Positions 1 to 64,000 of a stretch of DNA of 64,000 nt are shown here, one piece after another. The first letter of the stretch is position 1. The number at the start of each line of letters is the position of its first letter. The stretch is from contig JAZNQE010000025.1 of the NCBI GenBank assembly GCA_045590015.1, positions 57,970-121,969 of the forward strand. Reading direction: 5' to 3'. Position numbers and translations under genes: made by a program. Below the pieces are notes generated by a model. The model saw nothing but the letters and a program-made list of their open reading frames with translations, did not search any database and was not told the DNA's origin. Origin of the DNA: Candidatus Onthomorpha sp. GTDB taxonomy: Bacteria > Bacteroidota > Bacteroidia > Bacteroidales > P3.

Positions 1-360
1 GAAGGCTTGGAAGCAGAACTTGAATACGTATTCAAAGCCTTTGCAACTACTGCAAGCGGAACCACAGAAGGTGAAGAATTAACATTCACTACATTGGCAG
101 GATTAAGCGATGCGACAGCTGTAAGCATCATTGCGAACGTTTATCCAAACCCTGCAGACGACAAAGCAACGATAAGCGTAAGCAACGTAGCGAATGGAAC
201 GAAGATAGTGGTAAGCGACATGCAAGGACGCATAATCTTGAGCGATGATATGAGCGAAAGCACATACGAACTCAACACAAGCAACTACGCAAGTGGCGTT
301 TACTACATCAGAATCATCAGCGGAAACGCAGTAAACACACAAAAATTGATTGTAAAGTAA
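1..360 (+). CDS. T9SS cargo protein, C-terminal fragment (gene starts upstream of window)
   Basis: The frame is open from nt 1. The tail VYPNPADDKATISV...GVYYIRIISGNAVNTQKLIVK is a typical type-A Por/T9SS C-terminal sorting domain. A hairpin terminator follows. Confidence 0.8.
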   Translation, partial: EGLEAELEYVFKAFATTASGTTEGEELTFTTLAGLSDATAVSIIANVYPNPADDKATISVSNVANGTKIVVSDMQGRIILSDDMSESTYELNTSNYASGVYYIRIISGNAVNTQKLIVK

Positions 361-385
361 GAACACACAATCGATAACACTCAAA

Positions 386-416
386 GGGAGAAGCCATTCG
401 GCTTCTCCCTTTTTTG
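386..416 (+). terminator. rho-independent terminator
   Basis: GGGAGAAGCC-attc-GGCTTCTCCC followed by TTTTTT. Confidence 0.85.
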
Positions 417-519
417 TTTCTTGAAATCCCGAAAATAACTCTTTATTTCATTTTTCTGAAATCAAGTTTCGCTCGAACGAAATCAAGAAACAATTTACTG
501 AAATAAAGAATTATTTTTG
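413..519. repeat. 21-bp repeat family, locus 1 (2 forward + 3 reverse units, near-palindromic)
   Basis: TTGTTTCTTGAAATC ... CTGAAATCAAG ... GAAATCAAGAAACAA ... CTGAAATAAAGAATT. Confidence 0.7.
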
Positions 520-663
520 CCTATTCAAGATACTGTAAATCAAAAGCGTATTTTGCGGGTTTTAATCACTGAATTGCTATGAGGAAACAAAACTTAGAAA
601 ACTGCTTTCGTCGTTTACTTTTGCTTTAATCCTAAAAATATTTATTTTTTCCTTTATAATTCT

Positions 664-695
664 TTTGAATAATTAAAATATTGTTCATATATTTG
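664..695 (+). promoter_or_regulatory. Bacteroidota sigma-A type promoter (-33 TTTG / -7 TAtaTTTG)
   Basis: TTTG at 664-667, a 20-nt spacer, and TATATTTG at 688-695. About 170 nt upstream of the 867 start. Confidence 0.55.
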
Positions 696-866
696 CAAAG
701 TCGAAATCTCTCAAACGCTATGAACACACATTCTATTCAAATACTCGGAAAGAATAATTTGAGCCTGTAAGGCTGTTTGCTTTCTATTCCCTTGTGCGAA
801 CAGCAGAAAAATAAATCCAAACAAGGATTGTAGATAATAACTTTTTTAACCAAACAAGTGATAACA

Positions 867-2249
867 ATGAAAAAGAAAATTTTTACACGGTTTTATATGC
901 TTGCAATGTTGATACTATTTGCCACTTCTTCGTTGCAGGCACAGATTTGGACAAATAGTCAAAGTTTGATGATGAATACAGATGTTGTTGTAGATTTACA
1001 GGCACAAAAAGTGCAGGAATATGGAGATAAATATTTAATTACTATCAGCAAAAAAACTGATTCATCTAATTATTGTTTTTCTTCTTGGATAAATGGAAGC
1101 AACGTTGTACATAACTCTTTTTTGAATACAAGTGATATTACGATTAATGATTTTACTATTTTAGGAGATTCTTTGTATTTTTGTGGAAACAGAAAGGTGT
1201 CTCAGAACTTAACCTTAGGAATATTGGGTAGGTTTAATATAAATGACTTTTTGGATGATGGTAATTTTGGTTATAATTTTGCATATCTTGCAGATACAGA
1301 GAATTTAACTAAATTAGTCGCATATTATACACAAGGAGATACAGTTTGTCTTATGGCTATAGGACATGATACAATTAGTGATACTACAATAGGAAGAATA
1401 ACTCTGTTGAAATTCGAAACATCTAGTACAAATCCTGATTATGAGATAATTAAGTGCCCATTTGTTTCTTATACACAGAAAGAAGTAATGCACGATATTA
1501 GTTTGGTGGATAATGAAATTATAACTCTTAGTCATATTCACCCCACAAATATGTATGTATTAAGATATTTTAAAAGAGAATCTTCATTTGATAACACATA
1601 CAACGTTTATTATACGTTCCCTAATTTACAGTTTAATGTGTCTTCTGATGTCTATGAGTTCCCTCTTCATTTTACGAATATATCGGATTTAAAAAATGCT
1701 GTATGTGTTTCCATAATAAAAAACCAAGAATATTTTACCATGGTGAATATCTTAAAGAATAGTTCTGACTATGTTTTTTCCACCCAGCTCGTTCTGCATA
1801 AAGAAAAATTAAATAAAGCATTGGAAATGGATTATTCTGTTGATAATAAAGAGATTTTGCTTTTGAATAATAATTACTCAGGGCAACAAATGTACCAACC
1901 AATGGTGCATTTAGATCCAGAATCTGTGACAAATTACTATGCCATAGAAGAGATCTTTGATAAACCGAATCAATTAAATCATTTTTTTATAATCCCTAAT
2001 GGTAAATATGCCGTTGCAGGAGTTAGACCTCTATCTCAAACTTCCGGAGAACAATTGCTTTCTGTAAAAGACATCAATCCTCTGGAAAACGATTGTGTTA
2101 GTATGTTTGATAAAGAAATAGATGTAATTCATGTTCCAGATGGCAATTGGAATAATATATCTCTGTTGTATTTACAATATGGGGGAGCTTGGAATTCGGG
2201 GGGAGCATTTGATTCTTCTGAGCCTATTAATGTTTATTGTGTTGATTAA
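867..2249 (+). CDS. hypothetical secreted protein (signal peptide, no recognisable domain, no T9SS CTD)
   Basis: Start moved to Met4 of ORF 858..2249, giving the signal peptide MKKKIFTRFYMLAMLILFATSSLQAQ. Lies 21 nt upstream of the next cargo gene. Confidence 0.6.
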   Translation: MKKKIFTRFYMLAMLILFATSSLQAQIWTNSQSLMMNTDVVVDLQAQKVQEYGDKYLITISKKTDSSNYCFSSWINGSNVVHNSFLNTSDITINDFTILGDSLYFCGNRKVSQNLTLGILGRFNINDFLDDGNFGYNFAYLADTENLTKLVAYYTQGDTVCLMAIGHDTISDTTIGRITLLKFETSSTNPDYEIIKCPFVSYTQKEVMHDISLVDNEIITLSHIHPTNMYVLRYFKRESSFDNTYNVYYTFPNLQFNVSSDVYEFPLHFTNISDLKNAVCVSIIKNQEYFTMVNILKNSSDYVFSTQLVLHKEKLNKALEMDYSVDNKEILLLNNNYSGQQMYQPMVHLDPESVTNYYAIEEIFDKPNQLNHFFIIPNGKYAVAGVRPLSQTSGEQLLSVKDINPLENDCVSMFDKEIDVIHVPDGNWNNISLLYLQYGGAWNSGGAFDSSEPINVYCVD

Positions 2250-2270
2250 TTTTTTAAATTCCTTTAACGT

Positions 2271-3470
2271 ATGAAAAATAAAGTATTAAATAAAGTTTTG
2301 ATTCTTGGAATCTTTGTATTTATATCTGTTTTTACGAAAGCACAATTAGATACGGCGTATATACAAAGTGTATATAGTAATCAGTATATTTATCCTTATC
2401 TGATGGATACAAATTACACAAGTATCAGAACATTAGCTTGTGAGCAGGCAGAGCCTATATCTTCACCGTTCGGTTTGTCAATACATAGTACAGTTAGTAA
2501 TCAACATCTTCTAACGGGCTTTGCACAGCGTTATGAAGTAACAGATAGCGTAGATATAATGGGGGTGGCATTGATGGTTCAAGGTTCAGTCGGATTAAAT
2601 AGTTGGCCGTCTCTTCTTATAATACAGGTTAGTGTATGGGATAGCACAATGACAAGCATGATATATTCACAACAATATATAGATGGGGGAATGGTAAATA
2701 ATTATCAACGACCAGCAACAACTTCTTATCCTTTTATAGAGTTTATTTTTGATGATACTTTGACCTTATACGAAGATTATCATATAGCATTTAGTTATCC
2801 TAAAAGATGTGAAGAATTTATGACATCAGTCCCTTTGTTTATGACTCTAAGTGATTATGCACTTCAAGTAGTTGACCCATATTCGGATTATTGTACTCCA
2901 TATGGGATTTGTACAAAATACAAACCGTATGTAATGTTTGGATGTGAGGGAGAAAGAAGTTGGTTACATGTTGATAGTGTTACTTATCAAGGTTCACAAA
3001 ACTATCACAAGATTGCAAGATATCAAAATTATCAAGAGAATTTAATATATCCGGATCTTCCTGTTTGTGATTCTGTTGTTTACAAAGCGATTGGCATTTG
3101 TCCTATCAAGGCTTTGGAAAACTCAATTATAACAGATAACGATTCGACATCAACAGGTGGTGGCTCAACAGGCACAGGTGATGATACGACTTCAACGGGT
3201 GACGGTTCGCAAGATAGTTATATAGCAACGGTGTTGGCAGATAAGGACATAGAACTTTATCCGAATCCTGCCGATGAAGTTTTGAATATACGTTCTGACT
3301 ATAACATAACGGAGATTGAGGTTATCGATGCGATGAATCGTTTGATCGAGCATTGGGAACTTAACTCGAGAGAATTGACTCTTGATGTCGCAAGCTATAA
3401 ATCGGGAACATATTTCATCATAATCAAAACAGACAAAGGCTCATTAACGAAGAAATTCATCGTAAGATAG
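2271..3470 (+). CDS. hypothetical T9SS cargo protein with C-terminal sorting domain
   Basis: Signal peptide, a Thr/Gly/Ser/Asp linker (TDNDSTSTGGGSTGTGDDTTSTGDGS), then the CTD LYPNPADEVLNIRS...GTYFIIIKTDKGSLTKKFIVR. A terminator follows. Confidence 0.75.
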   Translation: MKNKVLNKVLILGIFVFISVFTKAQLDTAYIQSVYSNQYIYPYLMDTNYTSIRTLACEQAEPISSPFGLSIHSTVSNQHLLTGFAQRYEVTDSVDIMGVALMVQGSVGLNSWPSLLIIQVSVWDSTMTSMIYSQQYIDGGMVNNYQRPATTSYPFIEFIFDDTLTLYEDYHIAFSYPKRCEEFMTSVPLFMTLSDYALQVVDPYSDYCTPYGICTKYKPYVMFGCEGERSWLHVDSVTYQGSQNYHKIARYQNYQENLIYPDLPVCDSVVYKAIGICPIKALENSIITDNDSTSTGGGSTGTGDDTTSTGDGSQDSYIATVLADKDIELYPNPADEVLNIRSDYNITEIEVIDAMNRLIEHWELNSRELTLDVASYKSGTYFIIIKTDKGSLTKKFIVR

Positions 3471-3495
3471 AACCAAAACAAAGATAAAAAGAAAA

Positions 3496-3524
3496 GGAGA
3501 TGCAAAACAGCGTCTCCTTTTTTA
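3496..3524 (+). terminator. rho-independent terminator
   Basis: GGAGATGC-aaaaca-GCGTCTCC followed by TTTTTT. Confidence 0.8.
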
Positions 3525-3540
3525 GTTTCAAAAAGTTCGT

Positions 3541-3622
3541 AAAACGAATCTTTGTTTGAGCAAATTCTTTCTTTGTTTTATTTTCCTGAAATCAAGAAAC
3601 AGAAAATTGTTTCTTTGATTAG
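3541..3622. repeat. 21-bp repeat family, locus 2
   Basis: CGAATCTTTGTTTGAG, AATTCTTTCTTTGTTTTA, CTGAAATCAAGAAACAG, AATTGTTTCTTTGATTAG. Confidence 0.7.
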
Positions 3623-3652
3623 AGTCTTGGTAATCAGTTTAAGCATTTGTTG

Positions 3653-3705
3653 ATTACGAATAGAGGATTTGTTCGTCATTCATATTTTCTATCCTTATTC
3701 GTAAT
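3653..3705. repeat. long inverted repeat carrying the same ATTACGAA half-site
   Basis: ATTACGAATAGAGGAT ... ATCCTTATTCGTAAT: 15 of 16 bp pair, with a 22-nt loop. Immediately follows repeat locus 2. Confidence 0.7.
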
Positions 3706-3880
3706 TTAATCATGGTTCATGGTTTTATTACAATGTGATGATTTAACTTCGGTCGCTTTTTACGAACCGGGGTTTTGCGATATGATAAAAAGGATATGAA
3801 TGCTTGATTGATTTTCTGCTGAATGAAGTTATTAAGAATTGAATATTGTTTTAATTGGTGGGGCTACATGTTTAATGAAA

Positions 3881-3913
3881 CAAAAAAGACGAGGCAGTCA
3901 ACCACCTCGTCTT
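3881..3913 (-). terminator. rho-independent terminator of the por operon
   Basis: AGACGAGG/CCTCGTCT stem, with a T6 run on the minus strand 20 nt after the porN stop. Confidence 0.8.
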
Positions 3914-3933
3914 TATATTTATTTGTATGATTA

Positions 3934-4800
3934 TTAGTATTCCCACATATCTTCTTCCATATTGAACAATAGTTCTTTTATTCTCTCGGATTCTGCCAAA
4001 GCGTCAGCTCCTTGAAGGTAGTCGTTTATGGAACGATTGAATGTGTTTGTCGCTCTTATTATGTAGCTGTCGAAGATTCTTTTCTGGAATACATCATCAT
4101 AAGAACGTCTTGCCTTATCGTTTTGAGGATTATAAACTTCTGAATTCGCAAGCAACAATCTCACTTCCGGATCGTTGTATCTTATCCAACCCAACGCCAA
4201 AGTTTGAACGTCTCCTTCAGACTTTTCATAAGAAGCAACCAATGAAAATCCTATTATTCTCACATCCTCAACTGTTCTATTCTTATCAAAGAACCAATCT
4301 TCTTTTATACGAAGTTTTTCAGCACTTTCAAAGTTTGCAGGAACGAAAATTGTAGTGTCTCTTGTGATTTCCATTCCGTCAACATCGTAGTCAATCAAAG
4401 TTTCCACTCTTGTCGTACCGAACTTGTCTTTATACTCTGTCCAATTGGTTATCGGTTGAGTAAACATATCATCTTCGTATGCTGTGATACGTCCTTCGGT
4501 CAAAGCTTCATCCAATATCGTAGTAATATTCTTTCTTCCTTGATCCGGAACAAGAGGATAGTAGAAAACTTGATTCATCTTTTCTTTGAAATCAATGACT
4601 CTCCATACTCTGTATGACCAAACAACATCGTCTTCTCTCACATAAGGATATTCAAACGGTTTCTTTCCATCCGGATAAGCGTCTGAACTCTTTACATAAA
4701 ATCCATCAAGATTTTCTTCCGGTTCTTCCATAACCTGTGCGTTCAAATTAAACGTTCCGCACAAGATAATACCCAATACTAATAATCCAAGCTTTCTCAT
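3934..4800 (-). CDS. porN: T9SS ring protein PorN/GldN
   Basis: 288 aa with a signal peptide. Last gene of the conserved porP-K-L-M-N order, with GldN-like sequence as I recall it. A strong terminator lies downstream. Confidence 0.8.
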   Translation of the reverse strand: MRKLGLLVLGIILCGTFNLNAQVMEEPEENLDGFYVKSSDAYPDGKKPFEYPYVREDDVVWSYRVWRVIDFKEKMNQVFYYPLVPDQGRKNITTILDEALTEGRITAYEDDMFTQPITNWTEYKDKFGTTRVETLIDYDVDGMEITRDTTIFVPANFESAEKLRIKEDWFFDKNRTVEDVRIIGFSLVASYEKSEGDVQTLALGWIRYNDPEVRLLLANSEVYNPQNDKARRSYDDVFQKRIFDSYIIRATNTFNRSINDYLQGADALAESERIKELLFNMEEDMWEY

Positions 4801-4827
4801 ATCGCTATACTTTTTATTTTGTCTTTA

Positions 4828-6423
4828 CTATTGTATGGTGAAAATCATCTGAGGGTTGCTAACAGCCTTTTCGCCATCAGGTCCTTTTGCTCTGATATTT
4901 TCAATATACACCTTGTTTCCTCTTCTCAATTTACTCAATTTTGCTTTCATCTCTGCGTTAAACTGACTTCCTGTCGCTTGAATTGGAGCTTGAGCATCTC
5001 CTCCTGTGTTAAACGACATACTGAATGAAGTTACATTATATTTAACAGGGAAATCAAATCCTTCCATCGATACACGCAATCCTCCTTGAGTAAGAAGAGA
5101 TTCTTTAGGTATTCTTCCACCGGTGTAAGTTCCGACCATGGCAGTCGGTTTTGGTATTGCCTTACATCTGAACTCCATTGTTCCCATGTTCATAGTCTTT
5201 CCACTCATGGTAGCAGATACACTGATAGTTGCTTTACCTTGAGACTTAACCGTTGCTAAGTATTCTCCGTCTTTAACTTTCTTCAATACTATGCCGGCTC
5301 CCGTAGCTGTCACATTAACATCCTTAGAGTTTGCTCCTGGAACTGATACTGAAATAGGGTTATCAACACCAATATAAAGAACGTTCATCTTGGTTGGAGA
5401 GATTGTTGCAGATGGTGCAGCAACAAAGTATTCCAATTCGAAATCATAAGGAACAGGGCCACTATCCTTTTTAACGAACAATGTTCCATTAAACTTTTGA
5501 TTTCCTAAAGCTCCTGCAGGGAATTTCAACTTCAACATACCGGAATCTCCAACATATTCTTGTCCGCGTACTTGTCCTGTCAATTCACTTCTTGAATCGT
5601 ATGCAGCAACAAACACTTCAGCCTCATATTGTCCTCCTTGTATTATATAAGTTGATTTTGGAACAACTTTCGCCACAACAGTATTGAACTTAAAGTCATC
5701 TGCCGATACAGCTGAGTATAAGTGATTAATCAAATCGACTTCCGCATTTTGAATTTCAGATTTGAACTTGTTCAAAAGCACCATATCTGCAAGTGTAATC
5801 GTATGGAAGAAGTTGTACATCTGCCAATTTAGTTCGTCTCCTGCAGCATTACGGAATGGTCCTTTGAAATCAATTTGCATCTTTTTCAAAGTTTCCTTGA
5901 ATGAACCGGTTGCATATTCCAACATTTCCTTTTGGTACGTTTCAATCTTCTTTCTCAATTCTATTGCCTTGCCTTTTGAACCGTCTTCACTTCCTGCCAA
6001 GAAATAGTTCGTCGGAGCAGAATATTCGTCTTTCTTAACTACTGCATCAAATCCCTTTTCATCCAATAGTTTCTTCGCTTCAGCCACTCCTCCTGGAGTT
6101 CCTTCGACTACAACAAACAATTCATATTTCATATTGTCGATATATTCAACAATGGCCTTAGTCTTCTTGCGAACTTCTTGTGCCTTTGCCCAATTATCGC
6201 CAACCTTTCCAGGATCTTGCTTATAAGAATTTTCAAAAATAGTATATGCACTTTCTGCCTTTCCCATCAGCAGTTTATTTGTTACTTCCATGCTGTCACC
6301 GACCGTAACGAATGCCTGTAATATCTCGGCTGACACGTTCAACGCCAACATCGCCGTGTAAACCAAGTACATCATTGAGATCATTCGCTGCCTCGGCGTT
6401 TCGGGACAATTCGTAGCACCCAT
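4828..6423 (-). CDS. porM: T9SS motor/periplasmic shaft protein PorM/GldM
   Basis: The N-terminus PRQRMISMMYLVYTAMLALNVS matches the conserved GldM anchor motif (RQKMINLMYLVF-AMLALN). 531 aa. Confidence 0.9.
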   Translation of the reverse strand: MGATNCPETPRQRMISMMYLVYTAMLALNVSAEILQAFVTVGDSMEVTNKLLMGKAESAYTIFENSYKQDPGKVGDNWAKAQEVRKKTKAIVEYIDNMKYELFVVVEGTPGGVAEAKKLLDEKGFDAVVKKDEYSAPTNYFLAGSEDGSKGKAIELRKKIETYQKEMLEYATGSFKETLKKMQIDFKGPFRNAAGDELNWQMYNFFHTITLADMVLLNKFKSEIQNAEVDLINHLYSAVSADDFKFNTVVAKVVPKSTYIIQGGQYEAEVFVAAYDSRSELTGQVRGQEYVGDSGMLKLKFPAGALGNQKFNGTLFVKKDSGPVPYDFELEYFVAAPSATISPTKMNVLYIGVDNPISVSVPGANSKDVNVTATGAGIVLKKVKDGEYLATVKSQGKATISVSATMSGKTMNMGTMEFRCKAIPKPTAMVGTYTGGRIPKESLLTQGGLRVSMEGFDFPVKYNVTSFSMSFNTGGDAQAPIQATGSQFNAEMKAKLSKLRRGNKVYIENIRAKGPDGEKAVSNPQMIFTIQ

Positions 6424-6456
6424 AATCTATATTCTTTGTTATTTAACTTGTTTTAC

Positions 6457-7428
6457 TTATGCCTTTGTTTGCATTGCTGCAAGCATGTTACCATAAATAT
6501 CGTTCAATGCACCAACTTTCTTAGACAAAGCATTAACTTGCTCTTTGTACTTCAATACGTTCTCTGCTGTATCTGCAAAATTTACAACCAAGTTGTCTAT
6601 TCTTTCTTGAACAACTTTACTTGCTTCCAATTGAGAAGAAGAATTTTGAATTTGCATTTCATACAAAGCATTTATTGAAGAAAGGCTTGATGCCATCTTT
6701 TTCAATTCATCCAAATAAGACGCATCTCCTGCTGACAAAGTATTGGCAGTTTCTTTGTAAATGTTAGCCAATGTAGATACAGCTGAAGTTGCTTCTTGTA
6801 CAGAAGAAAGATATTCACCTGAAACCAACAAATCTTTGTTCAAGTTATCTGCAGTTTTCTTGTATGCTTCAGATAACTCCCCTGCTGCAGATGCGGCATT
6901 ACTCAAGTTTTGGTTAAATCTTTCTGAAGAAACAGCTGCTCCCGCAACATCATTCAATTGATTAGTTGTATCAGCTAAATTCTTCAATCCCTTACCCAAA
7001 CTTTCAATTAACTCAGGTCCGATCTTCGCATCAGCCAACATCTTATCTAAATCTTGAGTACCAGAGTATCCACCGCCAACAACAACTCCACCTGGGACAC
7101 CAACAACTCCTGCTTCTACTTCTGCTTCTTTCTTTTTAGACTTTTTATCTTTCTTTTCTTTCTTTTCCTCTGCGTGAATATCATCCATTCCTGCTAATTC
7201 AGGGAATACCAAACTCCAATCGTAAGTTACGTGCAAAGGTTCAAATGCCGACACAAAGAAAATAACAGCCTCAATACCCATACCAATAATCAACATGATT
7301 GTACCGCCAGGCCAGTGGTTAATCTTAAACAACGCACCAACGATAACGACTGATGCACCTATACCGTACAATTTAGCTGATACTTCTTTGTAAAGTTTAC
7401 TTCTGACAAAATTATCTACCCAACCCAT
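6457..7428 (-). CDS. porL: T9SS motor protein PorL/GldL
   Basis: The N-terminus KLYGIGASVVIVGALFKINHWPGG...IEAVIFFVSAFEP matches the conserved GldL two-TM region. Contains a Lys/Glu-rich and Gly/Val-rich low-complexity insert. Confidence 0.9.
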   Translation of the reverse strand: MGWVDNFVRSKLYKEVSAKLYGIGASVVIVGALFKINHWPGGTIMLIIGMGIEAVIFFVSAFEPLHVTYDWSLVFPELAGMDDIHAEEKKEKKDKKSKKKEAEVEAGVVGVPGGVVVGGGYSGTQDLDKMLADAKIGPELIESLGKGLKNLADTTNQLNDVAGAAVSSERFNQNLSNAASAAGELSEAYKKTADNLNKDLLVSGEYLSSVQEATSAVSTLANIYKETANTLSAGDASYLDELKKMASSLSSINALYEMQIQNSSSQLEASKVVQERIDNLVVNFADTAENVLKYKEQVNALSKKVGALNDIYGNMLAAMQTKA

Positions 7429-7472
7429 AATTTAATAGTTTTTAATTTGTTTATTTAATATTGTTAATTATC

Positions 7473-8846
7473 TTAATTGTTTCTATATACATTTGAAGAT
7501 GTTTTAGGGTTATCTCCTCTTACTCTTCCTAAGTATGATTGAACGCAACGGAATCCGATATAACTCTTTCCTGAATCTTGATACTCATAAGAACGAGTTG
7601 CTGTTTGGATAAAGAATTTTTGATCTTTCCATGAACCACCTCTCACCGTTTTTCTCTTCATTTGAGGTGCATCATCTTCTGTAGCATTGTATATATTTAC
7701 TTGGTTCAAATCGTGTGCAAAGTTATAAGCAGCTTCGTTATAAGCATCTTCACACCACTCTGCAACATTTCCTGCCATATCATACAATCCGAATCCGTTA
7801 GGTGCATAGTGTGCCACCAAGATAGGAGTTACACCACCATCATCACCATAATTTCCTCTCAAAGGTTTATAGTTTGCAATGAAACAGCCATTTCCGTTTC
7901 TTACATACGGACCTCCCCATGGATAAGGTGCTCCATCAACACCACCTCTTGCTGCATACTCCCACTCTGCTTCGGTTGGCAAACGGAAATCTTCCATTCT
8001 CGCATATTCTTGCTTTGATAAATAATCATTCATCATTATAGTTCTCCATACAGAGAATGCCTTAGCTTGACGATAAGAAACGCCAACAACAGGATAGTTA
8101 TCATAACGAGGATGACTGAAATAAGAACGAGTGGCAGCATCGTTATAGGAATAAGCATAGTCATGCATCCAACACAAGGTGTCAGGATATACGTTTATTA
8201 CTTCTTTTCTAAAGAATTTATCTCTGTTTTTCAATGTTCCGGGTCTTGAAGCGAAAGAAGAGCCTCTATATTCTTCTTGAGCTTGTGAGCCATAATCTTT
8301 TTTACTTGCTGCTCTAAGGTCGATCCAATAATATTCGAAATTCAACTTTCTTGCATCTATCTGCATATTGTTATAGAATCTCTCATCAACCGGCACAAAC
8401 AATTCTGACAAAGCTTCTCTTTCATCAGCATTCTTCATACTCCAATCTATCTTTTCTTTCCAATTGATCAAAGGTGTTTCCAAGTCTTCTCCCCATTGAT
8501 CTGCTTCAATAAGATATCTCTCAGGATCATTCTCTCCTAACAATCTGTATGCTATTGAATCTCTTACCCAATCAACAAATTGTCTGTATTCATTATTTGT
8601 AATCTCTGTTTCATCCATCCAAAACGATTGAACTTGCACCGTTTTTGGCTGATGCTCATACAATTTATACAAATCCTCATCAGCAGCACCCATTAAAAAA
8701 CTACCTTGCGGTATATCAACCATTCCATATGGTTGCATATCCAAAAAATCAGGTCTGTCTTGAACACCAATCAGCTCACCCTTGTCTGAGCTTCCACAAC
8801 TTATTGCAAGCAATGCAACTGAAATTAACAAAACTATACGTCTCAT
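7473..8846 (-). CDS. porK: T9SS lipoprotein PorK/GldK (FGE/SUMF1-type fold)
   Basis: Lipobox LLAISCGS, a formylglycine-generating-enzyme-like domain (WEYAARGG, RGGSWKD), and its position in the operon. Confidence 0.9.
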   Translation of the reverse strand: MRRIVLLISVALLAISCGSSDKGELIGVQDRPDFLDMQPYGMVDIPQGSFLMGAADEDLYKLYEHQPKTVQVQSFWMDETEITNNEYRQFVDWVRDSIAYRLLGENDPERYLIEADQWGEDLETPLINWKEKIDWSMKNADEREALSELFVPVDERFYNNMQIDARKLNFEYYWIDLRAASKKDYGSQAQEEYRGSSFASRPGTLKNRDKFFRKEVINVYPDTLCWMHDYAYSYNDAATRSYFSHPRYDNYPVVGVSYRQAKAFSVWRTIMMNDYLSKQEYARMEDFRLPTEAEWEYAARGGVDGAPYPWGGPYVRNGNGCFIANYKPLRGNYGDDGGVTPILVAHYAPNGFGLYDMAGNVAEWCEDAYNEAAYNFAHDLNQVNIYNATEDDAPQMKRKTVRGGSWKDQKFFIQTATRSYEYQDSGKSYIGFRCVQSYLGRVRGDNPKTSSNVYRNN

Positions 8847-8922
8847 AAAACCAATTTATTTTTCAAATTCTAATGTTACTTTATTTCGTTTACGCAATTC
8901 TTTGAAAGAATGTTTCAAATCC

Positions 8923-9984
8923 CTACATCCTTCTGGTGTTTCTATAAATTGTCGGAGGTTTTGGAGGATTCTCTATCTTAAAACAGAATCTTGCGAACAA
9001 TTCAAGCGATCCCATTGACTGAGTAGATATTCTTGAAGTAGGAATATCATAAGAAAAACCGAGTTTAAAGTCACCCAATGCAACGCCACCTAATAAGATT
9101 ATCGCATCTTGTACTCTATACGTTACTCCTCCCCAGAACTTATGTTCCCATTCAAGTATCGCAGAAGCATCCAACTGATATGCCGATTTAGATAAAAAAT
9201 CTGTCTTCAATAAAGCCGATGGTAATACTCTCAAAGAAGGATACGATGGAACAGTCCATTCATAACCTGCCAGAACATAGTAAAATCGTCTGTTATCCCA
9301 TTTCAACTTTTCGCTTTCTGCCTGCATCAACTTAGAGGAAGAAATACCTATATAAAGTTGTCCAGGAATCTGATAATAAATACCTGCACCTAAATCAAAC
9401 AAAAAGTCCTCCTGATTTGTAGGATCTGACAATACAGGATCATGAGAAGTTCCTATTTGATCATCTTCTGTATACTGATCAGCTCCGACCAATCTTGACA
9501 TATCCAATGAAGAACTAAATAGTTGGGCTTCAACTCCTATCGCAAGATTTCCTCGAGGAAATTGTATCCTGAATGCGTAATCAAATTTTGCATGCAAATT
9601 ATTCCAAAAACCAATCTTATCAGAAATAATTGTAGCCCCAATTCCACCATGCAAAAAACGCACTGGCATATCGAATGACAGATTCATCGTTTCTCCTCCT
9701 GAAGCCCCTGTATTTTGCCCCATAGCATCAGTGAATGTTATTCCCATCCATTGACTACGATAAAAACCTGTAAAACAAATAGCTCCATTACTTCCAGCAT
9801 AGCCAGGATTGTACGATAATCTGTTAAACATATATTGAGAGAACTGTGGTTCCTGCTGTGCCATAGTTTTTTCGCACAAAGACAAAACCAAACCTAGCGA
9901 TATTACAACAAATAATACGCCGCATTTTAAATTGACTCTCAATATATTACTCAGTTTGTACATAAATTGTACCAATATACTCAT
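8923..9984 (-). CDS. porP: T9SS membrane protein PorP/SprF family
   Basis: Hallmark motif QQEPQFSQYMFNRLSYNPGYAG after the signal region, with a beta-barrel-like remainder. First gene of the por operon. The true start could be an internal Met. Confidence 0.85.
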   Translation of the reverse strand: MSILVQFMYKLSNILRVNLKCGVLFVVISLGLVLSLCEKTMAQQEPQFSQYMFNRLSYNPGYAGSNGAICFTGFYRSQWMGITFTDAMGQNTGASGGETMNLSFDMPVRFLHGGIGATIISDKIGFWNNLHAKFDYAFRIQFPRGNLAIGVEAQLFSSSLDMSRLVGADQYTEDDQIGTSHDPVLSDPTNQEDFLFDLGAGIYYQIPGQLYIGISSSKLMQAESEKLKWDNRRFYYVLAGYEWTVPSYPSLRVLPSALLKTDFLSKSAYQLDASAILEWEHKFWGGVTYRVQDAIILLGGVALGDFKLGFSYDIPTSRISTQSMGSLELFARFCFKIENPPKPPTIYRNTRRM

Positions 9985-10047
9985 AACCTATTTTTTTTCT
10001 CTACAACCTGCAACTCAAGTATCTGCACAATGCACGAAGTAGCACTG

Positions 10048-10055
10048 CAAAGGTA
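10048..10055 (-). promoter_or_regulatory. -7 box TAccTTTG upstream of porP
   Basis: CAAAGGTA on the plus strand, 64 nt upstream of the porP ORF start. Confidence 0.45.
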
Positions 10056-10155
10056 ACTAAATTCTTTTTAAGAACGAAAACTTATCTCATTTTTTTATTC
10101 TTATTTCGTTTTTCAAAAACTTTAAGGACTGAAACTCAAACAATTATTATTTATA

Positions 10156-10917
10156 TCAATTATCCTTCTTTTTTATCAAATGAGCCAACGGATAGTTCTT
10201 TTTAAGAATCTGTATAGCCTCTTCTGCAGTTTCTTGAGATATAAATGGTCCTATATTTATATAGTAGAAACTTTCATTGTATACTTTTACAGCTTTAGCA
10301 AGTTTCTTATACTGTTCCGGTAATTGATGTACAATATCTTTTGCCTCCGTTTTATTTGCTGCGGTTGCCAATCTTACATAATAAGTAAACAAAAACGCCT
10401 GTTCATATTTATTTCCTTTTGCAAATATTACAGAGTCCAAATACCTATTCCTCACACTATCATTTAATTCAGCTCTATCAAACATCTCAAATAATTCATT
10501 TTGTTTTTCCCACAACTCCATATACTCTTGACCAAGAATCTCAACTTTCACTTTAGCTGTACCTGTCTTATGTAATAATATCCTTTTAGCTGCCAACAAC
10601 GATAAATCGATTACTCCACTACGAGGGCAACGATCATTTACCTTAACCAAAACAGAACGTCCGTTTTTCAAATGAGTTACTCTTACTAACGTATTCAATG
10701 GTAGCGTTTTGTGAGCAGCAGTATATTTCTTCTGAGAAAAAATTTCTCCTGATGAAGTTTTTCTGTTTTCAAACCTATCATGATAGTATGTCGCACTTGC
10801 ATTAAAGCCTTTCTTTTCCTGTGAAAAAACATTACCCCTGAGAAAAGAAAATACGAGAACTAAAGACAAAATACCGAATACTTTATTTACCACGCTTTTG
10901 CATCTTCGTGAAACCAT
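10156..10917 (-). CDS. rlpA: septal ring lytic transglycosylase RlpA-family protein (DPBB + SPOR domains)
   Basis: DPBB core ASATYYHDRFENRKTSSGE...VLVKVNDRCP and a C-terminal SPOR-like domain. Start moved to Met21 to remove most of the overlap with kdsC. Confidence 0.7.
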   Translation of the reverse strand: MVSRRCKSVVNKVFGILSLVLVFSFLRGNVFSQEKKGFNASATYYHDRFENRKTSSGEIFSQKKYTAAHKTLPLNTLVRVTHLKNGRSVLVKVNDRCPRSGVIDLSLLAAKRILLHKTGTAKVKVEILGQEYMELWEKQNELFEMFDRAELNDSVRNRYLDSVIFAKGNKYEQAFLFTYYVRLATAANKTEAKDIVHQLPEQYKKLAKAVKVYNESFYYINIGPFISQETAEEAIQILKKNYPLAHLIKKKDN

Positions 10918-11405
10918 TGTCCTTGCAAACGAAGAACTTGCTCTATAACATCTCTGACACACCCTTGTCCACCACATTTGTGGGATATATAATCAGCAAC
11001 CGACTTTATCTCTTCAGCAGCATCGGCAGGGCACACAGACACCCCAACCATCGTCATAACATCATAATCAGGAATATCATCACCAACATACAAAACCTGC
11101 TCTGCTTCCAAGCCCTTATCTAACAAAAATTGCTCAAATATCTCTTTCTTTCGATGCGATCCCAAATACACATCCTCAACTCCAAGCATTTTCATTCTTG
11201 ATCTTATACTTTCGCCATTCCCTCCCGACAAAATTGCAACAATATACCCTTTACGCAAAGCATACTGTATTGCATAGCCATCCTTAACATTACCGCTTCT
11301 TACAATAATTTGATCGTTTGCTGACCAAATATTACCATCGCTTATAACTCCATCATAATCAAAAACGAAAGCTTTTATTCCATGCAACTTTGCTTTATAA
11401 TTCAT
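10887..11405 (-). CDS. kdsC: 3-deoxy-D-manno-octulosonate 8-phosphate phosphatase (HAD family)
   Basis: FVFDYDGVISDG...DGYAI...ILSGG...VGDDIPDY...GGQGCVRD is the KdsC pattern. Confidence 0.8.
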   Translation of the reverse strand: MNYKAKLHGIKAFVFDYDGVISDGNIWSANDQIIVRSGNVKDGYAIQYALRKGYIVAILSGGNGESIRSRMKMLGVEDVYLGSHRKKEIFEQFLLDKGLEAEQVLYVGDDIPDYDVMTMVGVSVCPADAAEEIKSVADYISHKCGGQGCVRDVIEQVLRLQGQWFHEDAKAW

Positions 11406-11408
11406 ACT

Positions 11409-12374
11409 CTAAAGATATTTATTCCCAATCAAATAATTCTGCACATAATCTCTTACTCCAGCTTCTAATGTATAAAAATCTGCAGTATATCCCACTGATT
11501 TAAGTTTCTGCATATTCGCTTGTGTAAAATACTGATACTTATCTCTTATATCAATAGGTATATCTATATATTCAATATTTATAGGCTTATCCATTGCTTC
11601 AAATGTTGCTACAGCCAAATCATAAAAACACCTCGCTTTTCCGCTACCTAGATTATAGATATCCGACTTCGGTTTATTTGTCATTAAAAAGAATAGCACA
11701 TTTACGACATCTTTTACATAAACAAAGTCTCTCATCTGTCTACCATCTTCAAAATCATCTCTGTGCGAACGGAATAATTTCACCTTACCAGTTTCTGTTA
11801 TCTGCTTAAATGAATGTATTACAACCGAAGCCATTCTTCCCTTATGATATTCATTTGGTCCATAAACATTAAAAAATTTCAAACCTGCCCAAAAAGGAGG
11901 TTGTTTTTCCTGTTGCAAAGCCCAAACATCAAATTCTTGCTTCGAACGACCATATGGATTTAACGGACATAACTTTGGAAGTAATTTTAAGTCATCATCA
12001 TATCCCAATTCTCCATTTCCGTAAGTTGCGGCTGACGAAGCATATACCATAGGAATGTTATTAGCAGAACAAATCTTCCAAATGCTTTTTGTATACTCCA
12101 AATTCAATTTAACAAATATATTCCAATCAAATTCGGTTGTATCTGTTCGTGCCCCCAAATGATAAACACCTTCCACCGAAGTGGCATTATCATTAAACCA
12201 TTCAATAAAGACTTCCCTATCTATCTTTTGAGAATACTTCAATCTGCTGTAGTTATTTGACTTTTCTTTTTTTGAAAAATCATCAACAATCACAACATCT
12301 GTTATCCCCATACTATTAAGCTTGCTCAACATACAACTGCCTATAAATCCAGCTGCTCCTGTTAATACTATCAT
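11409..12374 (-). CDS. hldD: ADP-L-glycero-D-manno-heptose 6-epimerase-like NAD-dependent epimerase
   Basis: MIVLTGAAGFIGS Rossmann motif. YASSAATYG, FNVYGPNEYHKGRMASV and RDFVYVKDV align well with HldD/RfaD as I remember it. Confidence 0.6.
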   Translation of the reverse strand: MIVLTGAAGFIGSCMLSKLNSMGITDVVIVDDFSKKEKSNNYSRLKYSQKIDREVFIEWFNDNATSVEGVYHLGARTDTTEFDWNIFVKLNLEYTKSIWKICSANNIPMVYASSAATYGNGELGYDDDLKLLPKLCPLNPYGRSKQEFDVWALQQEKQPPFWAGLKFFNVYGPNEYHKGRMASVVIHSFKQITETGKVKLFRSHRDDFEDGRQMRDFVYVKDVVNVLFFLMTNKPKSDIYNLGSGKARCFYDLAVATFEAMDKPINIEYIDIPIDIRDKYQYFTQANMQKLKSVGYTADFYTLEAGVRDYVQNYLIGNKYL

Positions 12375-12387
12375 AGACTACACTTTA

Positions 12388-13722
12388 TTATTTATTAGAA
12401 AATAGAGCTTCTTTCTTTTTAGAAACATATTCTATTGATCGTTCGTAAACATTTCTCCAGTCTTCCCATCCAAAATCTTCGGACAAACTCTCATTATGCC
12501 AAACGCTAATCAAATGTCCATCAGCTTCGACAACCTTATCAACAATGCCCACTATCTTAGCCAAAGCCTCATCGGGAGAAAGTTGTAAACCATTTTTCAA
12601 AGCTACATCCATATATGCAAACGGAAAAATTCTTAATTTGGTTTCAAAATCCAATGCCAAATCGTAAAAATTAAAGCTATTACATATACCAGCTCTGAAC
12701 CCGATAGCATTAGAATAGCCCATAGAATAATCTCCTTCAATATTGTTATTTATCAATTCACGATAAGACTCAGGCAATCTGAATCTGAGATAATGAAACC
12801 TTGATCTATGTATCGGTTTACGCAATAGAGACTTCAGCATCTTTATTTGTTCTGACATAAGCTCGGATTCTTCAAAACTTTCATAAGAAGGATGTATCCC
12901 GACCTTAGCATAATCACACAAAGACTTAAGCTGTAACCTGAATTTAGGATTGTATGGAGATATATTCTTATCATAGCGACCATAATCCCCAAACAAAATA
13001 AAGAAAGTCGTATTTACCTTATATTTCTGCAAAATGGAAATAATGTAATCGAATGTATCGTACGGATCTTGCCTCTTCCCTATTAACACACCCAATCTTT
13101 TAAGACATTGAGCTAAATTTCCTTTAAGCAAATCTCGAGCGAATCCTCCACAAGTACGCAGAACACCCTTTCCGCTATAAGAATAAGCCGAATCAACATC
13201 GATAGTATTGGTGTAAGTAAAGAATGACTTCTTCGACTCCAAGGTAGGATATATCGTTTGCAACTTTTGTTTTAGTTCCCTCACCCAAATATTTACCACA
13301 GGTTTATCCAAGAAACCTTTTTTGTAGGCTAAACTATCTTCTGCTTTGAAACGCGAGTGTTCATCTCTGACAAAAGGCAAATATTCTTCATAACGAGAAA
13401 CCAAATAAAAAACAGATGCAAGCACATCATAATCACAAATCGAATCCTTGGAATATTGCTTAAAAAGATAGGGTAATCCGTTTTGTTCAAAATAGTTTAC
13501 ATCCACAAGCTCTATAGTTGTATCAAACAAAAGACTATCACAACATAAGAATGCTTCATCACACAGTTTGTGTTTGCAGTAAGATAGCTTCGGATCTTTG
13601 CTTTCGACAAAAAAATCCTCATCGGTTGTTATGGAATATTCGATTCCCATCAACTCTCCGAAAACGAGATTCAACGTATAACCCAATCTGTTGGTTATTT
13701 TTTTAGCATATATCAGTAGCAT
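12388..13722 (-). CDS. polysaccharide deacetylase-family protein (Bacteroidota-type, long N-terminal domain)
   Basis: The N-terminus MLLIYAKKITNRLGYTLNLVF resembles the conserved N-domain of flavobacterial deacetylase-family proteins. HPSYESF...RFHYLRF resembles the CE4 region. Confidence 0.5.
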   Translation of the reverse strand: MLLIYAKKITNRLGYTLNLVFGELMGIEYSITTDEDFFVESKDPKLSYCKHKLCDEAFLCCDSLLFDTTIELVDVNYFEQNGLPYLFKQYSKDSICDYDVLASVFYLVSRYEEYLPFVRDEHSRFKAEDSLAYKKGFLDKPVVNIWVRELKQKLQTIYPTLESKKSFFTYTNTIDVDSAYSYSGKGVLRTCGGFARDLLKGNLAQCLKRLGVLIGKRQDPYDTFDYIISILQKYKVNTTFFILFGDYGRYDKNISPYNPKFRLQLKSLCDYAKVGIHPSYESFEESELMSEQIKMLKSLLRKPIHRSRFHYLRFRLPESYRELINNNIEGDYSMGYSNAIGFRAGICNSFNFYDLALDFETKLRIFPFAYMDVALKNGLQLSPDEALAKIVGIVDKVVEADGHLISVWHNESLSEDFGWEDWRNVYERSIEYVSKKKEALFSNK

Positions 13723-13727
13723 AAAAC

Positions 13728-14450
13728 TTATCTCAACTCAAAGTCATCTCCCAAATACTTTGTTCTCACCTCAACATCGGCAGCCAATTCTTCAGGAGTT
13801 CCATGTCTGAAAACCGTTCCTTCAATCAACAAATACGCTCTATTGGTTATAGAAAGAGTTTCATGAACATTATGATCAGTAATCAGTACGCCTATATTTC
13901 TATCTTTCAATCCCTTTACAATATGCTGAATATCTTGAACAGCTATCGGATCCACTCCTGCGAATGGCTCGTCCAACAAAACAAATTTTGGATCAGCCGC
14001 TAAAGCCCTCGCTATTTCACAACGTCTTCTCTCCCCTCCCGAAAGCTGATTACCATTGTTTTTCCGTATATGTGTCAGGCTGAATTCTTCCAAAAGGGAT
14101 TCCATTTTCTCTTTTCTTTCTTTCTGACTTATGTTTTTGAATTCCAAGACAGACATTATATTATCTTCAACCGACATATTTCGAAACACAGACGCTTCTT
14201 GTGCCAAATAACCAACACCGAGTTGAGATCTTTTATACATCGGCATCTTTGTAATATTGGTCTGATCTAAATAAACATCCCCCGAAAAAGGATGAATCAA
14301 GCCTGTCATCATGTAAAAAGTAGTTGTCTTACCTGCTCCATTCGGCCCTAACAAACCAACAATCTCTCCTTGCTCAACCGAAATCGACACACCCTTCACC
14401 ACAGTCCTTTTCCTATACTTTTTAACTACATTGTCAGTATATAATTTCAT
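13728..14450 (-). CDS. lptB: LPS export ABC transporter ATP-binding protein
   Basis: Walker A GPNGAGKTT, signature LSGGERRR, Walker B LLDEPF. Start moved to MKLYTDNVVKKY (Met62 of the ORF). A TAnnTTTG box lies 21 nt upstream. Confidence 0.85.
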   Translation of the reverse strand: MKLYTDNVVKKYRKRTVVKGVSISVEQGEIVGLLGPNGAGKTTTFYMMTGLIHPFSGDVYLDQTNITKMPMYKRSQLGVGYLAQEASVFRNMSVEDNIMSVLEFKNISQKERKEKMESLLEEFSLTHIRKNNGNQLSGGERRRCEIARALAADPKFVLLDEPFAGVDPIAVQDIQHIVKGLKDRNIGVLITDHNVHETLSITNRAYLLIEGTVFRHGTPEELAADVEVRTKYLGDDFELR

Positions 14451-14470
14451 TTTTCTATATTTTGAAAGTA

Positions 14471-14478
14471 CAAAGATA
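14471..14478 (-). promoter_or_regulatory. -7 box TAtcTTTG upstream of lptB
   Basis: CAAAGATA on the plus strand, 21 nt upstream of the ATG at 14450. Confidence 0.5.
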
Positions 14479-14686
14479 CAACAAAGAAACGATAAAATGA
14501 ATTCAAGAAAGAAAAGAATAGTTCTTGAATCCGTTTCGCTGAATCTTGAATTCATTTTTCCACCATCATAATGCACTTTTTCAACAACCCATTCTATAGA
14601 AACATATCGAAATCTCAACAAGCCGAACAACAAACCATTTAATTGAAATCTTGTTATTTTTTAACCGACATTTTAGACAAAAACAT

Positions 14687-14694
14687 TACATTTG
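14687..14694 (+). promoter_or_regulatory. -7 box TAcaTTTG upstream of the 324-aa hypothetical gene
   Basis: 36 nt upstream of the ATG at 14730. Confidence 0.45.
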
Positions 14695-14729
14695 CAATCG
14701 GCAAAAATAAACAAAGGGTAAGTTACATC

Positions 14730-15701
14730 ATGACAGAAGAAACAATCTCCGAAAGATTATATAGAGAATATATAACAAAATATATAGATAAGATAACGAA
14801 ATTAGACACCCACCCTGATTTTATCAGAAACGATGCTGTGCGTAAACGCGAAACAAAAAGTCATATCATGTACAAACTTAAACGCAATCCAATATCACAA
14901 TCTTTGGATTTCTTGTTCGATAGCAATGCTTCTGAAAAAAAATATAAGTATGAGTTCCTCGTAGAGTTTGATAAAGAAACTCCGGGCTATGGTATATATT
15001 ATGGTTGCAGGGCAATAATCGATGAATCCATAACTTCAGAAGAAGAACTTCTTAGGCAGATTGACTTAATTGAAGAAGACATGATTCCGATTAAAGAAAA
15101 AGCATCTGAAGTTTTAAATAAAGTTTTTGTATCTAAAAAATTCAATGAACAATCCTTCAGAAAAACAAACAACGCCAATGAAAACACCTATTGGCCTTTT
15201 TGGATCGCTTTATCTGATGAAGAAGACATTTGGGTGATTGCCGCACAAGCAACCAAGTTAATTGCAAATACATATCTGACTATAAATACAGGACAACCTC
15301 TCTTCAAATTTAGTCAACCCAAATATGAGAAAGAACACAATTTATGCAATATTGTGCAAACTAGATTTACTTTCGATGCACTGCAAGAGTTATTGAAAAA
15401 ATTAAAAACCACAGATAAGCAAGATTTATTCTTAGACTTCATTATCAAAGCAGAGAAAAAAGGATTCCTTACAAGAAATTCTTACTACGAATTCGCATGG
15501 GATTTATCTAAAAGTGGAGAACGCAACAAAGGGGCTTTCAATGGAGCTGTCAAAATATTGCTCGAGAAGTTAGAACACAAAGGAGAATGGAATTTAGTTG
15601 AACGAATCATACTGCAAGGATTAAAACAGAATTTAGGAAAACAAGAAGCAACCAATAGAAATGTGTTTAATGATATTATGGATATCAAAACAGAAAAATA
15701 A
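14730..15701 (+). CDS. hypothetical protein (no recognisable domain)
   Basis: 324-aa ORF starting at MTEETISERLY, 36 nt downstream of a TAcaTTTG box. Conserved-looking patches are YGIYYGCRAI and TYWPFWIAL. Confidence 0.5.
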   Translation: MTEETISERLYREYITKYIDKITKLDTHPDFIRNDAVRKRETKSHIMYKLKRNPISQSLDFLFDSNASEKKYKYEFLVEFDKETPGYGIYYGCRAIIDESITSEEELLRQIDLIEEDMIPIKEKASEVLNKVFVSKKFNEQSFRKTNNANENTYWPFWIALSDEEDIWVIAAQATKLIANTYLTINTGQPLFKFSQPKYEKEHNLCNIVQTRFTFDALQELLKKLKTTDKQDLFLDFIIKAEKKGFLTRNSYYEFAWDLSKSGERNKGAFNGAVKILLEKLEHKGEWNLVERIILQGLKQNLGKQEATNRNVFNDIMDIKTEK

Positions 15702-15751
15702 TCTTTTGAAGAAATCTTTTACAGTAAAATAGAACCTCGCGAAGAACTTGC

Positions 15752-15759
15752 TACCTTTG
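15752..15759 (+). promoter_or_regulatory. -7 box TAccTTTG upstream of the DUF1232 gene
   Basis: 43 nt upstream of the ATG at 15802. Confidence 0.45.
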
Positions 15760-15801
15760 CACCGTCTTCTTGGAAACAAGTCAGACGTATCAGTAACAAA
15801 A

Positions 15802-16215
15802 ATGTTTAATTCAAAATTTGCAGCTATGGAACAGATAGATTGGAAAAATGAAAATTTAGAAAAGTATGGTACTAACTACTCCGAGCCAAGTCTTTGGAAG
15901 AAAATTGGCAAATTTGCCGCAAAAGCAGGTTTGAAAGTCATTTATTATGTACTCATTCTTTACTACTCGTTAAAATCAGACAAAGTTTCCAAAAAAGAAA
16001 AAGCGTTAATAATCGGAGCGTTGGGCTATTTTATTCTGCCAGTGGATTTAGTTCCAGATTTAATTCCCGGAGTTGGATTTGCAGATGACGCAGCAGCTTT
16101 ATTGGTTGTTATCCGCAGTCTGACATGTGTAGACTTTGAGATAAAGAATCAAGCAAAATACAAACTGCGTGAGTGGTTCAGTGATTACAACGAAAGTGAA
16201 ATAGACAACATTTAA
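15802..16215 (+). CDS. YkvA/DUF1232-family membrane protein
   Basis: The motif GYFILPVDLVPDLIPGVGFADDAAALLVV is the DUF1232 signature. Start set downstream of a TAccTTTG box that lies inside the longer ORF. Confidence 0.65.
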   Translation: MFNSKFAAMEQIDWKNENLEKYGTNYSEPSLWKKIGKFAAKAGLKVIYYVLILYYSLKSDKVSKKEKALIIGALGYFILPVDLVPDLIPGVGFADDAAALLVVIRSLTCVDFEIKNQAKYKLREWFSDYNESEIDNI

Positions 16216-16236
16216 TCAATAAAAAAATCTACAAGC

Positions 16237-16944
16237 ATGGAAAGAAAAATCTCAAAACAAGAGTTAGATATAGAAAATCAAATAACAGAAATTGCGAACA
16301 AAATCTCATCTGCAGATACAGAGGCAATATACGATGGTGTATTCGATTTAGAATTGTATAAAAGTTCTCCAATACGATTGATGTATGTTTTGAAAGAAGC
16401 ATACGATGAATTTGATGATCAGAACAATGCTTATGGTGGTGGTTATAGCATACCTCGCGATTGTTTCATTAAAAATGACGCTGGAAACGTCAAGACGTGG
16501 CAACCAATCATATACACAACTTACGCTTTGTTCAATGACTTAAAATATAATGATATAGACTACATCTGCAACGACAAAAGCATGACAGATGTACTTAAAC
16601 AGATAGCCTATATCAATACAAATAAAATACCGGGGCAGAAAACATCAGATGATTCTTTCATAAGCAAAGCCTATAATACCTGGAAACCGGTGTTGATGCG
16701 TCAAATAGATTTTTACAATCCTCAAGTAATAATTTTCTGTGGCACTTTCAAATTTTACAAAGCTGATTTAGTTGGTCTATATACCAAACCTATATACACA
16801 AGTCAAAGCAATTCTCTTAATGTTTACCGAAAAGAAAATGGGGCTCTTCTTCTTGATGCTTACCATCCTAATCAACGATTTGTCAAACACGAAATCTATG
16901 TCAATGACATCCTTAACGCGATAAAGGATTTTTTGAACAAGTAA
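16237..16944 (+). CDS. hypothetical protein, possible divergent uracil-DNA-glycosylase-superfamily fold
   Basis: LMYVLKEAYDEFDD, IAYINTNKIPG, NPQVIIFCG and AYHPNQR line up with UDG family-4 motifs (VGEAPG, TNvvKcRP, iv-lG, HPS), but motif A is degenerate. Confidence 0.45.
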   Translation: MERKISKQELDIENQITEIANKISSADTEAIYDGVFDLELYKSSPIRLMYVLKEAYDEFDDQNNAYGGGYSIPRDCFIKNDAGNVKTWQPIIYTTYALFNDLKYNDIDYICNDKSMTDVLKQIAYINTNKIPGQKTSDDSFISKAYNTWKPVLMRQIDFYNPQVIIFCGTFKFYKADLVGLYTKPIYTSQSNSLNVYRKENGALLLDAYHPNQRFVKHEIYVNDILNAIKDFLNK

Positions 16945-16966
16945 CATATTTCAAAATATAAACGGT

Positions 16967-17200
16967 ATGAAAAGAGGAAAAGCAATATTTGTTTGCAATG
17001 ACTGCAAGAAGGTTTTTGTAGGCGATGACTTAGAATATCATGCCACCGTTTTGTCTCATCCTTTAGAGTGTCCGAAATGTGGAAGTATGCACACAAAACC
17101 TATATTTGCAAGCAAGGTTATTTACAAAAAAATTTGGAGAAAAAAAATAAAGAAAAATTGTAATCAAGAAATACTCTCCCCCAAAAAAGAACGGGCTTAA
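16967..17200 (+). CDS. small zinc-ribbon protein with basic tail
   Basis: CNDC...CPKC four-Cys pattern and a Lys-rich C-terminus. The stop lies inside the terminator stem. Confidence 0.45.
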   Translation: MKRGKAIFVCNDCKKVFVGDDLEYHATVLSHPLECPKCGSMHTKPIFASKVIYKKIWRKKIKKNCNQEILSPKKERA

Positions 17201-17232
17201 CAAGATAAAATCCTGCAAGCCCGTTCTCTTAT
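17189..17232. terminator. bidirectional terminator between the zinc-ribbon gene and the EF-G paralogue
   Basis: GAACGGGCTT ... AAGCCCGTTC 10-bp stem, with an A6 run upstream and T-rich sequence downstream. Confidence 0.7.
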
Positions 17233-17248
17233 TTAATCGAAAACTATT

Positions 17249-19387
17249 TTAATCTTCGTCTTTCATTAACTCTTCATAAGTCTTCAACAACTTAGATTGA
17301 ACATCTGTAGGAACAGCTTCATATTCTGCAAACTGCATTGAGAAGACAGCTCTACCAGAAGTGATTGAAGAAAGTGCGGTAGAATAACGATACATCTCAG
17401 CCAAAGGCACTTTTGCTTTAATAATAGTATTCATTCCCTCAGAGTCCATACCCATAACTATTGCTCGACGAGATTGAAGGTCTGTCATAACCCCTCCCAT
17501 CAATTCAGAAGGCACAGTAACTTCCATATCGTATATTGGTTCCAATATTTTAGGACCTGCGTTCTTGAAAGCTTCTTTGAAAGCGTTACGTCCGGCAAGT
17601 TTGAATGCCATTTCATTACTATCAACAGGGTGCATCTTTCCATCGAACACGTTAACCACGATATCTCTCGCATAAGAACCTGTCAATGGACCTTCTTCCA
17701 TTTTTTCCATAATACCTTTTAAAATTGCAGGCATAAATCTTGCATCAATTGCTCCACCAACAATACAAGTATTAAACACCAACTTACCACCCCAAGGTAA
17801 ATCTACAGTTTCTGTATTTCTGATAGGATATTTCTTTTGTTGTGGCATATCTTCATAATACGGCTCAATCATCATGAAGACTTCTCCAAATTGTCCAGCA
17901 CCTCCTGATTGTTTTTTATGCCTATAAGAAGCCTCTGCACTCTTTGTTATGGTTTCTCTATATGGAATCTTAGGTGCGAATAATTCTACTGGAATCTTGT
18001 AAACGTTATCCAAATACCATTTCAATGTATTAACATGATATTCACCCATTGCACTTATAATGGTTTGTTTTAACTCCCTTGCTATCTCTACTTTCAAAGA
18101 ACAATCATTTGAAGCATATTCATTCAAAACCATACCAAGCTTTTCGTCATCTGCACTATCGACAGCCTTGATTGCAGTTGTGTATATAGGTTCTGGGAAT
18201 TTTATTTCATTCAATTTATCTCCTATATTCTTGGTTGACGTAAGGGTGTCATTTGTAGATACATCTTTAAGTTTAATCGTAGATATAATATCTCCTGCAG
18301 CTGCTTTTTCGATTTTTGTTCTTGTCTTACCTGAATTTACGAATATTTGAGCGATTCTTTCTTTTCCTTCATTAGTAGAATTAACCACATCCATACCTTC
18401 AGCCAATTCTCCGCTCATTACTTTCATATATACTATGTTTCCGACATGTGTTTCGTTTGCAGTCTTGAACACAAACAAAGTTGTAGGAGCAGCTTCATTG
18501 AAAGTAATCTTCTCTCCCGATACAAGAGTTTTTGCATGCAATGCTTCTGTTGGAGAAGGCACGTTGAAAGTAATAAATTCCATCAATCTACCAACACCGA
18601 TGTTTTCCTTTCCAGACACACATAAAACAGGGAACACATTTCTTGCCGCCATTCCCAATCTCAAACCGCGTCTTACTTCATCAATTGCCAAATCTCCGTT
18701 ATCGAAATACTTCTCCATCAAATCATCAGAACCAGAAGCAGCATTTTCTACCAAAGCCAAACGCAATTCTTCTGCTCTTTCCTTTTCTTCTTCTGGAATA
18801 TCCAATATTTCAGGCTTGCCTCCACCTGCTGGATATTTGTACATCTTTTGCATTATCAAGTCAATAAAGCAATTGAATCCAGGGCCTTGATTAATCGGAT
18901 ATTGTACAATTGTTATTTTTTCACCGAAAAATTCTTTCAATTCTCTGATCTGTTCGTCAAAATTAGACTTTTCATGATCCAATTGGTTCATTGCAAACAT
19001 CAAAGGAATAGCTAGTCTTGATGTATGGCGGAAAGCGATTTCTGTTCCTACCTCCACTCCGATTTGAGAGTTGATTACAACAACTGCAGTCTCGGCAACG
19101 TGCAAAGAAGCTACCAATTCACCTTGATAGTCTGCATAACCAGGAACGTCTATTATATTTATCTTTTTATTATTGTACTCTGCATATAAAAGACTCGAAG
19201 AAACAGAACTCTTTCTTTCAATTTCTATATCTCTATAATCGGAAACAGTATTTTTCTCTTCAACAGAACCCCTACGGCTTATTGTATTTCCTTCGAATGC
19301 CATAGCCTCAGCTAAGGTCGTTTTACCTGATTTAGCACCACCCATCAAGGCGATGTTCTTAATTTCTGACGTGTGATAAATTTTCAT
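17249..19387 (-). CDS. elongation factor G paralogue (EF-G2-like, degenerate GTPase motifs)
   Basis: 712 aa with full EF-G domain architecture. G1 is GGAKSGKTT, G3 is DVPGY (canonical DTPGH), G4 is NQLD (canonical NKMD). Confidence 0.85.
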   Translation of the reverse strand: MKIYHTSEIKNIALMGGAKSGKTTLAEAMAFEGNTISRRGSVEEKNTVSDYRDIEIERKSSVSSSLLYAEYNNKKINIIDVPGYADYQGELVASLHVAETAVVVINSQIGVEVGTEIAFRHTSRLAIPLMFAMNQLDHEKSNFDEQIRELKEFFGEKITIVQYPINQGPGFNCFIDLIMQKMYKYPAGGGKPEILDIPEEEKERAEELRLALVENAASGSDDLMEKYFDNGDLAIDEVRRGLRLGMAARNVFPVLCVSGKENIGVGRLMEFITFNVPSPTEALHAKTLVSGEKITFNEAAPTTLFVFKTANETHVGNIVYMKVMSGELAEGMDVVNSTNEGKERIAQIFVNSGKTRTKIEKAAAGDIISTIKLKDVSTNDTLTSTKNIGDKLNEIKFPEPIYTTAIKAVDSADDEKLGMVLNEYASNDCSLKVEIARELKQTIISAMGEYHVNTLKWYLDNVYKIPVELFAPKIPYRETITKSAEASYRHKKQSGGAGQFGEVFMMIEPYYEDMPQQKKYPIRNTETVDLPWGGKLVFNTCIVGGAIDARFMPAILKGIMEKMEEGPLTGSYARDIVVNVFDGKMHPVDSNEMAFKLAGRNAFKEAFKNAGPKILEPIYDMEVTVPSELMGGVMTDLQSRRAIVMGMDSEGMNTIIKAKVPLAEMYRYSTALSSITSGRAVFSMQFAEYEAVPTDVQSKLLKTYEELMKDED

Positions 19388-19433
19388 ACACTATTTTGTT
19401 TTTTGAAAGTTAATAATATAGTATTTGTTGGAG

Positions 19434-19441
19434 CAAAGATA
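19434..19441 (-). promoter_or_regulatory. -7 box TAtcTTTG upstream of the EF-G paralogue
   Basis: CAAAGATA on the plus strand, 47 nt upstream of the ATG at 19387. Confidence 0.5.
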
Positions 19442-19551
19442 AATACTTTTTTCTTGACAACAAAACTTTTTTCAAAAAAAATATCTCGTAAATAAATATT
19501 TCACCTACATGAAACCCAAAATGGCAATATAAAACCTACAAAGACAAAACT

Positions 19552-20568
19552 TTATCGTGCAAAAACGCCCTGTAAAATCACCGCACGAGAGGATTTTTCT
19601 CGTAAAAGGAATACAAACGGACGCTCAAACGCCAAAGTCTCTCTACTACCGCTTTGCTCCATCTTCTCTGTCAGAGTCTGCTTGTATGAATGTAACTCTG
19701 CTTCTTTAGGTTTTCGAATATTGAACGCACAAGATGTATGAATATTTGGAACAAGAAATTCATTCGCATACGGCAAAGGCACGGACATCTCCGTTTCAAA
19801 ATTACTAAAATCAGGCATTCTTAATGACAGACTTCTTTTCTCCAAACTTTTTACAATTTCCATATACTTCATTTCCGAAAACGCCCTAACATAATAAGGT
19901 AACGACAACCGCAAAGGCATAATCAACAACAAAGAATAAGAACCATTGCCCACAGGAACTTCAACCACGGATTCATTATCAGAAAACGAACACATGAAAC
20001 AGCCGGACAATTCAAAGAAATCAAGTTCCCGACTCGATGTGTCATCAATTTGAAAAACCGATTTCTCCGTTTGCAAAGCTTCATCATAGAATAAAGGAAT
20101 TTCAAACTGCTGAACAAATCTCAAAACGCCCTCCTGAGAAGAATCGATTGAAGAAACGATTAACAAAGTGCTATCTACTGATTGCAAACTATTGGAAAGA
20201 TTGGTTAAGGATTTGCACATTACATTTTCAGATGTGTCAAGCGATGTGCTCAAGTTTGCAATACTGTTAAGGTATTCTCTATCCGTTCCCGACAAATACC
20301 AATCCTTATAAAGGAAGAGTGAAGAGAATGCGAATGAATTAGAACCGCTGTCCACAGATACAGAAGAACGGAATATATCACAGCCAAGTCCATTCGACAT
20401 TCCAAACAAAGGAAGATAATCATTAAGAGATGATTCATCGGAAAGAACTGATAGCGAAGGAGCTGAAACAGATACGCCATAGTATTCCGTTTCCTGTTTC
20501 CCCGAACAAGCAAACAGAACAGCCACTGCACATATCGACACTGCAATCCAAAGCAAACATCTCTTCAT
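19552..20568 (-). CDS. serpin-like lipoprotein (divergent, probably non-inhibitory)
   Basis: Lipobox LFACSG. The C-terminus LAFERPFVFLLREKSSRAVILQGVF is a near match to the serpin signature. Start set at Met12, 23 nt downstream of a TAccTTTG box. Confidence 0.45.
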   Translation of the reverse strand: MKRCLLWIAVSICAVAVLFACSGKQETEYYGVSVSAPSLSVLSDESSLNDYLPLFGMSNGLGCDIFRSSVSVDSGSNSFAFSSLFLYKDWYLSGTDREYLNSIANLSTSLDTSENVMCKSLTNLSNSLQSVDSTLLIVSSIDSSQEGVLRFVQQFEIPLFYDEALQTEKSVFQIDDTSSRELDFFELSGCFMCSFSDNESVVEVPVGNGSYSLLLIMPLRLSLPYYVRAFSEMKYMEIVKSLEKRSLSLRMPDFSNFETEMSVPLPYANEFLVPNIHTSCAFNIRKPKEAELHSYKQTLTEKMEQSGSRETLAFERPFVFLLREKSSRAVILQGVFAR

Positions 20569-20590
20569 ATCCACAATCATTTTGCTGTTG

Positions 20591-20598
20591 CAAAGGTA
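20591..20598 (-). promoter_or_regulatory. -7 box TAccTTTG upstream of the serpin-like gene
   Basis: CAAAGGTA on the plus strand, 23 nt upstream of Met12 (20568). Confidence 0.45.
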
Positions 20599-20617
20599 CA
20601 TGTTTTTTGAATTTTCG

Positions 20618-20722
20618 ACAGCGATTTTTCTTTCTTTGTTTTGGTAAAATGTTTCTTTGTTTCAGGAAATTGTTTCTTGATTTCAGCGGATTGTTTCTTT
20701 GTTTCATAAAATTCTGATTTGC
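20618..20722. repeat. 21-bp repeat family, locus 3 (4-5 head-to-tail units)
   Basis: TAAAATGTTTCTTTGTTTCAG GAAATTGTTTCTTGATTTCAG CGGATTGTTTCTTTGTTTCAT. Confidence 0.85.
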
Positions 20723-20796
20723 AAATAGTTTCTCAGAAGCAAAAAGAGAAATTCTGTTTTTGCTTTTCACAAGCAGGCATTTACGGCTTATTTTCG

Positions 20797-20804
20797 TACT
20801 TTTG
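20797..20804 (+). promoter_or_regulatory. -7 box TActTTTG upstream of recX
   Basis: 16 nt upstream of the ATG at 20820. Confidence 0.45.
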
Positions 20805-20819
20805 CAAAAAAGATGTATA

Positions 20820-21290
20820 ATGTCGCAGAAGAAGCTATATACAGTAAAGCAGGCGTTAGATTATGCAAAGCAATATTGTGCCAAACAAGAGCATTGCCAG
20901 AGCGAAGTGAGGGATAAATTGCGTTCTTATTCGGTTACGGAAGATGAAATCGACATCTGTATTGCTGAATTGATATGCGAAGGTTTTATCAATGAACAAC
21001 GCTACGCCGATTTGTTTGTTCCAAGCAAGCTTCACCAAAACCAATGGGGCAAAATGAAGATAGCCGTTCACCTTAGAGCCAAAGACATTTCCGAAGTTTG
21101 CATAAAAAAGGCTCTTGCACAAATAGACAGCGATGAATACATGAATACACTACGCAAAGTATGCGACAAAAAGCTCCGAACCTTAAACGGGAACAATCTG
21201 AGTAAGAAACAAAAACTCATCTCTTTTCTTGCTTCAAAGGGATTCGAGTTCGATTGTATTGATATTGTATTGAAGGAGATAGGATTATGA
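20820..21290 (+). CDS. recX: regulatory protein RecX
   Basis: ALDYAKQYCAKQEHCQSEVRDKLRSY...FINEQRYA is the RecX repeat pattern. Start at MSQKK follows a TActTTTG box. Confidence 0.75.
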   Translation: MSQKKLYTVKQALDYAKQYCAKQEHCQSEVRDKLRSYSVTEDEIDICIAELICEGFINEQRYADLFVPSKLHQNQWGKMKIAVHLRAKDISEVCIKKALAQIDSDEYMNTLRKVCDKKLRTLNGNNLSKKQKLISFLASKGFEFDCIDIVLKEIGL

Positions 21291-21898
21291 TTTCATTTTT
21301 TCTTCGTTTGTGGTCAAAAATTTCAAACACCGATACTGTTTTTCGTGTTGCCGAAAGCAAAAAGCAAATCTTCCTTACATTTGACGATGGTCCGATTCCG
21401 GAAGTTACACCCAAGGTTTTGGATATTTTGAAACGCTATAATGCAAAAGCGACTTTTTTTTGTGTTGGAGACAATATAAGAAAGCATCCTGATTGTTTTG
21501 AAAGGCTCAAAGCAGAAGGACATTCGGTCGGCAACCATACCATGCATCACCTGAAAGCAAGCAAGGTAGATTTTGACACTTACATAAACGATGTGGAACA
21601 ATGCAGGGATTTATGCGATTCAGTTTTGTTTCGTCCTCCCTACGGCAGGCTTTCATCAGATTTGAAACAAGAACTGAAAAAGCGAGGTTTTCGCTTGGTA
21701 CTATGGACTGCGATCAGTTTCGATTACGACAAAAAAATCTCCCAATCCTCCTGCTATCGAAATGTTGCAAGACTAAGATCGGGAGATATAGTTCTTTTTC
21801 ACGATAGTCTGAAATCCGAGCAGAACACGCTCTATGCCCTTGAAAAGGTCCTCAAACGCTATTCCGACTTAGGCTTCAGCTTTTGTGCTTTGAAATAG
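21287..21898 (+). CDS. polysaccharide deacetylase (NodB homology domain)
   Basis: LTFDDGP, TFFCVG, GHSVGNHTMHH, FRPPYG. Confidence 0.8.
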   Translation: MISFFLRLWSKISNTDTVFRVAESKKQIFLTFDDGPIPEVTPKVLDILKRYNAKATFFCVGDNIRKHPDCFERLKAEGHSVGNHTMHHLKASKVDFDTYINDVEQCRDLCDSVLFRPPYGRLSSDLKQELKKRGFRLVLWTAISFDYDKKISQSSCYRNVARLRSGDIVLFHDSLKSEQNTLYALEKVLKRYSDLGFSFCALK

Positions 21899-21903
21899 CA
21901 GGC

Positions 21904-22266
21904 TTACTCTGCCACCAATACTTCTTTGATTATAACCTCATTGTATTTCAAACGAACAGTACTTTTACCTCTTCTTACCAACGGCTCATCTCCGTAAGCT
22001 ACATCAACTCCGAAGATAGCTTCATTATCAAAAAAGAAATAAGCTTCTCCATTTGCATCAGAAACTCCTTCTCTGCGAATACTGCCTGACTCTTGCGAAA
22101 TTGTGATTCTTGCATTTGCCAATCTTTGTGTAGGATTCATCGCATCTTTTACAACTATAGTCAATCCACATCCGTCGATTTCATCTTCTCCACAAGAACT
22201 AAATAACGGAGTAACAAGCACTATCGCCAATGCCATCAAAAAAAATATTCTTACTTTTTTCATCAT
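21904..22266 (-). CDS. small lipoprotein, carboxypeptidase-regulatory-like fold
   Basis: Lipobox FSSCG. VVKDAMNPTQRLANARITI...SDANGEAYF resembles a CarboxypepD_reg domain. Confidence 0.5.
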   Translation of the reverse strand: MMKKVRIFFLMALAIVLVTPLFSSCGEDEIDGCGLTIVVKDAMNPTQRLANARITISQESGSIRREGVSDANGEAYFFFDNEAIFGVDVAYGDEPLVRRGKSTVRLKYNEVIIKEVLVAE

Positions 22267-22338
22267 AACGGTTTTTTTTTGTAATATTGCGTTCTCAATT
22301 CAAGAATTAAAGTTGCAAAACTAAGAAAAAAATTTCGT

Positions 22339-23052
22339 ATGAGTACAATTAGAAACTTATTTTTAAGCCTTTTTGTCGCTATTTTTGCATTTGGATGCTC
22401 CAATAAGGTAGCAGACAAGAACATTGCGGCAGAACCAAAGAAAGAAGAAACAAAAGAAAAAACTACTATGGTTATTATCAGTACCGATTTAGGAGAGATG
22501 AAGGCCGTTCTCTACAACGAGACACCTCTTCACAAGGAAAATTTCATCAAATTGGCAAAAGAAGGATATTTTGACGGATGTTTATTCCACAGAGTCATAG
22601 ATGGATTTATGATTCAGGGCGGAGACCCCGACTCAAAGGCTGCAAAACCAGGTCAGATGTTAGGTCAAGGTGGTCCGGGCTATACAATACCTGCCGAATT
22701 CAAGCAAGAACTTATCCACAAAAAAGGAGCGTTGGCGGCAGCTCGAATGGCTGATCAAGTGAATCCTCAAAAGGCATCTTCCGGAAGCCAATTCTACATT
22801 GCTCAAGGCAAATCTTACACCGAAAATGAGTTAAATATGCTCAGCAGTAGAATGGGTAAAGCGTTCAATAAACAACAAATGGAAGCTTACACCACAGTTG
22901 GCGGAGTTCCTTTCCTTGATTATGAATACACAGTCTTTGGAGAGGTTGTGGAAGGTTTGGAAGTAATCGATAAAATTGCCGCTGTAGAGAAAGACAGACG
23001 CGACAGACCTGTTCAAGACATTAAGATGACAATCAAAGTTGTTGAAGAATAA
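22339..23052 (+). CDS. peptidyl-prolyl cis-trans isomerase, cyclophilin type (lipoprotein)
   Basis: [36 protein letters not shown]. Confidence 0.85.
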
Positions 23053-23060
23053 TTGCGATT

Positions 23061-24092
23061 ATGAAACAGAGGATAAGGCAATCAATAGAGAATTTGAAGC
23101 AACTAAGTGCCAACACACTGGAAGAAATAGAGCAATTACGTATTCAGTATCTTGGCAAGAAGGGTGTGCTGAATGATTTGTTCGCTCAGTTCAAGCAAAT
23201 TCCCAATGAAGAAAAAAGAGAAATGGGTTCTTTGCTTAACGAACTCAAAACGGCAGTACAATCGAAAATAGATGCTCTTCGTGAAACTTTAGAGGCTAAA
23301 GCGGATAGTCAAATCAACATCGATGATTTAACAAAGCCAGCTTATTTGGAGACATTGGGATCTCGCCACCCTATTTCTTTAGTTCGAAACGAGATATGTG
23401 AGATTTTTGCTCAGATTGGCTACGTTGTAGAAGAGGGACCTGAGATTGAAGATGATTGGCACGTATTTTCGGCCTTGAATTTTCCACCTGAGCATCCTGC
23501 AAGGGACATGCAAGACACCTTTTTCATTGAAAACAGAGCAGATGGCAACAATGCAGTATTGCGAACTCACACTTCGTCGATACAAGTTCGCACAATGGAA
23601 CGCCAACAGCCGCCTATAAGAATTATAGCTCCAGGAAGAGTATTCAGAAACGAAGCAATCTCTGCTCGTGCTCATTGTATATTCCACCAAATTGAAGGTC
23701 TGTACATAGATAAAGGTGTTTCATTTGCAGATTTGAAGCAAAGCCTACTTTATTTCGCAAAAGAAATGTTCGGAAACGATACAAAGATAAGACTACGTCC
23801 TTCATATTTCCCATTCACTGAGCCAAGTGCGGAAATGGATGTTTCATGTAATCTTTGCGGAGGCAAGGGTTGTAATGTTTGTAAGGGAACAGGTTGGTTG
23901 GAAATAATGGGTTGCGGAATGGTTGACCCGAACGTTTTAAGAGCATCAGGAATCGATCCCGACGTTTATTCGGGTTTTGCATTCGGAATGGGAGTTGAAA
24001 GAATCGCAATGCTCAAATACGGAGTCAATGATTTGAGAATGTACTTCGAAAACGATGTAAGATTTCTCAATCAGTTTAAGTCGTTCATTTAA
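23061..24092 (+). CDS. pheS: phenylalanine--tRNA ligase alpha subunit
   Basis: Class II aaRS motifs and a typical PheS sequence ([32 protein letters not shown]). Confidence 0.95.
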
Positions 24093-24151
24093 TTTTTAGT
24101 TTTTAATATTTTTTTCATCGGAGGAGGCGTCAGCCTCTTCCTTTTATTATT

Positions 24152-24511
24152 ATGGCACGAATAACTATTGACAATATGTCTTTTTATGCTTTCCACGGTT
24201 GCTTTGACGAGGAGAGTAAAATAGGAACCAATTTTTCGATTGATTGTGAATTTGATTGCGATACTAAGAATGCAGAAATCAGCGACAATATCGAAGACAC
24301 CGTAAGCTACCTTGATGTTTACAGAGTGATAAAGCAACAAATGGAAATTCCTTCCCATCTGCTTGAGCATGTATCAAGAAGAATTATCGATGCGTTATTT
24401 GAAAATTTCCCTCAGATCGATTACTGCAAAATCAGGGTTCACAAACTTAATCCACCGCTTGGTGGCCAGATGAAGGGCGTAAGTGTTTGTCTTGAGCGTT
24501 ATCGTTCTTAG
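24152..24511 (+). CDS. folB: dihydroneopterin aldolase
   Basis: ITIDNMSFYAFHGCFDEESKIGTNFSIDCEF is the FolB signature region. 119 aa. Confidence 0.8.
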   Translation: MARITIDNMSFYAFHGCFDEESKIGTNFSIDCEFDCDTKNAEISDNIEDTVSYLDVYRVIKQQMEIPSHLLEHVSRRIIDALFENFPQIDYCKIRVHKLNPPLGGQMKGVSVCLERYRS

Positions 24512-25097
24512 ATTTCTTGCCTGAAAAAAACTGCACCCAAACAATCCATAACAGAAATATCACAACATACATCAGGGGTCTTGCAACCCAATCGTGGTAA
24601 AACTGAAACTGTTCGGGATTCTGGGCATACAAATCTGTCAAAAGATAGATTCTCAATATATTTGCCAATACCAACACAACACTTCCTGCAATAAAATAAG
24701 GAATCTTTTTCCACCAGCGTCCGGTACAAAGAATGATAATCAGCAAAAATTGCATGATTTGTTTGATTCCAGAACAGTCGTGAATGATACTCATTGCCGC
24801 ATAAACCTCTACACCATGTTGCGGATGCGGTCTAAAAAACAAAAATTTAGTTCCTTCGGTATAGTACGGGATATCACAAAAAGCCTCTAACAAAACATTT
24901 GTTCCATTGAACGCAATCAAAGTAAAAAAATCAAAAACCTGCGTTGAAAAAGGCCCAAAAAGCCAAGTATTCATATCCGTATTCCAATACAAAAAATGAA
25001 ATATAACTCCTGCAACGCTCAATGCAAGAAAGTTTTTAATCAGTCTCTGATTCTCTTGATTATTCCAAATATTCTTTACTAATTCTTTCAACTTCAT
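24447..25097 (-). CDS. exosortase/archaeosortase-family transpeptidase (small Bacteroidota type, XrtF-like)
   Basis: Polytopic membrane protein with candidate catalytic residues: Cys in IHDCSGIKQ, Arg in ANILRIY, His in FYHDW. Start moved to MKLKELVK because the longer ORF reads through a repeat array. Confidence 0.6.
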   Translation of the reverse strand: MKLKELVKNIWNNQENQRLIKNFLALSVAGVIFHFLYWNTDMNTWLFGPFSTQVFDFFTLIAFNGTNVLLEAFCDIPYYTEGTKFLFFRPHPQHGVEVYAAMSIIHDCSGIKQIMQFLLIIILCTGRWWKKIPYFIAGSVVLVLANILRIYLLTDLYAQNPEQFQFYHDWVARPLMYVVIFLLWIVWVQFFSGKKSKNDNAQDKHLRPSSGHQAVD

Positions 25098-25119
25098 TTG
25101 GCAAAGATAGTAAATTATT

Positions 25120-25206
25120 CGATTGGATCTTGATTTCAGAAAAATGTTTCTTGAATCCATTTTAGCGAAACAAAGATTCATTTTTCTGATTTCAAGAAAC
25201 AGTTTC
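25120..25206. repeat. 21-bp repeat family, locus 4
   Basis: GATTGGATCTTGATTTCAG AAAAATGTTTCTTGAATCC ... GAAACAAAGATTC ... CTGATTTCAAGAAACAG. Confidence 0.75.
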
Positions 25207-25264
25207 TATGTCTTCAAGTAAATATTATGCGGTTGCAAGTATGATATTTTCGAGTATTTTATCG

Positions 25265-25272
25265 TACCTTTG
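25265..25272 (+). promoter_or_regulatory. -7 box TAccTTTG upstream of wbpD-like
   Basis: 27 nt upstream of the ATG at 25299. Confidence 0.5.
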
Positions 25273-25298
25273 CAATCTAAGTTATTTTTGTGGATTTT

Positions 25299-25877
25299 AT
25301 GAATACAGATTTCTTTGCACACGAATCGGCAGCTATAGACGAAGGTTGCAAAATCGGGAAAGGGACAAAAATTTGGCATTTCTCACACATAATGAGCGGT
25401 TGTGAAATCGGAGAAAATTGTAACATCGGACAAAACGTTGTAATCTCTCCTTCAGTCGTTTTAGGAACAAATTGCAAAGTCCAAAACAATGTTTCTGTTT
25501 ACACAGGTGTGATTTGCGGCGACGATGTCTTTCTCGGACCGAGTTGCGTCTTCACAAACGTCATCAATCCTCGCTCAGCGGTTGCACGCAAAAGCGAATA
25601 CAGACAAACGCTTATTGGAAAAGGTGCTTCGATTGGTGCAAACGCAACCATAGTTTGCGGTCATAACATCGGCAAATACGCTTTGATTGGTGCAGGTTGC
25701 GTAGTAACGAAAGACATTCCCGATTATGCTTTGGTCGTTGGCAATCCTTCAAAACAGATCGGCTGGGTTTCGGAATACGGACACAGACTGACTTTCGACG
25801 AAAAGGGAATCGGCATTTGCCCCGAAACAAAACAGGTTTATGAATTAAAAAACGATATTGTTAAAAGAATAGAATAG
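25299..25877 (+). CDS. wbpD: UDP-2-acetamido-3-amino-2,3-dideoxy-glucuronate N-acetyltransferase (WbpD/WlbB-like hexapeptide transferase)
   Basis: Near end-to-end resemblance to WlbB as recalled (KIWHFSHI, VQNNVSVY, FTNVINPRSAV-RKSEYR-TLI, IGWVS). A TAccTTTG box lies 27 nt upstream. Confidence 0.85.
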   Translation: MNTDFFAHESAAIDEGCKIGKGTKIWHFSHIMSGCEIGENCNIGQNVVISPSVVLGTNCKVQNNVSVYTGVICGDDVFLGPSCVFTNVINPRSAVARKSEYRQTLIGKGASIGANATIVCGHNIGKYALIGAGCVVTKDIPDYALVVGNPSKQIGWVSEYGHRLTFDEKGIGICPETKQVYELKNDIVKRIE

Positions 25878-25881
25878 ATAT

Positions 25882-26847
25882 ATGAAAAACTTTGGCATAA
25901 TAGGCGTTGCAGGATACATTGCACCGCGACATTTGAAAGCAATCAAGGATACAGGGAATCGTCTTGTTGTAGCTTTGGATAAAAGTGATTCTGTAGGAAT
26001 TATGGATAGTTACTTCCCACAATGTTCTTTTTATACCGAATATGAGAGATTTGACCGTTTTGTTGAAAAAATCAAACATACGGAAGACAGATTGGATTAT
26101 GTGAGTGTGTGTACTCCTAACTACTTGCACGACTCTCATATCAGATTTGGTCTGAGAGCAGGTGCGGATGTGATTTGTGAAAAGCCGTTGGTATTGAATC
26201 CATGGAACATAGACGCTCTCAAAAAGATGGAAGAAGAGACAGGAAAGACTGTTTACAATATCCTACAATTAAGACTGCACCCTGCAATCATTCAATGGAA
26301 AGAAATGGTTGACCAAGGTCCGAAAGACAAAGTTTATGATGTCGATTTGACTTACATAACCTCTCGAGGCTTGTGGTATTACACTTCATGGAAAGGCGAT
26401 GTTACAAAATCGGGAGGAGTAGCCACAAATATAGGTGTGCATTTCTACGATATGCTTTCATGGATTTTCGGCAAAGTTAAAGAAAACATCGTTCACATTT
26501 ACGAACACGACAGAGCAGCAGGGCTTTTGGTATTCGAAAAAGCAAGAGTGCGTTATTTCCTTTCAATAAATGCGGACACTCTTCCAAAAGAAGCCGTTGC
26601 GGCAGGTAAAAGAACGTTCAGAAAAATGGAGATGGACGGCAAGGAAATCGAATTCTCTGACGGCTTTACCGAATTGCATACTGAAAGTTACAAGAACATT
26701 TTTGCAGGAAAAGGCTTCGGCTTGGATGATGCAAGACAATGTATCAGCATTGTTCACGATATAAGAAACTCAAAACCGATAGGATTGCAAGGAGACTATC
26801 ATCCGTTGGCGGCTTTGCCTTTAGACAAGCATCCTTTCTTCAAATAA
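25882..26847 (+). CDS. wbpB: UDP-N-acetyl-2-amino-2-deoxyglucuronate 3-dehydrogenase-like (Gfo/Idh/MocA, WbpB/WlbA-like)
   Basis: MKNFGIIGVAGYIAPRHLKAIKDTGN, ICEKPL, NILQLR-HPAI and ATNIGVHFYDML closely parallel WbpB. Confidence 0.85.
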   Translation: MKNFGIIGVAGYIAPRHLKAIKDTGNRLVVALDKSDSVGIMDSYFPQCSFYTEYERFDRFVEKIKHTEDRLDYVSVCTPNYLHDSHIRFGLRAGADVICEKPLVLNPWNIDALKKMEEETGKTVYNILQLRLHPAIIQWKEMVDQGPKDKVYDVDLTYITSRGLWYYTSWKGDVTKSGGVATNIGVHFYDMLSWIFGKVKENIVHIYEHDRAAGLLVFEKARVRYFLSINADTLPKEAVAAGKRTFRKMEMDGKEIEFSDGFTELHTESYKNIFAGKGFGLDDARQCISIVHDIRNSKPIGLQGDYHPLAALPLDKHPFFK

Positions 26848-26860
26848 TCTCAAAGAAAAG

Positions 26861-27775
26861 ATGATTGAGCTGACTCGTGCGGACAATTTCATAAAAGAAT
26901 TCGAGAGAGTGTATTCGCTAAAGGTACATAAGATTCCTCTTGAATACTTTGACGGCAGGCGTGTGTTGCTTCTGATGTGCAAGTGCTCAGGAGTGTGGAT
27001 TGATTTACCATATCACTCGCAAGGATACGCACAAACAGATTTATCAAACTTTGACGGAAAAGCTCCATTCAAATTTGTGGAATCTCAAGACGGCAACTTG
27101 TTCTGCACAAAGAACATAAAATGGCAACTGAGAGACACAAGAGCTTACAGCAACCACATTTACGCCGACAAACTCAATTTTTCATTGGACTTAAACAACA
27201 ATCAGCTCATAGGAACCGCCAATGTGAGAAGAAAAATCCGCAAAGCCAAAGCCTCAAACTTGAAGGTTGTCAGCGGAGGAAAAGAATTGGTAAAAGATTT
27301 CTACAAAGTATATTCACAAAGAATGTATGAATTGGGTTCACCTGCTTGTGGTAAATCACTGATACGAAGATTGGTTAAACACAAATCAAACAAGATATTC
27401 GTGGTTTACCACAACCGATTACCCATAGGCGGTGCGACCTTATCGTTACGCAACATCGATTCTGCCGAGAACGTTTTGTTTGCCACCGACATAAGATACA
27501 ACCATCTTTACACAAGCTATCTGTTGCATGATGCAATGATAGAATATGCCCGAAACAACAATCTATCAACATATTTCTTGGGAAGAAGCACACGAAACAG
27601 CAGTGTACATCTCTACAAGAAGCATTTCAGACCTATGGAAGTGGATTTGTATTGGAGCAATTCTCATGCGACAAAAAACATTCGCGACAACAAACTTTTC
27701 CGTAAGCTTTGGAAATTGTTGCCTCTCAGACTTGCCACCCTTTTAGGCCCTTTCGCAAACCGATTTGTTTATTAG
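26861..27775 (+). CDS. FemAB-like / GNAT-fold acyltransferase family protein
   Basis: VRRKIRKAKASNLKV...FYKVYSQRMYELGSP...PIGGA...YLLHDAMIEYA...LGRS...LYKKHFRP follows the FemAB/acetyltransf_6 pattern. This call is tentative. Confidence 0.5.
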   Translation: MIELTRADNFIKEFERVYSLKVHKIPLEYFDGRRVLLLMCKCSGVWIDLPYHSQGYAQTDLSNFDGKAPFKFVESQDGNLFCTKNIKWQLRDTRAYSNHIYADKLNFSLDLNNNQLIGTANVRRKIRKAKASNLKVVSGGKELVKDFYKVYSQRMYELGSPACGKSLIRRLVKHKSNKIFVVYHNRLPIGGATLSLRNIDSAENVLFATDIRYNHLYTSYLLHDAMIEYARNNNLSTYFLGRSTRNSSVHLYKKHFRPMEVDLYWSNSHATKNIRDNKLFRKLWKLLPLRLATLLGPFANRFVY

Positions 27776-27868
27776 ATCCACATCTTTCAATAAAGCGAAA
27801 ACGCAAAACAGCGTCTTTTTTTTTTGTAATTCAGCGTATCAAATTCACTTCTATCAGTCTTATTTTCA

Positions 27869-27964
27869 CGATATTTGAATCCAGAAAACTCTTTCTTGAT
27901 TTCAGAAAAATAAAACAAAGAATCAGCAAATTGTTTCTTTGTTTCAGTAAATTAAAACAAGGAG
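27869..27964. repeat. 21-bp repeat family, locus 5
   Basis: AAAACTCTTTCTTGATTTCAG AAAAATAAAACAAAGAATCAG CAAATTGTTTCTTTGTTTCAG. Confidence 0.8.
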
Positions 27965-27993
27965 TTGATAAAGCGAATCGTTGTTTGTGGGTT

Positions 27994-28545
27994 TTACAAC
28001 TTTGGGGAGCGAATTTTCAGTTTTCGTTTGAGTTGCTCAAATGTTTCAACGCCAAGACATTCTGCTTCATGCAACAAAAGCCTTGCACAAGCCTCTGCAT
28101 CGGAGTCTGCTTTGTGATGAGCAAACTCAAAACCCATCTCATTACAAAGGTAATCCAACGAAAATTTCGGGCTTTGCTGCCAAACCAATCTTGCAATCTG
28201 ATAAGTGCAATAATATCTTGCGGGAGGGATTTCCAATTTGTAATGCCTCAAAGTCTTACGAAGAACATTTATATCAAAACTCGCATTGTGTGCAACCAAG
28301 ACTTGCGATTCCAAATACGGTTTTATTTCATTCCAAAGCTCATCAAACTCAGGTTCAAACTTGACATCATCTTTGTGAATACCATGAATACGTTGAGCAT
28401 AGTAATGAAAATAGGGATAACATATCGGTTTAATCAACCAACTACGCTTTTCAACAATCTGAGAGTTGCTTACAACTGCCAAACCCAAAGAACAAGGAAT
28501 ATATTTGTCGGCAGTCTCGAAGTCCAATGCTACAAAATCGAACAT
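27994..28545 (-). CDS. DEDDh 3'-5' exonuclease (DnaQ/epsilon-like domain)
   Basis: Exo motifs ALDFETA, HNASFDINVL, HHKADSDAEA. Confidence 0.75.
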   Translation of the reverse strand: MFDFVALDFETADKYIPCSLGLAVVSNSQIVEKRSWLIKPICYPYFHYYAQRIHGIHKDDVKFEPEFDELWNEIKPYLESQVLVAHNASFDINVLRKTLRHYKLEIPPARYYCTYQIARLVWQQSPKFSLDYLCNEMGFEFAHHKADSDAEACARLLLHEAECLGVETFEQLKRKLKIRSPKL

Positions 28546-28553
28546 AATATAAA

Positions 28554-28587
28554 GAGCGGTGCTTTTGAAACACCGCTCCGTTTTTTT
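28554..28587. terminator. hairpin between dsbD and the exonuclease gene
   Basis: GAGCGGTG-cttttgaaa-CACCGCTC. The T7 run is on the plus strand and only a weak T-tract lies on the coding (minus) strand. Confidence 0.45.
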
Positions 28588-28593
28588 GTTTCT

Positions 28594-30669
28594 TTATTCG
28601 GTCTTTTTGAAATTTGACAAACCTTCATCCAAGAACTTAACGAAATTCTCGATGTTTCTGTCGTATGATTTAGGTTCTTTTGTCAAAAGATTGCCATCAG
28701 CATCCATCAAAACGTATAAAGGTTGTGCGTTTGCGTTAAACTGTTCTATTTGGAAATTATGGTTTTTCTTTCCAAGCGTTTTAATAGTCTTGCCGTCCTT
28801 TGTTTTAATCCATTCGCTCTCCGGTAGCTCTATGTTGTTTACATCTGCGTAAAGTGCCACCATGACATAATCTTCGTTCAAGCGTTTCTTGACTTGTGGA
28901 TCTACCCACACGTAATTTTCCATTTCACGGCAGTTTGCACAAGTTTTTCCCGTAAAATCTATGAATATAGGCTTACCTACTTGTTTTGCATACGCCTTTG
29001 CTTCCTCCAAATCGAAGAATCCCTCGAATCCTGTCGGTAAATGCAATTCTTTAGCGTATTTTCTGTCGGCAGGCAATGCAGATGTACTTGTTGCAACTGT
29101 TGCATTCTCTGCGTTGATTCTTATCAAGTCGAAATCCTGTGTTGTTTGTGGCGGAATATATCCTGAGATTGCTTTCAACGGAGCACCCCACATACCCGGC
29201 AACATATAGATTACGAATGAGAAAGTTATCAAAGCGAGGAACAAACGCGGAACACCTATCTTCTCTAACGGCTCATCACCTTTGAATCTCAATTTTCCCA
29301 ACAAATAGAATCCCAACATAGCGAACGTAACTATCCATAGAGCGAGGTAAGTCTCTCTGTCCAAAATTCCCCAGCCTGCAGAAAGGTCTGCCATCGACAA
29401 AAACTTCAAGCCTAATGCAATTTCGATGAAACCAAACACTATCTTAACCGTGTTCAACCAAGAACCAGATTTCATATTCTTCAATACCGATGGGAACATC
29501 GCCAACAAAGTGAACGGCAATGCAAATCCGACAGCGAATCCTAACATAGAAATTAAGAAAACAAAGCTATTGCTTGAACCTGACGCCATTTCAATCAAAG
29601 CCGCACCAAGAATCGGACCGGTACATGAGAAAGACACCAAAACGGTTGTCAATGCTATGAAGAAGGTTCCAAGATAACCGCCTTTGTCTGCTTGTTCATC
29701 TGATTTGTTTATTATCTTCGATGAAATGGTTATTTCAAACAATCCAAAGAATGAAAAAGCGAATATCATGAAGATAACAAAGAAGATAAGATTCGGTATC
29801 CAGTGAGTGGAGATTATGTACATCGCATCTTTACCTAAAAGAAGTGTCAAAACAGTTCCTAAAACGGCAAACATAAACACAATACTTGCTCCAAAGAAAT
29901 AAGCTTGCTGTCTTGCTTTTCTTTTTGAGCTGTTACCCTTCATAAAGAACGAAACGGTCATCGGTATCATTGGGAAAACGCAAGGAGTAATCAATGCCAA
30001 CAAACCTGCGGCAAACGACACGAAGAACACACCCCACATCGATTTATCTTTGGTTGCGGCATTCTCTACTTTGGTTTCTGCCTCTTGAACTTGAACAGTT
30101 TCTTCTTTTGTCGCATTTGGTTGAGACTCTGTCAATGTTTCGGTCGCTCCCTCTCCAACAACTGCCACCATTTCTTCCTCGATTGCTACAACAGGTGTCG
30201 CAAAATTAGGGTTTCCTTTCACACTAAAAACATATTCAACTTCATCCGGTGGAATGCAACTGCCTTTTTCGCACAATTGAAAGTAGACACTGCCCTTTAC
30301 TTGGAAGTTTTGTTTTGTTTTTATCTTGATTCGTTGACGGAAAGTAACGTCTTTTTTGAAGTACCTTGCAGTATCTTTTGCGTAAGGATCGTATTCGGCA
30401 ATCGAAGACGGCTCTTTAACGCCACCAATCCTATCATAAGAGTTGTCAGCCTCGAACTTAAATTCGATAGGCAACTCTGTACCTTTAGTTTTCTGAGAAT
30501 AGATATGCCAATCTCCGCTTAGCTTACAATGCAATACCAACTCGGCAACAGAATCATTGATTTTCTTTGTCTTGAAATCCCATTGTGCAGGGCTTTGTGC
30601 AAACAAATTCATTGACGAAAAAAGAATCGTCAAAAGAATCGTAGCACTCATCATTCTAATACATTTCAT
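28594..30669 (-). CDS. dsbD: thiol:disulfide interchange protein DsbD (N-domain, CcdA-like membrane core, thioredoxin domain)
   Basis: Signal peptide, TPCVFPMIP and SCTGPILG membrane Cys motifs, and a C-terminal thioredoxin CANC motif. Confidence 0.85.
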   Translation of the reverse strand: MKCIRMMSATILLTILFSSMNLFAQSPAQWDFKTKKINDSVAELVLHCKLSGDWHIYSQKTKGTELPIEFKFEADNSYDRIGGVKEPSSIAEYDPYAKDTARYFKKDVTFRQRIKIKTKQNFQVKGSVYFQLCEKGSCIPPDEVEYVFSVKGNPNFATPVVAIEEEMVAVVGEGATETLTESQPNATKEETVQVQEAETKVENAATKDKSMWGVFFVSFAAGLLALITPCVFPMIPMTVSFFMKGNSSKRKARQQAYFFGASIVFMFAVLGTVLTLLLGKDAMYIISTHWIPNLIFFVIFMIFAFSFFGLFEITISSKIINKSDEQADKGGYLGTFFIALTTVLVSFSCTGPILGAALIEMASGSSNSFVFLISMLGFAVGFALPFTLLAMFPSVLKNMKSGSWLNTVKIVFGFIEIALGLKFLSMADLSAGWGILDRETYLALWIVTFAMLGFYLLGKLRFKGDEPLEKIGVPRLFLALITFSFVIYMLPGMWGAPLKAISGYIPPQTTQDFDLIRINAENATVATSTSALPADRKYAKELHLPTGFEGFFDLEEAKAYAKQVGKPIFIDFTGKTCANCREMENYVWVDPQVKKRLNEDYVMVALYADVNNIELPESEWIKTKDGKTIKTLGKKNHNFQIEQFNANAQPLYVLMDADGNLLTKEPKSYDRNIENFVKFLDEGLSNFKKTE

Positions 30670-30689
30670 AAAGTTATTATTGTTTTATT

Positions 30690-32015
30690 CTACTTACTTA
30701 ACCACACAGACGGATTCAAGTGATGCGTTCCTTTGAATATCTGGAACTTATATTCACTTACTCCATCTTCGTTTGTATTCACCACACCTATCGTTTGCTT
30801 TGTCGTAACCTTCGTTCCCGTTTTCACACTCACACTCTTAAGGTTGGCATACACCGTCATATATTCTCCATGTCTTATGATAACAACCATACCCGCAGGT
30901 CCTTTTGCCACTCTCGAAACTTCACCCGAGAAAACAGCCCTTATCGCAGAACCTTTTGTCGTACGAATGTCGATACCCTTGTTTTCAATTTGAGTACCCT
31001 TTATCTCAGGATGTGCATGCACGCCATACTGAGAAACAATCACTCCTTGAGATGACGGCCACGGCAATTTACCCTTATTCGTTTCGAATTTGTTTGATAA
31101 AGCCACCTCTTCAGGCGTTGTTGCTATCGTATAATTTTTCTTTTTCGCCGTTTCCATCGCAGCCTTATTTGCAGCGACCTCCTTCTTATCCGCATTCGAA
31201 GACTTGGCCTGTTCATTCATTTTCTTCTTCTTTGCCTCTGCCAATTTTCTTTGCTTTTCCACCTCAGCAGCAATTGCAGCGTCTATCTGTCGTTGCAGTT
31301 TCTTAACCTCATCTTGCTTTTTCTTCAGATTCTGAGCAAGTTGTTTTTCTTTCTTTTGCAAATTTTTGACAGCCTTTTCCTTTTGCTTTTTCTCCTTATT
31401 AAGAGCCTCATTATTCTTTAACTCTTGTTGTAAAAGCGATTGCTGACTGCTGATTTTGGTTTCCAATTCTCCCGTACGCTTCGACAATTCGGCTGTTTTA
31501 TCTTGAATCTGTGCCAACTTCTTTCTTTGCATCTCTCCGAATTGTCTGAAAAAGATATATCTCTGATAAGCTTCTTTATAATCCTTTGCCGAGAATATAA
31601 ACAACAACTTATCGGTTGCGGTTTTGTTTCTTTGAGCATATCTCAACATTTGGGCATAGCTTTCTTTCAGAACCTCGATTTCGTTACATAGCTCGCCTAT
31701 GGATTTTTGAGTGCTTTTGATTTCGTTGTTCAACATACCCATTTGAGATGATATGTTATTGATAAGACGTTGTCGACTTGCGATTTTCTTTTTTAGAATT
31801 TGTAATTCGGACGTCGACATTTTTTTTGTCTTCTTTGTCTCTTTCAAAATGGCATTCATCGATGAGATTTCTTTTTCAAGTTTGGCTTTTTGTTTTTCGA
31901 GTTTATTTCTGTCCTGAGCGTAAACATCGAAAGACGAGGTAACAAAAAAGATTGCAACCAACACAACTGCGAATAATCTCGTCGATACTTTATTACAAAG
32001 CTTTGCCAATAGCAT
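30690..32015 (-). CDS. murein hydrolase activator EnvC-like, coiled-coil + M23 peptidase domain
   Basis: A long Lys/Glu/Gln coiled coil followed by an M23/LytM domain (GIDIRT...VIIRHGEYMTVYANL). Confidence 0.8.
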   Translation of the reverse strand: MLLAKLCNKVSTRLFAVVLVAIFFVTSSFDVYAQDRNKLEKQKAKLEKEISSMNAILKETKKTKKMSTSELQILKKKIASRQRLINNISSQMGMLNNEIKSTQKSIGELCNEIEVLKESYAQMLRYAQRNKTATDKLLFIFSAKDYKEAYQRYIFFRQFGEMQRKKLAQIQDKTAELSKRTGELETKISSQQSLLQQELKNNEALNKEKKQKEKAVKNLQKKEKQLAQNLKKKQDEVKKLQRQIDAAIAAEVEKQRKLAEAKKKKMNEQAKSSNADKKEVAANKAAMETAKKKNYTIATTPEEVALSNKFETNKGKLPWPSSQGVIVSQYGVHAHPEIKGTQIENKGIDIRTTKGSAIRAVFSGEVSRVAKGPAGMVVIIRHGEYMTVYANLKSVSVKTGTKVTTKQTIGVVNTNEDGVSEYKFQIFKGTHHLNPSVWLSK

Positions 32016-32167
32016 TTTTTCGGTTTTTGATTCAGACTACAAAAATACGTTTTTTTGTTGAATTAGCTTACATTCAAACAAACTTTTCAACCGTTCTTTG
32101 ACTCAAAATGCAATCCCTTATCAGCAAAGCACTCAAAACAAGTTCTATGAATCTCAAATATCGACAC

Positions 32168-32302
32168 AAAATGTTTTTGTTTGACAACAAACGACAAACA
32201 GCAGACAACTGATTATTAAAACAAAGATTCAGAAAAATAATTCTTGATTTCGTTCGACTGATTCTTGATTTTATTTTTCTAAAACAAAGAAAGAAAAAAA
32301 CG
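32168..32302. repeat. 21-bp repeat family, locus 6
   Basis: AAAACAAAGATTCAG AAAAATAATTCTTGATTTCGT TCGACTGATTCTTGATTTTAT ... AAAACAAAGAAAGAA. Confidence 0.8.
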
Positions 32303-32377
32303 AAATGAGCGTTCAAATCTGCCAAGGCAAACCGAACGCTCATCGAACTAAATCAAAACAATTTTTAAGTGAATATT

Positions 32378-32420
32378 CAAAAAGAAGGAATCGCCGTATG
32401 CATCACGCATAGAGCGATTC
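32378..32420 (-). terminator. rho-independent terminator after the LRR/T9SS gene
   Basis: GAATCGC...GCGATTC stem with an inner TATGC/GCATA stem, followed on the minus strand by CTTCTTTTT. Confidence 0.6.
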
Positions 32421-32533
32421 AGGTAAAATGATAAGATAAAATTGTTTTTTTATCTTAGGTTTCCGTCATGTACTCACGTAGAAACGGAAACCCGAAAAAG
32501 AATTGTATTAAAAGTATTATGATATAAAAATAC

Positions 32534-34642
32534 TTACTCAACTATTATCTTTTGTGATTTCGCAGCCTTAGCACCTTGAACTTTTACAACGTATGCTCCT
32601 GATGCAACTCCACTCAAAACAAAGTCAGTCTTCTCTGTTTCGAATACTCTTTGACCCAAAGTGTTGTAAACAGTTACTTTTACGTCTTCTTGTGCTGTGA
32701 TTGTGATGTGACGGTTGCTGTTTGTGATTCTTACATCCAATTCTTCCACATCTGCCAAACCGACATTCTTTTTAACCAAAACTTTGAATCTGTCTGCGTT
32801 TTCGCCGCTTGCAATCTCGGTTGTGTACTCAGCTCCTTCGGTCAAATCAACAATTTCTTCGCCGTCGATTATGCTTACAGACAATCCCTCAGGTATATAG
32901 TCTGCTTTGAACTTCACTTCCTTGCCTTCGTAAGAACGAACGTTCATCGTAGCATAATAAGGCAAAGTATTAACTTCTTCTTTCACCAAAGCAATGCCGT
33001 CGGTTAGGAAATATGGCTCTGCTATCTCTGCAGGAGAGAACAATTTGTTCGCATCATAAATATCGTAGCTTTCATTTGCATCATCATTTTGAGCAAACAA
33101 CAATTCAACGCTTCTTTCTCCTTCAAGCATTGCAAGACGTACAAATTCTCTTTCTGTGTTTGCCTTTGAAGAAGGAGTATGTCTTTGAGTTGTGTTGAAA
33201 TATGCAGTTTGACTTCCTGCATTTACAAAGTTTACAAAGAAACCTTCGGTTACGTTTATCACACCGGATTCTGCCACTGTCCAATTTACTCCGTTGTATC
33301 TGTAGCTCACACCACCTTGAATGTTTGCATTGTCTGTCAAGAACTTCGATATATCCAATTTGAATGTGTAAGGATTTGCCAAAGGTAGCCAATAACCGTT
33401 ATTTCCTTGCACAGCCGATTTATTCAATGAGAAATTATCAAAGTTCAATTTAACATCCTCGCCTGCCAAGCCAAGATTGAAGATTATTGATTCGTTACCA
33501 AAAGGCCATGCAAAGAAACTTTCTGCTCTTGAAACATTATCCTCAATTGTTGCCCATTCGCTTGACCATTGTCCATTTTCATAATCAAACAACGAAACGG
33601 CAATATCGGACTCTGTTTCCACAACTGCATTCAAAGAATAGTCGGTGAATGGTGCTCCTATCAATGTCCATTTAGCTTCTCCATTGCTTACAGCCTCAAC
33701 TTCTATGACTCCCAAGTCTGTTTCATTGGTATTGTTTATCAACTCTCCATCTTGTGCAATTCTCAAAACGCCTTCGTTGATCAAAGTTGTGTTTTCATCA
33801 AGAATTAATTCAGAATTTAAAGTTACTTGATGACCTTCTAATATACGGAAAGTTCTTTTTGTTCCTTGAATAGAAGTAACACCCCAAGTAGATGCATCTT
33901 CAAAATTAGCATTTTCTACGTTAGGAGCAGAAGTATAAGTAACATTTAATGTTAAATTATTGTTAGAAAACTCTGCAATAATATCTGAATATGCTTCTAC
34001 ATCTGGAACACTAAGTTCAATAGTTGGATATCCTCCGCCAGCAAAAGAAGGCAATTGGCGAGTTAACTGTTTAAAGGAACAATTTGTTGCACCTCCTGGT
34101 TCATCTCCTGACGGAGGAGCTTTTGAACTATTACAAGATATAAAATCAGGTTGATTATCAGAAAGAAATACAATTTCACGAACACTACCTCCATTAAAAA
34201 TATCTTGTCCTATTTCTGTGATCCCTGTTCCAAAAACAACAGTTTGAGGATTTACGCCATAGAATACTCCATTACCAACATGAGTCATTGTATTAGGCAA
34301 AACAATTGAATTAATGTCATAGTATTGCCCTAGACCTTTAAAAAAACAATAACCATTCGTTACGCCTGCGTCCATAGAACCTAACATTGTTACTGTATAG
34401 TTTTGTCCGCCATGTGTAACAGTGCCTGGAATTACAACATGTTGAGGAAAATTAGTAACCCCTGTTTTTGCTTTTACACTTACATAATGATTAGTAGCGT
34501 CTATAACAGTGTAGGTAAAATATCCAATAGTGAAAGAAGTAGATCCTGAACCAGAATCACCTCCGCTACTTGGTGCTTTTTCTTGTGCTAAGGCTACGTT
34601 TGCAAATAAAACTACAATCAAACTAAAAAACAACTTTTTCAT
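32534..34642 (-). CDS. BspA-type leucine-rich-repeat surface protein with T9SS C-terminal sorting domain
   Basis: Signal peptide, LRR-like segments (VLPNTMTHVGNGVFYG, GITEIGQDIFNG), and the CTD VTVYNTLGQRVFE...GAYVVKVQGAKAAKSQKIIVE. Its ATG overlaps the stop of the upstream ORF (TAATG). Confidence 0.7.
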   Translation of the reverse strand: MKKLFFSLIVVLFANVALAQEKAPSSGGDSGSGSTSFTIGYFTYTVIDATNHYVSVKAKTGVTNFPQHVVIPGTVTHGGQNYTVTMLGSMDAGVTNGYCFFKGLGQYYDINSIVLPNTMTHVGNGVFYGVNPQTVVFGTGITEIGQDIFNGGSVREIVFLSDNQPDFISCNSSKAPPSGDEPGGATNCSFKQLTRQLPSFAGGGYPTIELSVPDVEAYSDIIAEFSNNNLTLNVTYTSAPNVENANFEDASTWGVTSIQGTKRTFRILEGHQVTLNSELILDENTTLINEGVLRIAQDGELINNTNETDLGVIEVEAVSNGEAKWTLIGAPFTDYSLNAVVETESDIAVSLFDYENGQWSSEWATIEDNVSRAESFFAWPFGNESIIFNLGLAGEDVKLNFDNFSLNKSAVQGNNGYWLPLANPYTFKLDISKFLTDNANIQGGVSYRYNGVNWTVAESGVINVTEGFFVNFVNAGSQTAYFNTTQRHTPSSKANTEREFVRLAMLEGERSVELLFAQNDDANESYDIYDANKLFSPAEIAEPYFLTDGIALVKEEVNTLPYYATMNVRSYEGKEVKFKADYIPEGLSVSIIDGEEIVDLTEGAEYTTEIASGENADRFKVLVKKNVGLADVEELDVRITNSNRHITITAQEDVKVTVYNTLGQRVFETEKTDFVLSGVASGAYVVKVQGAKAAKSQKIIVE

Positions 34643-34875
34643 TACTCACCTCCTTTTTTAATGTTACGAATAACTGTTGCTCCAACTGCTGCTCCACCTA
34701 AGCCAAGCAACAAAAGCGTTGCAGGTGCAATCGGACTAGTTTCATTATTCGACCTGTGCATACGTTGTGTAGCTTGATTTGTTGGATCGTTTTCCGGTAC
34801 AGGCGGTTGTGCGAAGACTCCGCAAGGTAGCATGAATGCAATTGCCACGATGATTCCTTTAAGTGTTTTTTTCAT
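34642..34875 (-). CDS. 77-aa secreted mini-protein with PEP-CTERM-like C-terminal sorting signal
   Basis: Signal peptide MKKTLKGIIVAIAFMLPCGVFAQ, a 24-aa polar core, then SPIAPATLLLLGLGGAAVGATVIRNIKKGGE (Pro motif + TM helix + basic cluster). Confidence 0.55.
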   Translation of the reverse strand: MKKTLKGIIVAIAFMLPCGVFAQPPVPENDPTNQATQRMHRSNNETSPIAPATLLLLGLGGAAVGATVIRNIKKGGE

Positions 34876-35241
34876 CTTAATTCTTTTTTGTTTTTAATAC
34901 ATTTTTCTTTCTTTGCCCAAGTTCCAAAGGCGATATGTGTTTCTGAAAACCGATTTGAGGGAATAGGAACCCTGACTTAAGGACATAAAAAAGTCGTGGA
35001 ACTTTTGTCTTACCATTGTTTGAGGTTCTGGACTACCTAACTAATCGAATAAGAAAAGCCCACGAAAATCATCGTGAGCGTTTTCAACTTATTCTTTCGA
35101 TTAGTTGTTATGAAATTGTCCAGATTTCAAACAATTAAGTATAAGTAAAAACGCTTTTATATGTTGCAATAAAAATGCTAAGTCTTAATATAATTTATTC
35201 TTTTGTCTCCTTTTGTTTTCTCCTTTCTTTTTATTGGTTTC
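34876..35241 (-). other. long (~365 nt) putative structured 5' leader of the mini-protein/LRR operon
   Basis: Lies between a strong TTTG-N19-TAtcTTTG promoter and the ATG at 34875. Contains a compound hairpin at 35039..35106 (AACTAATCGAA/TTCGATTAGTT outer stem, GCTCACGA/TCGTGGGC inner stem). Confidence 0.4.
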
Positions 35242-35247
35242 TGCCGG

Positions 35248-35278
35248 CAAAGATACGCATTTTCCTTTTACCTGCAAA
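35248..35278 (-). promoter_or_regulatory. full promoter TTTG-N19-TAtcTTTG for the mini-protein/LRR operon
   Basis: On the plus strand, CAAAGATA at 35248-35255 and CAAA at 35275-35278, with a 19-nt spacer. Confidence 0.55.
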
Positions 35279-35419
35279 TAATTCACTCTCAAAAATACGA
35301 AAATCACAGAGATAAGTCCGCAGATCCAACACATCGACAAGGTTGTTTTTCACTTGACAACCGATGAGAGACAACAGATAACAAGAAGCTGAAAACAAGA
35401 AAAATAGAACACTCGTGTA

Positions 35420-35532
35420 AATCCAAGAAAGACAAAGAAAAGTTTACCGAAAACAAAACAAAGATTCAGAAAAATGATTCTTGATTTCAGGAAATTAAAA
35501 CAAAGATTCGGAAAATTGTTTCTTGATTTCGT
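35420..35532. repeat. 21-bp repeat family, locus 7 (alternating reverse/forward units)
   Basis: AAAACAAAGATTCAG AAAAATGATTCTTGATTTCAG GAAATTAAAACAAAGATTCGG AAAATTGTTTCTTGATTTCGT. Confidence 0.85.
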
Positions 35533-35599
35533 CAAAAGGGGTATTTACGCCGATTCAACGGACTGAAACCGTGTTTTGCGTATGCAGGCAATTCAAAAT

Positions 35600-36586
35600 T
35601 TACAGTCCTATTTTGGAAGAAAGTTTTTTGCTTATCTTTCGGAATATCTGTATAATGACTATCGAAAGCAAAAGGACAAGCGACAGTTTCAAAATCCACG
35701 GCATCGCATTCCATTGATTTGGGAGAGTCGCTCCGAATATAAATATAAAATAACAATGTATGAGGTAAATTCCAAAGCTGATTCGTCCTATGTAATTAAG
35801 CATTCGTTCTACCGAGGTTTTGCCTTGCAGAAGATTTTCAAGTTTTGAGCTGAATGCTATTGCGATTATTCCAAACGAATAGAGGAATGATGATGGTTTT
35901 ATGCCGACTCCGCCGCTGCCGATGGAGATGTAGTATTTTGATTCAAGATATGAAAGCAACAATCCGCAAAGTGTCATAATTACATAGGGATATAATTTGT
36001 GGTTTCTTTGCTTTTGCTTTCCCAGATAAACTCCATAGGCAAAGAAAACGGTCCATAGCGGAAACAGACCTGCATATCTGACAAGCGGAATGCTACGTTG
36101 CTGAATCTGCGTAAGATAAGCTACGATTGCTATGCTGACAAGTGATACTGTTGCATTGATAAGAAGGTGCTTTTTGTTCATTTTATGGTAATAAGGCAAC
36201 AAAGCATAGTATTGCATTATCAAAAGAATGAAATAGTATATGGAAAATCCGCAAAAGAATAGGTTTACAACTCCATCTTTTATGCTTCCACCTTGAGATA
36301 AGGACAAAATAAGATAGGGTATCGACCAAACAAGGCAAGGGATATAGACTTTGGGGATTTGTTTTGAAAGAAAAGTTTTGTATTTTGTTGTATCGGAAAC
36401 GTCTTTCTTTGCCATAAAGAATCCACTGCAGGCAAGGAATAAAGGGACGGCACAATTGAGTATCTGTATTACAAACAAAGAAAAATCACTTTCTGTTTTG
36501 AAAGTGTGTATTCCAACAACCATTATTATGGCGACTCCTCTGAGTAACTCAAAATACGGATTCCTTTCAGTCGTTCTTTTTATCAT
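35600..36586 (-). CDS. acyltransferase family 3 (O-acyltransferase) membrane protein
   Basis: RNPYFELLRGVAIIMVVGIHT motif and about 10 TM segments. Start set at MIKRTTERN (Met36 by arithmetic) because the longer ORF begins inside a repeat array. Confidence 0.7.
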   Translation of the reverse strand: MIKRTTERNPYFELLRGVAIIMVVGIHTFKTESDFSLFVIQILNCAVPLFLACSGFFMAKKDVSDTTKYKTFLSKQIPKVYIPCLVWSIPYLILSLSQGGSIKDGVVNLFFCGFSIYYFILLIMQYYALLPYYHKMNKKHLLINATVSLVSIAIVAYLTQIQQRSIPLVRYAGLFPLWTVFFAYGVYLGKQKQRNHKLYPYVIMTLCGLLLSYLESKYYISIGSGGVGIKPSSFLYSFGIIAIAFSSKLENLLQGKTSVERMLNYIGRISFGIYLIHCYFIFIFGATLPNQWNAMPWILKLSLVLLLSIVIIQIFRKISKKLSSKIGL

Positions 36587-36660
36587 AAAATCAAATCTAA
36601 ACTTTTGAAAAACAAAGATACGAAAATATGATATTCTATCAAATAGCCCCCTCGTCTTTC

Positions 36661-36733
36661 TTCGTTTTAATTCTCTGAAATCAAATTTCAATTTTCTAAA
36701 ACGAAGATTCAGAAAATTGATTCTTTGTTCCGT
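36661..36733. repeat. 21-bp repeat family, locus 8
   Basis: CTGAAATCAAATTTC ... AAAACGAAGATTCAG AAAATTGATTCTTTGTTCCGT. Coordinates are approximate. Confidence 0.65.
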
Positions 36734-36837
36734 TAGTGCGAACCACCGTTTGGATTTACTATATTCAAAAAAGAAAAGTCCGTTGCTTTTTTCGCAACGG
36801 ACTTTATTGATATATGCTTAGTCTGATTCTTTAATTC

Positions 36838-37389
36838 TTAAAGCACATTTACACCTTCAACCAATTCTTTTCCTTTTGCAACTGCATCAAGGTTGGTTGG
36901 TATCAATTTATGGTGTCTTTCAGGAAGTGAATGTTTCAATCCTTCTTCGATATACTGCTCTGTAACAACCGGTTTTATCTTCAAGAATCCACCAAGTACC
37001 ATCATGTTGAATACTTTTGCCATTCCCATTTCAACACTCTTTTCTGTTGCAGGGATTTTGTAAACATTGATGTCTTTTCTTGTTGGAGGGTTGATGATTC
37101 CGTTTGGATCGTATATCAACAATCCACCTGGTTTTACACTGTTTTCAAATTTGTCCAATGATTGTTGGTTAAGTATGATTGCGGTATCAAATTGGCTGAT
37201 GATTGGTGAAGATATTCTTTCGTCAGATATGATAACTGATACGTTTGCTGTACCTCCACGCATTTCAGGACCGTATGATGGCATCCAACTTACTTCTTTT
37301 CCTTGCATCGCTCCTGAGTAAGCAAGTATTTTACCCATAGATAAAACTCCTTGTCCTCCGAAACCTGCGATTATTATTTCTTCTGTCAT
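36838..37389 (-). CDS. korC: 2-oxoacid:ferredoxin oxidoreductase, gamma subunit
   Basis: IIAGFGGQGVLSMGKILA...MRGGTANVSV is typical of the gamma subunit. Confidence 0.8.
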   Translation of the reverse strand: MTEEIIIAGFGGQGVLSMGKILAYSGAMQGKEVSWMPSYGPEMRGGTANVSVIISDERISSPIISQFDTAIILNQQSLDKFENSVKPGGLLIYDPNGIINPPTRKDINVYKIPATEKSVEMGMAKVFNMMVLGGFLKIKPVVTEQYIEEGLKHSLPERHHKLIPTNLDAVAKGKELVEGVNVL

Positions 37390-37412
37390 TGTTGTATGTT
37401 TTTTATATGGGT

Positions 37413-38240
37413 TTATTTTACAGATACCAACTCTCTGATTACCTTACTGTCTTCAGGGTTGTATTGTCTTACTATTTCACCTTCTAATTTTATGTCACCC
37501 AATACATATTTAGGGAACATGTTTTGACGCATCCACTCGTTAGCTTGTACAGGGGTCATCTTCCATCCTGAGTTACATGTTGATACGAACTCGATGAATT
37601 GTGTTCCTTTTTTAGCTGCTTGGTTTTCGAACGCCTTTCTAACTGCTGCTTTTGCCTTTCTGACATCTGCAGGTGTGGATGCACTTTGACGAGTTACATA
37701 ATACGTTCCAGGAAGTTGTGCCACCAACTCTGTGATTTGTAATGGCCAACCGTTTAAGTCCACTCTACGTCCGTAAGGTGTGGTTGCAGATGGCATACCT
37801 ACCAATGTAGTCGGTGCCATTTGTCCTCCGGTCATACCATATATCGCATTGTTCACAAAGAATATGATGATATTTTCTCCACGGTTGCAAGCGTGAATTG
37901 TTTCTGCAGTACCAATCGCCGCCAAGTCGCCATCACCTTGATAAGTGAAAGTATGGTGCTCCGGATGTAGTCTTTGGATTGCTGATGCAAGGGCAGGTGC
38001 TCTACCGTGTGCAGCTTCTACAAAATCTACATTAAAATAATTGTACGCCAATACTGAACATCCAACAGGTGCAATACCGATTGCTTTGTCTTGGATGCCC
38101 ATTTCTTCTATAACCTCTGCTATTATTCTGTGAATTGTTCCGTGAGGACATCCAGGACAATAGTGCATAACTGCATCGGTAAGAACATCTGTTTTTTTGT
38201 AAACAAGATTCTCTGGTTTTACTATTTCTTCGTTAAACAT
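37413..38240 (-). CDS. korB: 2-oxoacid:ferredoxin oxidoreductase, beta (TPP-binding) subunit
   Basis: YCPGCPHG, GDGD, NNAIYGMTGGQ TPP motifs. Confidence 0.8.
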   Translation of the reverse strand: MFNEEIVKPENLVYKKTDVLTDAVMHYCPGCPHGTIHRIIAEVIEEMGIQDKAIGIAPVGCSVLAYNYFNVDFVEAAHGRAPALASAIQRLHPEHHTFTYQGDGDLAAIGTAETIHACNRGENIIIFFVNNAIYGMTGGQMAPTTLVGMPSATTPYGRRVDLNGWPLQITELVAQLPGTYYVTRQSASTPADVRKAKAAVRKAFENQAAKKGTQFIEFVSTCNSGWKMTPVQANEWMRQNMFPKYVLGDIKLEGEIVRQYNPEDSKVIRELVSVK

Positions 38241-38244
38241 AATC

Positions 38245-39330
38245 TTAGCCCTTAATTAATTTGTTTTCCAATGCTTCTACAACTTCTTGTGGAGTAGGTA
38301 TTATACCACCGTAACGTCCGAAGTATTCTACTGGACATTTGAATTCAGAAGCAAGTTTTACGTCATATACCATTTGACCTGCTGACATCTCAACAGTAAG
38401 GATTCCTTTAACTCTTTGTGCCAATGCTTTGATTGGTTGAGTTGGGAATGGGAATAAAGTAATAGGTCTTAACAAACCTACCTTTATACCTTTTTCTCTT
38501 GCAAGTTGAACTGCTTTGTGAGCGATACGAGCACATGAACCGTATGCCACAAATACATAATCAGCATCTTCGCACATTATTTCTTCATACAAAGTATCGT
38601 TCTTTTCCATTTCACGATACTTAGCTTGGAAACGATGGTTGTTTTTCTCTTGTTTAGATGAGTCAAGTTCCAAAGATGTAACTATATTGTGGTCTCTGTG
38701 AGCTGGCTTTCCGAATGCAGCCCATGGAGCGTTCTTTGCGATTTCTTCATCTGTCCAACGAGGAACGTAATCTCCAACATAAACTTTCTCCATTACTTGT
38801 CCGATAGCTCCATCGGAAAGAATCATAACTGGATTTCTGTATTTGAATGCTATATCCCAAGCTTTGAACACGAAATCGTACATTTCTTGAACGCTAGCTG
38901 GTGCAAGAGTGTACAATTGATAGTCTCCGTGTCCACCACCCTTTACAGTTTGGAAATAATCTGCTTGTGAAGGTTGAATTGTACCCAATCCTGGACCACC
39001 TCTCATAACATTAACAAGCAAACATGGTAGTTCTGCTCCTGCAAGATAAGTAACACCTTCCTGCATCAAAGACATTCCAGGAGAAGATGAAGATGTCATA
39101 ACTTTTTTACCTGTTGCAGCACCACCATATACCATATTGATTGAGGCAACTTCACTTTCTGCCTGCAAAACGACCATACCGGTTTTTTCCCATGGCATTT
39201 CAGCCATCAGATGTTCCATAACCTCAGACTGCGGAGTGATAGGATATCCGAAATAGCCGTCACAACCGGAGCGAATTGCTGCTTCTGCAATCGCTTCGTT
39301 ACCTTTCATTAATTTTAACTCTTTTGCCAT
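38245..39330 (-). CDS. korA: 2-oxoacid:ferredoxin oxidoreductase, alpha subunit
   Basis: MKGNEAIAEAAIRSGCDGYFGYPITPQSE and the domain layout of KorA/VorB. Confidence 0.8.
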   Translation of the reverse strand: MAKELKLMKGNEAIAEAAIRSGCDGYFGYPITPQSEVMEHLMAEMPWEKTGMVVLQAESEVASINMVYGGAATGKKVMTSSSSPGMSLMQEGVTYLAGAELPCLLVNVMRGGPGLGTIQPSQADYFQTVKGGGHGDYQLYTLAPASVQEMYDFVFKAWDIAFKYRNPVMILSDGAIGQVMEKVYVGDYVPRWTDEEIAKNAPWAAFGKPAHRDHNIVTSLELDSSKQEKNNHRFQAKYREMEKNDTLYEEIMCEDADYVFVAYGSCARIAHKAVQLAREKGIKVGLLRPITLFPFPTQPIKALAQRVKGILTVEMSAGQMVYDVKLASEFKCPVEYFGRYGGIIPTPQEVVEALENKLIKG

Positions 39331-39351
39331 TTCTTATACAGTTTTTTTCGT

Positions 39352-39570
39352 TTATAATTTTGCTTTGTAAACTGTTATAACTCCATCAGGGCAAACCATA
39401 CCACAAGATGCGCATCCGATACAATCGCCATTTACCATTTCGGCATAATTATAACCTTTTACATTCACATTTTTTGATAGAGCGATAACTTGTTTAGGAC
39501 ATACGGAAACACATACTCCACATCCCTTGCAACGCTCAACATCAATTACAATTGCTCCTTTTATTGCCAT
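39352..39570 (-). CDS. korD: 4Fe-4S dicluster ferredoxin (delta subunit of the oxidoreductase)
   Basis: Two CxxCxxCxxxCP motifs in 72 aa. First gene of the operon. Confidence 0.8.
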   Translation of the reverse strand: MAIKGAIVIDVERCKGCGVCVSVCPKQVIALSKNVNVKGYNYAEMVNGDCIGCASCGMVCPDGVITVYKAKL

Positions 39571-39615
39571 TGCTGTTTGTTTTTAATGAATAATTTACTT
39601 CTTTATTTCGAACTC

Positions 39616-39623
39616 CAAAATTA
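39616..39623 (-). promoter_or_regulatory. -7 box TAatTTTG upstream of korD
   Basis: CAAAATTA on the plus strand, 46 nt upstream of the ATG at 39570. Confidence 0.5.
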
Positions 39624-39745
39624 TGAATTTATTTTGATATAGCAAAGAAATTTGCATTAAATATTATTTTATCCTTTTTCAAAAACAAAGAACTAATTGC
39701 TTTGTTGGTTGTTGTATATCCAAAAAACAACAAAAATTATATATC

Positions 39746-40324
39746 ATGAAAAAATTAGAATTAATGCAGTTACCATACTCTATGGAAGCATTAGAACCAC
39801 ACATCGGACGTTTGACAATGGAATTTCATTATGGGAAACATCACCGTGCTTATGTCGATAATTTGAATCGTCTTATCCAAGGAACAAAATTTGAAAACAT
39901 GTGTCTTGAAGACATTATCAAAGATTCGGACGGCAGTATCTTTAACAATGCCGCACAAGTTTGGAATCACGATTTCTATTGGAATTGTCTGAATCCAGAG
40001 AATGAAAAAATGCCTATTGGAAGTCTACACATTGCCTTAGAAAAAAAATACGGCGGAATTGAAGAATTCAAGAAGCAATTCAACCTTGCGGCGATGGAAT
40101 TATTCGGTAGTGGTTGGGTATGGCTGATAAAAAACAAAGAAGGCAAATTAGAGATAGTCAAAACCTCGAATGCAGGGAATCCGATTTGCGAAGAAAAACA
40201 CCCATTGCTTGTTTGCGATGTTTGGGAGCACGCTTATTATCTTGATAAGCAAAATAAACGAGCAGAATATTTGGAAGATTTTTGGAAATTAGTTGATTGG
40301 GAAAAAGTATCGGCAAGATACTGA
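39746..40324 (+). CDS. sodB: Fe/Mn superoxide dismutase
   Basis: LPYSMEALEPHI, FHYGKHH, DVWEHAYYLD. Metal specificity cannot be called from the sequence. Confidence 0.9.
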   Translation: MKKLELMQLPYSMEALEPHIGRLTMEFHYGKHHRAYVDNLNRLIQGTKFENMCLEDIIKDSDGSIFNNAAQVWNHDFYWNCLNPENEKMPIGSLHIALEKKYGGIEEFKKQFNLAAMELFGSGWVWLIKNKEGKLEIVKTSNAGNPICEEKHPLLVCDVWEHAYYLDKQNKRAEYLEDFWKLVDWEKVSARY

Positions 40325-40445
40325 CAATAATATTTTAACCCATTACTCATAAACTCAAAGAGGTGAGGCAATGCGGCACTTTACTTCGACTTATTCTGCT
40401 AAATAACAAAGAATCAATTGCATCTGCTTCACCTCATTTTGTTTT

Positions 40446-40871
40446 TCAATCTATTTTTCTGCCCACCATTCGAACGGCCGAAGAAATCAATTCCCTGCAA
40501 GGCCTTATCGGTTTTGTATTTCCTGCTTCAATTCCCCTCAATCGCTTACATATTATCTCTCCACACTCATCACGAAATTCATCAACAAGACTCTTTGTCC
40601 AATCATACGTTTTTTCTAAATCAGTTTTCCCTTCCTGATTCTTGTTACCTTGCACAAAACCTGCCAACATTGCCATTGCGCTGACACAACCGCAAACCTC
40701 TCTCATCTTTGCCACTCCACCGCCAAATGCAGCCGACATACTTTCTGCAACATCCGCATTCAATCCCAAATCTTCCGCAAAAGTCATCACAACACATTGC
40801 GAACAATTATAGCCTCGCTTATGCAATTCAACAGCTTGAGCAACTTTTCTTTCAATTTCCGTTTTCTCCAT
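40446..40871 (-). CDS. C_GCAxxG_C_C-family putative redox protein
   Basis: [15 protein letters not shown] and two C-terminal Cys residues, in a 141-aa protein of the right size. Confidence 0.55.
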
Positions 40872-40918
40872 ACATATCTCTTTTTCTTATTAACGTCTGT
40901 CCTATTTTAATATTTTGT

Positions 40919-40926
40919 TATCTTTG
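40919..40926 (+). promoter_or_regulatory. -7 box TAtcTTTG upstream of pyrF
   Basis: 26 nt upstream of the ATG at 40952. Confidence 0.5.
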
Positions 40927-40951
40927 CAATTCATTATTAAATCAAAAAGAC

Positions 40952-41776
40952 ATGAACAGAAAAGAGCTAATTGAATTGATATATCGCAAGAAGAGTTTTC
41001 TTTGCGTAGGATTGGACAGCGACATTACAAAATTGCCAGAATGCGTATTGGATAAAGAGGATCCAATCTTTGAATTTAACAAAGCCATTATTGATGCCAC
41101 ACTTCCTTACACAGTAGCCTACAAACCTAATTTGGCTTTCTATGAATCTCAAGGCATAAAAGGCTTAATCAGTTTGAAGAAAACAATGGACTATTTAAGA
41201 CAATTTTCAAACGAATGCTTTACAATAGCCGATGCAAAACGCGGAGATATAGGAAATACATCTCAACAATATGCGAAAGCATTTTTGTCTCCAGAAAGCG
41301 ATTTCGGATTCGATTCTATGACAATCGCTCCTTACATGGGTGAAGACTCGGTACAACCTTTTACTGTTTACGAAGGAAAATGGGTAATCCTGCTTGCATT
41401 AACTTCAAACAAAGGTGCAAACGATTTTCAGTTTACAACAGACAAAGAAGGCAGCAGATTATTTGAAAGCGTCTTGACAAAAGCTCAACAATGGGGCACT
41501 CCGGACAATCTAATGTTTGTCTGCGGAGCTACACAAGCTACAATGTTTGAACGAATCAGAGAATTAGCTCCAGAACATTTCCTTTTAGTTCCCGGAGTTG
41601 GTGCTCAAGGTGGCTCACTTGCAGAAGTATGCAAATATGGTTTGACTAAAGACTGCGGATTGCTCGTAAACTCATCTCGAGGCATCATTTTTGCAGACAA
41701 GAGTCAAGATTTTGCAAAAGTAGCCGCTGAAAAAGCGAAAGAATTGCAAGAAGAAATGGCTTCTTATTTGAAATAA
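40952..41776 (+). CDS. pyrF: orotidine 5'-phosphate decarboxylase (type 2)
   Basis: [27 protein letters not shown]. Start at MNRKELIEL, 26 nt after a TAtcTTTG box. The ORF-track N-extension overlaps the antisense gene. Confidence 0.85.
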
Positions 41777-41780
41777 GGTT

Positions 41781-44483
41781 TTATATGTTCCGCAATGCTT
41801 TGACCAAAGTAGAGAAAACTTCTCCTCTATGTTCGAAATTGCGGAACATATCATAACTGCTGGCTGCCGGAGAGAGCAAACAAATCTTTCCTTTCTCAGT
41901 ATTTTCTGCACACCATTTCACAATAGCCTCGTAATCATCACAAACAAAGGCATTGTAATCAAGTCCTGATTCACTCAAGATTTCGTTCATTCTCTTGCCT
42001 GCCTGACCTACAAAAACAATGTTCTGAACAGAAAAGCGTTTTAGTTCTTTTGCAAGAATGCTATAGTCGATTCCACGATCTTTTCCTCCAAGAATAAGAG
42101 TCTGAACATCTTTCAATGCTTCCAGTGCTGCAATTGTCGCTTCAGGAATAGTACTTATGCTATCGTTGTAATAACTTACTCCATCAATTACCCCAATCGG
42201 TTGAAGTCTGTGTGCCAAAGGCTCGAAGTTTATCATACTTTCAATTGCCTTTTCTTTATCCAATCCCAATATCTCAACAACTTTCATTGCCGCAACCGCA
42301 TTCGATTTGTTATGTTCACCTTTCAAATATTTCAATTCGGGGTAATGATACCCTTCCTTTACGAATCCTATAAGCGTAGAGGGCAAATCATTGGCTTGAA
42401 TCAGGTTTTGTATTCTCTTGTCATCAGAATCAAACACAAAATAATCCGACTCGCTTTGTTTGCTTGCAAGATTGAATTTTGCGCTCCAATATTCTGCACA
42501 ATCACCAAAATGATCCAAATGTTCCTCATAAAGATTCAATAAAACGGATATATGAGGCGACCGTTTGATAAATTGCAATTGATGAGCTGACATTTCGGCA
42601 ACGATTATCGTATCTTTGTTTATCGAATCTATTGTCTCGAAAAGTGGCACACCTATATTACCTGCAAAGACCACATTCGGAGTTTGATCTTTTATTATCT
42701 TATAAATCAAACTACTTGTGGTACTCTTGCCTTTTGTTCCGCTTACTGCGATCGTCTGAGAGGCAAAAAGTTGAAGAAAAATATCGCTTTGAGATGTGAT
42801 TTTATCCTTCGGAACAAACGGAATATTCTTATAAGGTATTCCCGGGGCTTTTATGAATAGCGTTCTATCATTCAGATTATCAACACCAAGCAAACAGTAT
42901 TCTAAATCTTGAAAAGATTTTTTTGTTTCTTTGTTTTGAGAAATTGTTTCTTGATTTCGCAAAATCAGTTCTTTGTTTCCGTCAGCAACCACAAGAGAAC
43001 AATCTGCTCCGATTCGTTCAAGCAGTTTCACAGTTGAGATTCCCTCTCTTCCATATCCCAACACAGCAACTTTCTCCGAAGCAAACATACGTTTTAATTC
43101 AGCCTTGACAATGGCAGCGTATGAATCGGCAAAGATCTCGAAGTCTCTTGGCAAAAGGTTATGCTGATTTTGCAAGGTGAACAAATTATGCGAGTCGGTC
43201 ATATCAAGACAAGATTGAGAAAACGGAAGTTGTAACCACTCTTTCAACAGTATTTCTTTTTCAGAACCAGCCTCTCGTTTTATTCTCATCGCAATCGCCA
43301 TATTTACCTCATCGATAGTCCCTACGCATTCGAAAGGCTTTTGCTCTCCAACCCCACACAATTCAAACAAATAGTCTTTCAGATTTTCGTCTTCAAAGAG
43401 ATTCTTTCCGAATACTTCTGACAATAGTTTCGTTTCAACAAATGGAGACAAGATAATAAAGGCAAAAAGACACTTAGGGCAGTTCCCACACCATATATCT
43501 TGTTTTGAACCTGCGTTACAGCTTTTGAAAACGTGATGATATTTTAATTCGGAAAATAATTTCGCTATATGCAGTTCTGATAACGGGCGAAGGAAACTGA
43601 AATAGTTAAAGTCTGTTGATATGTATTTTGCAACGTATGAGCGGAAATCATTTTCAAATTCAAGGCTTTTTGAATATTGATGATTGATTTTTTCTCCCTT
43701 TACGGTAGATTCGTTTGCTGAACTTTCATTTGAAAGAGCTATGTGTTTGCGTTTTGAAAAGGCTGCTGTTAAAAGACTTGTAAATGCCAACATCGCAGAA
43801 AAAGGCGTATGTCCATTCAAATATCCTTCGGCGTTTAACTCCAATAAATGAGAGTCTATCGTTCTTCTGTCTTCTAAAATTTCATCTCTCTGAATCTTTG
43901 CTTGCTTACAACAATCCAAAGTCGCTCCTCTCGGATTTATTATAAACGTTCTGACATCTCTTCCTGCTCCATAAAGCAAATCAAGGCTCACAACAGAATC
44001 CTTACCTCCCCCGATCGGAACAATGTATTTGTCTTCCAGATCGAATGCACAAGGTTGCAATTCTTTATCTGTATCGAATGCGAAATTAACAAAACTATTT
44101 ATATCTGTTTTTATGCCGTTTATGAAAAAGAATTCACCCAATCCATAGAAGTAAATCTTTCTCCAAAATGCCAATTGTTCACTATCAAGTTTGTAATCGT
44201 GTATCAGAATAGTAGGAGAACAGAACGCTTTCCAATAACTCACCAATTCTATCATTCCGATATTGAAAACAAGTAAATCCAATTGTGCTTTCGATAGATG
44301 ATTGAACGAATAAAATTCTTTGGCCTTGAATGTATGAGTTGGAGTAAAAGAATGGTTCCTACAATAAAAGTGAAATTTCAGTACAAAATCACCTTCTACG
44401 ATATCATATTCAAATCCCCTGTATTCAAAGCAAGGATAACTTTCTCTCAATTGATTATATTTTTCTTGATTTTTCACATTCAT
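41781..44483 (-). CDS. bifunctional fusion: N-terminal PP-loop-type ATP-utilising domain (MurL-like candidate) + C-terminal MurD-type UDP-MurNAc-L-Ala:glutamate ligase
   Basis: The N-part (aa 1-465) has YIVPIGGGKDSVVSL and a CNAGSKQDIWCGNCPKC Cys cluster. The C-part starts at internal Met466 (MFASEKVAVLGYG) with SGTKGKST, NDSISTIPEA, LGGKDRG and LLSPAASSYDMFRNFEHRG. Confidence 0.6.
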   Translation of the reverse strand: MNVKNQEKYNQLRESYPCFEYRGFEYDIVEGDFVLKFHFYCRNHSFTPTHTFKAKEFYSFNHLSKAQLDLLVFNIGMIELVSYWKAFCSPTILIHDYKLDSEQLAFWRKIYFYGLGEFFFINGIKTDINSFVNFAFDTDKELQPCAFDLEDKYIVPIGGGKDSVVSLDLLYGAGRDVRTFIINPRGATLDCCKQAKIQRDEILEDRRTIDSHLLELNAEGYLNGHTPFSAMLAFTSLLTAAFSKRKHIALSNESSANESTVKGEKINHQYSKSLEFENDFRSYVAKYISTDFNYFSFLRPLSELHIAKLFSELKYHHVFKSCNAGSKQDIWCGNCPKCLFAFIILSPFVETKLLSEVFGKNLFEDENLKDYLFELCGVGEQKPFECVGTIDEVNMAIAMRIKREAGSEKEILLKEWLQLPFSQSCLDMTDSHNLFTLQNQHNLLPRDFEIFADSYAAIVKAELKRMFASEKVAVLGYGREGISTVKLLERIGADCSLVVADGNKELILRNQETISQNKETKKSFQDLEYCLLGVDNLNDRTLFIKAPGIPYKNIPFVPKDKITSQSDIFLQLFASQTIAVSGTKGKSTTSSLIYKIIKDQTPNVVFAGNIGVPLFETIDSINKDTIIVAEMSAHQLQFIKRSPHISVLLNLYEEHLDHFGDCAEYWSAKFNLASKQSESDYFVFDSDDKRIQNLIQANDLPSTLIGFVKEGYHYPELKYLKGEHNKSNAVAAMKVVEILGLDKEKAIESMINFEPLAHRLQPIGVIDGVSYYNDSISTIPEATIAALEALKDVQTLILGGKDRGIDYSILAKELKRFSVQNIVFVGQAGKRMNEILSESGLDYNAFVCDDYEAIVKWCAENTEKGKICLLSPAASSYDMFRNFEHRGEVFSTLVKALRNI
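42915..42982. repeat. 21-bp repeat family, locus 9 (inside CDS 41781..44483, in frame)
   Basis: TTTTTGTTTCTTTGTTTTGAG AAATTGTTTCTTGATTTCGC AAAATCAGTTCTTTGTTTCCGT. Confidence 0.8.
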
Positions 44484-44550
44484 CTCTTCAGAATTGGAAT
44501 AAACAGCAACTTAATCAGAACAAAGATATACAAAAAAAACTTTACAAAGG

Positions 44551-45582
44551 CTACAAATAGGAAATCAATTCCGCAACATCTTCTTTTGTAGTAGACCAAT
44601 CGGTAACGAATCTGACTAACGAACGTTCCCCTTTTCCACTACCCCATATCTCAAAACTGACTTTTTGTTTTAACTCCTCGATTTTGCTTTTCGACATATA
44701 AAAAAACTGTTGATTGGTCGGAGAATCCGAATACGGTTCATAGCCTTTTGAAATGAATGCTCGTTTTATTTCCATTGCTCTATCGATTGCGTTCTTTGAG
44801 AGCTTGAAATACAGATTATCTGTAAACAAGGTCTCAAACTGCATTCCCAACAAGCGACCCTTTGCCAATAATGCACCATGTTGCTTTATCAAAGAAAAGA
44901 AATGTTTCAGTCTTTGTTTATTTTTGACAACCACAGCTTCTCCAAATAAAGCCCCCACCTTCGTTCCGCCGATATAAAACACATCAGAATATTTTGCGAT
45001 ATCTTGAAGTGTTACCTTGTTTGTTTCTGCCATCAACCCATATCCCAATCTTGCTCCATCAATATACAAAGGTATCTCGGCTTTTTGACATACGGCATAA
45101 AGTTCTTTTAGTTCTTCAAGCTCATATATAGAACCCAATTCGGTAGGAAAACTGATGTAAAGCATCCCAGGGGCAACCATGTGTTCGTATGACTCATCTG
45201 TATAAAAATCTTCAATATATCTTTCTACATCTTTTGCACTCACTTTTCCATTATTTGATGGCAATACAAGAACTTTATGTCCCGAAGCCTCTATTGCACC
45301 AGATTCATGAACGCTTATATGACCGCTTTCTGCCGCCATTACACCTTGATGCTTTGCAAGAAGCCCATCTATTACTGTTGCATTGGTTTGTGTCCCCCCT
45401 ACCATAAAATAAACCTCTCCCTCTTCCAATTCACACAAATCAAGTATCAATCGTTTTGCTCTTTGACAATAATCATCCAAACCATAGCCAACAGTTTGCT
45501 CCATATTGCTTGCAGACAACCTTTCGATTATCTCTTTGCAAGCTCCTCTCATATAATCGGTATCGAAATGCAACATAATCAA
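44551..45582 (-). CDS. ltaE: low-specificity L-threonine aldolase (PLP, beta-eliminating lyase fold)
   Basis: FDTDYMRG, GGTQTNA, YIDGARL, GGTKVGA pattern. Confidence 0.7.
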   Translation of the reverse strand: MIMLHFDTDYMRGACKEIIERLSASNMEQTVGYGLDDYCQRAKRLILDLCELEEGEVYFMVGGTQTNATVIDGLLAKHQGVMAAESGHISVHESGAIEASGHKVLVLPSNNGKVSAKDVERYIEDFYTDESYEHMVAPGMLYISFPTELGSIYELEELKELYAVCQKAEIPLYIDGARLGYGLMAETNKVTLQDIAKYSDVFYIGGTKVGALFGEAVVVKNKQRLKHFFSLIKQHGALLAKGRLLGMQFETLFTDNLYFKLSKNAIDRAMEIKRAFISKGYEPYSDSPTNQQFFYMSKSKIEELKQKVSFEIWGSGKGERSLVRFVTDWSTTKEDVAELISYL

Positions 45583-45612
45583 TCTCTATTATTAAATAAC
45601 TAAATACAAAGA

Positions 45613-46188
45613 TTAAAAATATAAATGCTCAATAAGCGTTTTTACTCCTATCAAAATCAAAATCGCTCCTCCCAAAAACAAAGCAATTCTTGGTTTTATA
45701 AAGTGAACTCTTTCTCCCATTTTTACGCCTATAAACGAAAATATGAATGTAGCAACAAATATCGCCAATATAGCTATCACTTGTTGCATTATAGTCCACA
45801 TCATACTAAAACTTATTCCAACAATGAAAGCATCTATGCTTGTGGCTAATGATAATAAAATTATGACTTTAAGACTTGAAACATCGAAGATTTTTTCTTT
45901 CAACTTGAAGTTTCGTCCGTCCATTATCATCTTAAGTCCTATTATAAACAACAATGCAAATGCTATCCAATGATCTGCTTTTGACATGATAGAACTGAAA
46001 GCATCGCCAAGCAAAGCTCCCAATAATGGTAACAATGCTTGAAAAAATGCAAAGCTAAATGCAAGTAAGAATGTTCTTTTCTTTGTCAGTGTTTTTTGTA
46101 AGCCACATGTGATGGACACAGTGAAAGAATCCATGGACAAAGCCACTGAAAGGAAAAGTATTTCCAATATATAAGCCAAACTAATCAT
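45613..46188 (-). CDS. mntP: manganese efflux pump MntP
   Basis: Two DUF204 repeats (LSMDSFTVS / TSIDAFIVG) and six TM segments. Confidence 0.8.
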   Translation of the reverse strand: MISLAYILEILFLSVALSMDSFTVSITCGLQKTLTKKRTFLLAFSFAFFQALLPLLGALLGDAFSSIMSKADHWIAFALLFIIGLKMIMDGRNFKLKEKIFDVSSLKVIILLSLATSIDAFIVGISFSMMWTIMQQVIAILAIFVATFIFSFIGVKMGERVHFIKPRIALFLGGAILILIGVKTLIEHLYF

Positions 46189-46966
46189 TACTTAATAATT
46201 TTGTTATGTGAATAAATTGTTCAGTTGTCAATTGTTCTGCTCTCAATGTAAGCAAAGAATCTTCTATCTTTTCGAGAGAAAATCCGAGAGGTTTCAATGC
46301 CGAACGCAACATCTTACGTCTTTGATTGAAAGCAGTCTTTACAATTCTTACAAACAAAGTTTCATCACAATCTAATTGTTTTACATCATTACGAATCAAC
46401 CTTATGACTGCAGATTTCACCTTCGGAGGTGGTGCAAATACGTCTTCATTGACCGTAAACAAGTATTCTCTATCGTAGAACGCAGAAAGAAGAACCGAAA
46501 GTATGCCATAGGTTTTACTGCCATTTGATGCTACGACTCTCTCTGCAACTTCCTTTTGAAACATTCCCACTAATTGGGTTACTTTTTCTCTATTCTCAAA
46601 CAACTTAAACAAAATCTGATTCGATATATTGTAAGGGAAGTTTCCCATTATGGCATATTGGTCTGAAAAAATATTATCTAAGTCCATTCTAAGGAAGTCT
46701 CCCTCTATCAAATTTGGAATTAGAATAGGGTAATTCTCCTTCAGATACGCCACACTCTCGGTATCTATTTCTATTACTTTAAGTTCATTTACCGAAGAAT
46801 TCTTCAAAAGATATTTTGTCAAAACTCCCATCCCAGGACCTATCTCTAAAACAGAGCTATTGCCTACAAGGCTGAATGCGATTCGCTCTGCAATACTTTC
46901 ATCTTTCAAGAAATGCTGACCGAGATACTTCTTTGCTTTTACTTTTTCCATGATTATTTTTTTCAA
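46181..46966 (-). CDS. rsmA: 16S rRNA (adenine1518/1519-N6)-dimethyltransferase
   Basis: KKYLGQHFL, EIGPGMG, GNFPYNIS. Confidence 0.9.
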   Translation of the reverse strand: MKKIIMEKVKAKKYLGQHFLKDESIAERIAFSLVGNSSVLEIGPGMGVLTKYLLKNSSVNELKVIEIDTESVAYLKENYPILIPNLIEGDFLRMDLDNIFSDQYAIMGNFPYNISNQILFKLFENREKVTQLVGMFQKEVAERVVASNGSKTYGILSVLLSAFYDREYLFTVNEDVFAPPPKVKSAVIRLIRNDVKQLDCDETLFVRIVKTAFNQRRKMLRSALKPLGFSLEKIEDSLLTLRAEQLTTEQFIHITKLLSND

Positions 46967-46984
46967 TTCAAGAAAACGATGTCT

Positions 46985-47125
46985 CTTATTTCTTAAATCA
47001 ATCTACTGAAACTTTATATGGATAAAATAATTCTTGATTTCAGTATTACTGATTCTTGATTCTAATTTTTCCTTTCTTGATTTTGACGAAATGATTCTTG
47101 ATATCACTTCTTTATTTCTTCGATT
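46985..47125. repeat. 21-bp repeat family, locus 10 (4-5 forward units)
   Basis: AAAATAATTCTTGATTTCAG TATTACTGATTCTTGATTCTAA TTTTTCCTTTCTTGATTTTGAC GAAATGATTCTTGATATCAC. Confidence 0.8.
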
Positions 47126-47161
47126 CGATATTTGCTTTTCAACAACGAAATCTTCAATGCT

Positions 47162-47204
47162 AAAAAAGGGCATGCCAAACTGGTTTTTGACACGCCCTTT
47201 TTGC
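47162..47204. terminator. bidirectional terminator downstream of tsf
   Basis: AAGGGCATG ... CACGCCCTT stem flanked by A6 and T5 runs. Confidence 0.7.
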
Positions 47205-47222
47205 TGTTTTTAAGATTTGAAA

Positions 47223-48050
47223 TTATTCTCCCAATTCTGCACGTTGGAAACTTGAAATCGTCAAATCTTTATCTATTTTTCTCAAGTGCTCTTCTACAGA
47301 AACCTTTGCTTCACGTGTATATTCTTGGCTTAGCAATGTACTTTCCTTAAAGAACTTGTTAAGTTTACCTTCAGCAATTTTTTCAACCATGTTTTCAGGT
47401 TTGCCTTCTTCTCTTACTTGAGCTCTGTAAACTTCCATTTCTCTTTCGATAACTTCAGCAGGTACAGTTTCTTTATTCAAAGCTACTGGTCTGCCTGCAA
47501 TTACCTGCATTGCCATTTCTTTACCTTCTTCGTCGTATCCTGCTTTTGACAAGCCAACTACTGAAGCCATTCTGTTACCTGGGTGAACGTAAGAATATGT
47601 AGCAGCTGCTTCGATTGGTAAATAGTGAGACAATGTAATCTTCTCTCCAATCTTAGCAACTTGTTCTACTATCATTGTTTCAACGCTCTTACCTTCGATT
47701 TCAAGAGCCAAAACATCTTGCATCGTTTGTGCTTTTGCAGCCAATGCAGCATCCAAAACTGTCTTTGTAAACGCTACGAAGTCTTCGTTCTTTGCCACAA
47801 AGTCTGTTTCGCAGTTCATCATGATAACAGCTGCAAAAGTTTTATCAGCGTTAACTCCTGCTAAAACTGCTCCTTCTGAAGCATCTCTATCAGCACGTTT
47901 TGCTGCCAACTTTTGACCTTTTTCTCTAAGATAATCAATTGCTTTATCCATATCACCGTCACACTCAACCAAGGCTTTCTTACAATCCATCATTCCGACT
48001 CCTGTACGTTGTCTTAGTTCGTTAACAAGTGATGCTGTTATATTTGCCAT
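47223..48050 (-). CDS. tsf: translation elongation factor Ts
   Basis: VNELRQRTGVGMMDCKKAL UBA-like N-terminus and typical EF-Ts sequence. Confidence 0.95.
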   Translation of the reverse strand: MANITASLVNELRQRTGVGMMDCKKALVECDGDMDKAIDYLREKGQKLAAKRADRDASEGAVLAGVNADKTFAAVIMMNCETDFVAKNEDFVAFTKTVLDAALAAKAQTMQDVLALEIEGKSVETMIVEQVAKIGEKITLSHYLPIEAAATYSYVHPGNRMASVVGLSKAGYDEEGKEMAMQVIAGRPVALNKETVPAEVIEREMEVYRAQVREEGKPENMVEKIAEGKLNKFFKESTLLSQEYTREAKVSVEEHLRKIDKDLTISSFQRAELGE

Positions 48051-48074
48051 ATCCGTATGTTTTAAATGAAAAAA

Positions 48075-48947
48075 TTATTTTCTTGAAGTACTCTTTTTAG
48101 AAACTTGTCTTCTTGGACGTTTTGTTTCGTTATCTTCTGCAACAGCTTTTACTTTTCTGATTTTGTTTTCTTCTTTTCCTTCAGTTACCTCATCATCAAG
48201 TAGTTCAGTTGCCAATCTGTCGTTTTCAGCTTCCTCTTGTTCTGCAACTTTGCTATCTTTGTCCATTTTTCTTTCTTGCATACCTTCTTCAATAGCTTGG
48301 CATACATAGTCAACAATTAAAGCAACAGATTTTGATGCGTCATCATTTGCAGGTATTGCAAAATCAACAACATCAGGATCACAGTTTGTATCAACCATTG
48401 CAAATGTAGGGATATTCAAACGTTTTGCCTCTGCAACAGCAATGTGTTCTTTGTTAACATCAACTATAAACAAAGCAGAAGGAAGACGAGTAAGTTCTGC
48501 AATAGAACCCAAGTTCTTTTCTAACTTAGCTTTTTCTCTTGTGATTTGAAGTCTTTCTCTTTTTGATATTGCTGTAGATTCTTTATCGTTCAACAATCTT
48601 TCCAAAGAGTTCATCTTCTTAACGGCTTTTCTTATTGTAACAAAGTTAGTAAGCATACCGCCTGGCCAACGTTCTGTTACGAAAGGCATATTTGTTCTCT
48701 TTACTCTCTCAGCAACTATATCCTTTGCTTGTTTTTTGGTTGCAACAAACAATATTTTCTTACCTGATTTTGCTATTTGTTTCAATGCAGCAGAAGCCTC
48801 TTCTACTTTAGCTGCAGTTTTGTGTAAGTCTATAATGTGGATACCATTACGTTCCATAAATATATATGGAGCCATTTTTGGATTCCATTTTCTTCTCAAG
48901 TGTCCGAAGTGAACACCTGCATCAAGCATTTGATTAAATTCTAACAT
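48075..48947 (-). CDS. rpsB: 30S ribosomal protein S2 (with acidic/basic C-terminal tail)
   Basis: MLDAGVHFGH..RKWNPKM, the S2 core, and an extended C-terminal tail of about 50 aa. Confidence 0.95.
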   Translation of the reverse strand: MLEFNQMLDAGVHFGHLRRKWNPKMAPYIFMERNGIHIIDLHKTAAKVEEASAALKQIAKSGKKILFVATKKQAKDIVAERVKRTNMPFVTERWPGGMLTNFVTIRKAVKKMNSLERLLNDKESTAISKRERLQITREKAKLEKNLGSIAELTRLPSALFIVDVNKEHIAVAEAKRLNIPTFAMVDTNCDPDVVDFAIPANDDASKSVALIVDYVCQAIEEGMQERKMDKDSKVAEQEEAENDRLATELLDDEVTEGKEENKIRKVKAVAEDNETKRPRRQVSKKSTSRK

Positions 48948-49051
48948 TTTTTCTTTCTTTTTTGTTTACTTTCCTAAATTTTACTATCAATCGGTAAGTA
49001 GTTGTGTTTTTACAAATCTCACCAATTTGGATACTAAACAATATCCATATA

Positions 49052-49441
49052 CTAACGTTTGCTGAATTGGAAACGTTTTCTTGCTTTCTTTTGACCAGGT
49101 TTCTTTCTTTCAACCATACGAGGGTCTCTTCTCAACAAGCCTTTTGCTTTCAAAGCACTTCTATCCTCTGCATTAACTTCACATAAAGCTCTTGCAATAC
49201 CCATTCTCAATGCTTCTGCTTGTCCTGAGATTCCACCACCATCAAGATTTGCTTTTACATCATATTTTCCCTCTGCTCCGATTGTTTCGAATGCTTGACG
49301 GCAAATATATTGTAAAGTTTCAGTAGGGAAATATTCTTTGTAATCTCTTCCGTTTACTATTATTGCACCTTCACCTGCTTTCATATAAACTCTGGCAACG
49401 GCACATTTTCTTCTTCCTATGGTATTTATTACTCCTTCCAT
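49052..49441 (-). CDS. rpsI: 30S ribosomal protein S9
   Basis: GRRK-AVARV...GGG-SGQA-A...RDPR-VERKK-G--KARK--QFSKR. Confidence 0.95.
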
Positions 49442-49446
49442 ATCTC

Positions 49447-49902
49447 TTATCTGATTGAATTAAGGTTTACTAATTTAGGTTGTTGTGCCTGAAATTTGTG
49501 TTCTGTTCCTGCAACTACATGCAAATTTCTATACAATTTAGCACCCAATTTATTCTTTGGCAACATTCCTTTTACTGCATGCTCAACAATACGAATAGGG
49601 AACTTTGCCATCAATTCCTTAGGCGTAGAGAAACGTTGTCCTCCTGGATAACCTGTATGTCTTACATAAACCTTATCGGTGAATTTCTTTCCTGTGAATC
49701 TAACTTTATCTGCATTGATAACAATTACATTATCTCCGCAATCCACATGTGGAGTAAAGCATGGTTTATGCTTTCCTCTCAATACGTTTGCAACTTTGGT
49801 AGCCAAACGTCCTACCACTTCATTTTCGGCATCGATAACTATCCATTCTTTTTTTACCGTGTTTTTGTTAGCCGAAATTGTTTTATAACTCAATGTACTC
49901 AT
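49447..49902 (-). CDS. rplM: 50S ribosomal protein L13
   Basis: W-VIDA---V-GRLAT-VA--LRGKHKP-FTPHVD-GD. Confidence 0.95.
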
Positions 49903-50061
49903 TTCGTTTTTGCTTTCTAAAACATTAAAAACTTACACTCTTTCAACGAAAAAACAACCACCGAAACGGGCAGTAACGGCTATTGATTTTTCATCTAACT
50001 TTCTCCAAATCAATTAGTCATAGGATAATACGGGTTCGCTGACACATAGATTCAGAGTTTG

Positions 50062-50069
50062 CAAAATTA
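50062..50069 (-). promoter_or_regulatory. -7 box TAatTTTG upstream of rplM-rpsI
   Basis: CAAAATTA on the plus strand, about 160 nt upstream of the rplM start, which implies a long leader. Confidence 0.4.
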
Positions 50070-50201
50070 CTATTTTTTCTTTACAAATCAAGCATTTGAG
50101 TAATTTTTTTTGATTTTTACTCATAAAACTTAGGCAATTATGATAGATATTTGCTAACTTCGCAGTGTTTTCATCACATAACAAACACACAATTTGCATC
50201 T

Positions 50202-50924
50202 ATGAAGAACGATATTGATAAACCCAATTCATACGAAAAGAGATTAAATATAAAACAATGGGATACTGCAGATCGTCCAAGAGAAAAGTTAATGAACCTT
50301 GGAAGACAAAATCTGAGCAATGCAGAGTTGTTGGCAATAATATTAGGTAGTGGAAACACAAAACAAACAGCAGTGGATTTGGCAAAAGATATTCTCGACA
50401 GTGTAAACAACAACCTGCATGAGCTATCCAAATTATCGTACAAAGATTTCTGTAACAGATTCAATGGCATAGGTCCTGCAAAAGCATTAAACATAATTTC
50501 CGCATTGGAATTGGGATTCAGAAGAAAAGAATCATCCGCTTTACAAAAGACTAAAATTACAAGTTCTGCCGATGCATATAGTGTACTTGCTCAATATCTT
50601 TTGGATTTGGATTATGAGGCATTTTGGATAATTCTACTCGACATAAAAGGTAAAGTATTAAAATGTATGTGTATAAGCGAAGGTGGCTGGAATGATACAT
50701 CGATTGACGTAAGGAAAATATTCAAGGCAGCATTGGAGTTCAACGCATCATCACTTATACTCGCTCATAACCACCCGTCAGGAGAAACAGAACCGAGCAA
50801 AGACGATATTACAACCACAAGAAGAATCATAGAAGCAGGAAAGTTGATGTCGATAAAAATATTAGATCATATAATAATAGGAAACTGCAAATATCTCAGC
50901 ATGCTTGACGAAGGGATTTTATAA
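50202..50924 (+). CDS. radC: RadC-family (JAMM/MPN) protein
   Basis: RPREKL...LSNAELLAIILGSG, HNHPSGETEPSKDD. Start moved to MKNDIDK. Confidence 0.85.
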   Translation: MKNDIDKPNSYEKRLNIKQWDTADRPREKLMNLGRQNLSNAELLAIILGSGNTKQTAVDLAKDILDSVNNNLHELSKLSYKDFCNRFNGIGPAKALNIISALELGFRRKESSALQKTKITSSADAYSVLAQYLLDLDYEAFWIILLDIKGKVLKCMCISEGGWNDTSIDVRKIFKAALEFNASSLILAHNHPSGETEPSKDDITTTRRIIEAGKLMSIKILDHIIIGNCKYLSMLDEGIL

Positions 50925-50960
50925 ATATCATTCGTTTTTGTTCAAAACAACAAATTAAAC

Positions 50961-50995
50961 AAAAAAACCTCCCGCTTTTAAGGAGGTTTTCTTAT
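50961..50995. terminator. bidirectional terminator between radC and the lipoprotein gene
   Basis: AACCTCC-cgcttttaa-GGAGGTT flanked by A7 and T4 runs. Confidence 0.65.
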
Positions 50996-51017
50996 CTATC
51001 AATATTTTCTCATTTTT

Positions 51018-51542
51018 TTAAGGCACTGCCACAAATTGTCCGCTGAATGTGCGAAGTGAGTTCTGCACAGCCTCAGGAGTAAGGTTGCCACCGATAAGAG
51101 AAAGTGCGTGGTCTTTCCTTAACATCTTACCAGTAAAGGTTGCTGCAATCGAATCTTCGCCATATTCGCTCATTGTCAAAACTCCGCAAACGGCAACAAA
51201 TTCTTCTCTCGCATCAATCGTTGAAACAAATTCCAAATCAGCCTGAGTTGCAAATCCTTCTCCGAACGGATGTGCCGCAGACATTTCTTCAAAATCCTTT
51301 CCGTAACCAATCGTGTATTGTTTTACCTCATTTCCTTTCACCTTTACACTTAAGGTTTGAGCCACATTTGTTCCCAATACATCGGTTACGCCATCTGCAA
51401 ACACGAAATTGGCAATCGGCATGTGATACGCAGTCTTGTCGATTGTCAAATCGGCAGAACCTGTAAAATCTCTATCTTCGCTACACGACACCCCAAAAAG
51501 AGAAATCACGACAAGCGAAAAAAGCAAAAATATTTTTCTCAT
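51018..51542 (-). CDS. hypothetical lipoprotein (paralogue of the upstream gene)
   Basis: Lipobox GVSCSE. Co-linear similarity with 51567..52088 (GTNV, Y-TIGYG/LGLG, G-LT/LEI--Y, TF-G motifs). Confidence 0.5.
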   Translation of the reverse strand: MRKIFLLFSLVVISLFGVSCSEDRDFTGSADLTIDKTAYHMPIANFVFADGVTDVLGTNVAQTLSVKVKGNEVKQYTIGYGKDFEEMSAAHPFGEGFATQADLEFVSTIDAREEFVAVCGVLTMSEYGEDSIAATFTGKMLRKDHALSLIGGNLTPEAVQNSLRTFSGQFVAVP

Positions 51543-51566
51543 ACGTCTTCTATATTAAAATACAGC

Positions 51567-52088
51567 CTATAGTTTCTGACCTACAGCCTTGAAACTTCCG
51601 CTTATTTCCTTTATGCTTTCTTGCAATGCATCCCAATTCAAATCACCCTCACTCAAAATCGAGGTCTTTATACCATATCCACTGAAAGTTCCTTCAACTT
51701 TTTGAGAAGTGTATTTGGTTATTTCCAAAGTACCACACAAAGTTGTCATTCCCTCTTCCCTTATTCCTGATGAAGGAATATAAACCAATGTATTTTCCAT
51801 TGAAGAAATATTGGAAAGGTTAGCTGCTGCAGAAAGCAAATCAGCTCCAAGTCCAAGTGTATATGTTCCTACACTATCGCCAGTGAAAGCAATTGCAACA
51901 CTTTCTTGAACATTAGTTCCCACAATTGTTGTTATACCTTCGATTTGAGTAAACAATGCATCAGGAATCTTTACTTGCTCTTCACCAATTGTGATATTCA
52001 TTTCACCAACCATATCTTGCAGTTCTTCACAACCAAAGAACATAACCGGTGCCAACAAGCACACTAAAAATCTCATAATTTTTTTCAT
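51567..52088 (-). CDS. hypothetical lipoprotein (tandem paralogue)
   Basis: Lipobox FFGCEE, the same length (173 vs 174 aa), and motif order shared with 51018..51542. Confidence 0.5.
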   Translation of the reverse strand: MKKIMRFLVCLLAPVMFFGCEELQDMVGEMNITIGEEQVKIPDALFTQIEGITTIVGTNVQESVAIAFTGDSVGTYTLGLGADLLSAAANLSNISSMENTLVYIPSSGIREEGMTTLCGTLEITKYTSQKVEGTFSGYGIKTSILSEGDLNWDALQESIKEISGSFKAVGQKL

Positions 52089-52156
52089 GACAATCTATTT
52101 TTTATGTTTTGAAGTGCAAAAATATTGTTTTTTTTTCTAATCACAAAATTTATTTC

Positions 52157-52164
52157 TAATTTTG
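52157..52164 (+). promoter_or_regulatory. -7 box TAatTTTG upstream of mreC
   Basis: 21 nt upstream of the ATG at 52185. Confidence 0.5.
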
Positions 52165-52184
52165 CAAAGAATTTGAGTGATGGT

Positions 52185-53018
52185 ATGAACAATCTTATAC
52201 GTTTTTTACAAAAATATTATTACATCTTCTTGTTTCTGATACTCGAAGGTTTTGCGGTGTATTTCATTTCCTGCAATTCGTTTTATCAAGGCTCTGCAAT
52301 AACGAGCTTCGCCAATAGTGTTGCCGGTGGAGTTTATGGAGGGGTTGATGCAGTATCAAAATATTTTTCGCTTGCTTCTGTCAACGAAGAATTGGTAAAG
52401 GAAAACGCAAGACTCCGAGAACAAATCGAATCATCTTATGTGCGTTATACCGACAGGGTGATGATAAAAGATGATACGATTTACAAACAACAATTCTCTT
52501 TTGTTGAAGCCAAAGTCATATCAAAATCAATTAATAAACGCAACAATTATTTCATGCTCAACAAGGGGCTCTCGAGCGGAATCTTGAAAGATATGAGTGT
52601 GATAGCACCAAACGGTATAGTTGGAGTAGTTGTAAACAGTACAGAGAATTTTTCTCTTGTCATGACCGTTCTGCACCAAGACAGCAAGATTGCGGTAAAG
52701 AACAAAAGAACCAGTGCAAGCGGCACTCTTGTATGGAATGGAGGGAATTATGCAACTGGACAAGTTATCGACATTCCTTCATCTATGCCTCTTAAAGTCG
52801 GAGACACAATAACGACAAGCGGCTTTTCAAGAAATTTCCCTGAAGGAATCGAAGTCGGATACATAAAGAAATTCAGCAAAGATAGCGGAAGTGGTTTTTA
52901 CAATGTGGAAATAAAATACAGCACCGACTACAATAAATTAGGATATGTTTATGTGGTGAAGAACTTCTTTAAGTTGGAACAAGAGCAATTGGAAAGGGGG
53001 ATAAAGGAAGATGAGTAA
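52185..53018 (+). CDS. mreC: rod shape-determining protein MreC
   Basis: N-terminal TM, coiled coil (LVKENARLREQIE) and beta-barrel domains (NGIVGVV, SGTLVWNG, GDTITTSG). Start follows a TAatTTTG box. Confidence 0.8.
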   Translation: MNNLIRFLQKYYYIFLFLILEGFAVYFISCNSFYQGSAITSFANSVAGGVYGGVDAVSKYFSLASVNEELVKENARLREQIESSYVRYTDRVMIKDDTIYKQQFSFVEAKVISKSINKRNNYFMLNKGLSSGILKDMSVIAPNGIVGVVVNSTENFSLVMTVLHQDSKIAVKNKRTSASGTLVWNGGNYATGQVIDIPSSMPLKVGDTITTSGFSRNFPEGIEVGYIKKFSKDSGSGFYNVEIKYSTDYNKLGYVYVVKNFFKLEQEQLERGIKEDE

Positions 53019-53526
53019 AAGCATATTACTGACAGCTTTGAGATTTATTTTATTGCTAACAGTTCAAGTATTGATACTGAACAATATCAATTTGTTTGGA
53101 TTGGTTGAACCGTTATTATATGTATGGTTTATTTTGTTGTTACCTCTCCGCACACCTAAATGGGCGGTTTTATTGTTATCGTTTCTAATGGGATTCTGTG
53201 TTGATATTTTCAGCGGACAAGTAGGTTTTCATACAGCGGTCAGTGTGTTTACGGGATTCATCCGTCCTTTGTTTCTTGGTGCTTTGCTGACAAACTCTCA
53301 CAATGAAGCGCACGACACTCCTACATCTGCAAACATGGGCTTTATGCCTTATTTCGGTTACGTATCAATCCTTATGATTATCCACACATTTACCCTTATT
53401 GCGATAGAGTCTTTGCGTTGGAGCGAAATACTTCAATATCTTCTTCGTTCGAGTTTGAGTTCGCTTGCAGGCATAGTGCTTATACTTATCTGCGATATGG
53501 TTTTCTTCCCTTCATCGAAAAATTAA
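53011..53526 (+). CDS. mreD: rod shape-determining protein MreD
   Basis: 171-aa polytopic membrane protein overlapping the mreC stop by 8 nt, the usual mreCD arrangement. Confidence 0.7.
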   Translation: MSKSILLTALRFILLLTVQVLILNNINLFGLVEPLLYVWFILLLPLRTPKWAVLLLSFLMGFCVDIFSGQVGFHTAVSVFTGFIRPLFLGALLTNSHNEAHDTPTSANMGFMPYFGYVSILMIIHTFTLIAIESLRWSEILQYLLRSSLSSLAGIVLILICDMVFFPSSKN

Positions 53527-53617
53527 CACAACTATAAGACAATAAGACTACAAGACAACGAGATAGTTGTCATTTTATAGTCTTATGGACTTGTTCTCTT
53601 TCAGACTCCTTGACCCC

Positions 53618-53697
53618 GAGTCTTTGTTTTAGAAAACTGATTCTTGATTTCGGCAGATTATTTCTTGATTTCGATAGAGCGATTCTTTGTTTTATTT
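53618..53697. repeat. 21-bp repeat family, locus 11
   Basis: GAGTCTTTGTTTTAG AAAACTGATTCTTGATTTCGG CAGATTATTTCTTGATTTCGA TAGAGCGATTCTTTGTTTTAT. Confidence 0.85.
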
Positions 53698-53720
53698 TCA
53701 CAAAACGCCATTTCGAAAAT

Positions 53721-53829
53721 ATTACGAAGTTTTCGTAATATTATTTCGAAGCCTTCGTAATCCGATTACGACAAACTCGTAATACTATTACGACAGTTTC
53801 GTAATACCATTACGAAGCCTTCGTAAAAT
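53721..53829. repeat. 5 x 22-bp tandem array, each unit a 19-bp palindrome ATTACGAAG-N-CTTCGTAAT
   Basis: Units start at 53721, 53743, 53765, 53787 and 53809, an exact 22-bp phase. Sequences: ATTACGAAGTTTTCGTAAT, ATTTCGAAGCCTTCGTAAT, ATTACGACAAACTCGTAAT, ATTACGACAGTTTCGTAAT, ATTACGAAGCCTTCGTAAA. A related ATTTCGAAAAT lies at about 53710. Confidence 0.9.
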
Positions 53830-53981
53830 AATTATCAAGCCGTTGATTTTTTTTGATACAAAGAAAAACGCAGTTGCAAACGCCTTTATCTATCTTGCAA
53901 AGGCTTGTTTGGTTTTGCGGAAAGTAGGAAAATCATTATCTTTTCTTATTAAAGTATAACAATAACTCTTAGAAAAGAATT

Positions 53982-54210
53982 ATGAAAATCACGATACGAT
54001 ATAATGAAATCGCGGACTTTGTCGAGAAAAAGCTTAAAAGAAAGGCTTAATTTCGTCGGTATAGATTCCAAAACCTTTGAGACAACTTATAAATCCAGCA
54101 TTTTCCATCGATAGGAATAAGGTTAAGAGTTGAGCAGAGGGAGAATAATTCGCTTGGAAGAGGTTCATTTCGACACAGAAACACTTAATGTAATTGCAGG
54201 AATAAAATAA
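53982..54210 (+). pseudogene. remnant of a small ORF broken by a frameshift and stop codons
   Basis: MKITIRYNEIADFVEKKLKRKA(stop) continues in another frame as NFVGIDSKTFETTYKSSIFHR(stop), then ELSRGRIIRLEEVHFDTETLNVIAGIK. No intact ORF of 60 aa or more here. Confidence 0.3.
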
Positions 54211-54227
54211 GCAACTGCTGAAAACAG

Positions 54228-54269
54228 AAACAAACGCCGATATACTTTGTGCATATCGGCGTTTGTTTT
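54228..54269. terminator. bidirectional terminator (16-bp perfect stem)
   Basis: AAACAAACGCCGATAT-actttgtgc-ATATCGGCGTTTGTTT, 14 nt beyond the stop of the 368-aa membrane protein gene. Confidence 0.8.
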
Positions 54270-54282
54270 ACTTAACAATTGC

Positions 54283-55389
54283 TTAATCGTTTCCCCAATC
54301 TTTGTATTTGGACATATCGTATTTCTTTTGTCCCCATTGCTCATCCGAAATCGTGCTATCAACCGACTCGATATCATCAAGAAACGAATCTTCCAACTTT
54401 GCTCTCTTTTTTTCTTTCTTTTTATATGAGATATAAAGGTAAATCAAAAAGCCGATTATTATCAGTCCCAAGCTAAGCAGGATTACATTTTCCAAAAAGT
54501 AGTTTCTGTATGGCGAAACATCACAAAACAACCCGCCATCGAATATAACCTTAACAACAATCATCACCCCCAATACTATGAGAAGAAGTGGCAGATTTAT
54601 CCTTTCATCATCAATTAGCACGCTTTCTTCGCTTTCTTCTACAAACCTATACCTTTTCAATACGACAGGAAACATTATCCCTATCATTCCTCCAAGTAAC
54701 ATCACCGCCGCAAGCACTTCCATCCAAGTAAAAGCAGGTTTGAATGGAATAAAGAAAAGATTGACAATCACAATACCTATAATCGCAGGAACAAGAATAT
54801 CCGTTTTCACAGATTCTTTCAAACGTCCTGCATAAGGATTTAAGATATATTTTATCAGCGATGACGACCAATAAAAACCTGCCGCAGTAAGGAGTATCAA
54901 AACAATGATAAAGATAGTCTTTCCTAAATTCCCTGGATAAGTAATACCCATAAAGTCTGTAACCAAGTTGATATTCCACAAATGAGAAATATGCCCTACG
55001 ATGAAATTACTGCTCAAACGAACAAACGAACAAATAAATATCCAAAATAAAAATCGTTTGATTTGTAATTTATCTGTTTGCCATCTTGTAAGCAAAAGAA
55101 CGGCTGTTATACTGAGAATAATTACGGCAATGACAGCCATACCAAATATCGCTATAACATTGTCAGCACTTGTCCATACATCCCCGCTCGCCGCACTATT
55201 TACATGACTAAAGTCTATCTCGTGAGTATAAAGCACCATAGGCACTCCATGAGTAAACGCACTCAAGAAGGTTGATATTTGAACCACATAAAAAACCATG
55301 AGGTATGACATAACAAACAATACCGTATTATTTATTATGCTGTTCTTTTTCTGTTTGAATAAATTCGTTAGTGTTTCCATCTGTACCAA
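54283..55389 (-). CDS. hypothetical polytopic membrane protein
   Basis: About 9 predicted TM helices and an acidic/basic cytoplasmic tail. No recognisable family. Confidence 0.5.
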   Translation of the reverse strand: MVQMETLTNLFKQKKNSIINNTVLFVMSYLMVFYVVQISTFLSAFTHGVPMVLYTHEIDFSHVNSAASGDVWTSADNVIAIFGMAVIAVIILSITAVLLLTRWQTDKLQIKRFLFWIFICSFVRLSSNFIVGHISHLWNINLVTDFMGITYPGNLGKTIFIIVLILLTAAGFYWSSSLIKYILNPYAGRLKESVKTDILVPAIIGIVIVNLFFIPFKPAFTWMEVLAAVMLLGGMIGIMFPVVLKRYRFVEESEESVLIDDERINLPLLLIVLGVMIVVKVIFDGGLFCDVSPYRNYFLENVILLSLGLIIIGFLIYLYISYKKKEKKRAKLEDSFLDDIESVDSTISDEQWGQKKYDMSKYKDWGND

Positions 55390-55784
55390 AACAATTGGTC
55401 TTTAATTTGAATATCGAGAATCACCCTTATTCTCAATGCCATCTGAATAAAAATCTCTAAATCTCTTTCTTCTAACCATCGCATGCCATCGGGTTCTTTG
55501 CGACATGCGGCAGAAAAGTTTATGTAAAACTCATTCTTTGAACTTAACACCCACTGCACAGCTTTCTTTTCTCCGTCAATTGCATTGCTCAACACTCCAA
55601 GTTCTCCATAACCATTATCAAAGAGCCAATGCAGTGCATCAACATCTCCAAGCACTGCATTACTCCAAGCCGCAAGTTCGGGATAACCATTATCCAAAAG
55701 CCATTTGAAAAACTTCTTCTTCCCTTTGAGCGATTCCAATAAAACAATCAGAATCTTTATGTCGTAATCAACCAAAGAAACCAT
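55368..55784 (-). CDS. hypothetical protein with ~27-aa internal repeats
   Basis: WLLDNGYPELAAWSNAVLGDVDALH / WLFDNGYGELGVLSNAIDGEKKAVQ / WVLSSKNEFYINFSAACRKEPDGMR / WLEERD. Confidence 0.45.
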   Translation of the reverse strand: MVSLVDYDIKILIVLLESLKGKKKFFKWLLDNGYPELAAWSNAVLGDVDALHWLFDNGYGELGVLSNAIDGEKKAVQWVLSSKNEFYINFSAACRKEPDGMRWLEERDLEIFIQMALRIRVILDIQIKDQLFWYRWKH

Positions 55785-55788
55785 AGAC

Positions 55789-58254
55789 TTATCTCAGTTG
55801 AGAGTTTAGTTTTTGTTCGAATGTTTTTATAAGTTTTTGCATAATTGCCTCGATTTGCTTATCGGTAAGTGTTTTCTCCTTGTCTTGAAGAACGAAAGAA
55901 ACGGCATATTGTTTTGTGCCTTCAGGCAATTTATCTCCTCTATAAACATCAAATAACGAAACCGATTTGAGTAGTTTCTTTTCTGTTTGATATGCTACCG
56001 ATTCGATTTGAGCAAAAGTTATCTCATCGGAAACAATCAACGCAAGGTCTCTTCTTACTTCTGGATATTTTGATATTTCGCTGTATTTTACGTTTTTGGA
56101 AGGAAGCATTCTAAGCATCAAATCCCAATTAAGATCTGCATAATAAACTTGTTGCTTAATTCCGAAACGCTTGCAAACTTGAGGTTTTAGCATTCCTATT
56201 GTAAAAACAACTTTCTTGCTTTCTCTTGCAATAAAACACAAGGCATATTGATAATATTCAGTTATGAGGTGTTCAACACTGATTCTTGAAGTATCGATAC
56301 GAAGTTGTGTAAAAATATTTGCTACTATGTTTTTCAAATAATAGAAATCTGTATCTTGTTGTTTTGCTTGCCAACTTTCTTTTGTCTTTCCGCAAGTAAG
56401 GATTGCAAGATGTTTTGTTTGGTCGTATCGTTTTGTTATATTCTCATCTTCAAACGTTTCAGTTTTTTTCTTATAGCAATTTCCAAACTCAAAGAGATTC
56501 AAATCCGAAAACTTACGATTGATATTATATTCTGCACATTCAAGCAAACCATACAAAAGCGTTTGACGCATCTGTCCCAAATCCTTACTCAAAGCATTCA
56601 AAACAGGTACGGAAACTTCTGCAGGGAAATCCGCATTGTTTTCGTAGTAAGAAAGTTTTGTGAGGGAATTATTCATAACCTCATTGAAACCATTTGCCGC
56701 AAGATAGTCTGAAACAAGATTTTGAACTTTATCAGGATTAGGTTTGTGTGTTTGATTCAAGCAACTTTTAACTGATTCTGAAATCTCCACATTATTATAT
56801 CCATATATTCTGAGAATTTCTTCAACCAAATCGCAAGGACGTGTAACATCTACTTTGTTTGTAGGAACAATTGCTGTCAATCCCTCTTCATTTTCGTTTG
56901 CTGTCTGAATATTAAGGCTTGTCAATATATTCTTAACCAAAGCTCTTTCAATGGATTTTCCTATAAGACTATCCATATACGAATAACGTAAATCAATCTT
57001 AACAGGCTCTATAGTTGAAGGGTAAACGTCTTTGATTTCTGAAGATATTGCACCTCCTGCAATCTCCTTTATCAAAAGTGCAGCACGCTTCAAAGCATAA
57101 AGAGTTATGTTTGGGTCAGTTCCTCTTTCATAGCGGAATGATGCATCGGTATGAAGTCCATGTGTCTTTGCCGCTTTACGAATTACAACAGGGTCAAAAT
57201 ATGCACTTTCCAATAAAACATCTGTCGTCTCTGCACTAACACCTGAATCCAATCCGCCATATATTCCACCCATGCACATTGCTTCTTGAGCATTGCAAAC
57301 CATCGCTTCTTTTCCTTCAAGTTTTCTTTCTACTCCATCGAGAGTTGTAAACTTTGTTCCTGCAGCGAGAGTCTTTACTTCAATTTTGCGATTCTTTACT
57401 TTATTCAAATCAAATGCGTGAAGCGGTTGCCCTATTTCCATAAGGACAAAGTTGGTAATGTCCACAATATTATTTATCGGACGAATACCAATCACTCTCA
57501 ACCTATCTGCCAACCATTGCGGAGAATCCGTAACCTTTACTCCGCTGATTGCTACTGCTGAATAACGCTTACATAGATCGGTATCGATTTTGATTTCTAT
57601 GTCATTGTTCTCCAAAGAATCTGTTTTGAAGTCATCAACAGATGGCAAACGCAATTGCTTTTCTTCATCCAATTGAGCCTTCAATAATGCAACTAAATCT
57701 CGACCTACTCCTATGTGAGATGTGGCATCGGAACGGTTTGCGGTAAGTCCTATTTCGAATACATAATCTTCTTGTATGTTGAAGTATTCTTTTGCGGGAG
57801 TTCCAACAACTGCATCAGAGTCCAAAACCATTATTCCATCATTATTATCGCTAAGACACAACTCTTTTTCGGAACAGATCATTCCCTCGCTAACTTCACC
57901 TCTTAATTTTGAGCGTTTGATTTCGAAACATTCATCATCACTCACATAGACCTTTGCTCCAATTTTTGCAACGATCACCTTTTGTCCTTCGGCAACATTC
58001 GGTGCTCCGCATACTATATTCAAAGGTTTTTCTTCCCCTACATCAACCGTAGTAAGGTGTAAATGATCTGAATTAGGGTGCATAACACAAGTAAGAACCT
58101 TCCCTACTACATAGTTTTTCAAACCTCCCTTAATTGTCTCAACAACCTCTATATCTTCAACCTCTAAACCTCCAAAAGTTAATAATTCTGCTACTTTCTC
58201 TGCTGAAACCGTTGTATCAACATATTGTTTCAACCAATTATATGATATTTTCAT
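55789..58254 (-). CDS. pheT: phenylalanine--tRNA ligase beta subunit
   Basis: MKISYNWLKQY N-terminus, with tRNA-binding, B3/4, B5 and FDX-ACB domains in order. 821 aa. Confidence 0.95.
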   Translation of the reverse strand: MKISYNWLKQYVDTTVSAEKVAELLTFGGLEVEDIEVVETIKGGLKNYVVGKVLTCVMHPNSDHLHLTTVDVGEEKPLNIVCGAPNVAEGQKVIVAKIGAKVYVSDDECFEIKRSKLRGEVSEGMICSEKELCLSDNNDGIMVLDSDAVVGTPAKEYFNIQEDYVFEIGLTANRSDATSHIGVGRDLVALLKAQLDEEKQLRLPSVDDFKTDSLENNDIEIKIDTDLCKRYSAVAISGVKVTDSPQWLADRLRVIGIRPINNIVDITNFVLMEIGQPLHAFDLNKVKNRKIEVKTLAAGTKFTTLDGVERKLEGKEAMVCNAQEAMCMGGIYGGLDSGVSAETTDVLLESAYFDPVVIRKAAKTHGLHTDASFRYERGTDPNITLYALKRAALLIKEIAGGAISSEIKDVYPSTIEPVKIDLRYSYMDSLIGKSIERALVKNILTSLNIQTANENEEGLTAIVPTNKVDVTRPCDLVEEILRIYGYNNVEISESVKSCLNQTHKPNPDKVQNLVSDYLAANGFNEVMNNSLTKLSYYENNADFPAEVSVPVLNALSKDLGQMRQTLLYGLLECAEYNINRKFSDLNLFEFGNCYKKKTETFEDENITKRYDQTKHLAILTCGKTKESWQAKQQDTDFYYLKNIVANIFTQLRIDTSRISVEHLITEYYQYALCFIARESKKVVFTIGMLKPQVCKRFGIKQQVYYADLNWDLMLRMLPSKNVKYSEISKYPEVRRDLALIVSDEITFAQIESVAYQTEKKLLKSVSLFDVYRGDKLPEGTKQYAVSFVLQDKEKTLTDKQIEAIMQKLIKTFEQKLNSQLR

Positions 58255-58263
58255 TATCTTTTA

Positions 58264-60417
58264 TTATTTTACAATCGTCATTTCATCTACCAAATGTTTA
58301 GCTCCCGCAAACTTATCTATTATAAATAAGCAATAGCGTATATCAAGTGATATATTTCTACATTGAGTCGGGTCATACATGATATCGCTCATCGTTCCCT
58401 CCCAATTTCTATCGAAATTTATACCTATAAGATTTCCCTCCGCATCTAACACAGGGCTTCCGGAGTTTCCTCCTGTAGTATGATTACTTGCAATAAACGC
58501 AACAGGCATTTCACCTTTCTCATTTGCATAAGGACCATAGTCTTTTGTATTGTATAACTCTTTCAATTTATCAACTACAACATAATCATACACATCAGGG
58601 TTCTCTTTTTCCATTATTCCCTCTATTGTTGAATACGGCTTATACACTACCCCATCTTTAGGTTCGTACGATTTTACTTTTCCATACGCAACTCTCAAAG
58701 TAAGATTGGCATCAGGGTAAAAGTCTTTGTCTTTTTCCATTTGCATGATTCCTGCGACATAAACACGATATAAACTATCCAATTCATTATTGGAAGCAAT
58801 CAATTCATCACGCATCGAATTCACATATAAATTCCAAAATGGAGATAGCAATTTCACCGCAGGATCTTCTGCTATTTTCTTTATGTTTTTTGATTTGAAA
58901 TTTCCTAACAGCTTTTTTGCTTTATCCGGATTCGACAATAACGATGTTTCATACACAGATTCAAAATACGTTTCCATCGGTCCATCAAATTTCTTTTCAG
59001 GAATAAGATTTCCAACACAAGCATCGTAAAATGTTGTCATCGTTTTGACAAAAATTTCTTTGTCAATCTTTCGATGATTTTCATAATCGTTCTCGTAGTA
59101 TTTTGAAAGTTTGCCATACATTACTTCCGCAATCATTTTCAACACTTTTTCATCTGTCTCTTTATCCGCTTCAGTAATTAAATCCAAAAGTTCTCGAGCA
59201 TTAAGCATTAAATCTGATGCAAAAATTGCCTCATTCAGATAAACGTACATTATTTCCGACGCCATCTTTTTCGAATAAACAGACTTCATGGCAGGTAATA
59301 CACTTCCGTAAACTTTGTTTGTTTCCTCCGAACTTGCAGCCCAATCTGAATATCTCTTCTCAAAATCTTTCTTCTTTTCTATTGCATTCAAGCGTTTCAA
59401 GCCTCTGACTTCTCCTTGCCACTTTTTCCAACCATTGGCTATTGAAGCCACTTGAGAGGCATAGCGTAATCTTTGAGCAGGACTTGAATTCATCGCTCTG
59501 TTATAAACATCCAATCTTATGGTTCTAAGTTTTATTCTGATAGGATCTTCCAAATTTTGGACAAAATCAACAGCGTCGGAAATCAAAAACTGTTTAGTTG
59601 TTCCGGGATAACCAAACACAAAAGTAAAATCTCCTTCTTTCACGCCATTAAGGTTAATCTTCAAATGCTTTTTAGGAACATACGGAACATTTTCCGGACT
59701 ATAATCAGCAGGTTTATTATCCTTGCCGACGTATACTCGAAACATCGAAAAGTCTCCTGTATGCCGAGGCCACATCCAGTTGTCTGTATCTCCTCCAAAT
59801 TTGCCTATATTACTTGGCGGAGCACCAACAAGCCTTACATCTTTAAATACTTCATTCACATACATAAAGTATTGATTCCCATAATAAAATGGCTTTATGA
59901 CAGCTTGATAATGAGTTCCTTCAATTGCTTTTGCTTTTATCTTTTCGATATTCTCGTTGATTATTTTTTCCCTATCCGATTCAGTCATTTTTGCATCAAC
60001 CCCTTGTAGCACTTGTTTTGTTACATCTTCCATATACACTAATGAAGTAACAGTCATACCCTTACAAGGTAACTCTGATTGCTTATCGCTTGCCCAAAAA
60101 CCATTTGTAAGATAATCCGCTTCAACAGTACTGAGCGATACAATTGAACCATATCCGCAGTGGTGATTTGTAAGAAGTAGTCCCTCTGACGATACGAATT
60201 CACCTGTACATCCGCGACCGAATAAAACTACCGCATCTTTGAGCGAGGAATGATTGGCACTATATATATCTTCAGCTGTTATTTTCATTCCATTTTTTTG
60301 CATATCAATCTGTTTATCAGCCAAAAGCAAAGGTAACCACATACCTTCATCTGCAAACCCTTTACCTATAATTGACAGTAAAAGTGTCCCAAAAATCAAC
60401 ATTCTTTTCATCAACAA
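58264..60417 (-). CDS. S46-family dipeptidyl-peptidase (DPP7/DPP11-like)
   Basis: Signal peptide followed by DEGMWLP. NHHCG (His), GGDTDNW, and GGNSGSPV (Ser) catalytic motifs. Confidence 0.85.
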   Translation of the reverse strand: MLMKRMLIFGTLLLSIIGKGFADEGMWLPLLLADKQIDMQKNGMKITAEDIYSANHSSLKDAVVLFGRGCTGEFVSSEGLLLTNHHCGYGSIVSLSTVEADYLTNGFWASDKQSELPCKGMTVTSLVYMEDVTKQVLQGVDAKMTESDREKIINENIEKIKAKAIEGTHYQAVIKPFYYGNQYFMYVNEVFKDVRLVGAPPSNIGKFGGDTDNWMWPRHTGDFSMFRVYVGKDNKPADYSPENVPYVPKKHLKINLNGVKEGDFTFVFGYPGTTKQFLISDAVDFVQNLEDPIRIKLRTIRLDVYNRAMNSSPAQRLRYASQVASIANGWKKWQGEVRGLKRLNAIEKKKDFEKRYSDWAASSEETNKVYGSVLPAMKSVYSKKMASEIMYVYLNEAIFASDLMLNARELLDLITEADKETDEKVLKMIAEVMYGKLSKYYENDYENHRKIDKEIFVKTMTTFYDACVGNLIPEKKFDGPMETYFESVYETSLLSNPDKAKKLLGNFKSKNIKKIAEDPAVKLLSPFWNLYVNSMRDELIASNNELDSLYRVYVAGIMQMEKDKDFYPDANLTLRVAYGKVKSYEPKDGVVYKPYSTIEGIMEKENPDVYDYVVVDKLKELYNTKDYGPYANEKGEMPVAFIASNHTTGGNSGSPVLDAEGNLIGINFDRNWEGTMSDIMYDPTQCRNISLDIRYCLFIIDKFAGAKHLVDEMTIVK

Positions 60418-60437
60418 AATATTTAGTTACTAACTTG

Positions 60438-60445
60438 CAAATATA
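60438..60445 (-). promoter_or_regulatory. -7 box TAtaTTTG upstream of the S46 peptidase-pheT operon
   Basis: CAAATATA on the plus strand, 21 nt upstream of the ATG at 60417. Confidence 0.5.
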
Positions 60446-60724
60446 CAAATTATAAAGGATTTTTTTCATCTTTTGGAAAAGTTTTTTGTTTTTTGTAAGT
60501 TTTTGATTTTTTGACTTCCTTACTGTGGTCAATGAAGAGAAAATTAGCTAAAATTTTAGTTACTGAGAATCAAGTAGATAATAAATTTTTAATATTTTTT
60601 TTGGCATTTGATGTGCGTTTGGCACTATTATTGACACATATATATATGTATGGTGCGAATTGTTATTTGAAGAAAAATAAGCCATATATAAAGAATGTAA
60701 TTTTAACACTAAAAAACGAATGTT

Positions 60725-61216
60725 ATGAAACAGCAAGATTTCGAACAAAGATTGGTTGAAGAGATGAAAGATCTTGAGTATTATGCTCTATCTCTAACCA
60801 AAGACAAGGAATTAGCAGCCGACTTGGTACAAGACACCTTGTTAAAAGCACTTATTCATCACAAATCATTTGCAAAAGACACCAATATGAAAGCTTGGTT
60901 GTCTACTATAATGAGAAACACTTTCATTAATGCTTATCGCAGGAAGAAACGTTCGGAAGATTTACAAAAACAAGCAGACACAACTGCTGTGTTTTCAAGT
61001 CCTAAGGCTTGTATTCAGAGAGCTACTGATCACGAAGTTTGTTACAGCGATATTTTGAAAGAGATTTCTGTTTTACCAAAACAACAACGTATTCCTTTTA
61101 ATATGATTAATCAAGGCTATAAGTATCAAGAGATTGCTGATATGCTCGATATCTCAATAGGCACTGTAAAAAGTCGGATATTCCTTGCAAGAAAGAAGCT
61201 AATGAAGAATTTATAA
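60725..61216 (+). CDS. ECF-type RNA polymerase sigma-70 family factor
   Basis: Region 2 (DLVQDTLLKAL...AWLSTIMRNTFINAYRR) and region 4 HTH (YQEIADMLDISIGTVKSRIFLARKKL). No anti-sigma gene follows. Confidence 0.85.
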   Translation: MKQQDFEQRLVEEMKDLEYYALSLTKDKELAADLVQDTLLKALIHHKSFAKDTNMKAWLSTIMRNTFINAYRRKKRSEDLQKQADTTAVFSSPKACIQRATDHEVCYSDILKEISVLPKQQRIPFNMINQGYKYQEIADMLDISIGTVKSRIFLARKKLMKNL

Positions 61217-61276
61217 ACCAGTTCGCAAGTCGATATCGAGATTATAATTTTAGATTAATTGGATTTGATAATTATG

Positions 61277-61303
61277 GGGTTCGGACTCTCGAACCTCTTT
61301 TTG
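61277..61303 (+). terminator. rho-independent terminator after the ECF sigma gene
   Basis: GGTTCG-gactct-CGAACC followed by TCTTTTTG. Confidence 0.6.
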
Positions 61304-61406
61304 TTTGACATTAGAGTTAAAACAAGAAAACAACAATAGACACACTCATAGACGTTGAACTTACTATCTTTTGAGCTACCCGACTTATCAGTTTCAAAAA
61401 TATTCG

Positions 61407-61414
61407 TACCTTTG
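61407..61414 (+). promoter_or_regulatory. -7 box TAccTTTG upstream of the PorU-like gene
   Basis: 39 nt upstream of the ATG at 61453. Confidence 0.5.
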
Positions 61415-61452
61415 GCGGCCGATTTAATAAATTTAAGAAAGGAAAGATAGAA

Positions 61453-64000
61453 ATGAAACAGAAATTATGTTTTGCAATCCTTATGTTGAGCATTAGTTTT
61501 CAGACATTCGGACAAGTATTATTCGGAACAAAAGAAGAATCAAACACAAAGATAATAGTCAATGAATCTTTGATTGATTTATCAGTCAATCAAACATTTG
61601 ACTTCTTGGAGTTAGAAACAATAACAACAGAAGCGGGAAATTTCCATAAATTGAATATGGGTAACGATTTTGTATCGTCAAATAAGATTGGTCAAGCAGA
61701 TTTGCCTGTTTATACCTATTTGATCGAAATCCCTTTTTGTGATGATATAGTGATTGAAGAAAAAACAACCAACTCACAAACATTTGCCCTTCAGACAAAG
61801 ATATTTCCTGTTCAAGAAAGTCAATCAAAACAAAATGAAGAGATCCCTTTCGTAATGAGCAATGAGTATTATTCTCAAAATAAATGGAATAAAAACAGAG
61901 TATCTATAGAAGTACTTGGAGTTATGAGTGGAACAAGAATGGCAAAAGTAAGTGTAAGTCCTATTTGTTATAACCCACAAGAGAACAAGATCGAAATAGC
62001 AAAGAATCTCGATTATACTATTAAGTTTATAAATCCCGATTATACAGCAACTCAAAACCTTAAGGCAAAAACAAACTCCCTTTCTACAGGATTCATAAAC
62101 AAAATGATTACAAATCCTAAAAATCTTTCAGCAAGCGTACATGCAACAAATATAAATCGTCCTTACAAGATGGTGATAGTATCGGATAGAATGTTCGAAG
62201 AATCGCTTCAGCCATTTATTCAATGGAAAACTCAACAAGGTTTCGAAGTGATTACTTGCTATACCGATGAGATAGGTACTACAAAAACAGCTATAAAAAA
62301 TCATTTGAAAAGTCTGTGGGATAATGCAAGCGAAACAAATCCTGCTCCTGATTATTTGTTGCTATGCGGTGATATAAACAAGGTTCCGACTTTCGATGGT
62401 TCAACATCTACCCATCCTACCGACCTTTACTATGCCGAATATACAGGAGACTTTTTGCCTGAATTGTTTTACGGAAGATTTTCAGCAAACTCAGCTTCTC
62501 AGATGACTGCAATAGTTAATAAAACAGTAAATTATGAAAAATATGCTTTTGAAAACGATGAGTGGTTGAATCGTATTATGCTTGTTGCAGGAAAAGAAAC
62601 GGCTTCACCTGCCCCGACTTGCGTAAACGGACAGATGAATTACGTTAAGCAATATTTCACTACTCTTGACACAGCGATTTATTATAACCCTGCATCAGGA
62701 AACAAAGCTAGTGAGATTAAGCAAAAACTAAACAATGGTTATGGTTGGATAAACTACTCGGCACATTGCGATGAGGATGGATGGGCATCTCCTTCGCTAA
62801 CAAGAAGCAATGTAAGTGCTATGACAAATACAGGTATGTATGGAGTTTGGTTGAATAACTGCTGTTTGTCAAGTAAGTATGATGTATCCGAATGCTTTGC
62901 TGAAAAGTTATTGAGACAGGAAAACAAAGCTGCTGTTGCAGTGATAGGAGGTAGTAATTATACTTATTGGTATGAAGATTTTTATTGGTCCGTTGGAGCA
63001 AAGAATGCCACCTTAAACCCATCTTATAGCGCATCTGCTTTGGGTTCTTATGATAGGATGTTCCATACTCATGGTGAAACATTCGATAAATGGTATACAA
63101 CCGTCGGACAAACAATTCAAGCGGGTAATTTGGCAGTGGATTTGGCAAACTCATCTCGCAAAAACTATTATTGGGAAGTTTATAACCTTATGGGAGATCC
63201 TTCTCTTGTTCCTTTTGTAGGCGTGGGACAAACGTTCGATGTTGAACTTCCAACAAGTCTTCCGCTTGGCACAAGTGAACTTTCTTTAGATGCACTTCCT
63301 CCTTATACATATGTAGGATTAAGCGTTAATAACACTTTAATCGGCGCAGCACAAGCAAATGAATCAGGTTCTGTTACTATATCTTTCGACGCGATTACAG
63401 AAAACAGCAACCTAATGATCGTTTTGACAAATCAGTTCTATCGTCCATTGATCTCAGAAATAATGATAGCAACACCAAATGAGCCTTATATTGTTTTGTC
63501 TGATATTAAGTTCGAGGATATAGCAACAGGAGATATTGTTGAAAAACTTCAATCAAGTAAAGAATACAATATTCATCTTAATGCTCAAAATATTGGAACT
63601 GTTGCCTTGAATAATACGGTTATTCATATTGAATGGTTGGAAAACGTAACGGTGTTAAGTGATTATCATTTGAACGTAGGAAGAATGAATGCACAACAAT
63701 CAATCACTTGCAATAATATCTTCAAAATAAGAACTCATGAAGCATTGGTAAACGGACTTGAATTAAACTTCTCAATCCTTGTAGATGGAACAAATTATCA
63801 ATCATCAAAAGTGATAAAGAAAAAGATTGAAGCACCTGAATTGGATATTACGAACATAAATCTTAAGCAAAGCAGTGATTCTAAGACTCTTCAATTCACT
63901 CTTCGTAACAATGGTTCGATTACGACCGAAGATGGTAGTGTAAGTATTGAAAGTCGTTCTGCAAATATAGCTTTCCCAACTGAAAGCACTCAAAATGTGA
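61453..64000 (+). CDS. C25 (gingipain-family) cysteine peptidase, candidate T9SS sortase PorU; 3' end outside window
   Basis: Not in the ORF track because it has no stop. My translation is open from ATG 61453 to nt 63999. Signal peptide MKQKLCFAILMLSISFQTFGQ, C25-like His (NYSAHCDEDGW) and Cys (WLNNCCLSS) regions. Confidence 0.55.
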   Translation, partial: MKQKLCFAILMLSISFQTFGQVLFGTKEESNTKIIVNESLIDLSVNQTFDFLELETITTEAGNFHKLNMGNDFVSSNKIGQADLPVYTYLIEIPFCDDIVIEEKTTNSQTFALQTKIFPVQESQSKQNEEIPFVMSNEYYSQNKWNKNRVSIEVLGVMSGTRMAKVSVSPICYNPQENKIEIAKNLDYTIKFINPDYTATQNLKAKTNSLSTGFINKMITNPKNLSASVHATNINRPYKMVIVSDRMFEESLQPFIQWKTQQGFEVITCYTDEIGTTKTAIKNHLKSLWDNASETNPAPDYLLLCGDINKVPTFDGSTSTHPTDLYYAEYTGDFLPELFYGRFSANSASQMTAIVNKTVNYEKYAFENDEWLNRIMLVAGKETASPAPTCVNGQMNYVKQYFTTLDTAIYYNPASGNKASEIKQKLNNGYGWINYSAHCDEDGWASPSLTRSNVSAMTNTGMYGVWLNNCCLSSKYDVSECFAEKLLRQENKAAVAVIGGSNYTYWYEDFYWSVGAKNATLNPSYSASALGSYDRMFHTHGETFDKWYTTVGQTIQAGNLAVDLANSSRKNYYWEVYNLMGDPSLVPFVGVGQTFDVELPTSLPLGTSELSLDALPPYTYVGLSVNNTLIGAAQANESGSVTISFDAITENSNLMIVLTNQFYRPLISEIMIATPNEPYIVLSDIKFEDIATGDIVEKLQSSKEYNIHLNAQNIGTVALNNTVIHIEWLENVTVLSDYHLNVGRMNAQQSITCNNIFKIRTHEALVNGLELNFSILVDGTNYQSSKVIKKKIEAPELDITNINLKQSSDSKTLQFTLRNNGSITTEDGSVSIESRSANIAFPTESTQNV

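Follow-up and report, generated by a model that had tools for sequence, protein, structure and literature searches.

The 64,000-nucleotide stretch of Candidatus Onthomorpha sp. DNA analysed here (the window) is spanned by a real, dispersed family of 21-bp repeats, which are arranged in phased arrays. These arrays of uncultured gut Bacteroidales look like a new repeat system, which is probably bound by protein, rather than a transposon or an RNA. The reading that we favour, at a probability of about 0.45, is that they constitute a lineage-specific, genome-wide protein-recognition family that resembles REP/BIME elements or iterons.

Unit, register and arrays in the window

The repeat unit comprises 21 bp, namely a 13-bp core, G-W3-C-(TTGA or TTTG)-W3-C, and an 8-bp spacer, and the family consensus is AAATTGTTTCTTGATTTCAGT. 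The core follows the scaffold W3-C-N3-G-W3, in which the G/C positions are fixed, and includes A/T tracts. The units are contiguous, and the 8 bp that separate two cores are semi-conserved as well (AGRAAAWT). With no unique spacers, the arrays are not CRISPR arrays, as an earlier sequence-only reading had already concluded. That reading also counted about 14 exact copies of the 9-mer CTTGATTTC/GAAATCAAG and placed all of them inside arrays. The count is indeed 14, where 1.69 would be expected and the highest count in 100 shuffles was 4, but only 13 of the 14 are inside the listed arrays, the other being found at 20017 within a serpin-like gene. A position weight matrix derived from the units gave 54 matches of at least 11 bits in the window where 5.9 were expected. 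There were 10 arrays of at least three units (0 in 100 shuffles) and 12 of at least two (0.01 in 100 shuffles).

Phased units are present at all 11 loci listed originally, and one further array brings the window total to 12. The arrays, with signs giving the unit orientations, and a second repeat family next to the last of them are as follows.

412-516: array 1, five in-phase units (++---), abutting the terminator hairpin 384-415, upstream of gene 858-2249
3542-3625: array 2, four units (++-+), between a convergent T9SS cargo gene and gldN, about 20 bp past the bidirectional terminator 3486-3523
14474-14557: the further array, four units (--++), with a divergent ABC-ATPase gene on one side and a gene of unknown function on the other, concealed in an over-extended ORF
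20626-20709: array 3, four units (++++) in the divergent gap that separates a serpin-like gene from recX
25121-25204: array 4, four units (++--) in palindromic arrangement, between divergent genes; left border of a three-gene block (hexapeptide-transferase / oxidoreductase / FemAB-like)
27887-27970: array 5, four units (+-+-) in a convergent gap; it bounds the same block on the right
32214-32297: array 6, which consists of four units (-++-) and precedes the M23 peptidase start by about 200-280 bp
35451-35534: array 7, four units (-+-+), downstream of an acyltransferase gene; the LRR/T9SS-cargo gene 32534-34642 lies between arrays 6 and 7
36652-36735: array 8, four units (+--+), of which two are weak, between the terminator 36767-36808 and the acyltransferase promoter
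42921-42983: array 9, three units (+++), in frame in the N-terminal domain of a MurD-like ligase
46987-47130: array 10, five clear units (+++++) plus two degenerate ones in phase, between the tsf terminator (47162-47199) and ksgA
53614-53714: array 11, which follows two hairpins in a convergent gap and has four units (++++); the next core, the fifth, keeps exact phase at 53702-53714 and belongs to the sister-lineage type (AAAACGCCATTTC)
53720-53848: second repeat family, five 22-bp units, each a palindrome ATTACGA-N5-TCGTAAT, adjoining array 11

The second family is palindromic, unlike the main unit, and a similar array of it occurs in Ca. Onthomorpha (L027; L numbers denote the sequences compared here). 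As for the limits first drawn around the main arrays, 32168-32302 does contain array 6 but includes about 45 bp of non-repeat sequence, and those of array 10 are right when the two degenerate units are counted.

Of 255 distances between neighbouring unit centres, 227 are exactly 21 bp and another 16 exactly 42 bp, and hence the period of two helical turns proposed earlier is real and much stricter than first noted. The register is kept alike at same-orientation, +- and -+ junctions, and all 12 opposite-orientation junctions in the window measure exactly 21 bp. Because the units lie exactly two helical turns apart, the sites all face one side of the helix whatever their orientation. That orientation is unambiguous (the median strand-score gap is 41.5 bits), and both orientations do occur within a locus, as had been noted for arrays 1 and 7. 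Three to six copies per locus had also been estimated correctly. The modal size is four units, found in 9 of the 12 arrays of the window and in 53 of 111 overall, where the loci of the genome scan had been picked for two same-orientation units, which biases orientation and size statistics outside the window. Both of the core variants described earlier exist. Their strict alternation does not hold, however, as the 111 arrays present at least 45 different unit/orientation combinations. The unit composition of an array is combinatorial, and the arrays are not copies of a master element.

Arrays occur at a density of about 1.9 per 10 kb. Ten of the 11 originally listed loci are intergenic, as had been stated, and array 9 is the one in a coding region. 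Crude ORF calls leave 19 gaps of 100 bp or more, 10 of which contain an array, two more arrays are within over-extended ORFs, and two further long gaps seem, from their sequence, to hold small genes. Tandem, divergent and convergent gaps all carry arrays, usually between a terminator and the next promoter, and array orientation does not depend on which way the genes are transcribed. According to a Pfam scan, the genes around the arrays are ordinary housekeeping genes and show no link of arrays to any gene class. The scan, which covered all but a few ORFs of the window, found no mobile-element genes among them, i.e. no transposase, integrase, HUH-family or RAYT (Y1/HUH transposase) gene, and likewise no recombinase or rep (replication initiator) gene.

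Arrays in related genomes

Bacteroidales bacterium UBA3389 shares about 95% identity with the window, and the family was found in at least nine related species genomes (three Ca. Onthomorpha genomes, UBA3389, UBA3388, RGIG7394, RGIG9896, STF2_138 and OH_CDB_274). Every strong array that could be compared between genomes 76-97% identical occupies the same position in both. The comparison of orthologous sites proposed in the sequence-only reading revealed a change in unit number, but no change in array presence: the compared genomes show no presence/absence polymorphism of strong arrays, only unit indels and inter-array recombination, and no new insertion event was caught directly among the compared positions. 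Array 5 has one unit more in UBA3389, the indel being exactly 21 bp, and array 3 is 100% identical there. Array 10 is 99% identical across five metagenome strains with its copy number unchanged. In Onthomorpha L042 the orthologue of array 2 keeps the ++-+ pattern despite a flanking gene that is only 76% identical and an altered terminator stem.

Between orthologous units, substitutions fell on 1 of 200 high-information positions and on 63 of 640 other positions (Fisher p = 4e-7), in a test that is partly conditioned on both partners still being unit-like. A two-base GA/TG switch in the core was seen in 8 of 40 orthologous units. These differences point to constraint combined with replacement of whole units.

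In a sister lineage (L101-L103, L106 and L107; DsbD 77-83% identical) the motif of the window is absent. Its arrays have 13-bp cores, 8-bp spacers and four units, with the core AAAACG-S-CGTTTT, and are found upstream of the M23 peptidase gene and of recX, which are the positions of window arrays 6 and 3. At recX, L101 and L103 have an array with the different core where the window has array 3, and upstream of M23 the arrays of both lineages lie at an equivalent distance from the conserved promoter. Mixed arrays that join both core types occur in L133 and at 53702-53714 of the window. Several unrelated unit families coexist and form mosaics.

Likeness to known repeat systems

The closest resemblance in distribution is to the REP/BIME elements of enterobacteria and pseudomonads, including REPIN/RAYT. 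Like them, the arrays form high-copy intergenic clusters, hundreds of short repeats per genome, that are regularly spaced and contain either orientation; they are found after terminators and between convergent genes, have a lineage-specific consensus, combine several families in mosaics, act as recombination substrates and persist for long by vertical descent. They are not REP elements in the strict sense, because the main unit has neither a hairpin-forming palindrome nor a GTAG/CGTC tag, whereas the REP unit is a G+C-rich, imperfect hairpin palindrome of 20-40 bp that usually carries this tag. Furthermore, REP units are spaced at about 35-40 bp with variable linkers, in contrast to the strict 21 bp and four-unit mode found here, and no RAYT gene accompanies the arrays among the scanned genes of the window.

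The anatomy of an individual array is more similar to that of the iterons of theta-replicating plasmids (pPS10, F ori2, R6K), which are 3-7 sites of 17-22 bp placed every 21-22 bp on one side of the helix and bound co-operatively by one protein. Four repeats are common among iterons, which matches the four-unit mode. However, iterons are direct repeats confined to one origin with a rep gene beside it, whereas these arrays, of mixed orientation, are dispersed at about two per 10 kb across a housekeeping chromosome with no rep gene among the scanned genes. Plasmid-type iterons were rejected on these grounds in spite of the matching phase.

Other systems share single traits only. Neisseria NIMEs/dRS3 also form mosaics between genes, border variable genes and coincide with points of rearrangement, and Rickettsia palindromic elements (RPEs) have sometimes inserted into protein-coding genes without breaking the frame, but their sequences are unrelated and neither has 21-bp phase-locked units or a fixed unit number. 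Mycobacterial MIRUs are dispersed minisatellite-like tandem repeats at many intergenic loci with varying unit number. Their units are 40-100 bp long, in one orientation relative to transcription, within operons and with small coupled ORFs, none of which applies here.

Origin and role of the arrays

Under the reading that we favour, the arrays would take the place of enterobacterial REP/BIME elements in these Bacteroidales while having the geometry of plasmid iterons, and each unit would be a recognition site for a putative factor, namely a two-fold-symmetric, sequence-specific DNA-binding or DNA-processing protein that would bind the array co-operatively as double-stranded DNA. A phased protein-binding array was one half of the original suggestion, and it fits the register, the four-unit mode and the conservation of informative bases between orthologues. 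Unit-by-unit copying between arrays, together with a putative co-evolving protein, could keep hundreds of arrays uniform in each genome, and the preferred core would then be free to drift between lineages. Arrays would persist where 63-105 extra bp are tolerated: behind terminators, ahead of promoters, in convergent gaps and now and then in frame within a protein loop. As a side effect, they may serve as recombination substrates, with the result that neighbouring genes are deleted, inverted or swapped. Such a binding protein presumably exists, and its arrays might benefit the host, for example by insulating transcription units or by organising the nucleoid. The variation in composition from array to array counts against this reading, as whole-array copy-and-paste does not explain the 45 or more patterns. 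Further points against it are that the scanned genes include no transposase, integrase or HUH-family gene, that the main unit lacks the hairpin and tag of REP elements, and that array positions are too stable to have revealed an insertion.

A possible but unlikely alternative is that the arrays are purely cis-regulatory or architectural host sites, on which a nucleoid-associated or insulator-type protein occupies four phased positions that are kept by selection without any element-like spread. The stable positions, the conserved informative bases, the exact helical register and the usual place between a terminator and the next promoter are all in agreement with it, as are the four-unit mode in two core families and the equivalent spacing between array and M23 promoter in both lineages. 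However, convergent gaps, which have no promoter, are equally rich in arrays, there is no tie to any gene class, and several unrelated unit families coexist as mosaics. A change of core at hundreds of sites would need homogenising copying and not selection alone. The arrays in the MurD-like and SbcC genes are also hard to explain as having evolved in place. Array 9 encodes about 21 residues, including ...LILRNQETISQNKETKKSFQD..., and the nearest full-length MurD homologues have exactly 21 residues fewer at this site, although they are only 53-54% identical and the loop is of variable length. In-frame copies are also found in SbcC (L106/L107) and in a C-terminal tail (L024/L030). Since 21 is a multiple of 3, such arrays are possible in tolerant protein loops.

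These in-frame copies, together with the high copy number, the intergenic bias, the restriction of families to lineages and the rearrangements at arrays, could be the mark of selfish, non-autonomous mobile DNA of a MITE-like or REPIN-like kind, with no host role and a transposase encoded elsewhere. We nevertheless consider this improbable. Around 96 arrays, neither terminal inverted repeats nor target-site duplications were found in excess of chance (e.g. 4 inverted k-mers against 5.6 expected at k=7; direct k-mers shared by the 20-nt flanks, 16 against 14.7 at k=6 and 0 against 1.4 at k=8). Beyond about 4 bp from the last core the flanks hold less than 0.2 bit per position, which leaves no conserved leader or tail sequence. 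The other half of the original suggestion, a minisatellite carried by a MITE similar to BrickBuilt of P. gingivalis, finds no support in this result. BrickBuilt is likewise a dispersed family in Bacteroidota with short tandem repeats of about two helical turns, but it has a 23-nt unit, AGAYCATARTATCCTCTCRTRTG, terminal inverted repeats such as GAGACCTTTGCA and leader and tail segments, and it occurs in roughly 19 copies with at most about 18 repeats (PMC4596501). Both of these sequences are unrelated to the array consensus. Moreover, recent transposition would not give the array positions shared between species, strong arrays show no presence/absence polymorphism between species 76-97% identical, no master copy is apparent, the genes scanned in the 64-kb window include no transposase, and the informative positions are conserved, unlike those of decaying relics.

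A deletion, an inversion and a gene replacement all have their breakpoints at arrays, and this raises the question of dedicated site-specific recombination sites for inserting, excising or inverting cassettes, especially surface-protein genes. The 13 + 8 geometry matches that of loxP and FRT, in which two inverted arms of about 13 bp enclose a 6-8-bp spacer where strands are exchanged, and neighbouring units are inverted in some arrays. Where the window has arrays 6 and 7 with the LRR/T9SS-cargo gene between them, L098 has a single chimeric array whose parents are these two. The three-gene block between arrays 4 and 5 is missing from L101, two arrays in L106/L107 enclose a 3-kb inversion, and an outer-membrane-protein gene is replaced at an array in L101/L103. 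We find this explanation very unlikely, because the single resolvable junction, that of L098, has its crossover in the identical 9-bp core CTTTGTTTY, with different spacers on either side, and not in a shared spacer. In addition, many arrays have a single orientation and therefore no inverted pair of arms, most flank conserved housekeeping genes, no recombinase is among the genes scanned in the window, and any dispersed repeat yields such breakpoints via homologous or slipped-strand recombination.

Neutral slippage minisatellites, or elements acting as RNA (small RNAs or 3'-UTR stabilisers), would account for indels of exactly one unit, for the strong folding of palindromically arranged arrays and for the frequent position after terminators, but are hardly credible, because slippage cannot yield in-phase units of opposite orientation and leaves a motif shared by about 12 unlinked loci in 64 kb and the four-unit mode unexplained, while arrays whose units all point the same way show no stronger folding than shuffled sequences (on the four strands tested, z lay between +1.0 and +1.6 in three cases and was -0.6 in the fourth) and array orientation does not follow transcription. 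No fold common to the arrays was found, and a known structured RNA was rejected, as the whole window gave no Rfam match at gathering thresholds and contains no tRNA or tmRNA.

The arrays also affect gene calling, as had been pointed out from the sequence. False ORFs or extensions made by arrays occur at 20430-20717, 20435-20770, 32074-32343 and 27709-28617, the last of which has no Pfam match, and array 8 gives the ORF 35600-36691 a false N-terminal extension.

Anatomy and phasing of the repeat units

When the 11 loci of the sequence-only reading (arrays 1 to 11, numbered along the window) are set out as rows of 21 bp, a real repeat family becomes visible. The estimate of about 14 exact 9-mers was reproduced, as CTTGATTTC/GAAATCAAG occurs 14 times, where 1.69 copies are expected and 100 shuffles gave at most 4. 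These were said to lie entirely inside arrays, which is true of 13 of the 14 copies, but the remaining one (20017) is within a gene. The units yield a position weight matrix (consensus AAATTGTTTCTTGATTTCAGT, 17.5 bits) that finds 54 matches scoring 11 bits or more in the window, compared with 5.9 in shuffles. Arrays of at least three units number 10 in the window and 0 in 100 shuffles. We found one more array, at 14474-14557, beyond the original 11 loci.

The unit consists of a 13-bp core and an 8-bp spacer. The core exists in two forms, G-TTTC-TTGA-TTTC and G-TTTC-TTTG-TTTC, and its near-invariant positions are TCTT and TTT. Both orientations are indeed present, and orientation calls are unambiguous because the two strands differ at one centre by a median of 41.5 bits. 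Of 255 distances between neighbouring core centres, 227 are exactly 21 bp and a further 16 are exactly 42 bp. This register is independent of relative orientation and is kept by same-orientation, convergent and divergent neighbours alike: exact 21-bp junctions in the window comprise 16/17 of the same-orientation pairs, 5/5 of the +- pairs and 7/7 of the -+ pairs.

The modal array size is four units, which is found in 9 of the 12 window arrays and in 53 of the 111 arrays from the window and its relatives together. The orientation strings in the window appear unordered (++---, ++-+, --++, ++++, ++--, +-+-, -++-, -+-+, +--+, +++, +++++ and ++++), and at least 45 combinations of core variant and orientation occur among the 111 arrays, the sole trend in composition being that the TTTG form is mildly favoured at outer positions. 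Such diversity of unit patterns shows that the arrays were not copied from a small set of master elements, and we rejected a master-copy hypothesis on this ground.

Arrays between and within genes

The window is an ordinary Bacteroidales chromosome from an uncultured host. Its genes include gldKLMN/porP of type IX secretion (T9SS), tsf, ksgA, pheS, pheT, a fusA-like gene, mreC, mreD, dsbD, an M23 peptidase gene, 2-oxoacid:ferredoxin oxidoreductase genes and sodB, among others. The following features accompany the arrays.

3934-9984, minus strand: T9SS/gliding cluster with gldN, probable gldM, gldL, gldK and porP/sprF, of which Pfam confirms gldN and porP/sprF only
7-360, 2271-3470 and 32534-34642: T9SS cargo genes with Por_Secre_tail domains
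16945-17248 and 39331-39745: apparent gaps, each seemingly with a small unlisted gene, namely one for a short protein whose Cys-X2-Cys pattern resembles a zinc ribbon, and a minus-strand ORF that is Cys-rich and ferredoxin-like
25290-27775: three-gene block bordered by arrays 4 and 5
41781-44483, minus strand: 900-aa ORF with a MurL-like epimerase (residues 13-410, NF041275) and a MurD-like ligase, no stop between them
54228-54268: perfect 16-bp inverted repeat AAACAAACGCCGATAT / ATATCGGCGTTTGTTT with a 9-nt loop and the AAACGCCG motif in its stem, directly 3' of the stop codon of gene 54283-55389 and probably its terminator

Crude ORF calls leave 19 gaps of 100 bp or more, of which ten contain an array, and two more arrays are concealed by over-extended ORFs. 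Among the array-free gaps, two or more seemingly carry small genes, judging by inspection of the sequence alone. The arrays are found between tandem, divergent and convergent gene pairs, about seven of them no farther than roughly 85 bp from a terminator-like hairpin, and the orientation of the units is unrelated to that of transcription. Several arrays are located shortly 5' of Bacteroidetes-type TAnnTTTG promoter boxes. The distance to the box varies from ~25 to ~260 bp, and 3 of the 12 arrays are between convergent genes; we rejected the hypothesis that the arrays are linked to promoters.

Some copies are translated. Array 9 is in frame in the N-terminal domain of the MurD-like ligase, where a gap of exactly 21 residues is seen in the three closest full-length homologues (53-54% identity), and in farther homologues the loop at this point varies in length. 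In L106 and L107, contigs of a sister lineage, SbcC contains an in-frame four-unit array of that lineage's own core type, which we judge from its position in the protein to be within the coiled-coil part, and one Onthomorpha array is read through as a C-terminal E[TI]KKEE[ST] tail. As 21 is divisible by three and most frames of the unit are free of stops, tolerant parts of a protein can retain in-frame copies.

The false ORFs and false N-terminal extensions attributed to the arrays were confirmed in the ORF list. The arrays corrupt ORF calling, apparent gene fusions included, and may likewise cause breaks in metagenome assemblies of the clade. As to the 900-aa MurL/MurD ORF, it could be a true fusion or a pair of overlapping genes merged by the ORF call; several of its homologues also have N-terminal extensions. 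The contig of the nearest MurD homologue (P0001, on L178) stops 22 bp 5' of the MurD gene call, which starts just past the position of the window's array, and this assembly may have been broken at an array.

Conserved positions and a change of core in relatives

Contigs of Bacteroidales bacterium UBA3389 match the window at ~95% identity. A search for two adjacent units, with one genome per species, gave matches that concentrate in three Ca. Onthomorpha MAGs, UBA3389, UBA3388, RGIG7394, RGIG9896, STF2_138 and OH_CDB_274, with scattered single matches elsewhere. The array density in the matched loci, 1.3-2.6 per 10 kb, is inflated, as these loci were picked for containing a match; this selection applies to some of the comparative evidence.

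Compared with UBA3389, arrays 3 and 4 are identical, arrays 6 and 11 nearly so, and array 5 is set apart by an exact 21-bp indel. The strain comparison at array 10 (99% identical) is too close to be informative. In a Ca. Onthomorpha locus (L042) the 5' gene is 76% identical, the terminator stem is altered and the order of the 3' genes is different, and a four-unit ++-+ array is still found 3' of the terminator, several of its units swapped between core forms. Strong arrays also stay in place in other species pairs of 83-92% identity. Across 40 orthologous units, substitutions affect 1 of 200 high-information positions and 63 of 640 others (p = 4e-7), a test that is partly conditioned on both partners being still unit-like, and 8 of the 40 units show a GA/TG two-base switch in the core. 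We read the two observations as constraint on the putative recognition bases, combined with the replacement of whole units.

A metagenome scan with DsbD extended the comparison to relatives of 97% to 42% identity. The window-type motif is present only at DsbD identities of at least 92% (L098, L133) and absent at 83% or less. The sister lineage (L101-L103, L106 and L107) has a different family of the same geometry, whose 13-bp core, AAAACG-S-CGTTTT, is palindromic around its central base and is repeated in four units with 8-bp spacers and a period of 21-22 bp. Its arrays are found 150-250 bp 5' of the conserved M23 promoter and just 5' of recX, where the window has array 6 and array 3, respectively. 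The two core types, GTTTCTTKRTTTC and AAAACGSCGTTTT, share the scaffold W3-C-N3-G-W3. Among relatives with DsbD of at least 60%, tandem-repeat periods, a count that includes some coding repeats, have a sharp maximum at 21 bp, with 29 arrays there and 3 at 42 bp, versus 1 at 19-20, 5 at 22 and 2 at 23 bp. Distant relatives (DsbD below 60%) showed no comparable arrays.

Both core types also occur together. They are combined in phase in the arrays of L133, and in the window itself a sister-type core, AAAACGCCATTTC (53702-53714), is positioned exactly one 21-bp step past the fourth unit of array 11. Adjoining this array is a second family (53720-53848) of five 22-bp units, each palindromic (ATTACGA-N5-TCGTAAT), which folds into a single long hairpin (z = -8.5) and resembles an array of Ca. 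Onthomorpha L027 (1739-1861, 83% identical). A ~400-bp mosaic 3' of an RNase T-like gene in L111 (9905-10250) is made of three unit types. Within it, three units of one 21-bp family precede four whose cores are AAAAAC-S-GTTTTT, and the first family then recurs, inverted, in about seven units.

Interpretation of the arrays

Our leading explanation, to which we assign a probability of about 0.45, is that of a REP/BIME-like family of protein-recognition arrays with iteron geometry. A putative two-fold-symmetric protein would recognise double-stranded DNA and occupy a single helical face by co-operative binding. The exact two-turn register, which is independent of orientation, suggests such recognition, and the fixed G/C within A/T tracts, the preference for four units and the conserved informative bases also point to it. 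Units would be copied between arrays, and the system would persist together with its partner protein, as REP/BIME or REPIN families do. Such copying and REP/BIME- or REPIN-like behaviour are suggested by the very high density of arrays, their indifference to the class of neighbouring genes and the coexistence of unit families and mosaics, as well as by the in-frame genic copies, unit-wise indels, core switching and lineage-specific consensus at conserved positions. We infer both the trans-acting factor and any host function.

Dispersed intergenic repeats of the REP/BIME type are well studied in Proteobacteria. The present arrays are of this general kind, dispersed bacterial intergenic repeats, but have new features in their phase lock, in their size of four units and in a core that changes where positions are conserved. 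Our literature searches (21-bp Bacteroidetes repeats, REP/RAYT in Bacteroides and the core strings) returned nothing relevant, and we found no catalogued family or paper describing window-type arrays. The unusual regularity of the family, with its orientation-independent register, four-unit preference, conserved positions and lineage-specific core, should make the presumed partner protein findable by pull-down or by comparing gene content with core type.

Second in rank, and itself improbable, is a purely host role, architectural or insulating. It would suit the stability of array positions; the signs of copying between arrays favour the protein-recognition family. A bolder possibility, to which we give somewhat less credence, is a chromosome-wide punctuation by the arrays and a putative protein. 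Here, most transcription-unit boundaries would bear a defined particle, assembled on four 13-bp sites in phase lock (~84 bp) at positions conserved across genera, and its protein-DNA recognition code would have switched between sister lineages (GTTTC-TTK-RTTTC versus AAAACG-S-CGTTTT). If true, the mixed arrays would be intermediates of this switch, and the arrays would constitute a bacterial insulator or boundary-element system with co-evolving specificity.

A purely selfish MITE-like element, third in rank, is doubtful. The sequence-only reading had proposed BrickBuilt as the closest analogue, an idea that did not hold: the arrays have no terminal inverted repeats, target-site duplications, leader or tail, the unit is unrelated to BrickBuilt, and positions are stable across species.

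The arrays shape genome structure as breakpoints of deletions, inversions and gene swaps. One case is a deletion or insertion: L098 (DsbD 97%) is without the LRR/T9SS-cargo gene located between window arrays 6 and 7 and carries there one five-unit array, made of the first two units of array 7 and the last three of array 6. The crossover of this chimera is in the shared core CTTTGTTTY, with differing spacers on either side. The block between arrays 4 and 5 is missing from L101, which has no array there. A 3-kb inversion between L106 and L107 has arrays at its bounds, and a ~1-kb segment replaced between L101 and L103, which in one strain codes for an outer-membrane beta-barrel protein, starts within an array. 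No transposase or integrase is found among the window genes scanned. We consider dedicated recombination sites, the fourth explanation, very unlikely.

Explanations by slippage or RNA rank last and are barely credible. Plain slippage cannot yield in-phase units of opposite orientation or one motif common to unlinked loci. Palindromically arranged arrays alone fold, which excludes a common RNA structure; arrays of one orientation fold no better than shuffles, and Rfam and tRNA scans of the window gave no match. That the arrays are not CRISPR was borne out by the lack of unique spacers.

Certain other 21-bp repeats proved to be coding. The viral contigs scanned have no genuine arrays, the sole multi-unit match (L207) being a perfect coding repeat in a 522-aa ORF. 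The repeats of L156, L100 and L104 (about 1185-2566) were dismissed as intergenic families, since they are coding heptads in a 3.4-kb ORF with a DUF4175 domain. This ORF (1139 aa, a weak DUF4175 match; L156 701-4117, L100 818-4216, L104 803-4201) contains several distinct 21-bp heptad coding repeats. The dsbD genes of L104 and L105 also have a 21-bp coding repeat inside, at 10510-10574 in L104, and seven-codon repeats seem to be common in the proteins of the L156/L100/L104 lineage.

Follow-up and report, generated by a model that had tools for sequence, protein, structure and literature searches.

The gene at 34642-34875 of the window, by which we mean the whole 64,000-nucleotide stretch of DNA analysed here, founds an undescribed family of proteins of about 75 aa whose members come solely from gut Bacteroidales that are uncultured, namely Candidatus Onthomorpha and its relatives. 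The conserved genomic partner of this mini-gene is a gene for a T9SS adhesin, not the exosortase gene. As judged from the sequences, the most likely mechanism for the mini-protein would be processing by an exosortase, to which we assign a probability of roughly 45%. The original prediction for this region, which joined the mini-protein both to an exosortase and to a T9SS-sorted protein, was partly supported.

The mini-gene and its family

The ORF of the mini-protein lies on the minus strand, and its 77-aa translation, identical to the one first noted, reads MKKTLKGIIVAIAFMLPCGVFA-QPPVPENDPTNQATQRMHRSNNETS-PIAPATLLLLGLGGAAVGATVIRNIKKGGE. Its features are as follows.

34642..34875, minus strand: gene of the mini-protein, 77 aa with its signal peptide; stop codon at 34644-34642
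34810..34875, minus strand: signal peptide, residues 1-22, with MKK, a hydrophobic core and A-x-A before Q; signal peptidase I cleavage predicted between VFA and Q
34735..34809, minus strand: mature ectodomain, residues 23-47, in which a variable polar spacer comes after the conserved Pro-rich tip QPPxP
34645..34734, minus strand: sorting-signal-like tail, residues 48-77, with the motif PIAPAT, the hydrophobic segment LLLLGLGGAAVGATVI and the basic cluster RNIKK

At least 256 homologues were found in uncultured gut Bacteroidales, all of them small (29-134 aa each), which bears out that the small ORF is conserved in relatives. The homologue sets comprised 94 and 106 clusters, and the exhaustive search gave 84 representatives at 50% identity. 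Each genome carries 1-3 copies of the mini-gene. No curated family in NCBIfam or Pfam covers the mini-protein or its close or distant members. In 19 distinct DNA copies, invariant tail residues were encoded by 2-4 synonymous codons. Since synonymous codons vary at residues that are themselves invariant, the codon pattern shows the mini-gene to be translated and under purifying selection at the protein level; this answers the objection, raised with the original prediction, that the region might be untranslated leader RNA. A search for an invertible promoter upstream of the mini-gene returned only A/T-rich, low-complexity inverted repeats.

Architecture of the mini-protein

Each member of the family has four parts, namely a Sec signal peptide, a Pro-rich tip, a variable polar spacer and a nearly invariant C-terminal module. 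A signal-peptide site with Ala or Ser immediately before Gln was present in 213 of 255 members, and cleavage before Gln agrees with the 'Q-rule' of Bacteroidota. P27 is nearly invariant, the remaining ectodomain is variable, and the spacer ranges from 12 to 54 aa across the family (median 28); no conserved peptide core was seen in the mature region past the QPPxP tip. An AF2 model built with the alignment of the mini-protein contained only the two expected helices, one of them at residues 3-19 (pLDDT 60).

Conservation is strongest in the tail, which has 14 invariant positions in one mini-protein alignment against a variable N-terminal half, and it is the tail on which selection acts. Its consensus is P-[IVL]-[AG]-[PT]-A-T-LLLLGLG..V-G..[KR]-N-x-K-K, in which the hydrophobic segment spans about 15-18 residues and has a high content of Gly, Ala and Leu. 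In 256 members the invariant Pro keeps a fixed distance of 26-35 aa from the C-terminus. Across the whole family the motif becomes P-[IVLF]-[GA]-[PTS]-A-T; according to the position table only its first Pro is invariant and Glu occurs in no member, and in the larger subfamily the second Pro is replaced by Thr.

The tail had been proposed to parallel PEP-CTERM. The three-part layout held: the mini-protein has an N-terminal signal peptide and, at its extreme C-terminus, a motif, a short Gly/Leu-rich hydrophobic segment and a basic cluster. The parallel did not extend to the motif itself, as Pro-Glu-Pro is absent from the family, or to the models, the mini-protein scoring 14.6 bits with TIGR02595 of NCBIfam (cutoff 16) and 15.4 bits with PF07589 of Pfam (cutoff 20.7) and its relatives 11-15.7 bits. 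PEP_CTERM was nevertheless the top NCBIfam and Pfam match for the mini-protein and several relatives, at 13-16 bits just below the cutoffs. The second-best NCBIfam match, PExPT-CTERM (TIGR04200), reached 13.5 bits against a cutoff of 40, so that scoring with exosortase-signal HMMs, suggested as a check, failed at the thresholds of both models. Distant family members gave weak matches to LPXTG-anchor and MyrrCad models. Other kinds of protein ending in the same tail had also been anticipated; an exhaustive HMM search for the tail on larger cargo yielded small proteins and one low-complexity internal match in a 1,406-aa protein, and the tail is restricted to mini-proteins.

The T9SS adhesin partner

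Two features adjoin or overlap the end of the mini-gene.

32534..34642, minus strand: partner surface protein, 702 aa, with signal peptide, BspA-type LRR, central region and T9SS type A CTD
34649..34654, minus strand: Shine-Dalgarno-like AGGAGG inside the last mini-gene codons (K-G-G), 6 nt before the adhesin ATG

In the 702-aa partner, a BspA-type LRR covers about residues 40-250 and is followed by a central region, conserved and without known relatives (about 250-640), and by a CTD (about 642-702). The C-terminal domain that had been ascribed to this LRR protein was recovered above cutoff by both TIGR04183 (32.5 bits, cutoff 23) and PF18962 Por_Secre_tail (27.5, cutoff 27), and the family profile of the partner matched PDB chains of gingipain and endonuclease CTDs. 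With the single sequence, LRR_5 (PF13306) fell just below threshold (25.0 against 27.7). The BspA-type LRR was assigned by a profile of 20 partner orthologues, which matched the PDB LRR proteins 4gt6 (E = 1.5e-53) and 4fs7 (E = 1.4e-50), and the orthologues carry unmarked LRR_5 matches. AF2 modelling of the 702-aa protein from its single sequence was unusable (pLDDT 35). The T9SS core operon porP-K-L-M-N also lies within the window.

The TAA of the mini-gene (34644-34642) and the ATG of the 702-aa ORF (34642-34640) overlap by one base in TAATG, as the original prediction had read. Of 12 related loci that were listed, nine share AAGGAGG together with a junction of -1 to +4 nt, and the window makes ten. 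Initiation led by a Shine-Dalgarno sequence is unusual in Bacteroidota, and for this reason the element may matter. The predicted coupling of the two genes is conserved far beyond the genome of the window: they are adjacent in about 30 loci and usually translationally coupled. The two subfamilies have opposite gene orders, the mini-gene lying downstream of the adhesin gene in the larger one, and at locus L002 the mini-gene stands alone, the adhesin gene being absent. Co-divergence of the mini-protein ectodomain with the partner was not significant (rho 0.16, p 0.2), so that the support for the cooperation proposed below is gene adjacency.

The exosortase and its relation to the mini-gene

24447..25097, minus strand: orphan mini-exosortase, 216 aa, putative processing enzyme with a putative link to the mini-protein

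The ORF runs over 24447..25181 on the minus strand, and homologues of 200-216 aa favour the start at 25097 given in the original prediction. It belongs to the exosortase family, scoring 56.9 with TIGR04178 (cutoff 23) and 37.4 with PF09721 (cutoff 25.7), and its C108, N146, R149, H168 and R173 are invariant among 18 clade members. Since it stays below the cutoffs of the subfamily models XrtX (NF046081, 64.9 against 170) and XrtF (TIGR04128, 48.8 against 90), we placed it in an unnamed clade. Its context is housekeeping (folB, pheS, PPIase), with the gene convergent to folB, and none of 12 exosortase loci showed an adjoining partner or substrate gene. A conserved 120-aa gene nearby (21904-22266) was considered as a tagged substrate and rejected as an ordinary lipoprotein; Wbp/Vim-like genes beside the exosortase in the window were rejected as partners because the adjacency is not kept in other genomes.

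The original prediction had pointed to this exosortase gene 9.6 kb from the mini-gene. The family assignment stood, but the proximity is peculiar to the genome of the window: an exosortase within 10 kb of the mini-gene was found in 0 of about 30 other mini-gene loci. By tblastn and motif scans (19 + 12 + 5 mini-gene loci and 12 exosortase loci) no conserved linkage of the two genes was detected, and an apparent tie of one exosortase cluster to one mini-protein cluster through 3,687-bp contigs proved to be coincidence.

The co-occurrence that was to be looked for between the mini-protein family and the exosortase clade was found within the same genome in every checkable case, at least six genomes. 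The cases are the window itself, with both genes in 64 kb; three CBD-labelled genomes, with both on the same 113-kb contig; a contig of 644,590 bp that the two share; and the MAGs II878, IJ748, J6U84 and probably IJR03, which were assigned from GenBank accession proximity. All three tail variants are represented among them, as are exosortases of identity as low as 45%, and each genome has 1-3 mini-genes to one exosortase. A scan of 557 kb of lineage DNA revealed no other protein with a signal peptide and a C-terminal hydrophobic segment with basic end. Because both families are specific to one lineage, the co-occurrence could result from shared ancestry alone.

Possible roles of the mini-protein

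Under the exosortase reading, the tail would keep the mini-protein in the inner membrane after Sec export, its basic end lying in the cytoplasm. Recognition of the tail within the membrane would fall to the one orphan exosortase of the lineage, which would cut near the P-x-[AG]-[PT]-A-T motif and transfer the short peptide, probably pyroglutamate-capped, to some acceptor. The small envelope-bound product may then work with the co-expressed T9SS adhesin, and the processed peptide might be its anchor or docking partner. The operon would in this case pair cargo for two C-terminal sorting systems, as originally proposed.

We favour this reading for the invariant tail and its likeness to sorting signals, including a hydrophobic segment that is short and Gly-rich as in known signals, and for the intact enzyme, its presence in the same genomes, the many-to-one ratio and the lack of a competing substrate candidate. 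The pairing with an adhesin also speaks for it, as does the finding that Flavobacterium johnsoniae xrtF mutants have surface-colonisation and biofilm defects in common with T9SS mutants (PMC10936215). It is weakened by the sub-threshold models, by the missing Glu and PEP and the Thr for the second Pro in the larger subfamily, and by an enzyme that is never near the mini-gene in other loci and sits in a housekeeping context, as well as by a tail that is never on larger cargo. Held still more tentatively is the wider proposal that the family is the substrate of the unnamed minimal exosortase clade and carries the first sorting signal to be defined for a Bacteroidota exosortase, so that exosortase sorting and the T9SS would build one surface structure.

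Less likely, though plausible, is a mini-protein that spans the inner membrane once and is left uncleaved after removal of its signal peptide, with the N-terminus periplasmic and the C-terminus cytoplasmic; it would serve as a dedicated accessory of the adjacent adhesin and have nothing to do with the exosortase. It might, for example, hold the adhesin or hand it over in the periplasm, or couple it to the inner-membrane T9SS motor, and its invariant Gly/Ala-rich helix would pack against some conserved membrane protein that is not the exosortase. A role as subunit of a membrane complex is common for small proteins in which the transmembrane helices are conserved and the rest varies. The sole conserved genomic linkage is to the T9SS adhesin; it is kept in either gene order and in the 1-3 independent pairs that a genome carries, and it fits such a role, as do the separation of the exosortase gene from the mini-gene, the sub-threshold sorting-signal models and the porP-K-L-M-N operon in the window. 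However, a cleavable signal peptide, an invariant Pro motif and a Gly-rich C-terminal segment of only about 15-18 residues are the layout of a processed signal and not of a typical stable anchor; ectodomain and adhesin show no significant co-divergence; and an orphan exosortase that co-occurs in all checkable genomes would be left without a candidate substrate.

The variable mature region next to an invariant, processing-like motif would also suit the precursor of a released, pyroGlu-capped, Pro-rich peptide whose tail is cut by an intramembrane or juxtamembrane protease other than the exosortase. Such a peptide could be a signal or a surface-modulating factor, and might be sensed by the LuxR/GerE-type regulator beside several copies: a GerE-family regulator gene is convergent downstream in L001, L002/L003 and L043, and is kept in the adhesin-less L002. 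We consider this improbable, as the regulator is absent from the window and most loci, no candidate protease was identified, and a conserved peptide core is missing past the QPPxP tip. Finally, the ORF might have no protein function of its own and act as a leader ORF that, by its translation and the embedded AGGAGG, loads ribosomes onto the adhesin gene, or as untranslated leader RNA. The stop/start overlap with AAGGAGG in the last codons, present in most loci of the window's subfamily, is what this idea would explain, together with the possible importance of the Shine-Dalgarno-like element. But the mini-gene cannot be a leader in the larger subfamily, where it is downstream of the adhesin gene, and at L002 there is no adhesin gene for it to lead. 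There was no Rfam match in 30000-40000, and synonymous change is free at invariant residues under protein-level purifying selection. Gene order in the larger subfamily and the codon analysis effectively rule out a leader-only function.

Exosortases are widespread, yet the small Bacteroidota exosortases have no known substrate, and the mini-protein family could supply the first candidate. It offers a concrete and cheap test object: the mature peptide has about 55 residues, the motif is defined, the partner is a T9SS adhesin, and one candidate enzyme with identifiable catalytic residues is available. If the link to the exosortase is true, a new sorting signal would be added and two C-terminal sorting systems would be joined in livestock gut Bacteroidales that are abundant and uncultured; if it is false, the family still stands as a conserved, hitherto undescribed accessory of BspA-type T9SS adhesins.

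Comparison with known sorting systems

Among T9SS type A CTD cargo, such as BspA-like LRR adhesins and gingipains, the 702-aa partner is an ordinary member with its Sec signal peptide, BspA-type LRR and type A CTD, whereas the mini-protein itself has no CTD. We know of no dedicated small membrane-tailed partner gene described for such cargo. With LPXTG/sortase signals the mini-protein shares the tripartite logic, and distant members (P-[IV]-G-T-A-T) weakly match the LPXTG anchor models; however, these matches are sub-threshold and no enzyme of the sortase A type was identified in the Gram-negative host, and the resemblance is one of layout only.

The XrtF system of Flavobacteriia (Fjoh_1448/1449) likewise has a small orphan Bacteroidota exosortase without known substrate. 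That the substrates of Bacteroidota exosortases are unknown is stated explicitly for XrtF in the 2024-2025 literature (PMC12188702, PMC10936215), in agreement with the original prediction. Unlike XrtF, the enzyme of the window, at 48.8 against the XrtF cutoff of 90, belongs to a separate clade in gut Bacteroidales and lacks an adjacent XrtF-associated membrane protein.

The near-all-tag build of the mini-protein had been regarded as unusual in itself, but the XrtJ target family PExPT-CTERM (TIGR04200) provides a precedent, being very small and hardly more than a signal peptide with an exosortase-type tail. XrtJ targets are encoded beside their exosortase, whereas the mini-gene never adjoins an exosortase gene and is tied to the T9SS adhesin gene instead.

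The PEP-CTERM/exosortase system (XrtA-EpsH) differs in several respects: the mini-protein stays below both curated cutoffs and has P-I-A-P or P-V-G-T, with no Glu, instead of PEP; the tag occurs on one mini-protein family alone and not on diverse large cargo; and the enzyme, which lies outside an EPS locus in most genomes, is a minimal exosortase of about 205-216 aa and not XrtA. The two systems have in common a signal peptide, a Pro motif directly before a Leu/Gly-rich segment and a terminal basic cluster, and the string PATLLLLGLG of the mini-protein aligns to positions 4-20 of the model. In the checkable genomes of the mini-protein, too, an exosortase whose Cys, Arg and His are intact is encoded, with several putatively tagged proteins per single enzyme.

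The mini-gene and its protein family

The sequence at the mini-gene is identical to that described in the original prediction, and its stop codon TAA (34644-34642) does have one base in common with the ATG of the 702-aa ORF, as TAATG.

34642-34875, minus strand: mini-gene, an ORF of 77 codons

The mini-protein consists of a signal peptide (MKKTLKGIIVAIAFMLPCGVFA), a polar stretch of 25 residues that starts with QPPVPE, and a tail (PIAPATLLLLGLGGAAVGATVIRNIKKGGE). Word seeding against 5.8 billion proteins retrieved 94 clusters of homologues, every one 65-134 aa in length. When 1.84 billion representatives were searched exhaustively with a profile, 84 matches came back, all of 29-112 aa with the sole exception of a low-complexity match inside a 1,406-aa protein. 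A second profile search added 106 clusters forming a more distant subfamily. When 59 close members are aligned, the positions that never vary (P48, P51, A52, T53, L54-56, G58, L59, G60, G61, A62, G65 and N71) all lie within the tail, and the N-terminal half is variable. Among 19 distinct DNA copies of the mini-gene, each invariant tail residue is encoded by 2-4 synonymous codons (CTA, TTA, CTT or TTG for Leu; CCA, CCT or CCG for Pro; CGT or AGA for Arg). This variety indicates selection on the protein and therefore rules out an untranslated leader RNA; Rfam gave no match across 30000-40000 of the window. On this codon and conservation pattern, we regard it as firmly established that the mini-gene is a translated gene of an undescribed family, and that the tail is under exceptional constraint.

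The consensus of 256 members from the invariant Pro on is P-[IVLF]-[GA]-[PTS]-A-T-[LA]-L-L-[LVI]-[GST]-L-G-[GA]-x-x-V-[GA]-x-x-V-x-[KR]-N-x-K-K, with 26-35 residues from this Pro to the C-terminus. The family has two principal subfamilies, P-[IVL]-A-P-A-T (the window and Candidatus Onthomorpha-like genomes) and P-[IV]-G-T-A-T, and a third, divergent branch, P-L-G-T-G-T. A signal-peptide cleavage site between Ala or Ser and Gln is found in 213 of 255 members, followed in 177 of these 213 by a Pro-rich tip (QPPxP); the spacer from this tip to the motif is polar, poorly conserved and 12-54 residues long (median 28). Under the Q-rule of Bacteroidota, signal peptides are cleaved before Gln and the new N-terminus becomes pyroglutamate; the predicted cleavage of the mini-protein fits this rule. 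AF2 modelling with the family alignment produced, with modest confidence, the two expected helices and nothing more. One family member, P0339 (111 aa, ENA), has a prepilin-type N-terminal methylation domain (PF07963) where others have the signal peptide and is probably an assembly or gene-call chimera.

Scanning of 185,579 species-representative genomes detected the PATLLLLGLG type at 12 loci in 9 genomes. Each of these is a Candidatus Onthomorpha genome or an uncultured Bacteroidales MAG of animal-gut origin and carries 1-3 copies. By GenBank locus tags the other subfamily is equally multi-copy, with three copies in MAG II878 and two each in IJ681 and J6M30.

Coupling to T9SS adhesins

The original prediction assigned a T9SS C-terminal domain (CTD) to the 702-aa LRR protein, and this is borne out by scores of 32.5 bits for TIGR04183 (T9SS type A CTD; cutoff 23) and 27.5 for Pfam Por_Secre_tail (cutoff 27). 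The protein, encoded on the minus strand at 32534-34642, has a BspA-type LRR as well. As a single sequence it falls slightly below the Pfam LRR_5 threshold; a profile of 20 adhesin orthologues matched LRR surface proteins in the PDB (E = 1.5e-53) and gingipain-type CTDs too. Other T9SS genes in the window are as follows.

3934-9984, minus strand: complete T9SS core operon porP/sprF-porK-porL-porM-porN, all above NCBIfam equivalog cutoffs
2271-3470, plus strand: second T9SS type A CTD protein

At the Onthomorpha-type loci L001, L006, L008-L014, L016-L019 and L043/L044 fetched from other genomes, the gene immediately after the mini-gene encodes a homologue of the 702-aa protein, and at L004/L005 two adhesin-type genes on the opposite strand flank the mini-gene. 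From mini-gene stop to adhesin start the distance is -1 to +4 nt in the window, and 9 of 12 related loci that were measured have a spacing in that range. The P-[IV]-G-T-A-T subfamily has the opposite gene order: at 10 of 12 metagenome loci the gene for a large LRR protein, which has a T9SS CTD and is homologous to the 702-aa protein, comes first, and the mini-gene follows about 13-20 nt after it. In the P-L-G-T-G-T branch the mini-gene overlaps by 4 nt the end of the gene for a 987-aa protein, the C-terminal ~400 residues of which align weakly to residues 325-700 of the window protein. Since the pair is kept through the swap of order and occurs as several independent pairs per genome, there is strong evidence that the two genes form a functional couple. 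Coupling to a T9SS-sorted LRR gene, as originally proposed, thus extends to other genomes and to both gene orders. Gene neighbourhood firmly marks the mini-gene as an obligate operon partner of BspA-type T9SS adhesins; at L002 it stands alone, without an adhesin gene.

An alignment of the adhesin partners (A5) showed that the part conserved among all of them is the central region, residues ~250-640 (~390 residues), with invariant W359, N423-P424, F434, G467-F468, D530 and L560-P561; this region belongs to no Pfam family, and by sequence it has no relative in the PDB. The LRR part at the N-terminus is of variable length, and at L045 something else takes its place.

The following features lie in and upstream of the mini-gene.

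34649-34654, minus strand: Shine-Dalgarno-like AGGAGG in the last mini-gene codons
34876-35599: ORF-free region of 724 nt, upstream of the mini-gene
35058-35079, minus strand: terminator-like hairpin after the acyltransferase gene
35449-35530: 40-nt direct repeat, two tandem copies, 88% identical

The last mini-gene codons spell AAGGAGG 6-10 nt ahead of the adhesin ATG in the window and in 9 of 12 related loci (L001, L008-L010, L012, L016, L018, L019 and L043), the peptide ending in K-K-G-G-E or K-K-E-E; what constrains the conserved GGE/KEE end may therefore be its use as a Shine-Dalgarno site. Such a constraint would be unusual in Bacteroidota, where Shine-Dalgarno-led initiation is rare. 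The ORF-free region, which had no Rfam match, probably holds the operon promoter and regulatory region. In several genomes the pair is closely followed by a convergent gene for a 313-aa GerE/LuxR-type regulator (L001, 12128-13069; L002, 10331-11272; L003; L043, 2608-3549); it is retained in L002 despite the missing adhesin gene and is absent from the window.

The exosortase and its loci

The exosortase-family gene exists as originally noted, and its likely start is 25097 because homologues are 200-216 aa in length.

24447-25181, minus strand: exosortase-family ORF, longest frame; likely start 25097
25290-27775, plus strand, divergent from the exosortase: genes for a hexapeptide acetyltransferase, a GFO/IDH/MocA oxidoreductase and a FemAB-like protein
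26861-27775: the VimA-like (FemAB-like) gene among these
19552-20601, minus strand: serpin-like gene

The protein passes the exosortase/archaeosortase signature and scores below subfamily cutoffs (XrtX, 64.9 against 170; XrtF, 48.8 against 90). Its clade comprises 35 clusters at 90% identity, Bacteroidales MAGs throughout, with invariant C108 (in a DCSGIKQ motif), N146, R149, H168 and R173. These residues firmly support the prediction of a catalytically intact, orphan exosortase.

In the window and 10 of 12 other loci the exosortase gene and folB point towards each other, usually with pheS and a PPIase gene coming next, and overlap at their 3' ends by ~30-100 nt (24447-24511 in the window; L020-L030 and L050/L051). 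For such a gene the overlap is unusually stable; it is absent from L048/L049, the P0117 branch, where the exosortase gene lies beside a rubredoxin gene and a ribosomal-protein operon. A serpin-like gene occurs near the exosortase-folB-pheS block in several lineage genomes (also L020, 14495-15517; L024, 13884-14927). The other flank is variable in all loci examined. The genes at 25290-27775, immediately next to the exosortase gene in the window, resemble Wbp/Vim genes for the T9SS linking sugar. Their adjacency to the exosortase is not conserved outside the window; L001 and L002 have the trio upstream of the mini-gene. The only NCBIfam match of the VimA-like gene is TIGR03019, the XrtA/PEP-CTERM-associated FemAB family (58.5 against a cutoff of 260), and VimA of the linking-sugar pathway has been described as resembling that family (Veith et al., PMC7468200).

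At none of the 12 other exosortase loci was a mini-gene found within 10 kb, nor an exosortase that close to the mini-gene at any of the roughly 30 other mini-gene loci. The 9.6-kb spacing, which the original prediction had pointed out, is therefore peculiar to the window and not a conserved linkage.

Co-occurrence and possible function

Among the matches listed, every genome in which both genes could be placed has both, as the window does. Three CBD* genomes carry exosortase P0102 and mini-protein P0246 on one ~113-kb contig, ~50-60 kb apart. Both are found in MAGs II878 (mini-proteins MBQ4420317, MBQ4420624 and MBQ4420804; exosortase MBQ4420959), IJ748 (MBR1769957 and MBR1769727) and J6U84 (MBO7277865 and MBO7277128), and probably in IJR03 (MBQ6753819 and MBQ6755299); a 644,590-bp contig is the longest for both database proteins P0161 and P0312. 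We infer membership of one MAG from accession proximity, because locus-tag and accession spacing agree within II878. The three tail variants are all represented, with exosortases as little as 45% identical to that of the window; these are positive cases only, from incomplete MAGs, and both families are specific to one lineage. It is firmly shown that the mini-protein family occurs in genomes also carrying the catalytically intact orphan exosortase, but lineage specificity and MAG incompleteness seriously limit the weight of this co-occurrence, which may reflect shared ancestry alone. In a crude scan of 557 kb of fetched lineage DNA for proteins with a signal peptide, C-terminal hydrophobic segment and basic end, the mini-protein family came up with no other candidates than a few polytopic membrane proteins.

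The single most likely mechanism, at a probability of about 0.45, is that the exosortase would recognise the mini-protein tail and then cut it. We favour it because processed sorting signals share this layout of signal peptide, invariant Pro motif, short Gly-rich hydrophobic segment and basic end, no model comes nearer than PEP-CTERM, many mini-genes exist per one enzyme, and the enzyme otherwise has no candidate substrate. The only conserved linkage of the mini-gene is to the adhesin, which speaks for the main rival, a less likely reading: the mini-protein would stay uncleaved as a single-pass membrane protein, serve the adhesin as an accessory and contact another membrane machine through its conserved helix. 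No co-divergence was found between the mini-protein ectodomain and the adhesin, so any mode of cooperation would be conjectural under either reading. The original observation holds, and its interpretation does so in part: the adhesin coupling stood, and the exosortase link we still infer.

Comparison with known sorting systems

As originally suggested, the tail was scored with PEP-CTERM and related models. The only NCBIfam matches were PEP_CTERM (14.6 bits, cutoff 16) and PExPT-CTERM, the target of XrtJ (13.5 bits, cutoff 40), and the only Pfam match was PEP-CTERM (15.4 bits, gathering threshold 20.7). Relatives are likewise sub-threshold, the distant ones weakly matching LPXTG-anchor and MyrrCad models instead, and no curated NCBIfam or Pfam family takes in the mini-protein or its relatives. 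These sub-threshold matches therefore point to a generic sorting-signal layout, closest to PEP-CTERM: the likeness holds for the three-part layout and the nearest model, but the thresholds are failed and the PEP motif is absent.

For the related enzyme XrtF, the target proteins are stated to be unknown (PMC12188702); xrtF mutants of F. johnsoniae have surface-colonisation, biofilm and zorb defects as in porU, porV, porZ and sprA mutants, and XrtF is expected to act on substrates distinct from PEP-CTERM (PMC10936215). The mini-protein family makes the question of Bacteroidota exosortase substrates directly testable through the proposed enzyme-tail link. A protein made almost wholly of signal peptide and sorting tag had been called unusual in itself, but the XrtJ target family provides a precedent. 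The family is best classed as a putative exosortase-type tripartite signal, most like PEP-CTERM, carried by a dedicated mini-protein whose tie to T9SS cargo is new.

Follow-up and report, generated by a model that had tools for sequence, protein, structure and literature searches.

In-frame units of an intergenic 21-bp tandem repeat family in the MurD part of a murL-murD fusion gene from an uncultured Bacteroidales bacterium

Three units of a 21-bp tandem repeat family that is otherwise dispersed between genes lie within the MurD part of a murL-murD fusion gene of an uncultured gut Bacteroidales bacterium, and our analysis of the window (the whole stretch of 64,000 nucleotides studied here) supports their identification as bona fide, in-phase and in-frame units of the genome's intergenic family. 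On balance, we consider it probable that the murD tract is a coding minisatellite that has grown from, or has been overwritten by, family units and that is tolerated rather than functional. Because one unit comprises exactly seven codons, the gain or loss of units would leave the reading frame intact, so that arrays may grow and shrink within a gene that stays functional as an ORF. Different proteins contain the repeat DNA read in different frames.

Results

The intergenic 21-bp repeat family in the window is real. Its period-21 arrays, called by Tandem Repeats Finder and a repeat search (Table 1), consist of 2-6 units in both orientations without spacers and are found in divergent, convergent and co-directional intergenic regions alike, and a 14-mer core of the family has 32 matches, compared with 4.0 expected. 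A side-by-side comparison of 12 spacers by eye revealed no conserved leader or tail flanks, Rfam returned no match in the window at gathering thresholds, and literature searches did not retrieve a 21-bp intergenic tandem repeat of the Bacteroidetes/Bacteroidales. The motif CAAAACAGCGTC, which adjoins two arrays, has only two occurrences and is not significant. Genome-specific variants of the family are present in distant Bacteroidales, including genomes L010 and L002, and the family is thus older than the clade. A metagenome scan with the 18-mer AAATTGTTTCTTGATTTC returned mostly single chance matches in unrelated and often GC-rich contigs and only ~20 multi-match loci from family-bearing genomes; a match in L164 (DEIKKQF, in a putative nucleotidyltransferase) also looks like chance. 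Within the window, the position weight matrix (PWM) matches at 14497/14515 and 25120-25186 were rejected as in-ORF copies, as they are located upstream of the true starts. Promoter-like boxes (TAnnTTTG) at 14449 and 25096 come shortly before these starts. An 18-bit match at 3372 is a single unit that was taken as chance; the surrounding sequence was judged to be a putative T9SS C-terminal sorting domain.

Table 1. Coordinates of the in-gene tract, its host gene and the intergenic arrays in the window
Feature	Position	Strand	Evidence or remarks
In-frame tract, three phased 21-nt units	42915..42977	-	Residues 503-523; Tandem Repeats Finder, codons, PWM
Central unit AAATTGTTTCTTGATTTCGC	42941..42960	+	27.1 bits; of the three CDS units, the one nearest the intergenic consensus
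Unit TTTTTGTTTCTTTGTTTTGA, encodes heptad 3	42920..42939	+	8.2 bits; 21-nt register shared with the central unit
Unit AAATCAGTTCTTTGTTTCCG, encodes heptad 1 and G502	42962..42981	+	7.5 bits
Predicted MurL-MurD fusion gene, 900 aa	41781..44483	-	ORF and domain profiles
MurL-like UDP-MurNAc-L-Ala-L-Glu epimerase domain	aa 14-410 of the 900-aa fusion		NF041275 profile match
MurD-type ligase domain	aa 471-895 of the 900-aa fusion		TIGR01087 and Pfam Mur ligase matches
Four-unit array between divergent genes, the best of the window's arrays	20625..20708	+	Reference (family D3)
Array between convergent gene ends, unit orientation alternates	27865..27958	+	
Intergenic array	35450..35532	+	
Intergenic array	53613..53696	+	
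Intergenic array between rsmA-like gene and tsf	47024..47107	+	
Intergenic array, units on both strands, directly after terminator-like hairpin	411..517	.	
Further period-21 arrays	~3541-3623, 14494-14534, 25120-25205, 32213-32275, 36672-36733		

The initial annotation had reported three repeat units inside the gene at 41781..44483, and we confirmed that this observation is real: the units are located at 42920-42940, 42941-42960 and 42961-42982 on the plus strand, ~1500 nt into the 2703-nt ORF and hence not in an intergenic region, and the translation given for residues 501-524, DGNKELILRNQETISQNKETKKSF, is exact. Tandem Repeats Finder identifies head-to-tail units with a period of 21 at 42923-42979, and the strand read as coding, which is the purine-rich strand of the 21-bp unit, specifies the heptads NKELILR (N503-R509), NQETISQ (N510-Q516) and NKETKKS (N517-S523). 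The tract is not an assembly artefact, because all members listed (15/15) of a 36-member cluster at 90% identity, which stem from independent assemblies, are 900 aa in length.

The match to the family was scored with a 20-nt PWM that was trained on the window's intergenic units only, leaving out the CDS copy. The CDS units match the consensus AAAtTGtTTCTTgaTTTCag with 27.1, 8.2 and 7.5 bits, so that the central unit belongs to the window's top six. The phased three-unit sum of the tract (42.8) ranks about fifth among the window's arrays. Across 1.43 Mb of control sequence, searched on both strands, the best single unit scored 18.1 bits, with none reaching 20, and the best three-unit sum was 22.0. 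A stretch of 18 nt in the central unit recurs unchanged in the intergenic unit at 20667-20684, and the central unit is identical at 19/20 positions to the intergenic units at 477 and 35513, while the tract as a whole aligns to the best array with 71% identity over 83 nt.

An unlikely alternative is that this likeness arose by coincidence and was multiplied by slippage in situ, without any exchange with intergenic arrays at any time. If an ancestral amphipathic helix had N-[KQE]-E at seven-residue intervals and was encoded by AT-rich codons, its DNA could resemble the repeat core by chance (QNKE corresponding to CAAAACAAAGAA, with the reverse complement TTCTTTGTTTTG), and the duplication of one matching unit would inflate multi-unit scores. 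The window peptide alone, encoded with ordinary codon usage, indeed already yields a median best unit of 11.4 bits. However, among encodings resampled with synonymous codons in proportion to their use in the window, just 0.29% reached the observed best unit (P = 0.003) and 0.06% the observed three-unit sum (P = 0.0006), the actual codons thus beating 99.7% and 99.94% of the synonymous encodings, respectively. The result repeats in the orthologues L081 (P = 0.0001) and L082 (P = 0.005). Moreover, the peptides of the orthologues L085, L084 and L088, re-encoded with the window's codon usage, all remain below 18 bits (L085: median -1.6 bits, 99th percentile 9.7), so that the clade's amino-acid replacements also move towards the consensus. 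The codon-level resampling shows that the resemblance to the repeat is a property of the DNA beyond the peptide, with codons that are more repeat-like than the peptide requires.

Coincidence is also at odds with a second gene. In L161, a locus of a related metagenomic genome, the linker of a DUF2027-Smr protein contains four phased units (23.0, 20.5, 28.3 and 19.3 bits), which are read in a different frame from the murD tract (KSRNNLP). Two weak units remain in the orthologue at 85% identity, which lacks 14 aa by comparison, and no units were seen in that at 77%; a linker of two-unit length is ancestral and was overwritten rather than inserted. This independent case shows that family units do occur inside genes.

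The ligase domain of the host protein is, to judge from a full-length match above the curated cut-off, MurD (UDP-MurNAc-L-Ala:Glu ligase). The 900-aa fusion scores 298 bits with the NCBIfam profile TIGR01087 (murD; cut-off 212), contains the Pfam domains Mur_ligase_M (PF08245) and Mur_ligase_C (PF02875) and matches the solved MurD of Streptococcus agalactiae (3lk7) with E = 2e-53. Its score with the MurL profile NF041275 is 247 bits, under the equivalog cut-off of 700, and matches to MurL_N and MurL_epimerase_C were found on orthologues. The fusion has more than 1000 homologues, and its orthologues are full-length. A scan of genome contigs yielded a best orthologue of 59% identity among the matches listed; closer orthologues came from a separate search for contigs encoding the protein.

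A structural model (mean pLDDT 89) predicts a helix at residues 504-517 and a low-pLDDT loop at 518-527, with values below 50 at 519-522 and confident values in the remainder, flanked by strands at 496-501 and 528-531. In this model, the tract falls within the MurD N-domain, between beta2 (VVAD) and beta3, where it maps to helix alpha2 and the low-confidence loop behind it. The variable loop that the initial annotation had placed between VVAD and the APGI motif is thus predicted to lie between these two strands of the Rossmann-like domain, but part of it would be the helix. Both elements, as lengthened by the tract, are probably surface-exposed. The unit at 42962..42981 coincides in part with the ancestral D-G-N at which helix alpha2 begins; many homologues have a D-x-N motif behind beta2. 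The beta2-to-PGI segment is 7 residues longer than in S. agalactiae MurD and, by our own count, presumably 9 aa longer than in E. coli MurD, for which the initial annotation had given ~10 aa.

The copy number of the heptads varies between and within species. Orthologues of 67-93% identity contain 2, 3 or 4 heptads, differing in exact 7-aa steps: those at 93% and 76% have three, those at 73-74% are exactly 7 aa shorter, and L084 and L083 have three and four, respectively. In the P0003 cluster (90% identity; sister species), three members have three heptads (900/901 aa) and five have two (893/894 aa). Furthermore, the units follow a different positional order in the window and in L081, as expected for a minisatellite. 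In more distant proteins at 54-56% identity, ~20 aa are missing at the tract site, and orthologues of 874 aa have 7 residues there, compared with 27 in the window, and are ~20 aa shorter; across homologues, the segment lengths are graded (7, 13, 22 and 29 residues). An alignment of orthologues had been proposed to reveal whether the segment is absent from related genomes. The extra length is indeed absent from the distant 874-aa group, but intermediate orthologues show graded lengths and share the first heptad, and no clean presence/absence pattern is apparent. Orthologues at 64-67% identity carry the ancestral helix motif N-x-E-T-I-x-Q-N, which the first heptad continues.

Some points in favour of coincidence come from genomes without detectable arrays, of which 12-23 kb each were sampled. 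The heptad register and N-x-E-T-I-x-Q predate the clade, and L085, the genome sampled for this motif, showed no intergenic arrays in 17.9 kb. In L083 and L084, the site was likewise enlarged to 3-4 heptads by a non-family unit (CAA AAC GCC ...), and no intergenic arrays were detected in the parts sampled. In-situ slippage alone can therefore lengthen the loop. Family presence is confounded with base composition, with a GC content of 43-48% in the orthologue genomes without detectable arrays and 36-38% in those with arrays. L010 and L002 carry family variants, yet their murLD loops are not copies of them.

Discussion

Several features of the tract bear on whether it arrived as a ready-made mobile insert, which it most probably did not. 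Folding gave a minimum free energy of -7.9 kcal/mol (z = -0.79 relative to shuffled sequences), and the only pair of inverted repeats in the tract is 11 nt long with 82% complementarity; these two analyses rule out a hairpin or MITE structure. An in-frame insertion of a pre-formed array or carrier element, similar to the palindromic elements of Rickettsia (RPEs) or to MITEs, in an ancestor, followed by decay in GC-richer descendants, would fit the ~20 aa missing from the 54-56% orthologues, the age of the family, and the fact that the loops of L084, L083 and L085 outscore the remainder of their own genes (rank 0-0.05), as decayed relics would. We nevertheless regard it as improbable. The tract shows neither terminal inverted repeats nor a target duplication, the segment lengths are graded rather than present or absent, the first unit encodes the conserved D-G-N helix start, and the DUF2027-Smr linker was overwritten. 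In addition, the import of a whole array is less likely because the frame used in the murD tract contains a stop codon in 18/29 intergenic units (62%).

Most probably, a coding minisatellite grew instead at a pre-existing site, with the ancestral Q-N-x-E-T-I sequence (CAA AAC nnn GAA ACA ATT), which already resembled a unit junction, as the seed. In the family-bearing lineage, the tract would then have expanded and been pulled towards the family consensus, with gene conversion by intergenic arrays as the likely route, although neither a conversion tract nor a donor array was identified for the murD tract. Slipped-strand mispairing or unequal recombination could add or remove one heptad per step, and the added heptads would extend helix alpha2 and the following flexible loop in the UDP-binding N-terminal domain of the MurD part, where we infer that the peptide is tolerated rather than functional.

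It is highly improbable, in our view, that the tract is instead a functional DNA or RNA element, kept for the same job as the intergenic arrays, such as the binding of a protein on one helix face (21 bp corresponding to about two turns) or internal or antisense promoter activity, with the peptide as a by-product. The codon choice is biased towards the consensus, the family is conserved across distant Bacteroidales, and promoter activity has been described for BrickBuilt, a Porphyromonas minisatellite with 23-nt units (PMC4596501). Among close relatives, 19/20 and 12/12 synonymous sites in the tract are conserved, compared with 0.79 and 0.78 gene-wide, but this conservation is only marginally raised, and most of the codons concerned are two-fold degenerate. 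Moreover, the arrays show no preference for a type of spacer, unit numbers differ among members of one species, and the tract was free to diverge in L083-L085. A bolder and rather doubtful possibility is that the family constitutes an active array, recognised by a protein, which invades or overwrites flexible stretches of coding sequence throughout the genome in this uncultured Bacteroidales lineage and provides heptad modules in any open frame, with in-gene copies that might keep a DNA-level function, for instance as a binding site or internal promoter in murL-murD. If so, it would represent a tandem-repeat counterpart of the RPEs.

New peptide segments are known to arise, if rarely, from dispersed intergenic repeats that come to be translated, RPEs being the textbook case. 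A coding minisatellite with a seven-codon unit would be a simple way, amenable to testing, of lengthening helices and linkers, and the murD tract can serve as a natural marker of copy number in an essential cell-wall gene of uncultured gut Bacteroidales. It further points to a hitherto undescribed family of 21-bp repeats, which takes genome-specific forms in distant Bacteroidales.

RPEs are dispersed repeats that also occur in frame inside housekeeping genes, where they add a fold-compatible peptide (PMC10969869). The likeness to them suggested by the initial annotation holds in that the murD tract consists of family units, otherwise dispersed, that lie in frame in a conserved ORF at a fold-compatible site. 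It does not extend further: RPEs are single palindromes of ~150 bp with one frame, a conserved peptide and insertion-type presence/absence, whereas the murD tract comprises 3 x 21 nt of direct repeats without a hairpin, changes by single-unit copy steps and overlaps an ancestral helix, and the family is read in differing frames in different genes. ERIC, BOX and other MITE-derived fusions likewise show that intergenic repeats are occasionally found inside ORFs and translated (PMC10969869), but these are discrete mobile elements with inverted repeats rather than tandem 21-nt units. Similar in organisation is BrickBuilt, a minisatellite/MITE of Porphyromonas gingivalis, whose short tandem units are dispersed over many intergenic sites without spacers and in variable copy number (PMC4596501), as are those of the 21-bp family, also in Bacteroidales. 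However, the BrickBuilt unit, at 23 nt, is not divisible by three, and its arrays can contain as many as 22.8 units. BrickBuilt possesses a leader and a tail with inverted-repeat ends, and no leader or tail was seen by eye for the 21-bp family; it is reported to be strictly intergenic, whereas the 21-bp family occurs inside at least two genes. With coding minisatellites and VNTRs, the murD tract shares a unit that is a multiple of three, a preserved frame and a copy number that varies both from species to species and inside a species. Typical coding VNTRs are gene-specific and usually found in surface or antigenic proteins; the murD unit, by contrast, is common to a genome-wide intergenic family and resides in a cytoplasmic, essential peptidoglycan enzyme.

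Results

The murL-murD fusion gene (murLD) contains, at 42915-42977, three 21-nt units that read on its coding strand as three heptads (seven residues per unit), each opening with N-[K/Q]-E; host residues 501-524 read DGNKELILRNQETISQNKETKKSF. The coordinates, units and translation reported in the initial annotation proved correct when re-read from the sequence. MurL epimerase and a MurD-type ligase constitute an alternative L-Glu route described for Xanthomonas in a review that mentions neither a fusion nor Bacteroidetes (PMC8788868). The host gene, given its putative MurL assignment, would place both parts of this route in a single polypeptide. Its homologues number more than 1000 and are widespread in Bacteroidales; among the matches listed, they also occur on contigs labelled Clostridia, Saccharibacteria and Gammaproteobacteria.

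Features of the murLD gene, the 21-bp repeat family and neighbouring repeats (window positions unless a locus is named)
Feature	Position	Strand	Description
Host ORF (900 aa)	41781..44483	-	MurL-like epimerase part fused to MurD-type ligase
MurL-like epimerase part	residues 14-410	-	NF041275, 247 bits, under that model's equivalog cut-off
MurD-type ligase	residues 471-895	-	TIGR01087, 298 bits (over cut-off); Mur_ligase_M, Mur_ligase_C
Tract unit, heptad 1		coding	AAC AAA GAA CTG ATT TTG CGA
Tract unit, heptad 2		coding	AAT CAA GAA ACA ATT TCT CAA
Tract unit, heptad 3		coding	AAC AAA GAA ACA AAA AAA TCT
Terminator-like hairpins	380-415, 3497-3525, 27800-27825		arrays begin directly after them
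22-bp palindromic array	53720-53848		five tandem units, ATTACGAAnnnnTTCGTAAT
L010 arrays	1556-1680, 9692-9795, 17594-17634		unit AAATTATTTCTTCGTTTTAG
L002 arrays	1100-1190, 17300-17470		variant CTAAATCAAGGATAGAAATTT
L161 units	1090-1172		four, phased, in-frame in DUF2027-Smr gene; 23.0, 20.5, 28.3, 19.3 bits
L084 tandem repeat	5893-5940		24 nt, two copies, in murLD orthologue

About a dozen spacers of the window contain period-21 arrays of two to four units in either orientation, whether the flanking genes are divergent, convergent or co-directional. Family units show a strong strand bias: those of at least 12 bits, scored with the matrix described below, number 23 on the plus and 7 on the minus strand of the whole window, whose GC skew is negative throughout and whose genes lie in their majority on the minus strand. 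Arrays often begin directly after terminator-like hairpins, two of which have the loop motif CAAAACAGCGTC in common (n=2, not significant). Directly 3' of one array lie five internally palindromic 22-bp units, which look like an operator or iteron-type array.

Scored against a 20-nt position weight matrix (PWM) trained on intergenic units only, the central unit of the tract reaches 27.1 bits; it matches each of the units at 477 and 35513 at 19 of 20 positions and has 18 exact nucleotides in common with the unit at 20667. The flanking units (8.2 and 7.5 bits) are in exact 21-nt phase with it, and the phased three-unit sum of 42.8 is on par with those of the bona fide arrays at 27886 (42.0) and 53613 (42.1), as against no unit of at least 20 bits and a best three-unit sum of 22.0 in 1.43 Mb of controls read on both strands. 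The intergenic repeats form a genuine family that includes the tract, which confirms the initial observation of intergenic repeat units in frame within the MurD-like domain. The remaining PWM matches that appeared to lie in ORFs were either upstream of true starts or, in one case, a single chance match, making the tract the window's only array within a gene. This one match, at 3372-3391 (+, 18 bits), lies without phased neighbours at the 3' end of CDS 2271..3470, a putative T9SS C-terminal sorting domain, and was judged to be due to chance.

Part of the resemblance stems from an N-K-E/Q motif in AT-rich codons, since the observed peptide alone, with resampled codons, attains a median of 11 bits. 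This value speaks for pure coincidence followed by slippage, an explanation that we nevertheless regard as rather unlikely, because synonymous encodings drawn from the codon usage of the window attain the tract's best-unit score in only 0.29% of cases and its three-unit sum in 0.06%. The same test gave P = 0.0001 and P = 0.005 for the orthologues at L081 and L082, respectively, and the peptides of L085, L084 and L088, encoded in window codon usage, remained well below the observed scores. Thus, the clade is biased towards the repeat consensus in its codon choice as well as in its amino-acid replacements.

The syntenic loci L086, L081 and L082 of other genomes (36-38% GC) contain family units between genes; the units within their murLD genes score 27/17, 19/14 and 17 bits, respectively. 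At L083, L084, L085, L087 and L088 (43-48% GC), no intergenic period-21 arrays were found in the 12-23 kb sampled each and the gene units score <7 bits, although the loops of L083-L085 nonetheless outscore the remainder of their own genes; in this comparison, family presence and GC content vary together and so are confounded, and only short flanks were sampled. The 30% GC genome of L010, which encodes a 46% orthologue, contains arrays that reach six units, with four identical ones in the longest array, and L002 (Candidatus Onthomorpha) also harbours arrays; neither murLD loop is a copy of its own genome's variant. Because these distant Bacteroidales carry their own variants, the family is old, undergoes concerted evolution within each genome and predates the window's clade.

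The aligned loop comprises three heptads in the 93% and 76% orthologues, exactly seven residues fewer in the 73-74% orthologues and two heptads (e.g. NEETIRQ NNESENI) at 64-67% identity, and is even shorter at 58-59%. L084 (69%) and L083 (68%) have three and four heptads, respectively, of a different unit (CAA AAC GCC ...); the L084 gene has a separate tandem repeat 3' of its PGI motif. The loop of the 874-aa group (54-56%) comprises 7 residues versus the window's 27, with graded lengths in between. A single 90%-identity cluster around P0003, the orthologue of a sister species, unites three-heptad (900/901 aa) and two-heptad (893/894 aa) proteins; all 15 listed members (of 36) of the window's own species cluster have 900 aa. 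Unit positions are shuffled between the window and L081. To judge from these alignments, the step-wise lengths and unit shuffling are the behaviour of a coding minisatellite.

An AlphaFold2 model of the host protein (mean pLDDT 89, pTM 0.85) predicts a strand (496-501, LVVAD), a helix (504-517), a loop with pLDDT <50 (519-522) and a strand (528-531). Relative to the solved MurD structure 3lk7, the tract region maps to the beta2-alpha2-beta3 connection in the N-terminal domain, with a few residues more. In E. coli MurD, the residues just after beta2 (D35-T36-R37) are in contact with the UDP moiety, and the tract's D-G-N start is therefore probably ancestral and constrained; the part beyond it is predicted to lengthen the helix and continue as a loop. 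Of the 29 intergenic units, 26 keep two frames open on the purine-rich strand, and 18 carry a TGA in the frame that murLD reads; in the gene units, CG, CA or GG variants stand in place of this stop. The T-rich strand has one open frame, which would encode the hydrophobic KLFLDFR; in both known coding cases, the purine-rich strand is read, yielding polar peptides.

The second of these cases, an independent one, is L161 (metagenome contig JAEIGA010023071.1), from a family-rich genome (11 units in 9.5 kb); a metagenome scan with an 18-mer returned mostly chance matches. Its units lie in the linker between the DUF2027 and Smr domains and are read in a frame different from that of murLD (KSRDNLT DSRNNPT KSRNNLP ESRNDFE). 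An 85% orthologue (L209) is 14 aa shorter and has two weak units, two fewer than L161, and a 77% orthologue (L210) has an unrelated linker at the shorter length, without recognisable units; this length is constant (382 aa) down to 59% identity. Here, family units overwrote an ancestral linker and then extended it, which shows that the family enters coding sequence and that the genes have the DNA in common rather than any particular peptide.

Discussion

We read the tract as a coding minisatellite that changes step by step and was seeded on an ancestral helix. It probably expanded in place, either by extension from the intergenic family or with homogenisation against it. That the gene units retain a function at the DNA level seems very improbable. 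The initial annotation likened the tract to Rickettsia palindromic elements (RPEs), an interpretation that our findings partly support: the presence of in-frame family DNA in a tolerant helix-loop agrees with it, but a discrete palindromic insertion does not hold up. The tract forms no hairpin (z = -0.79), has no inverted repeats or target duplication and no match in Rfam, and thus does not qualify as an RPE or MITE-type insert; a true ancestral insertion is accordingly improbable.

Dispersed repeats with known in-frame intragenic copies include RPEs, ERIC and BOX (PMC10969869). The closest described relative of the 21-bp family as such is BrickBuilt, a 23-nt minisatellite of Porphyromonas gingivalis that is reported to be strictly intergenic (PMC4596501).
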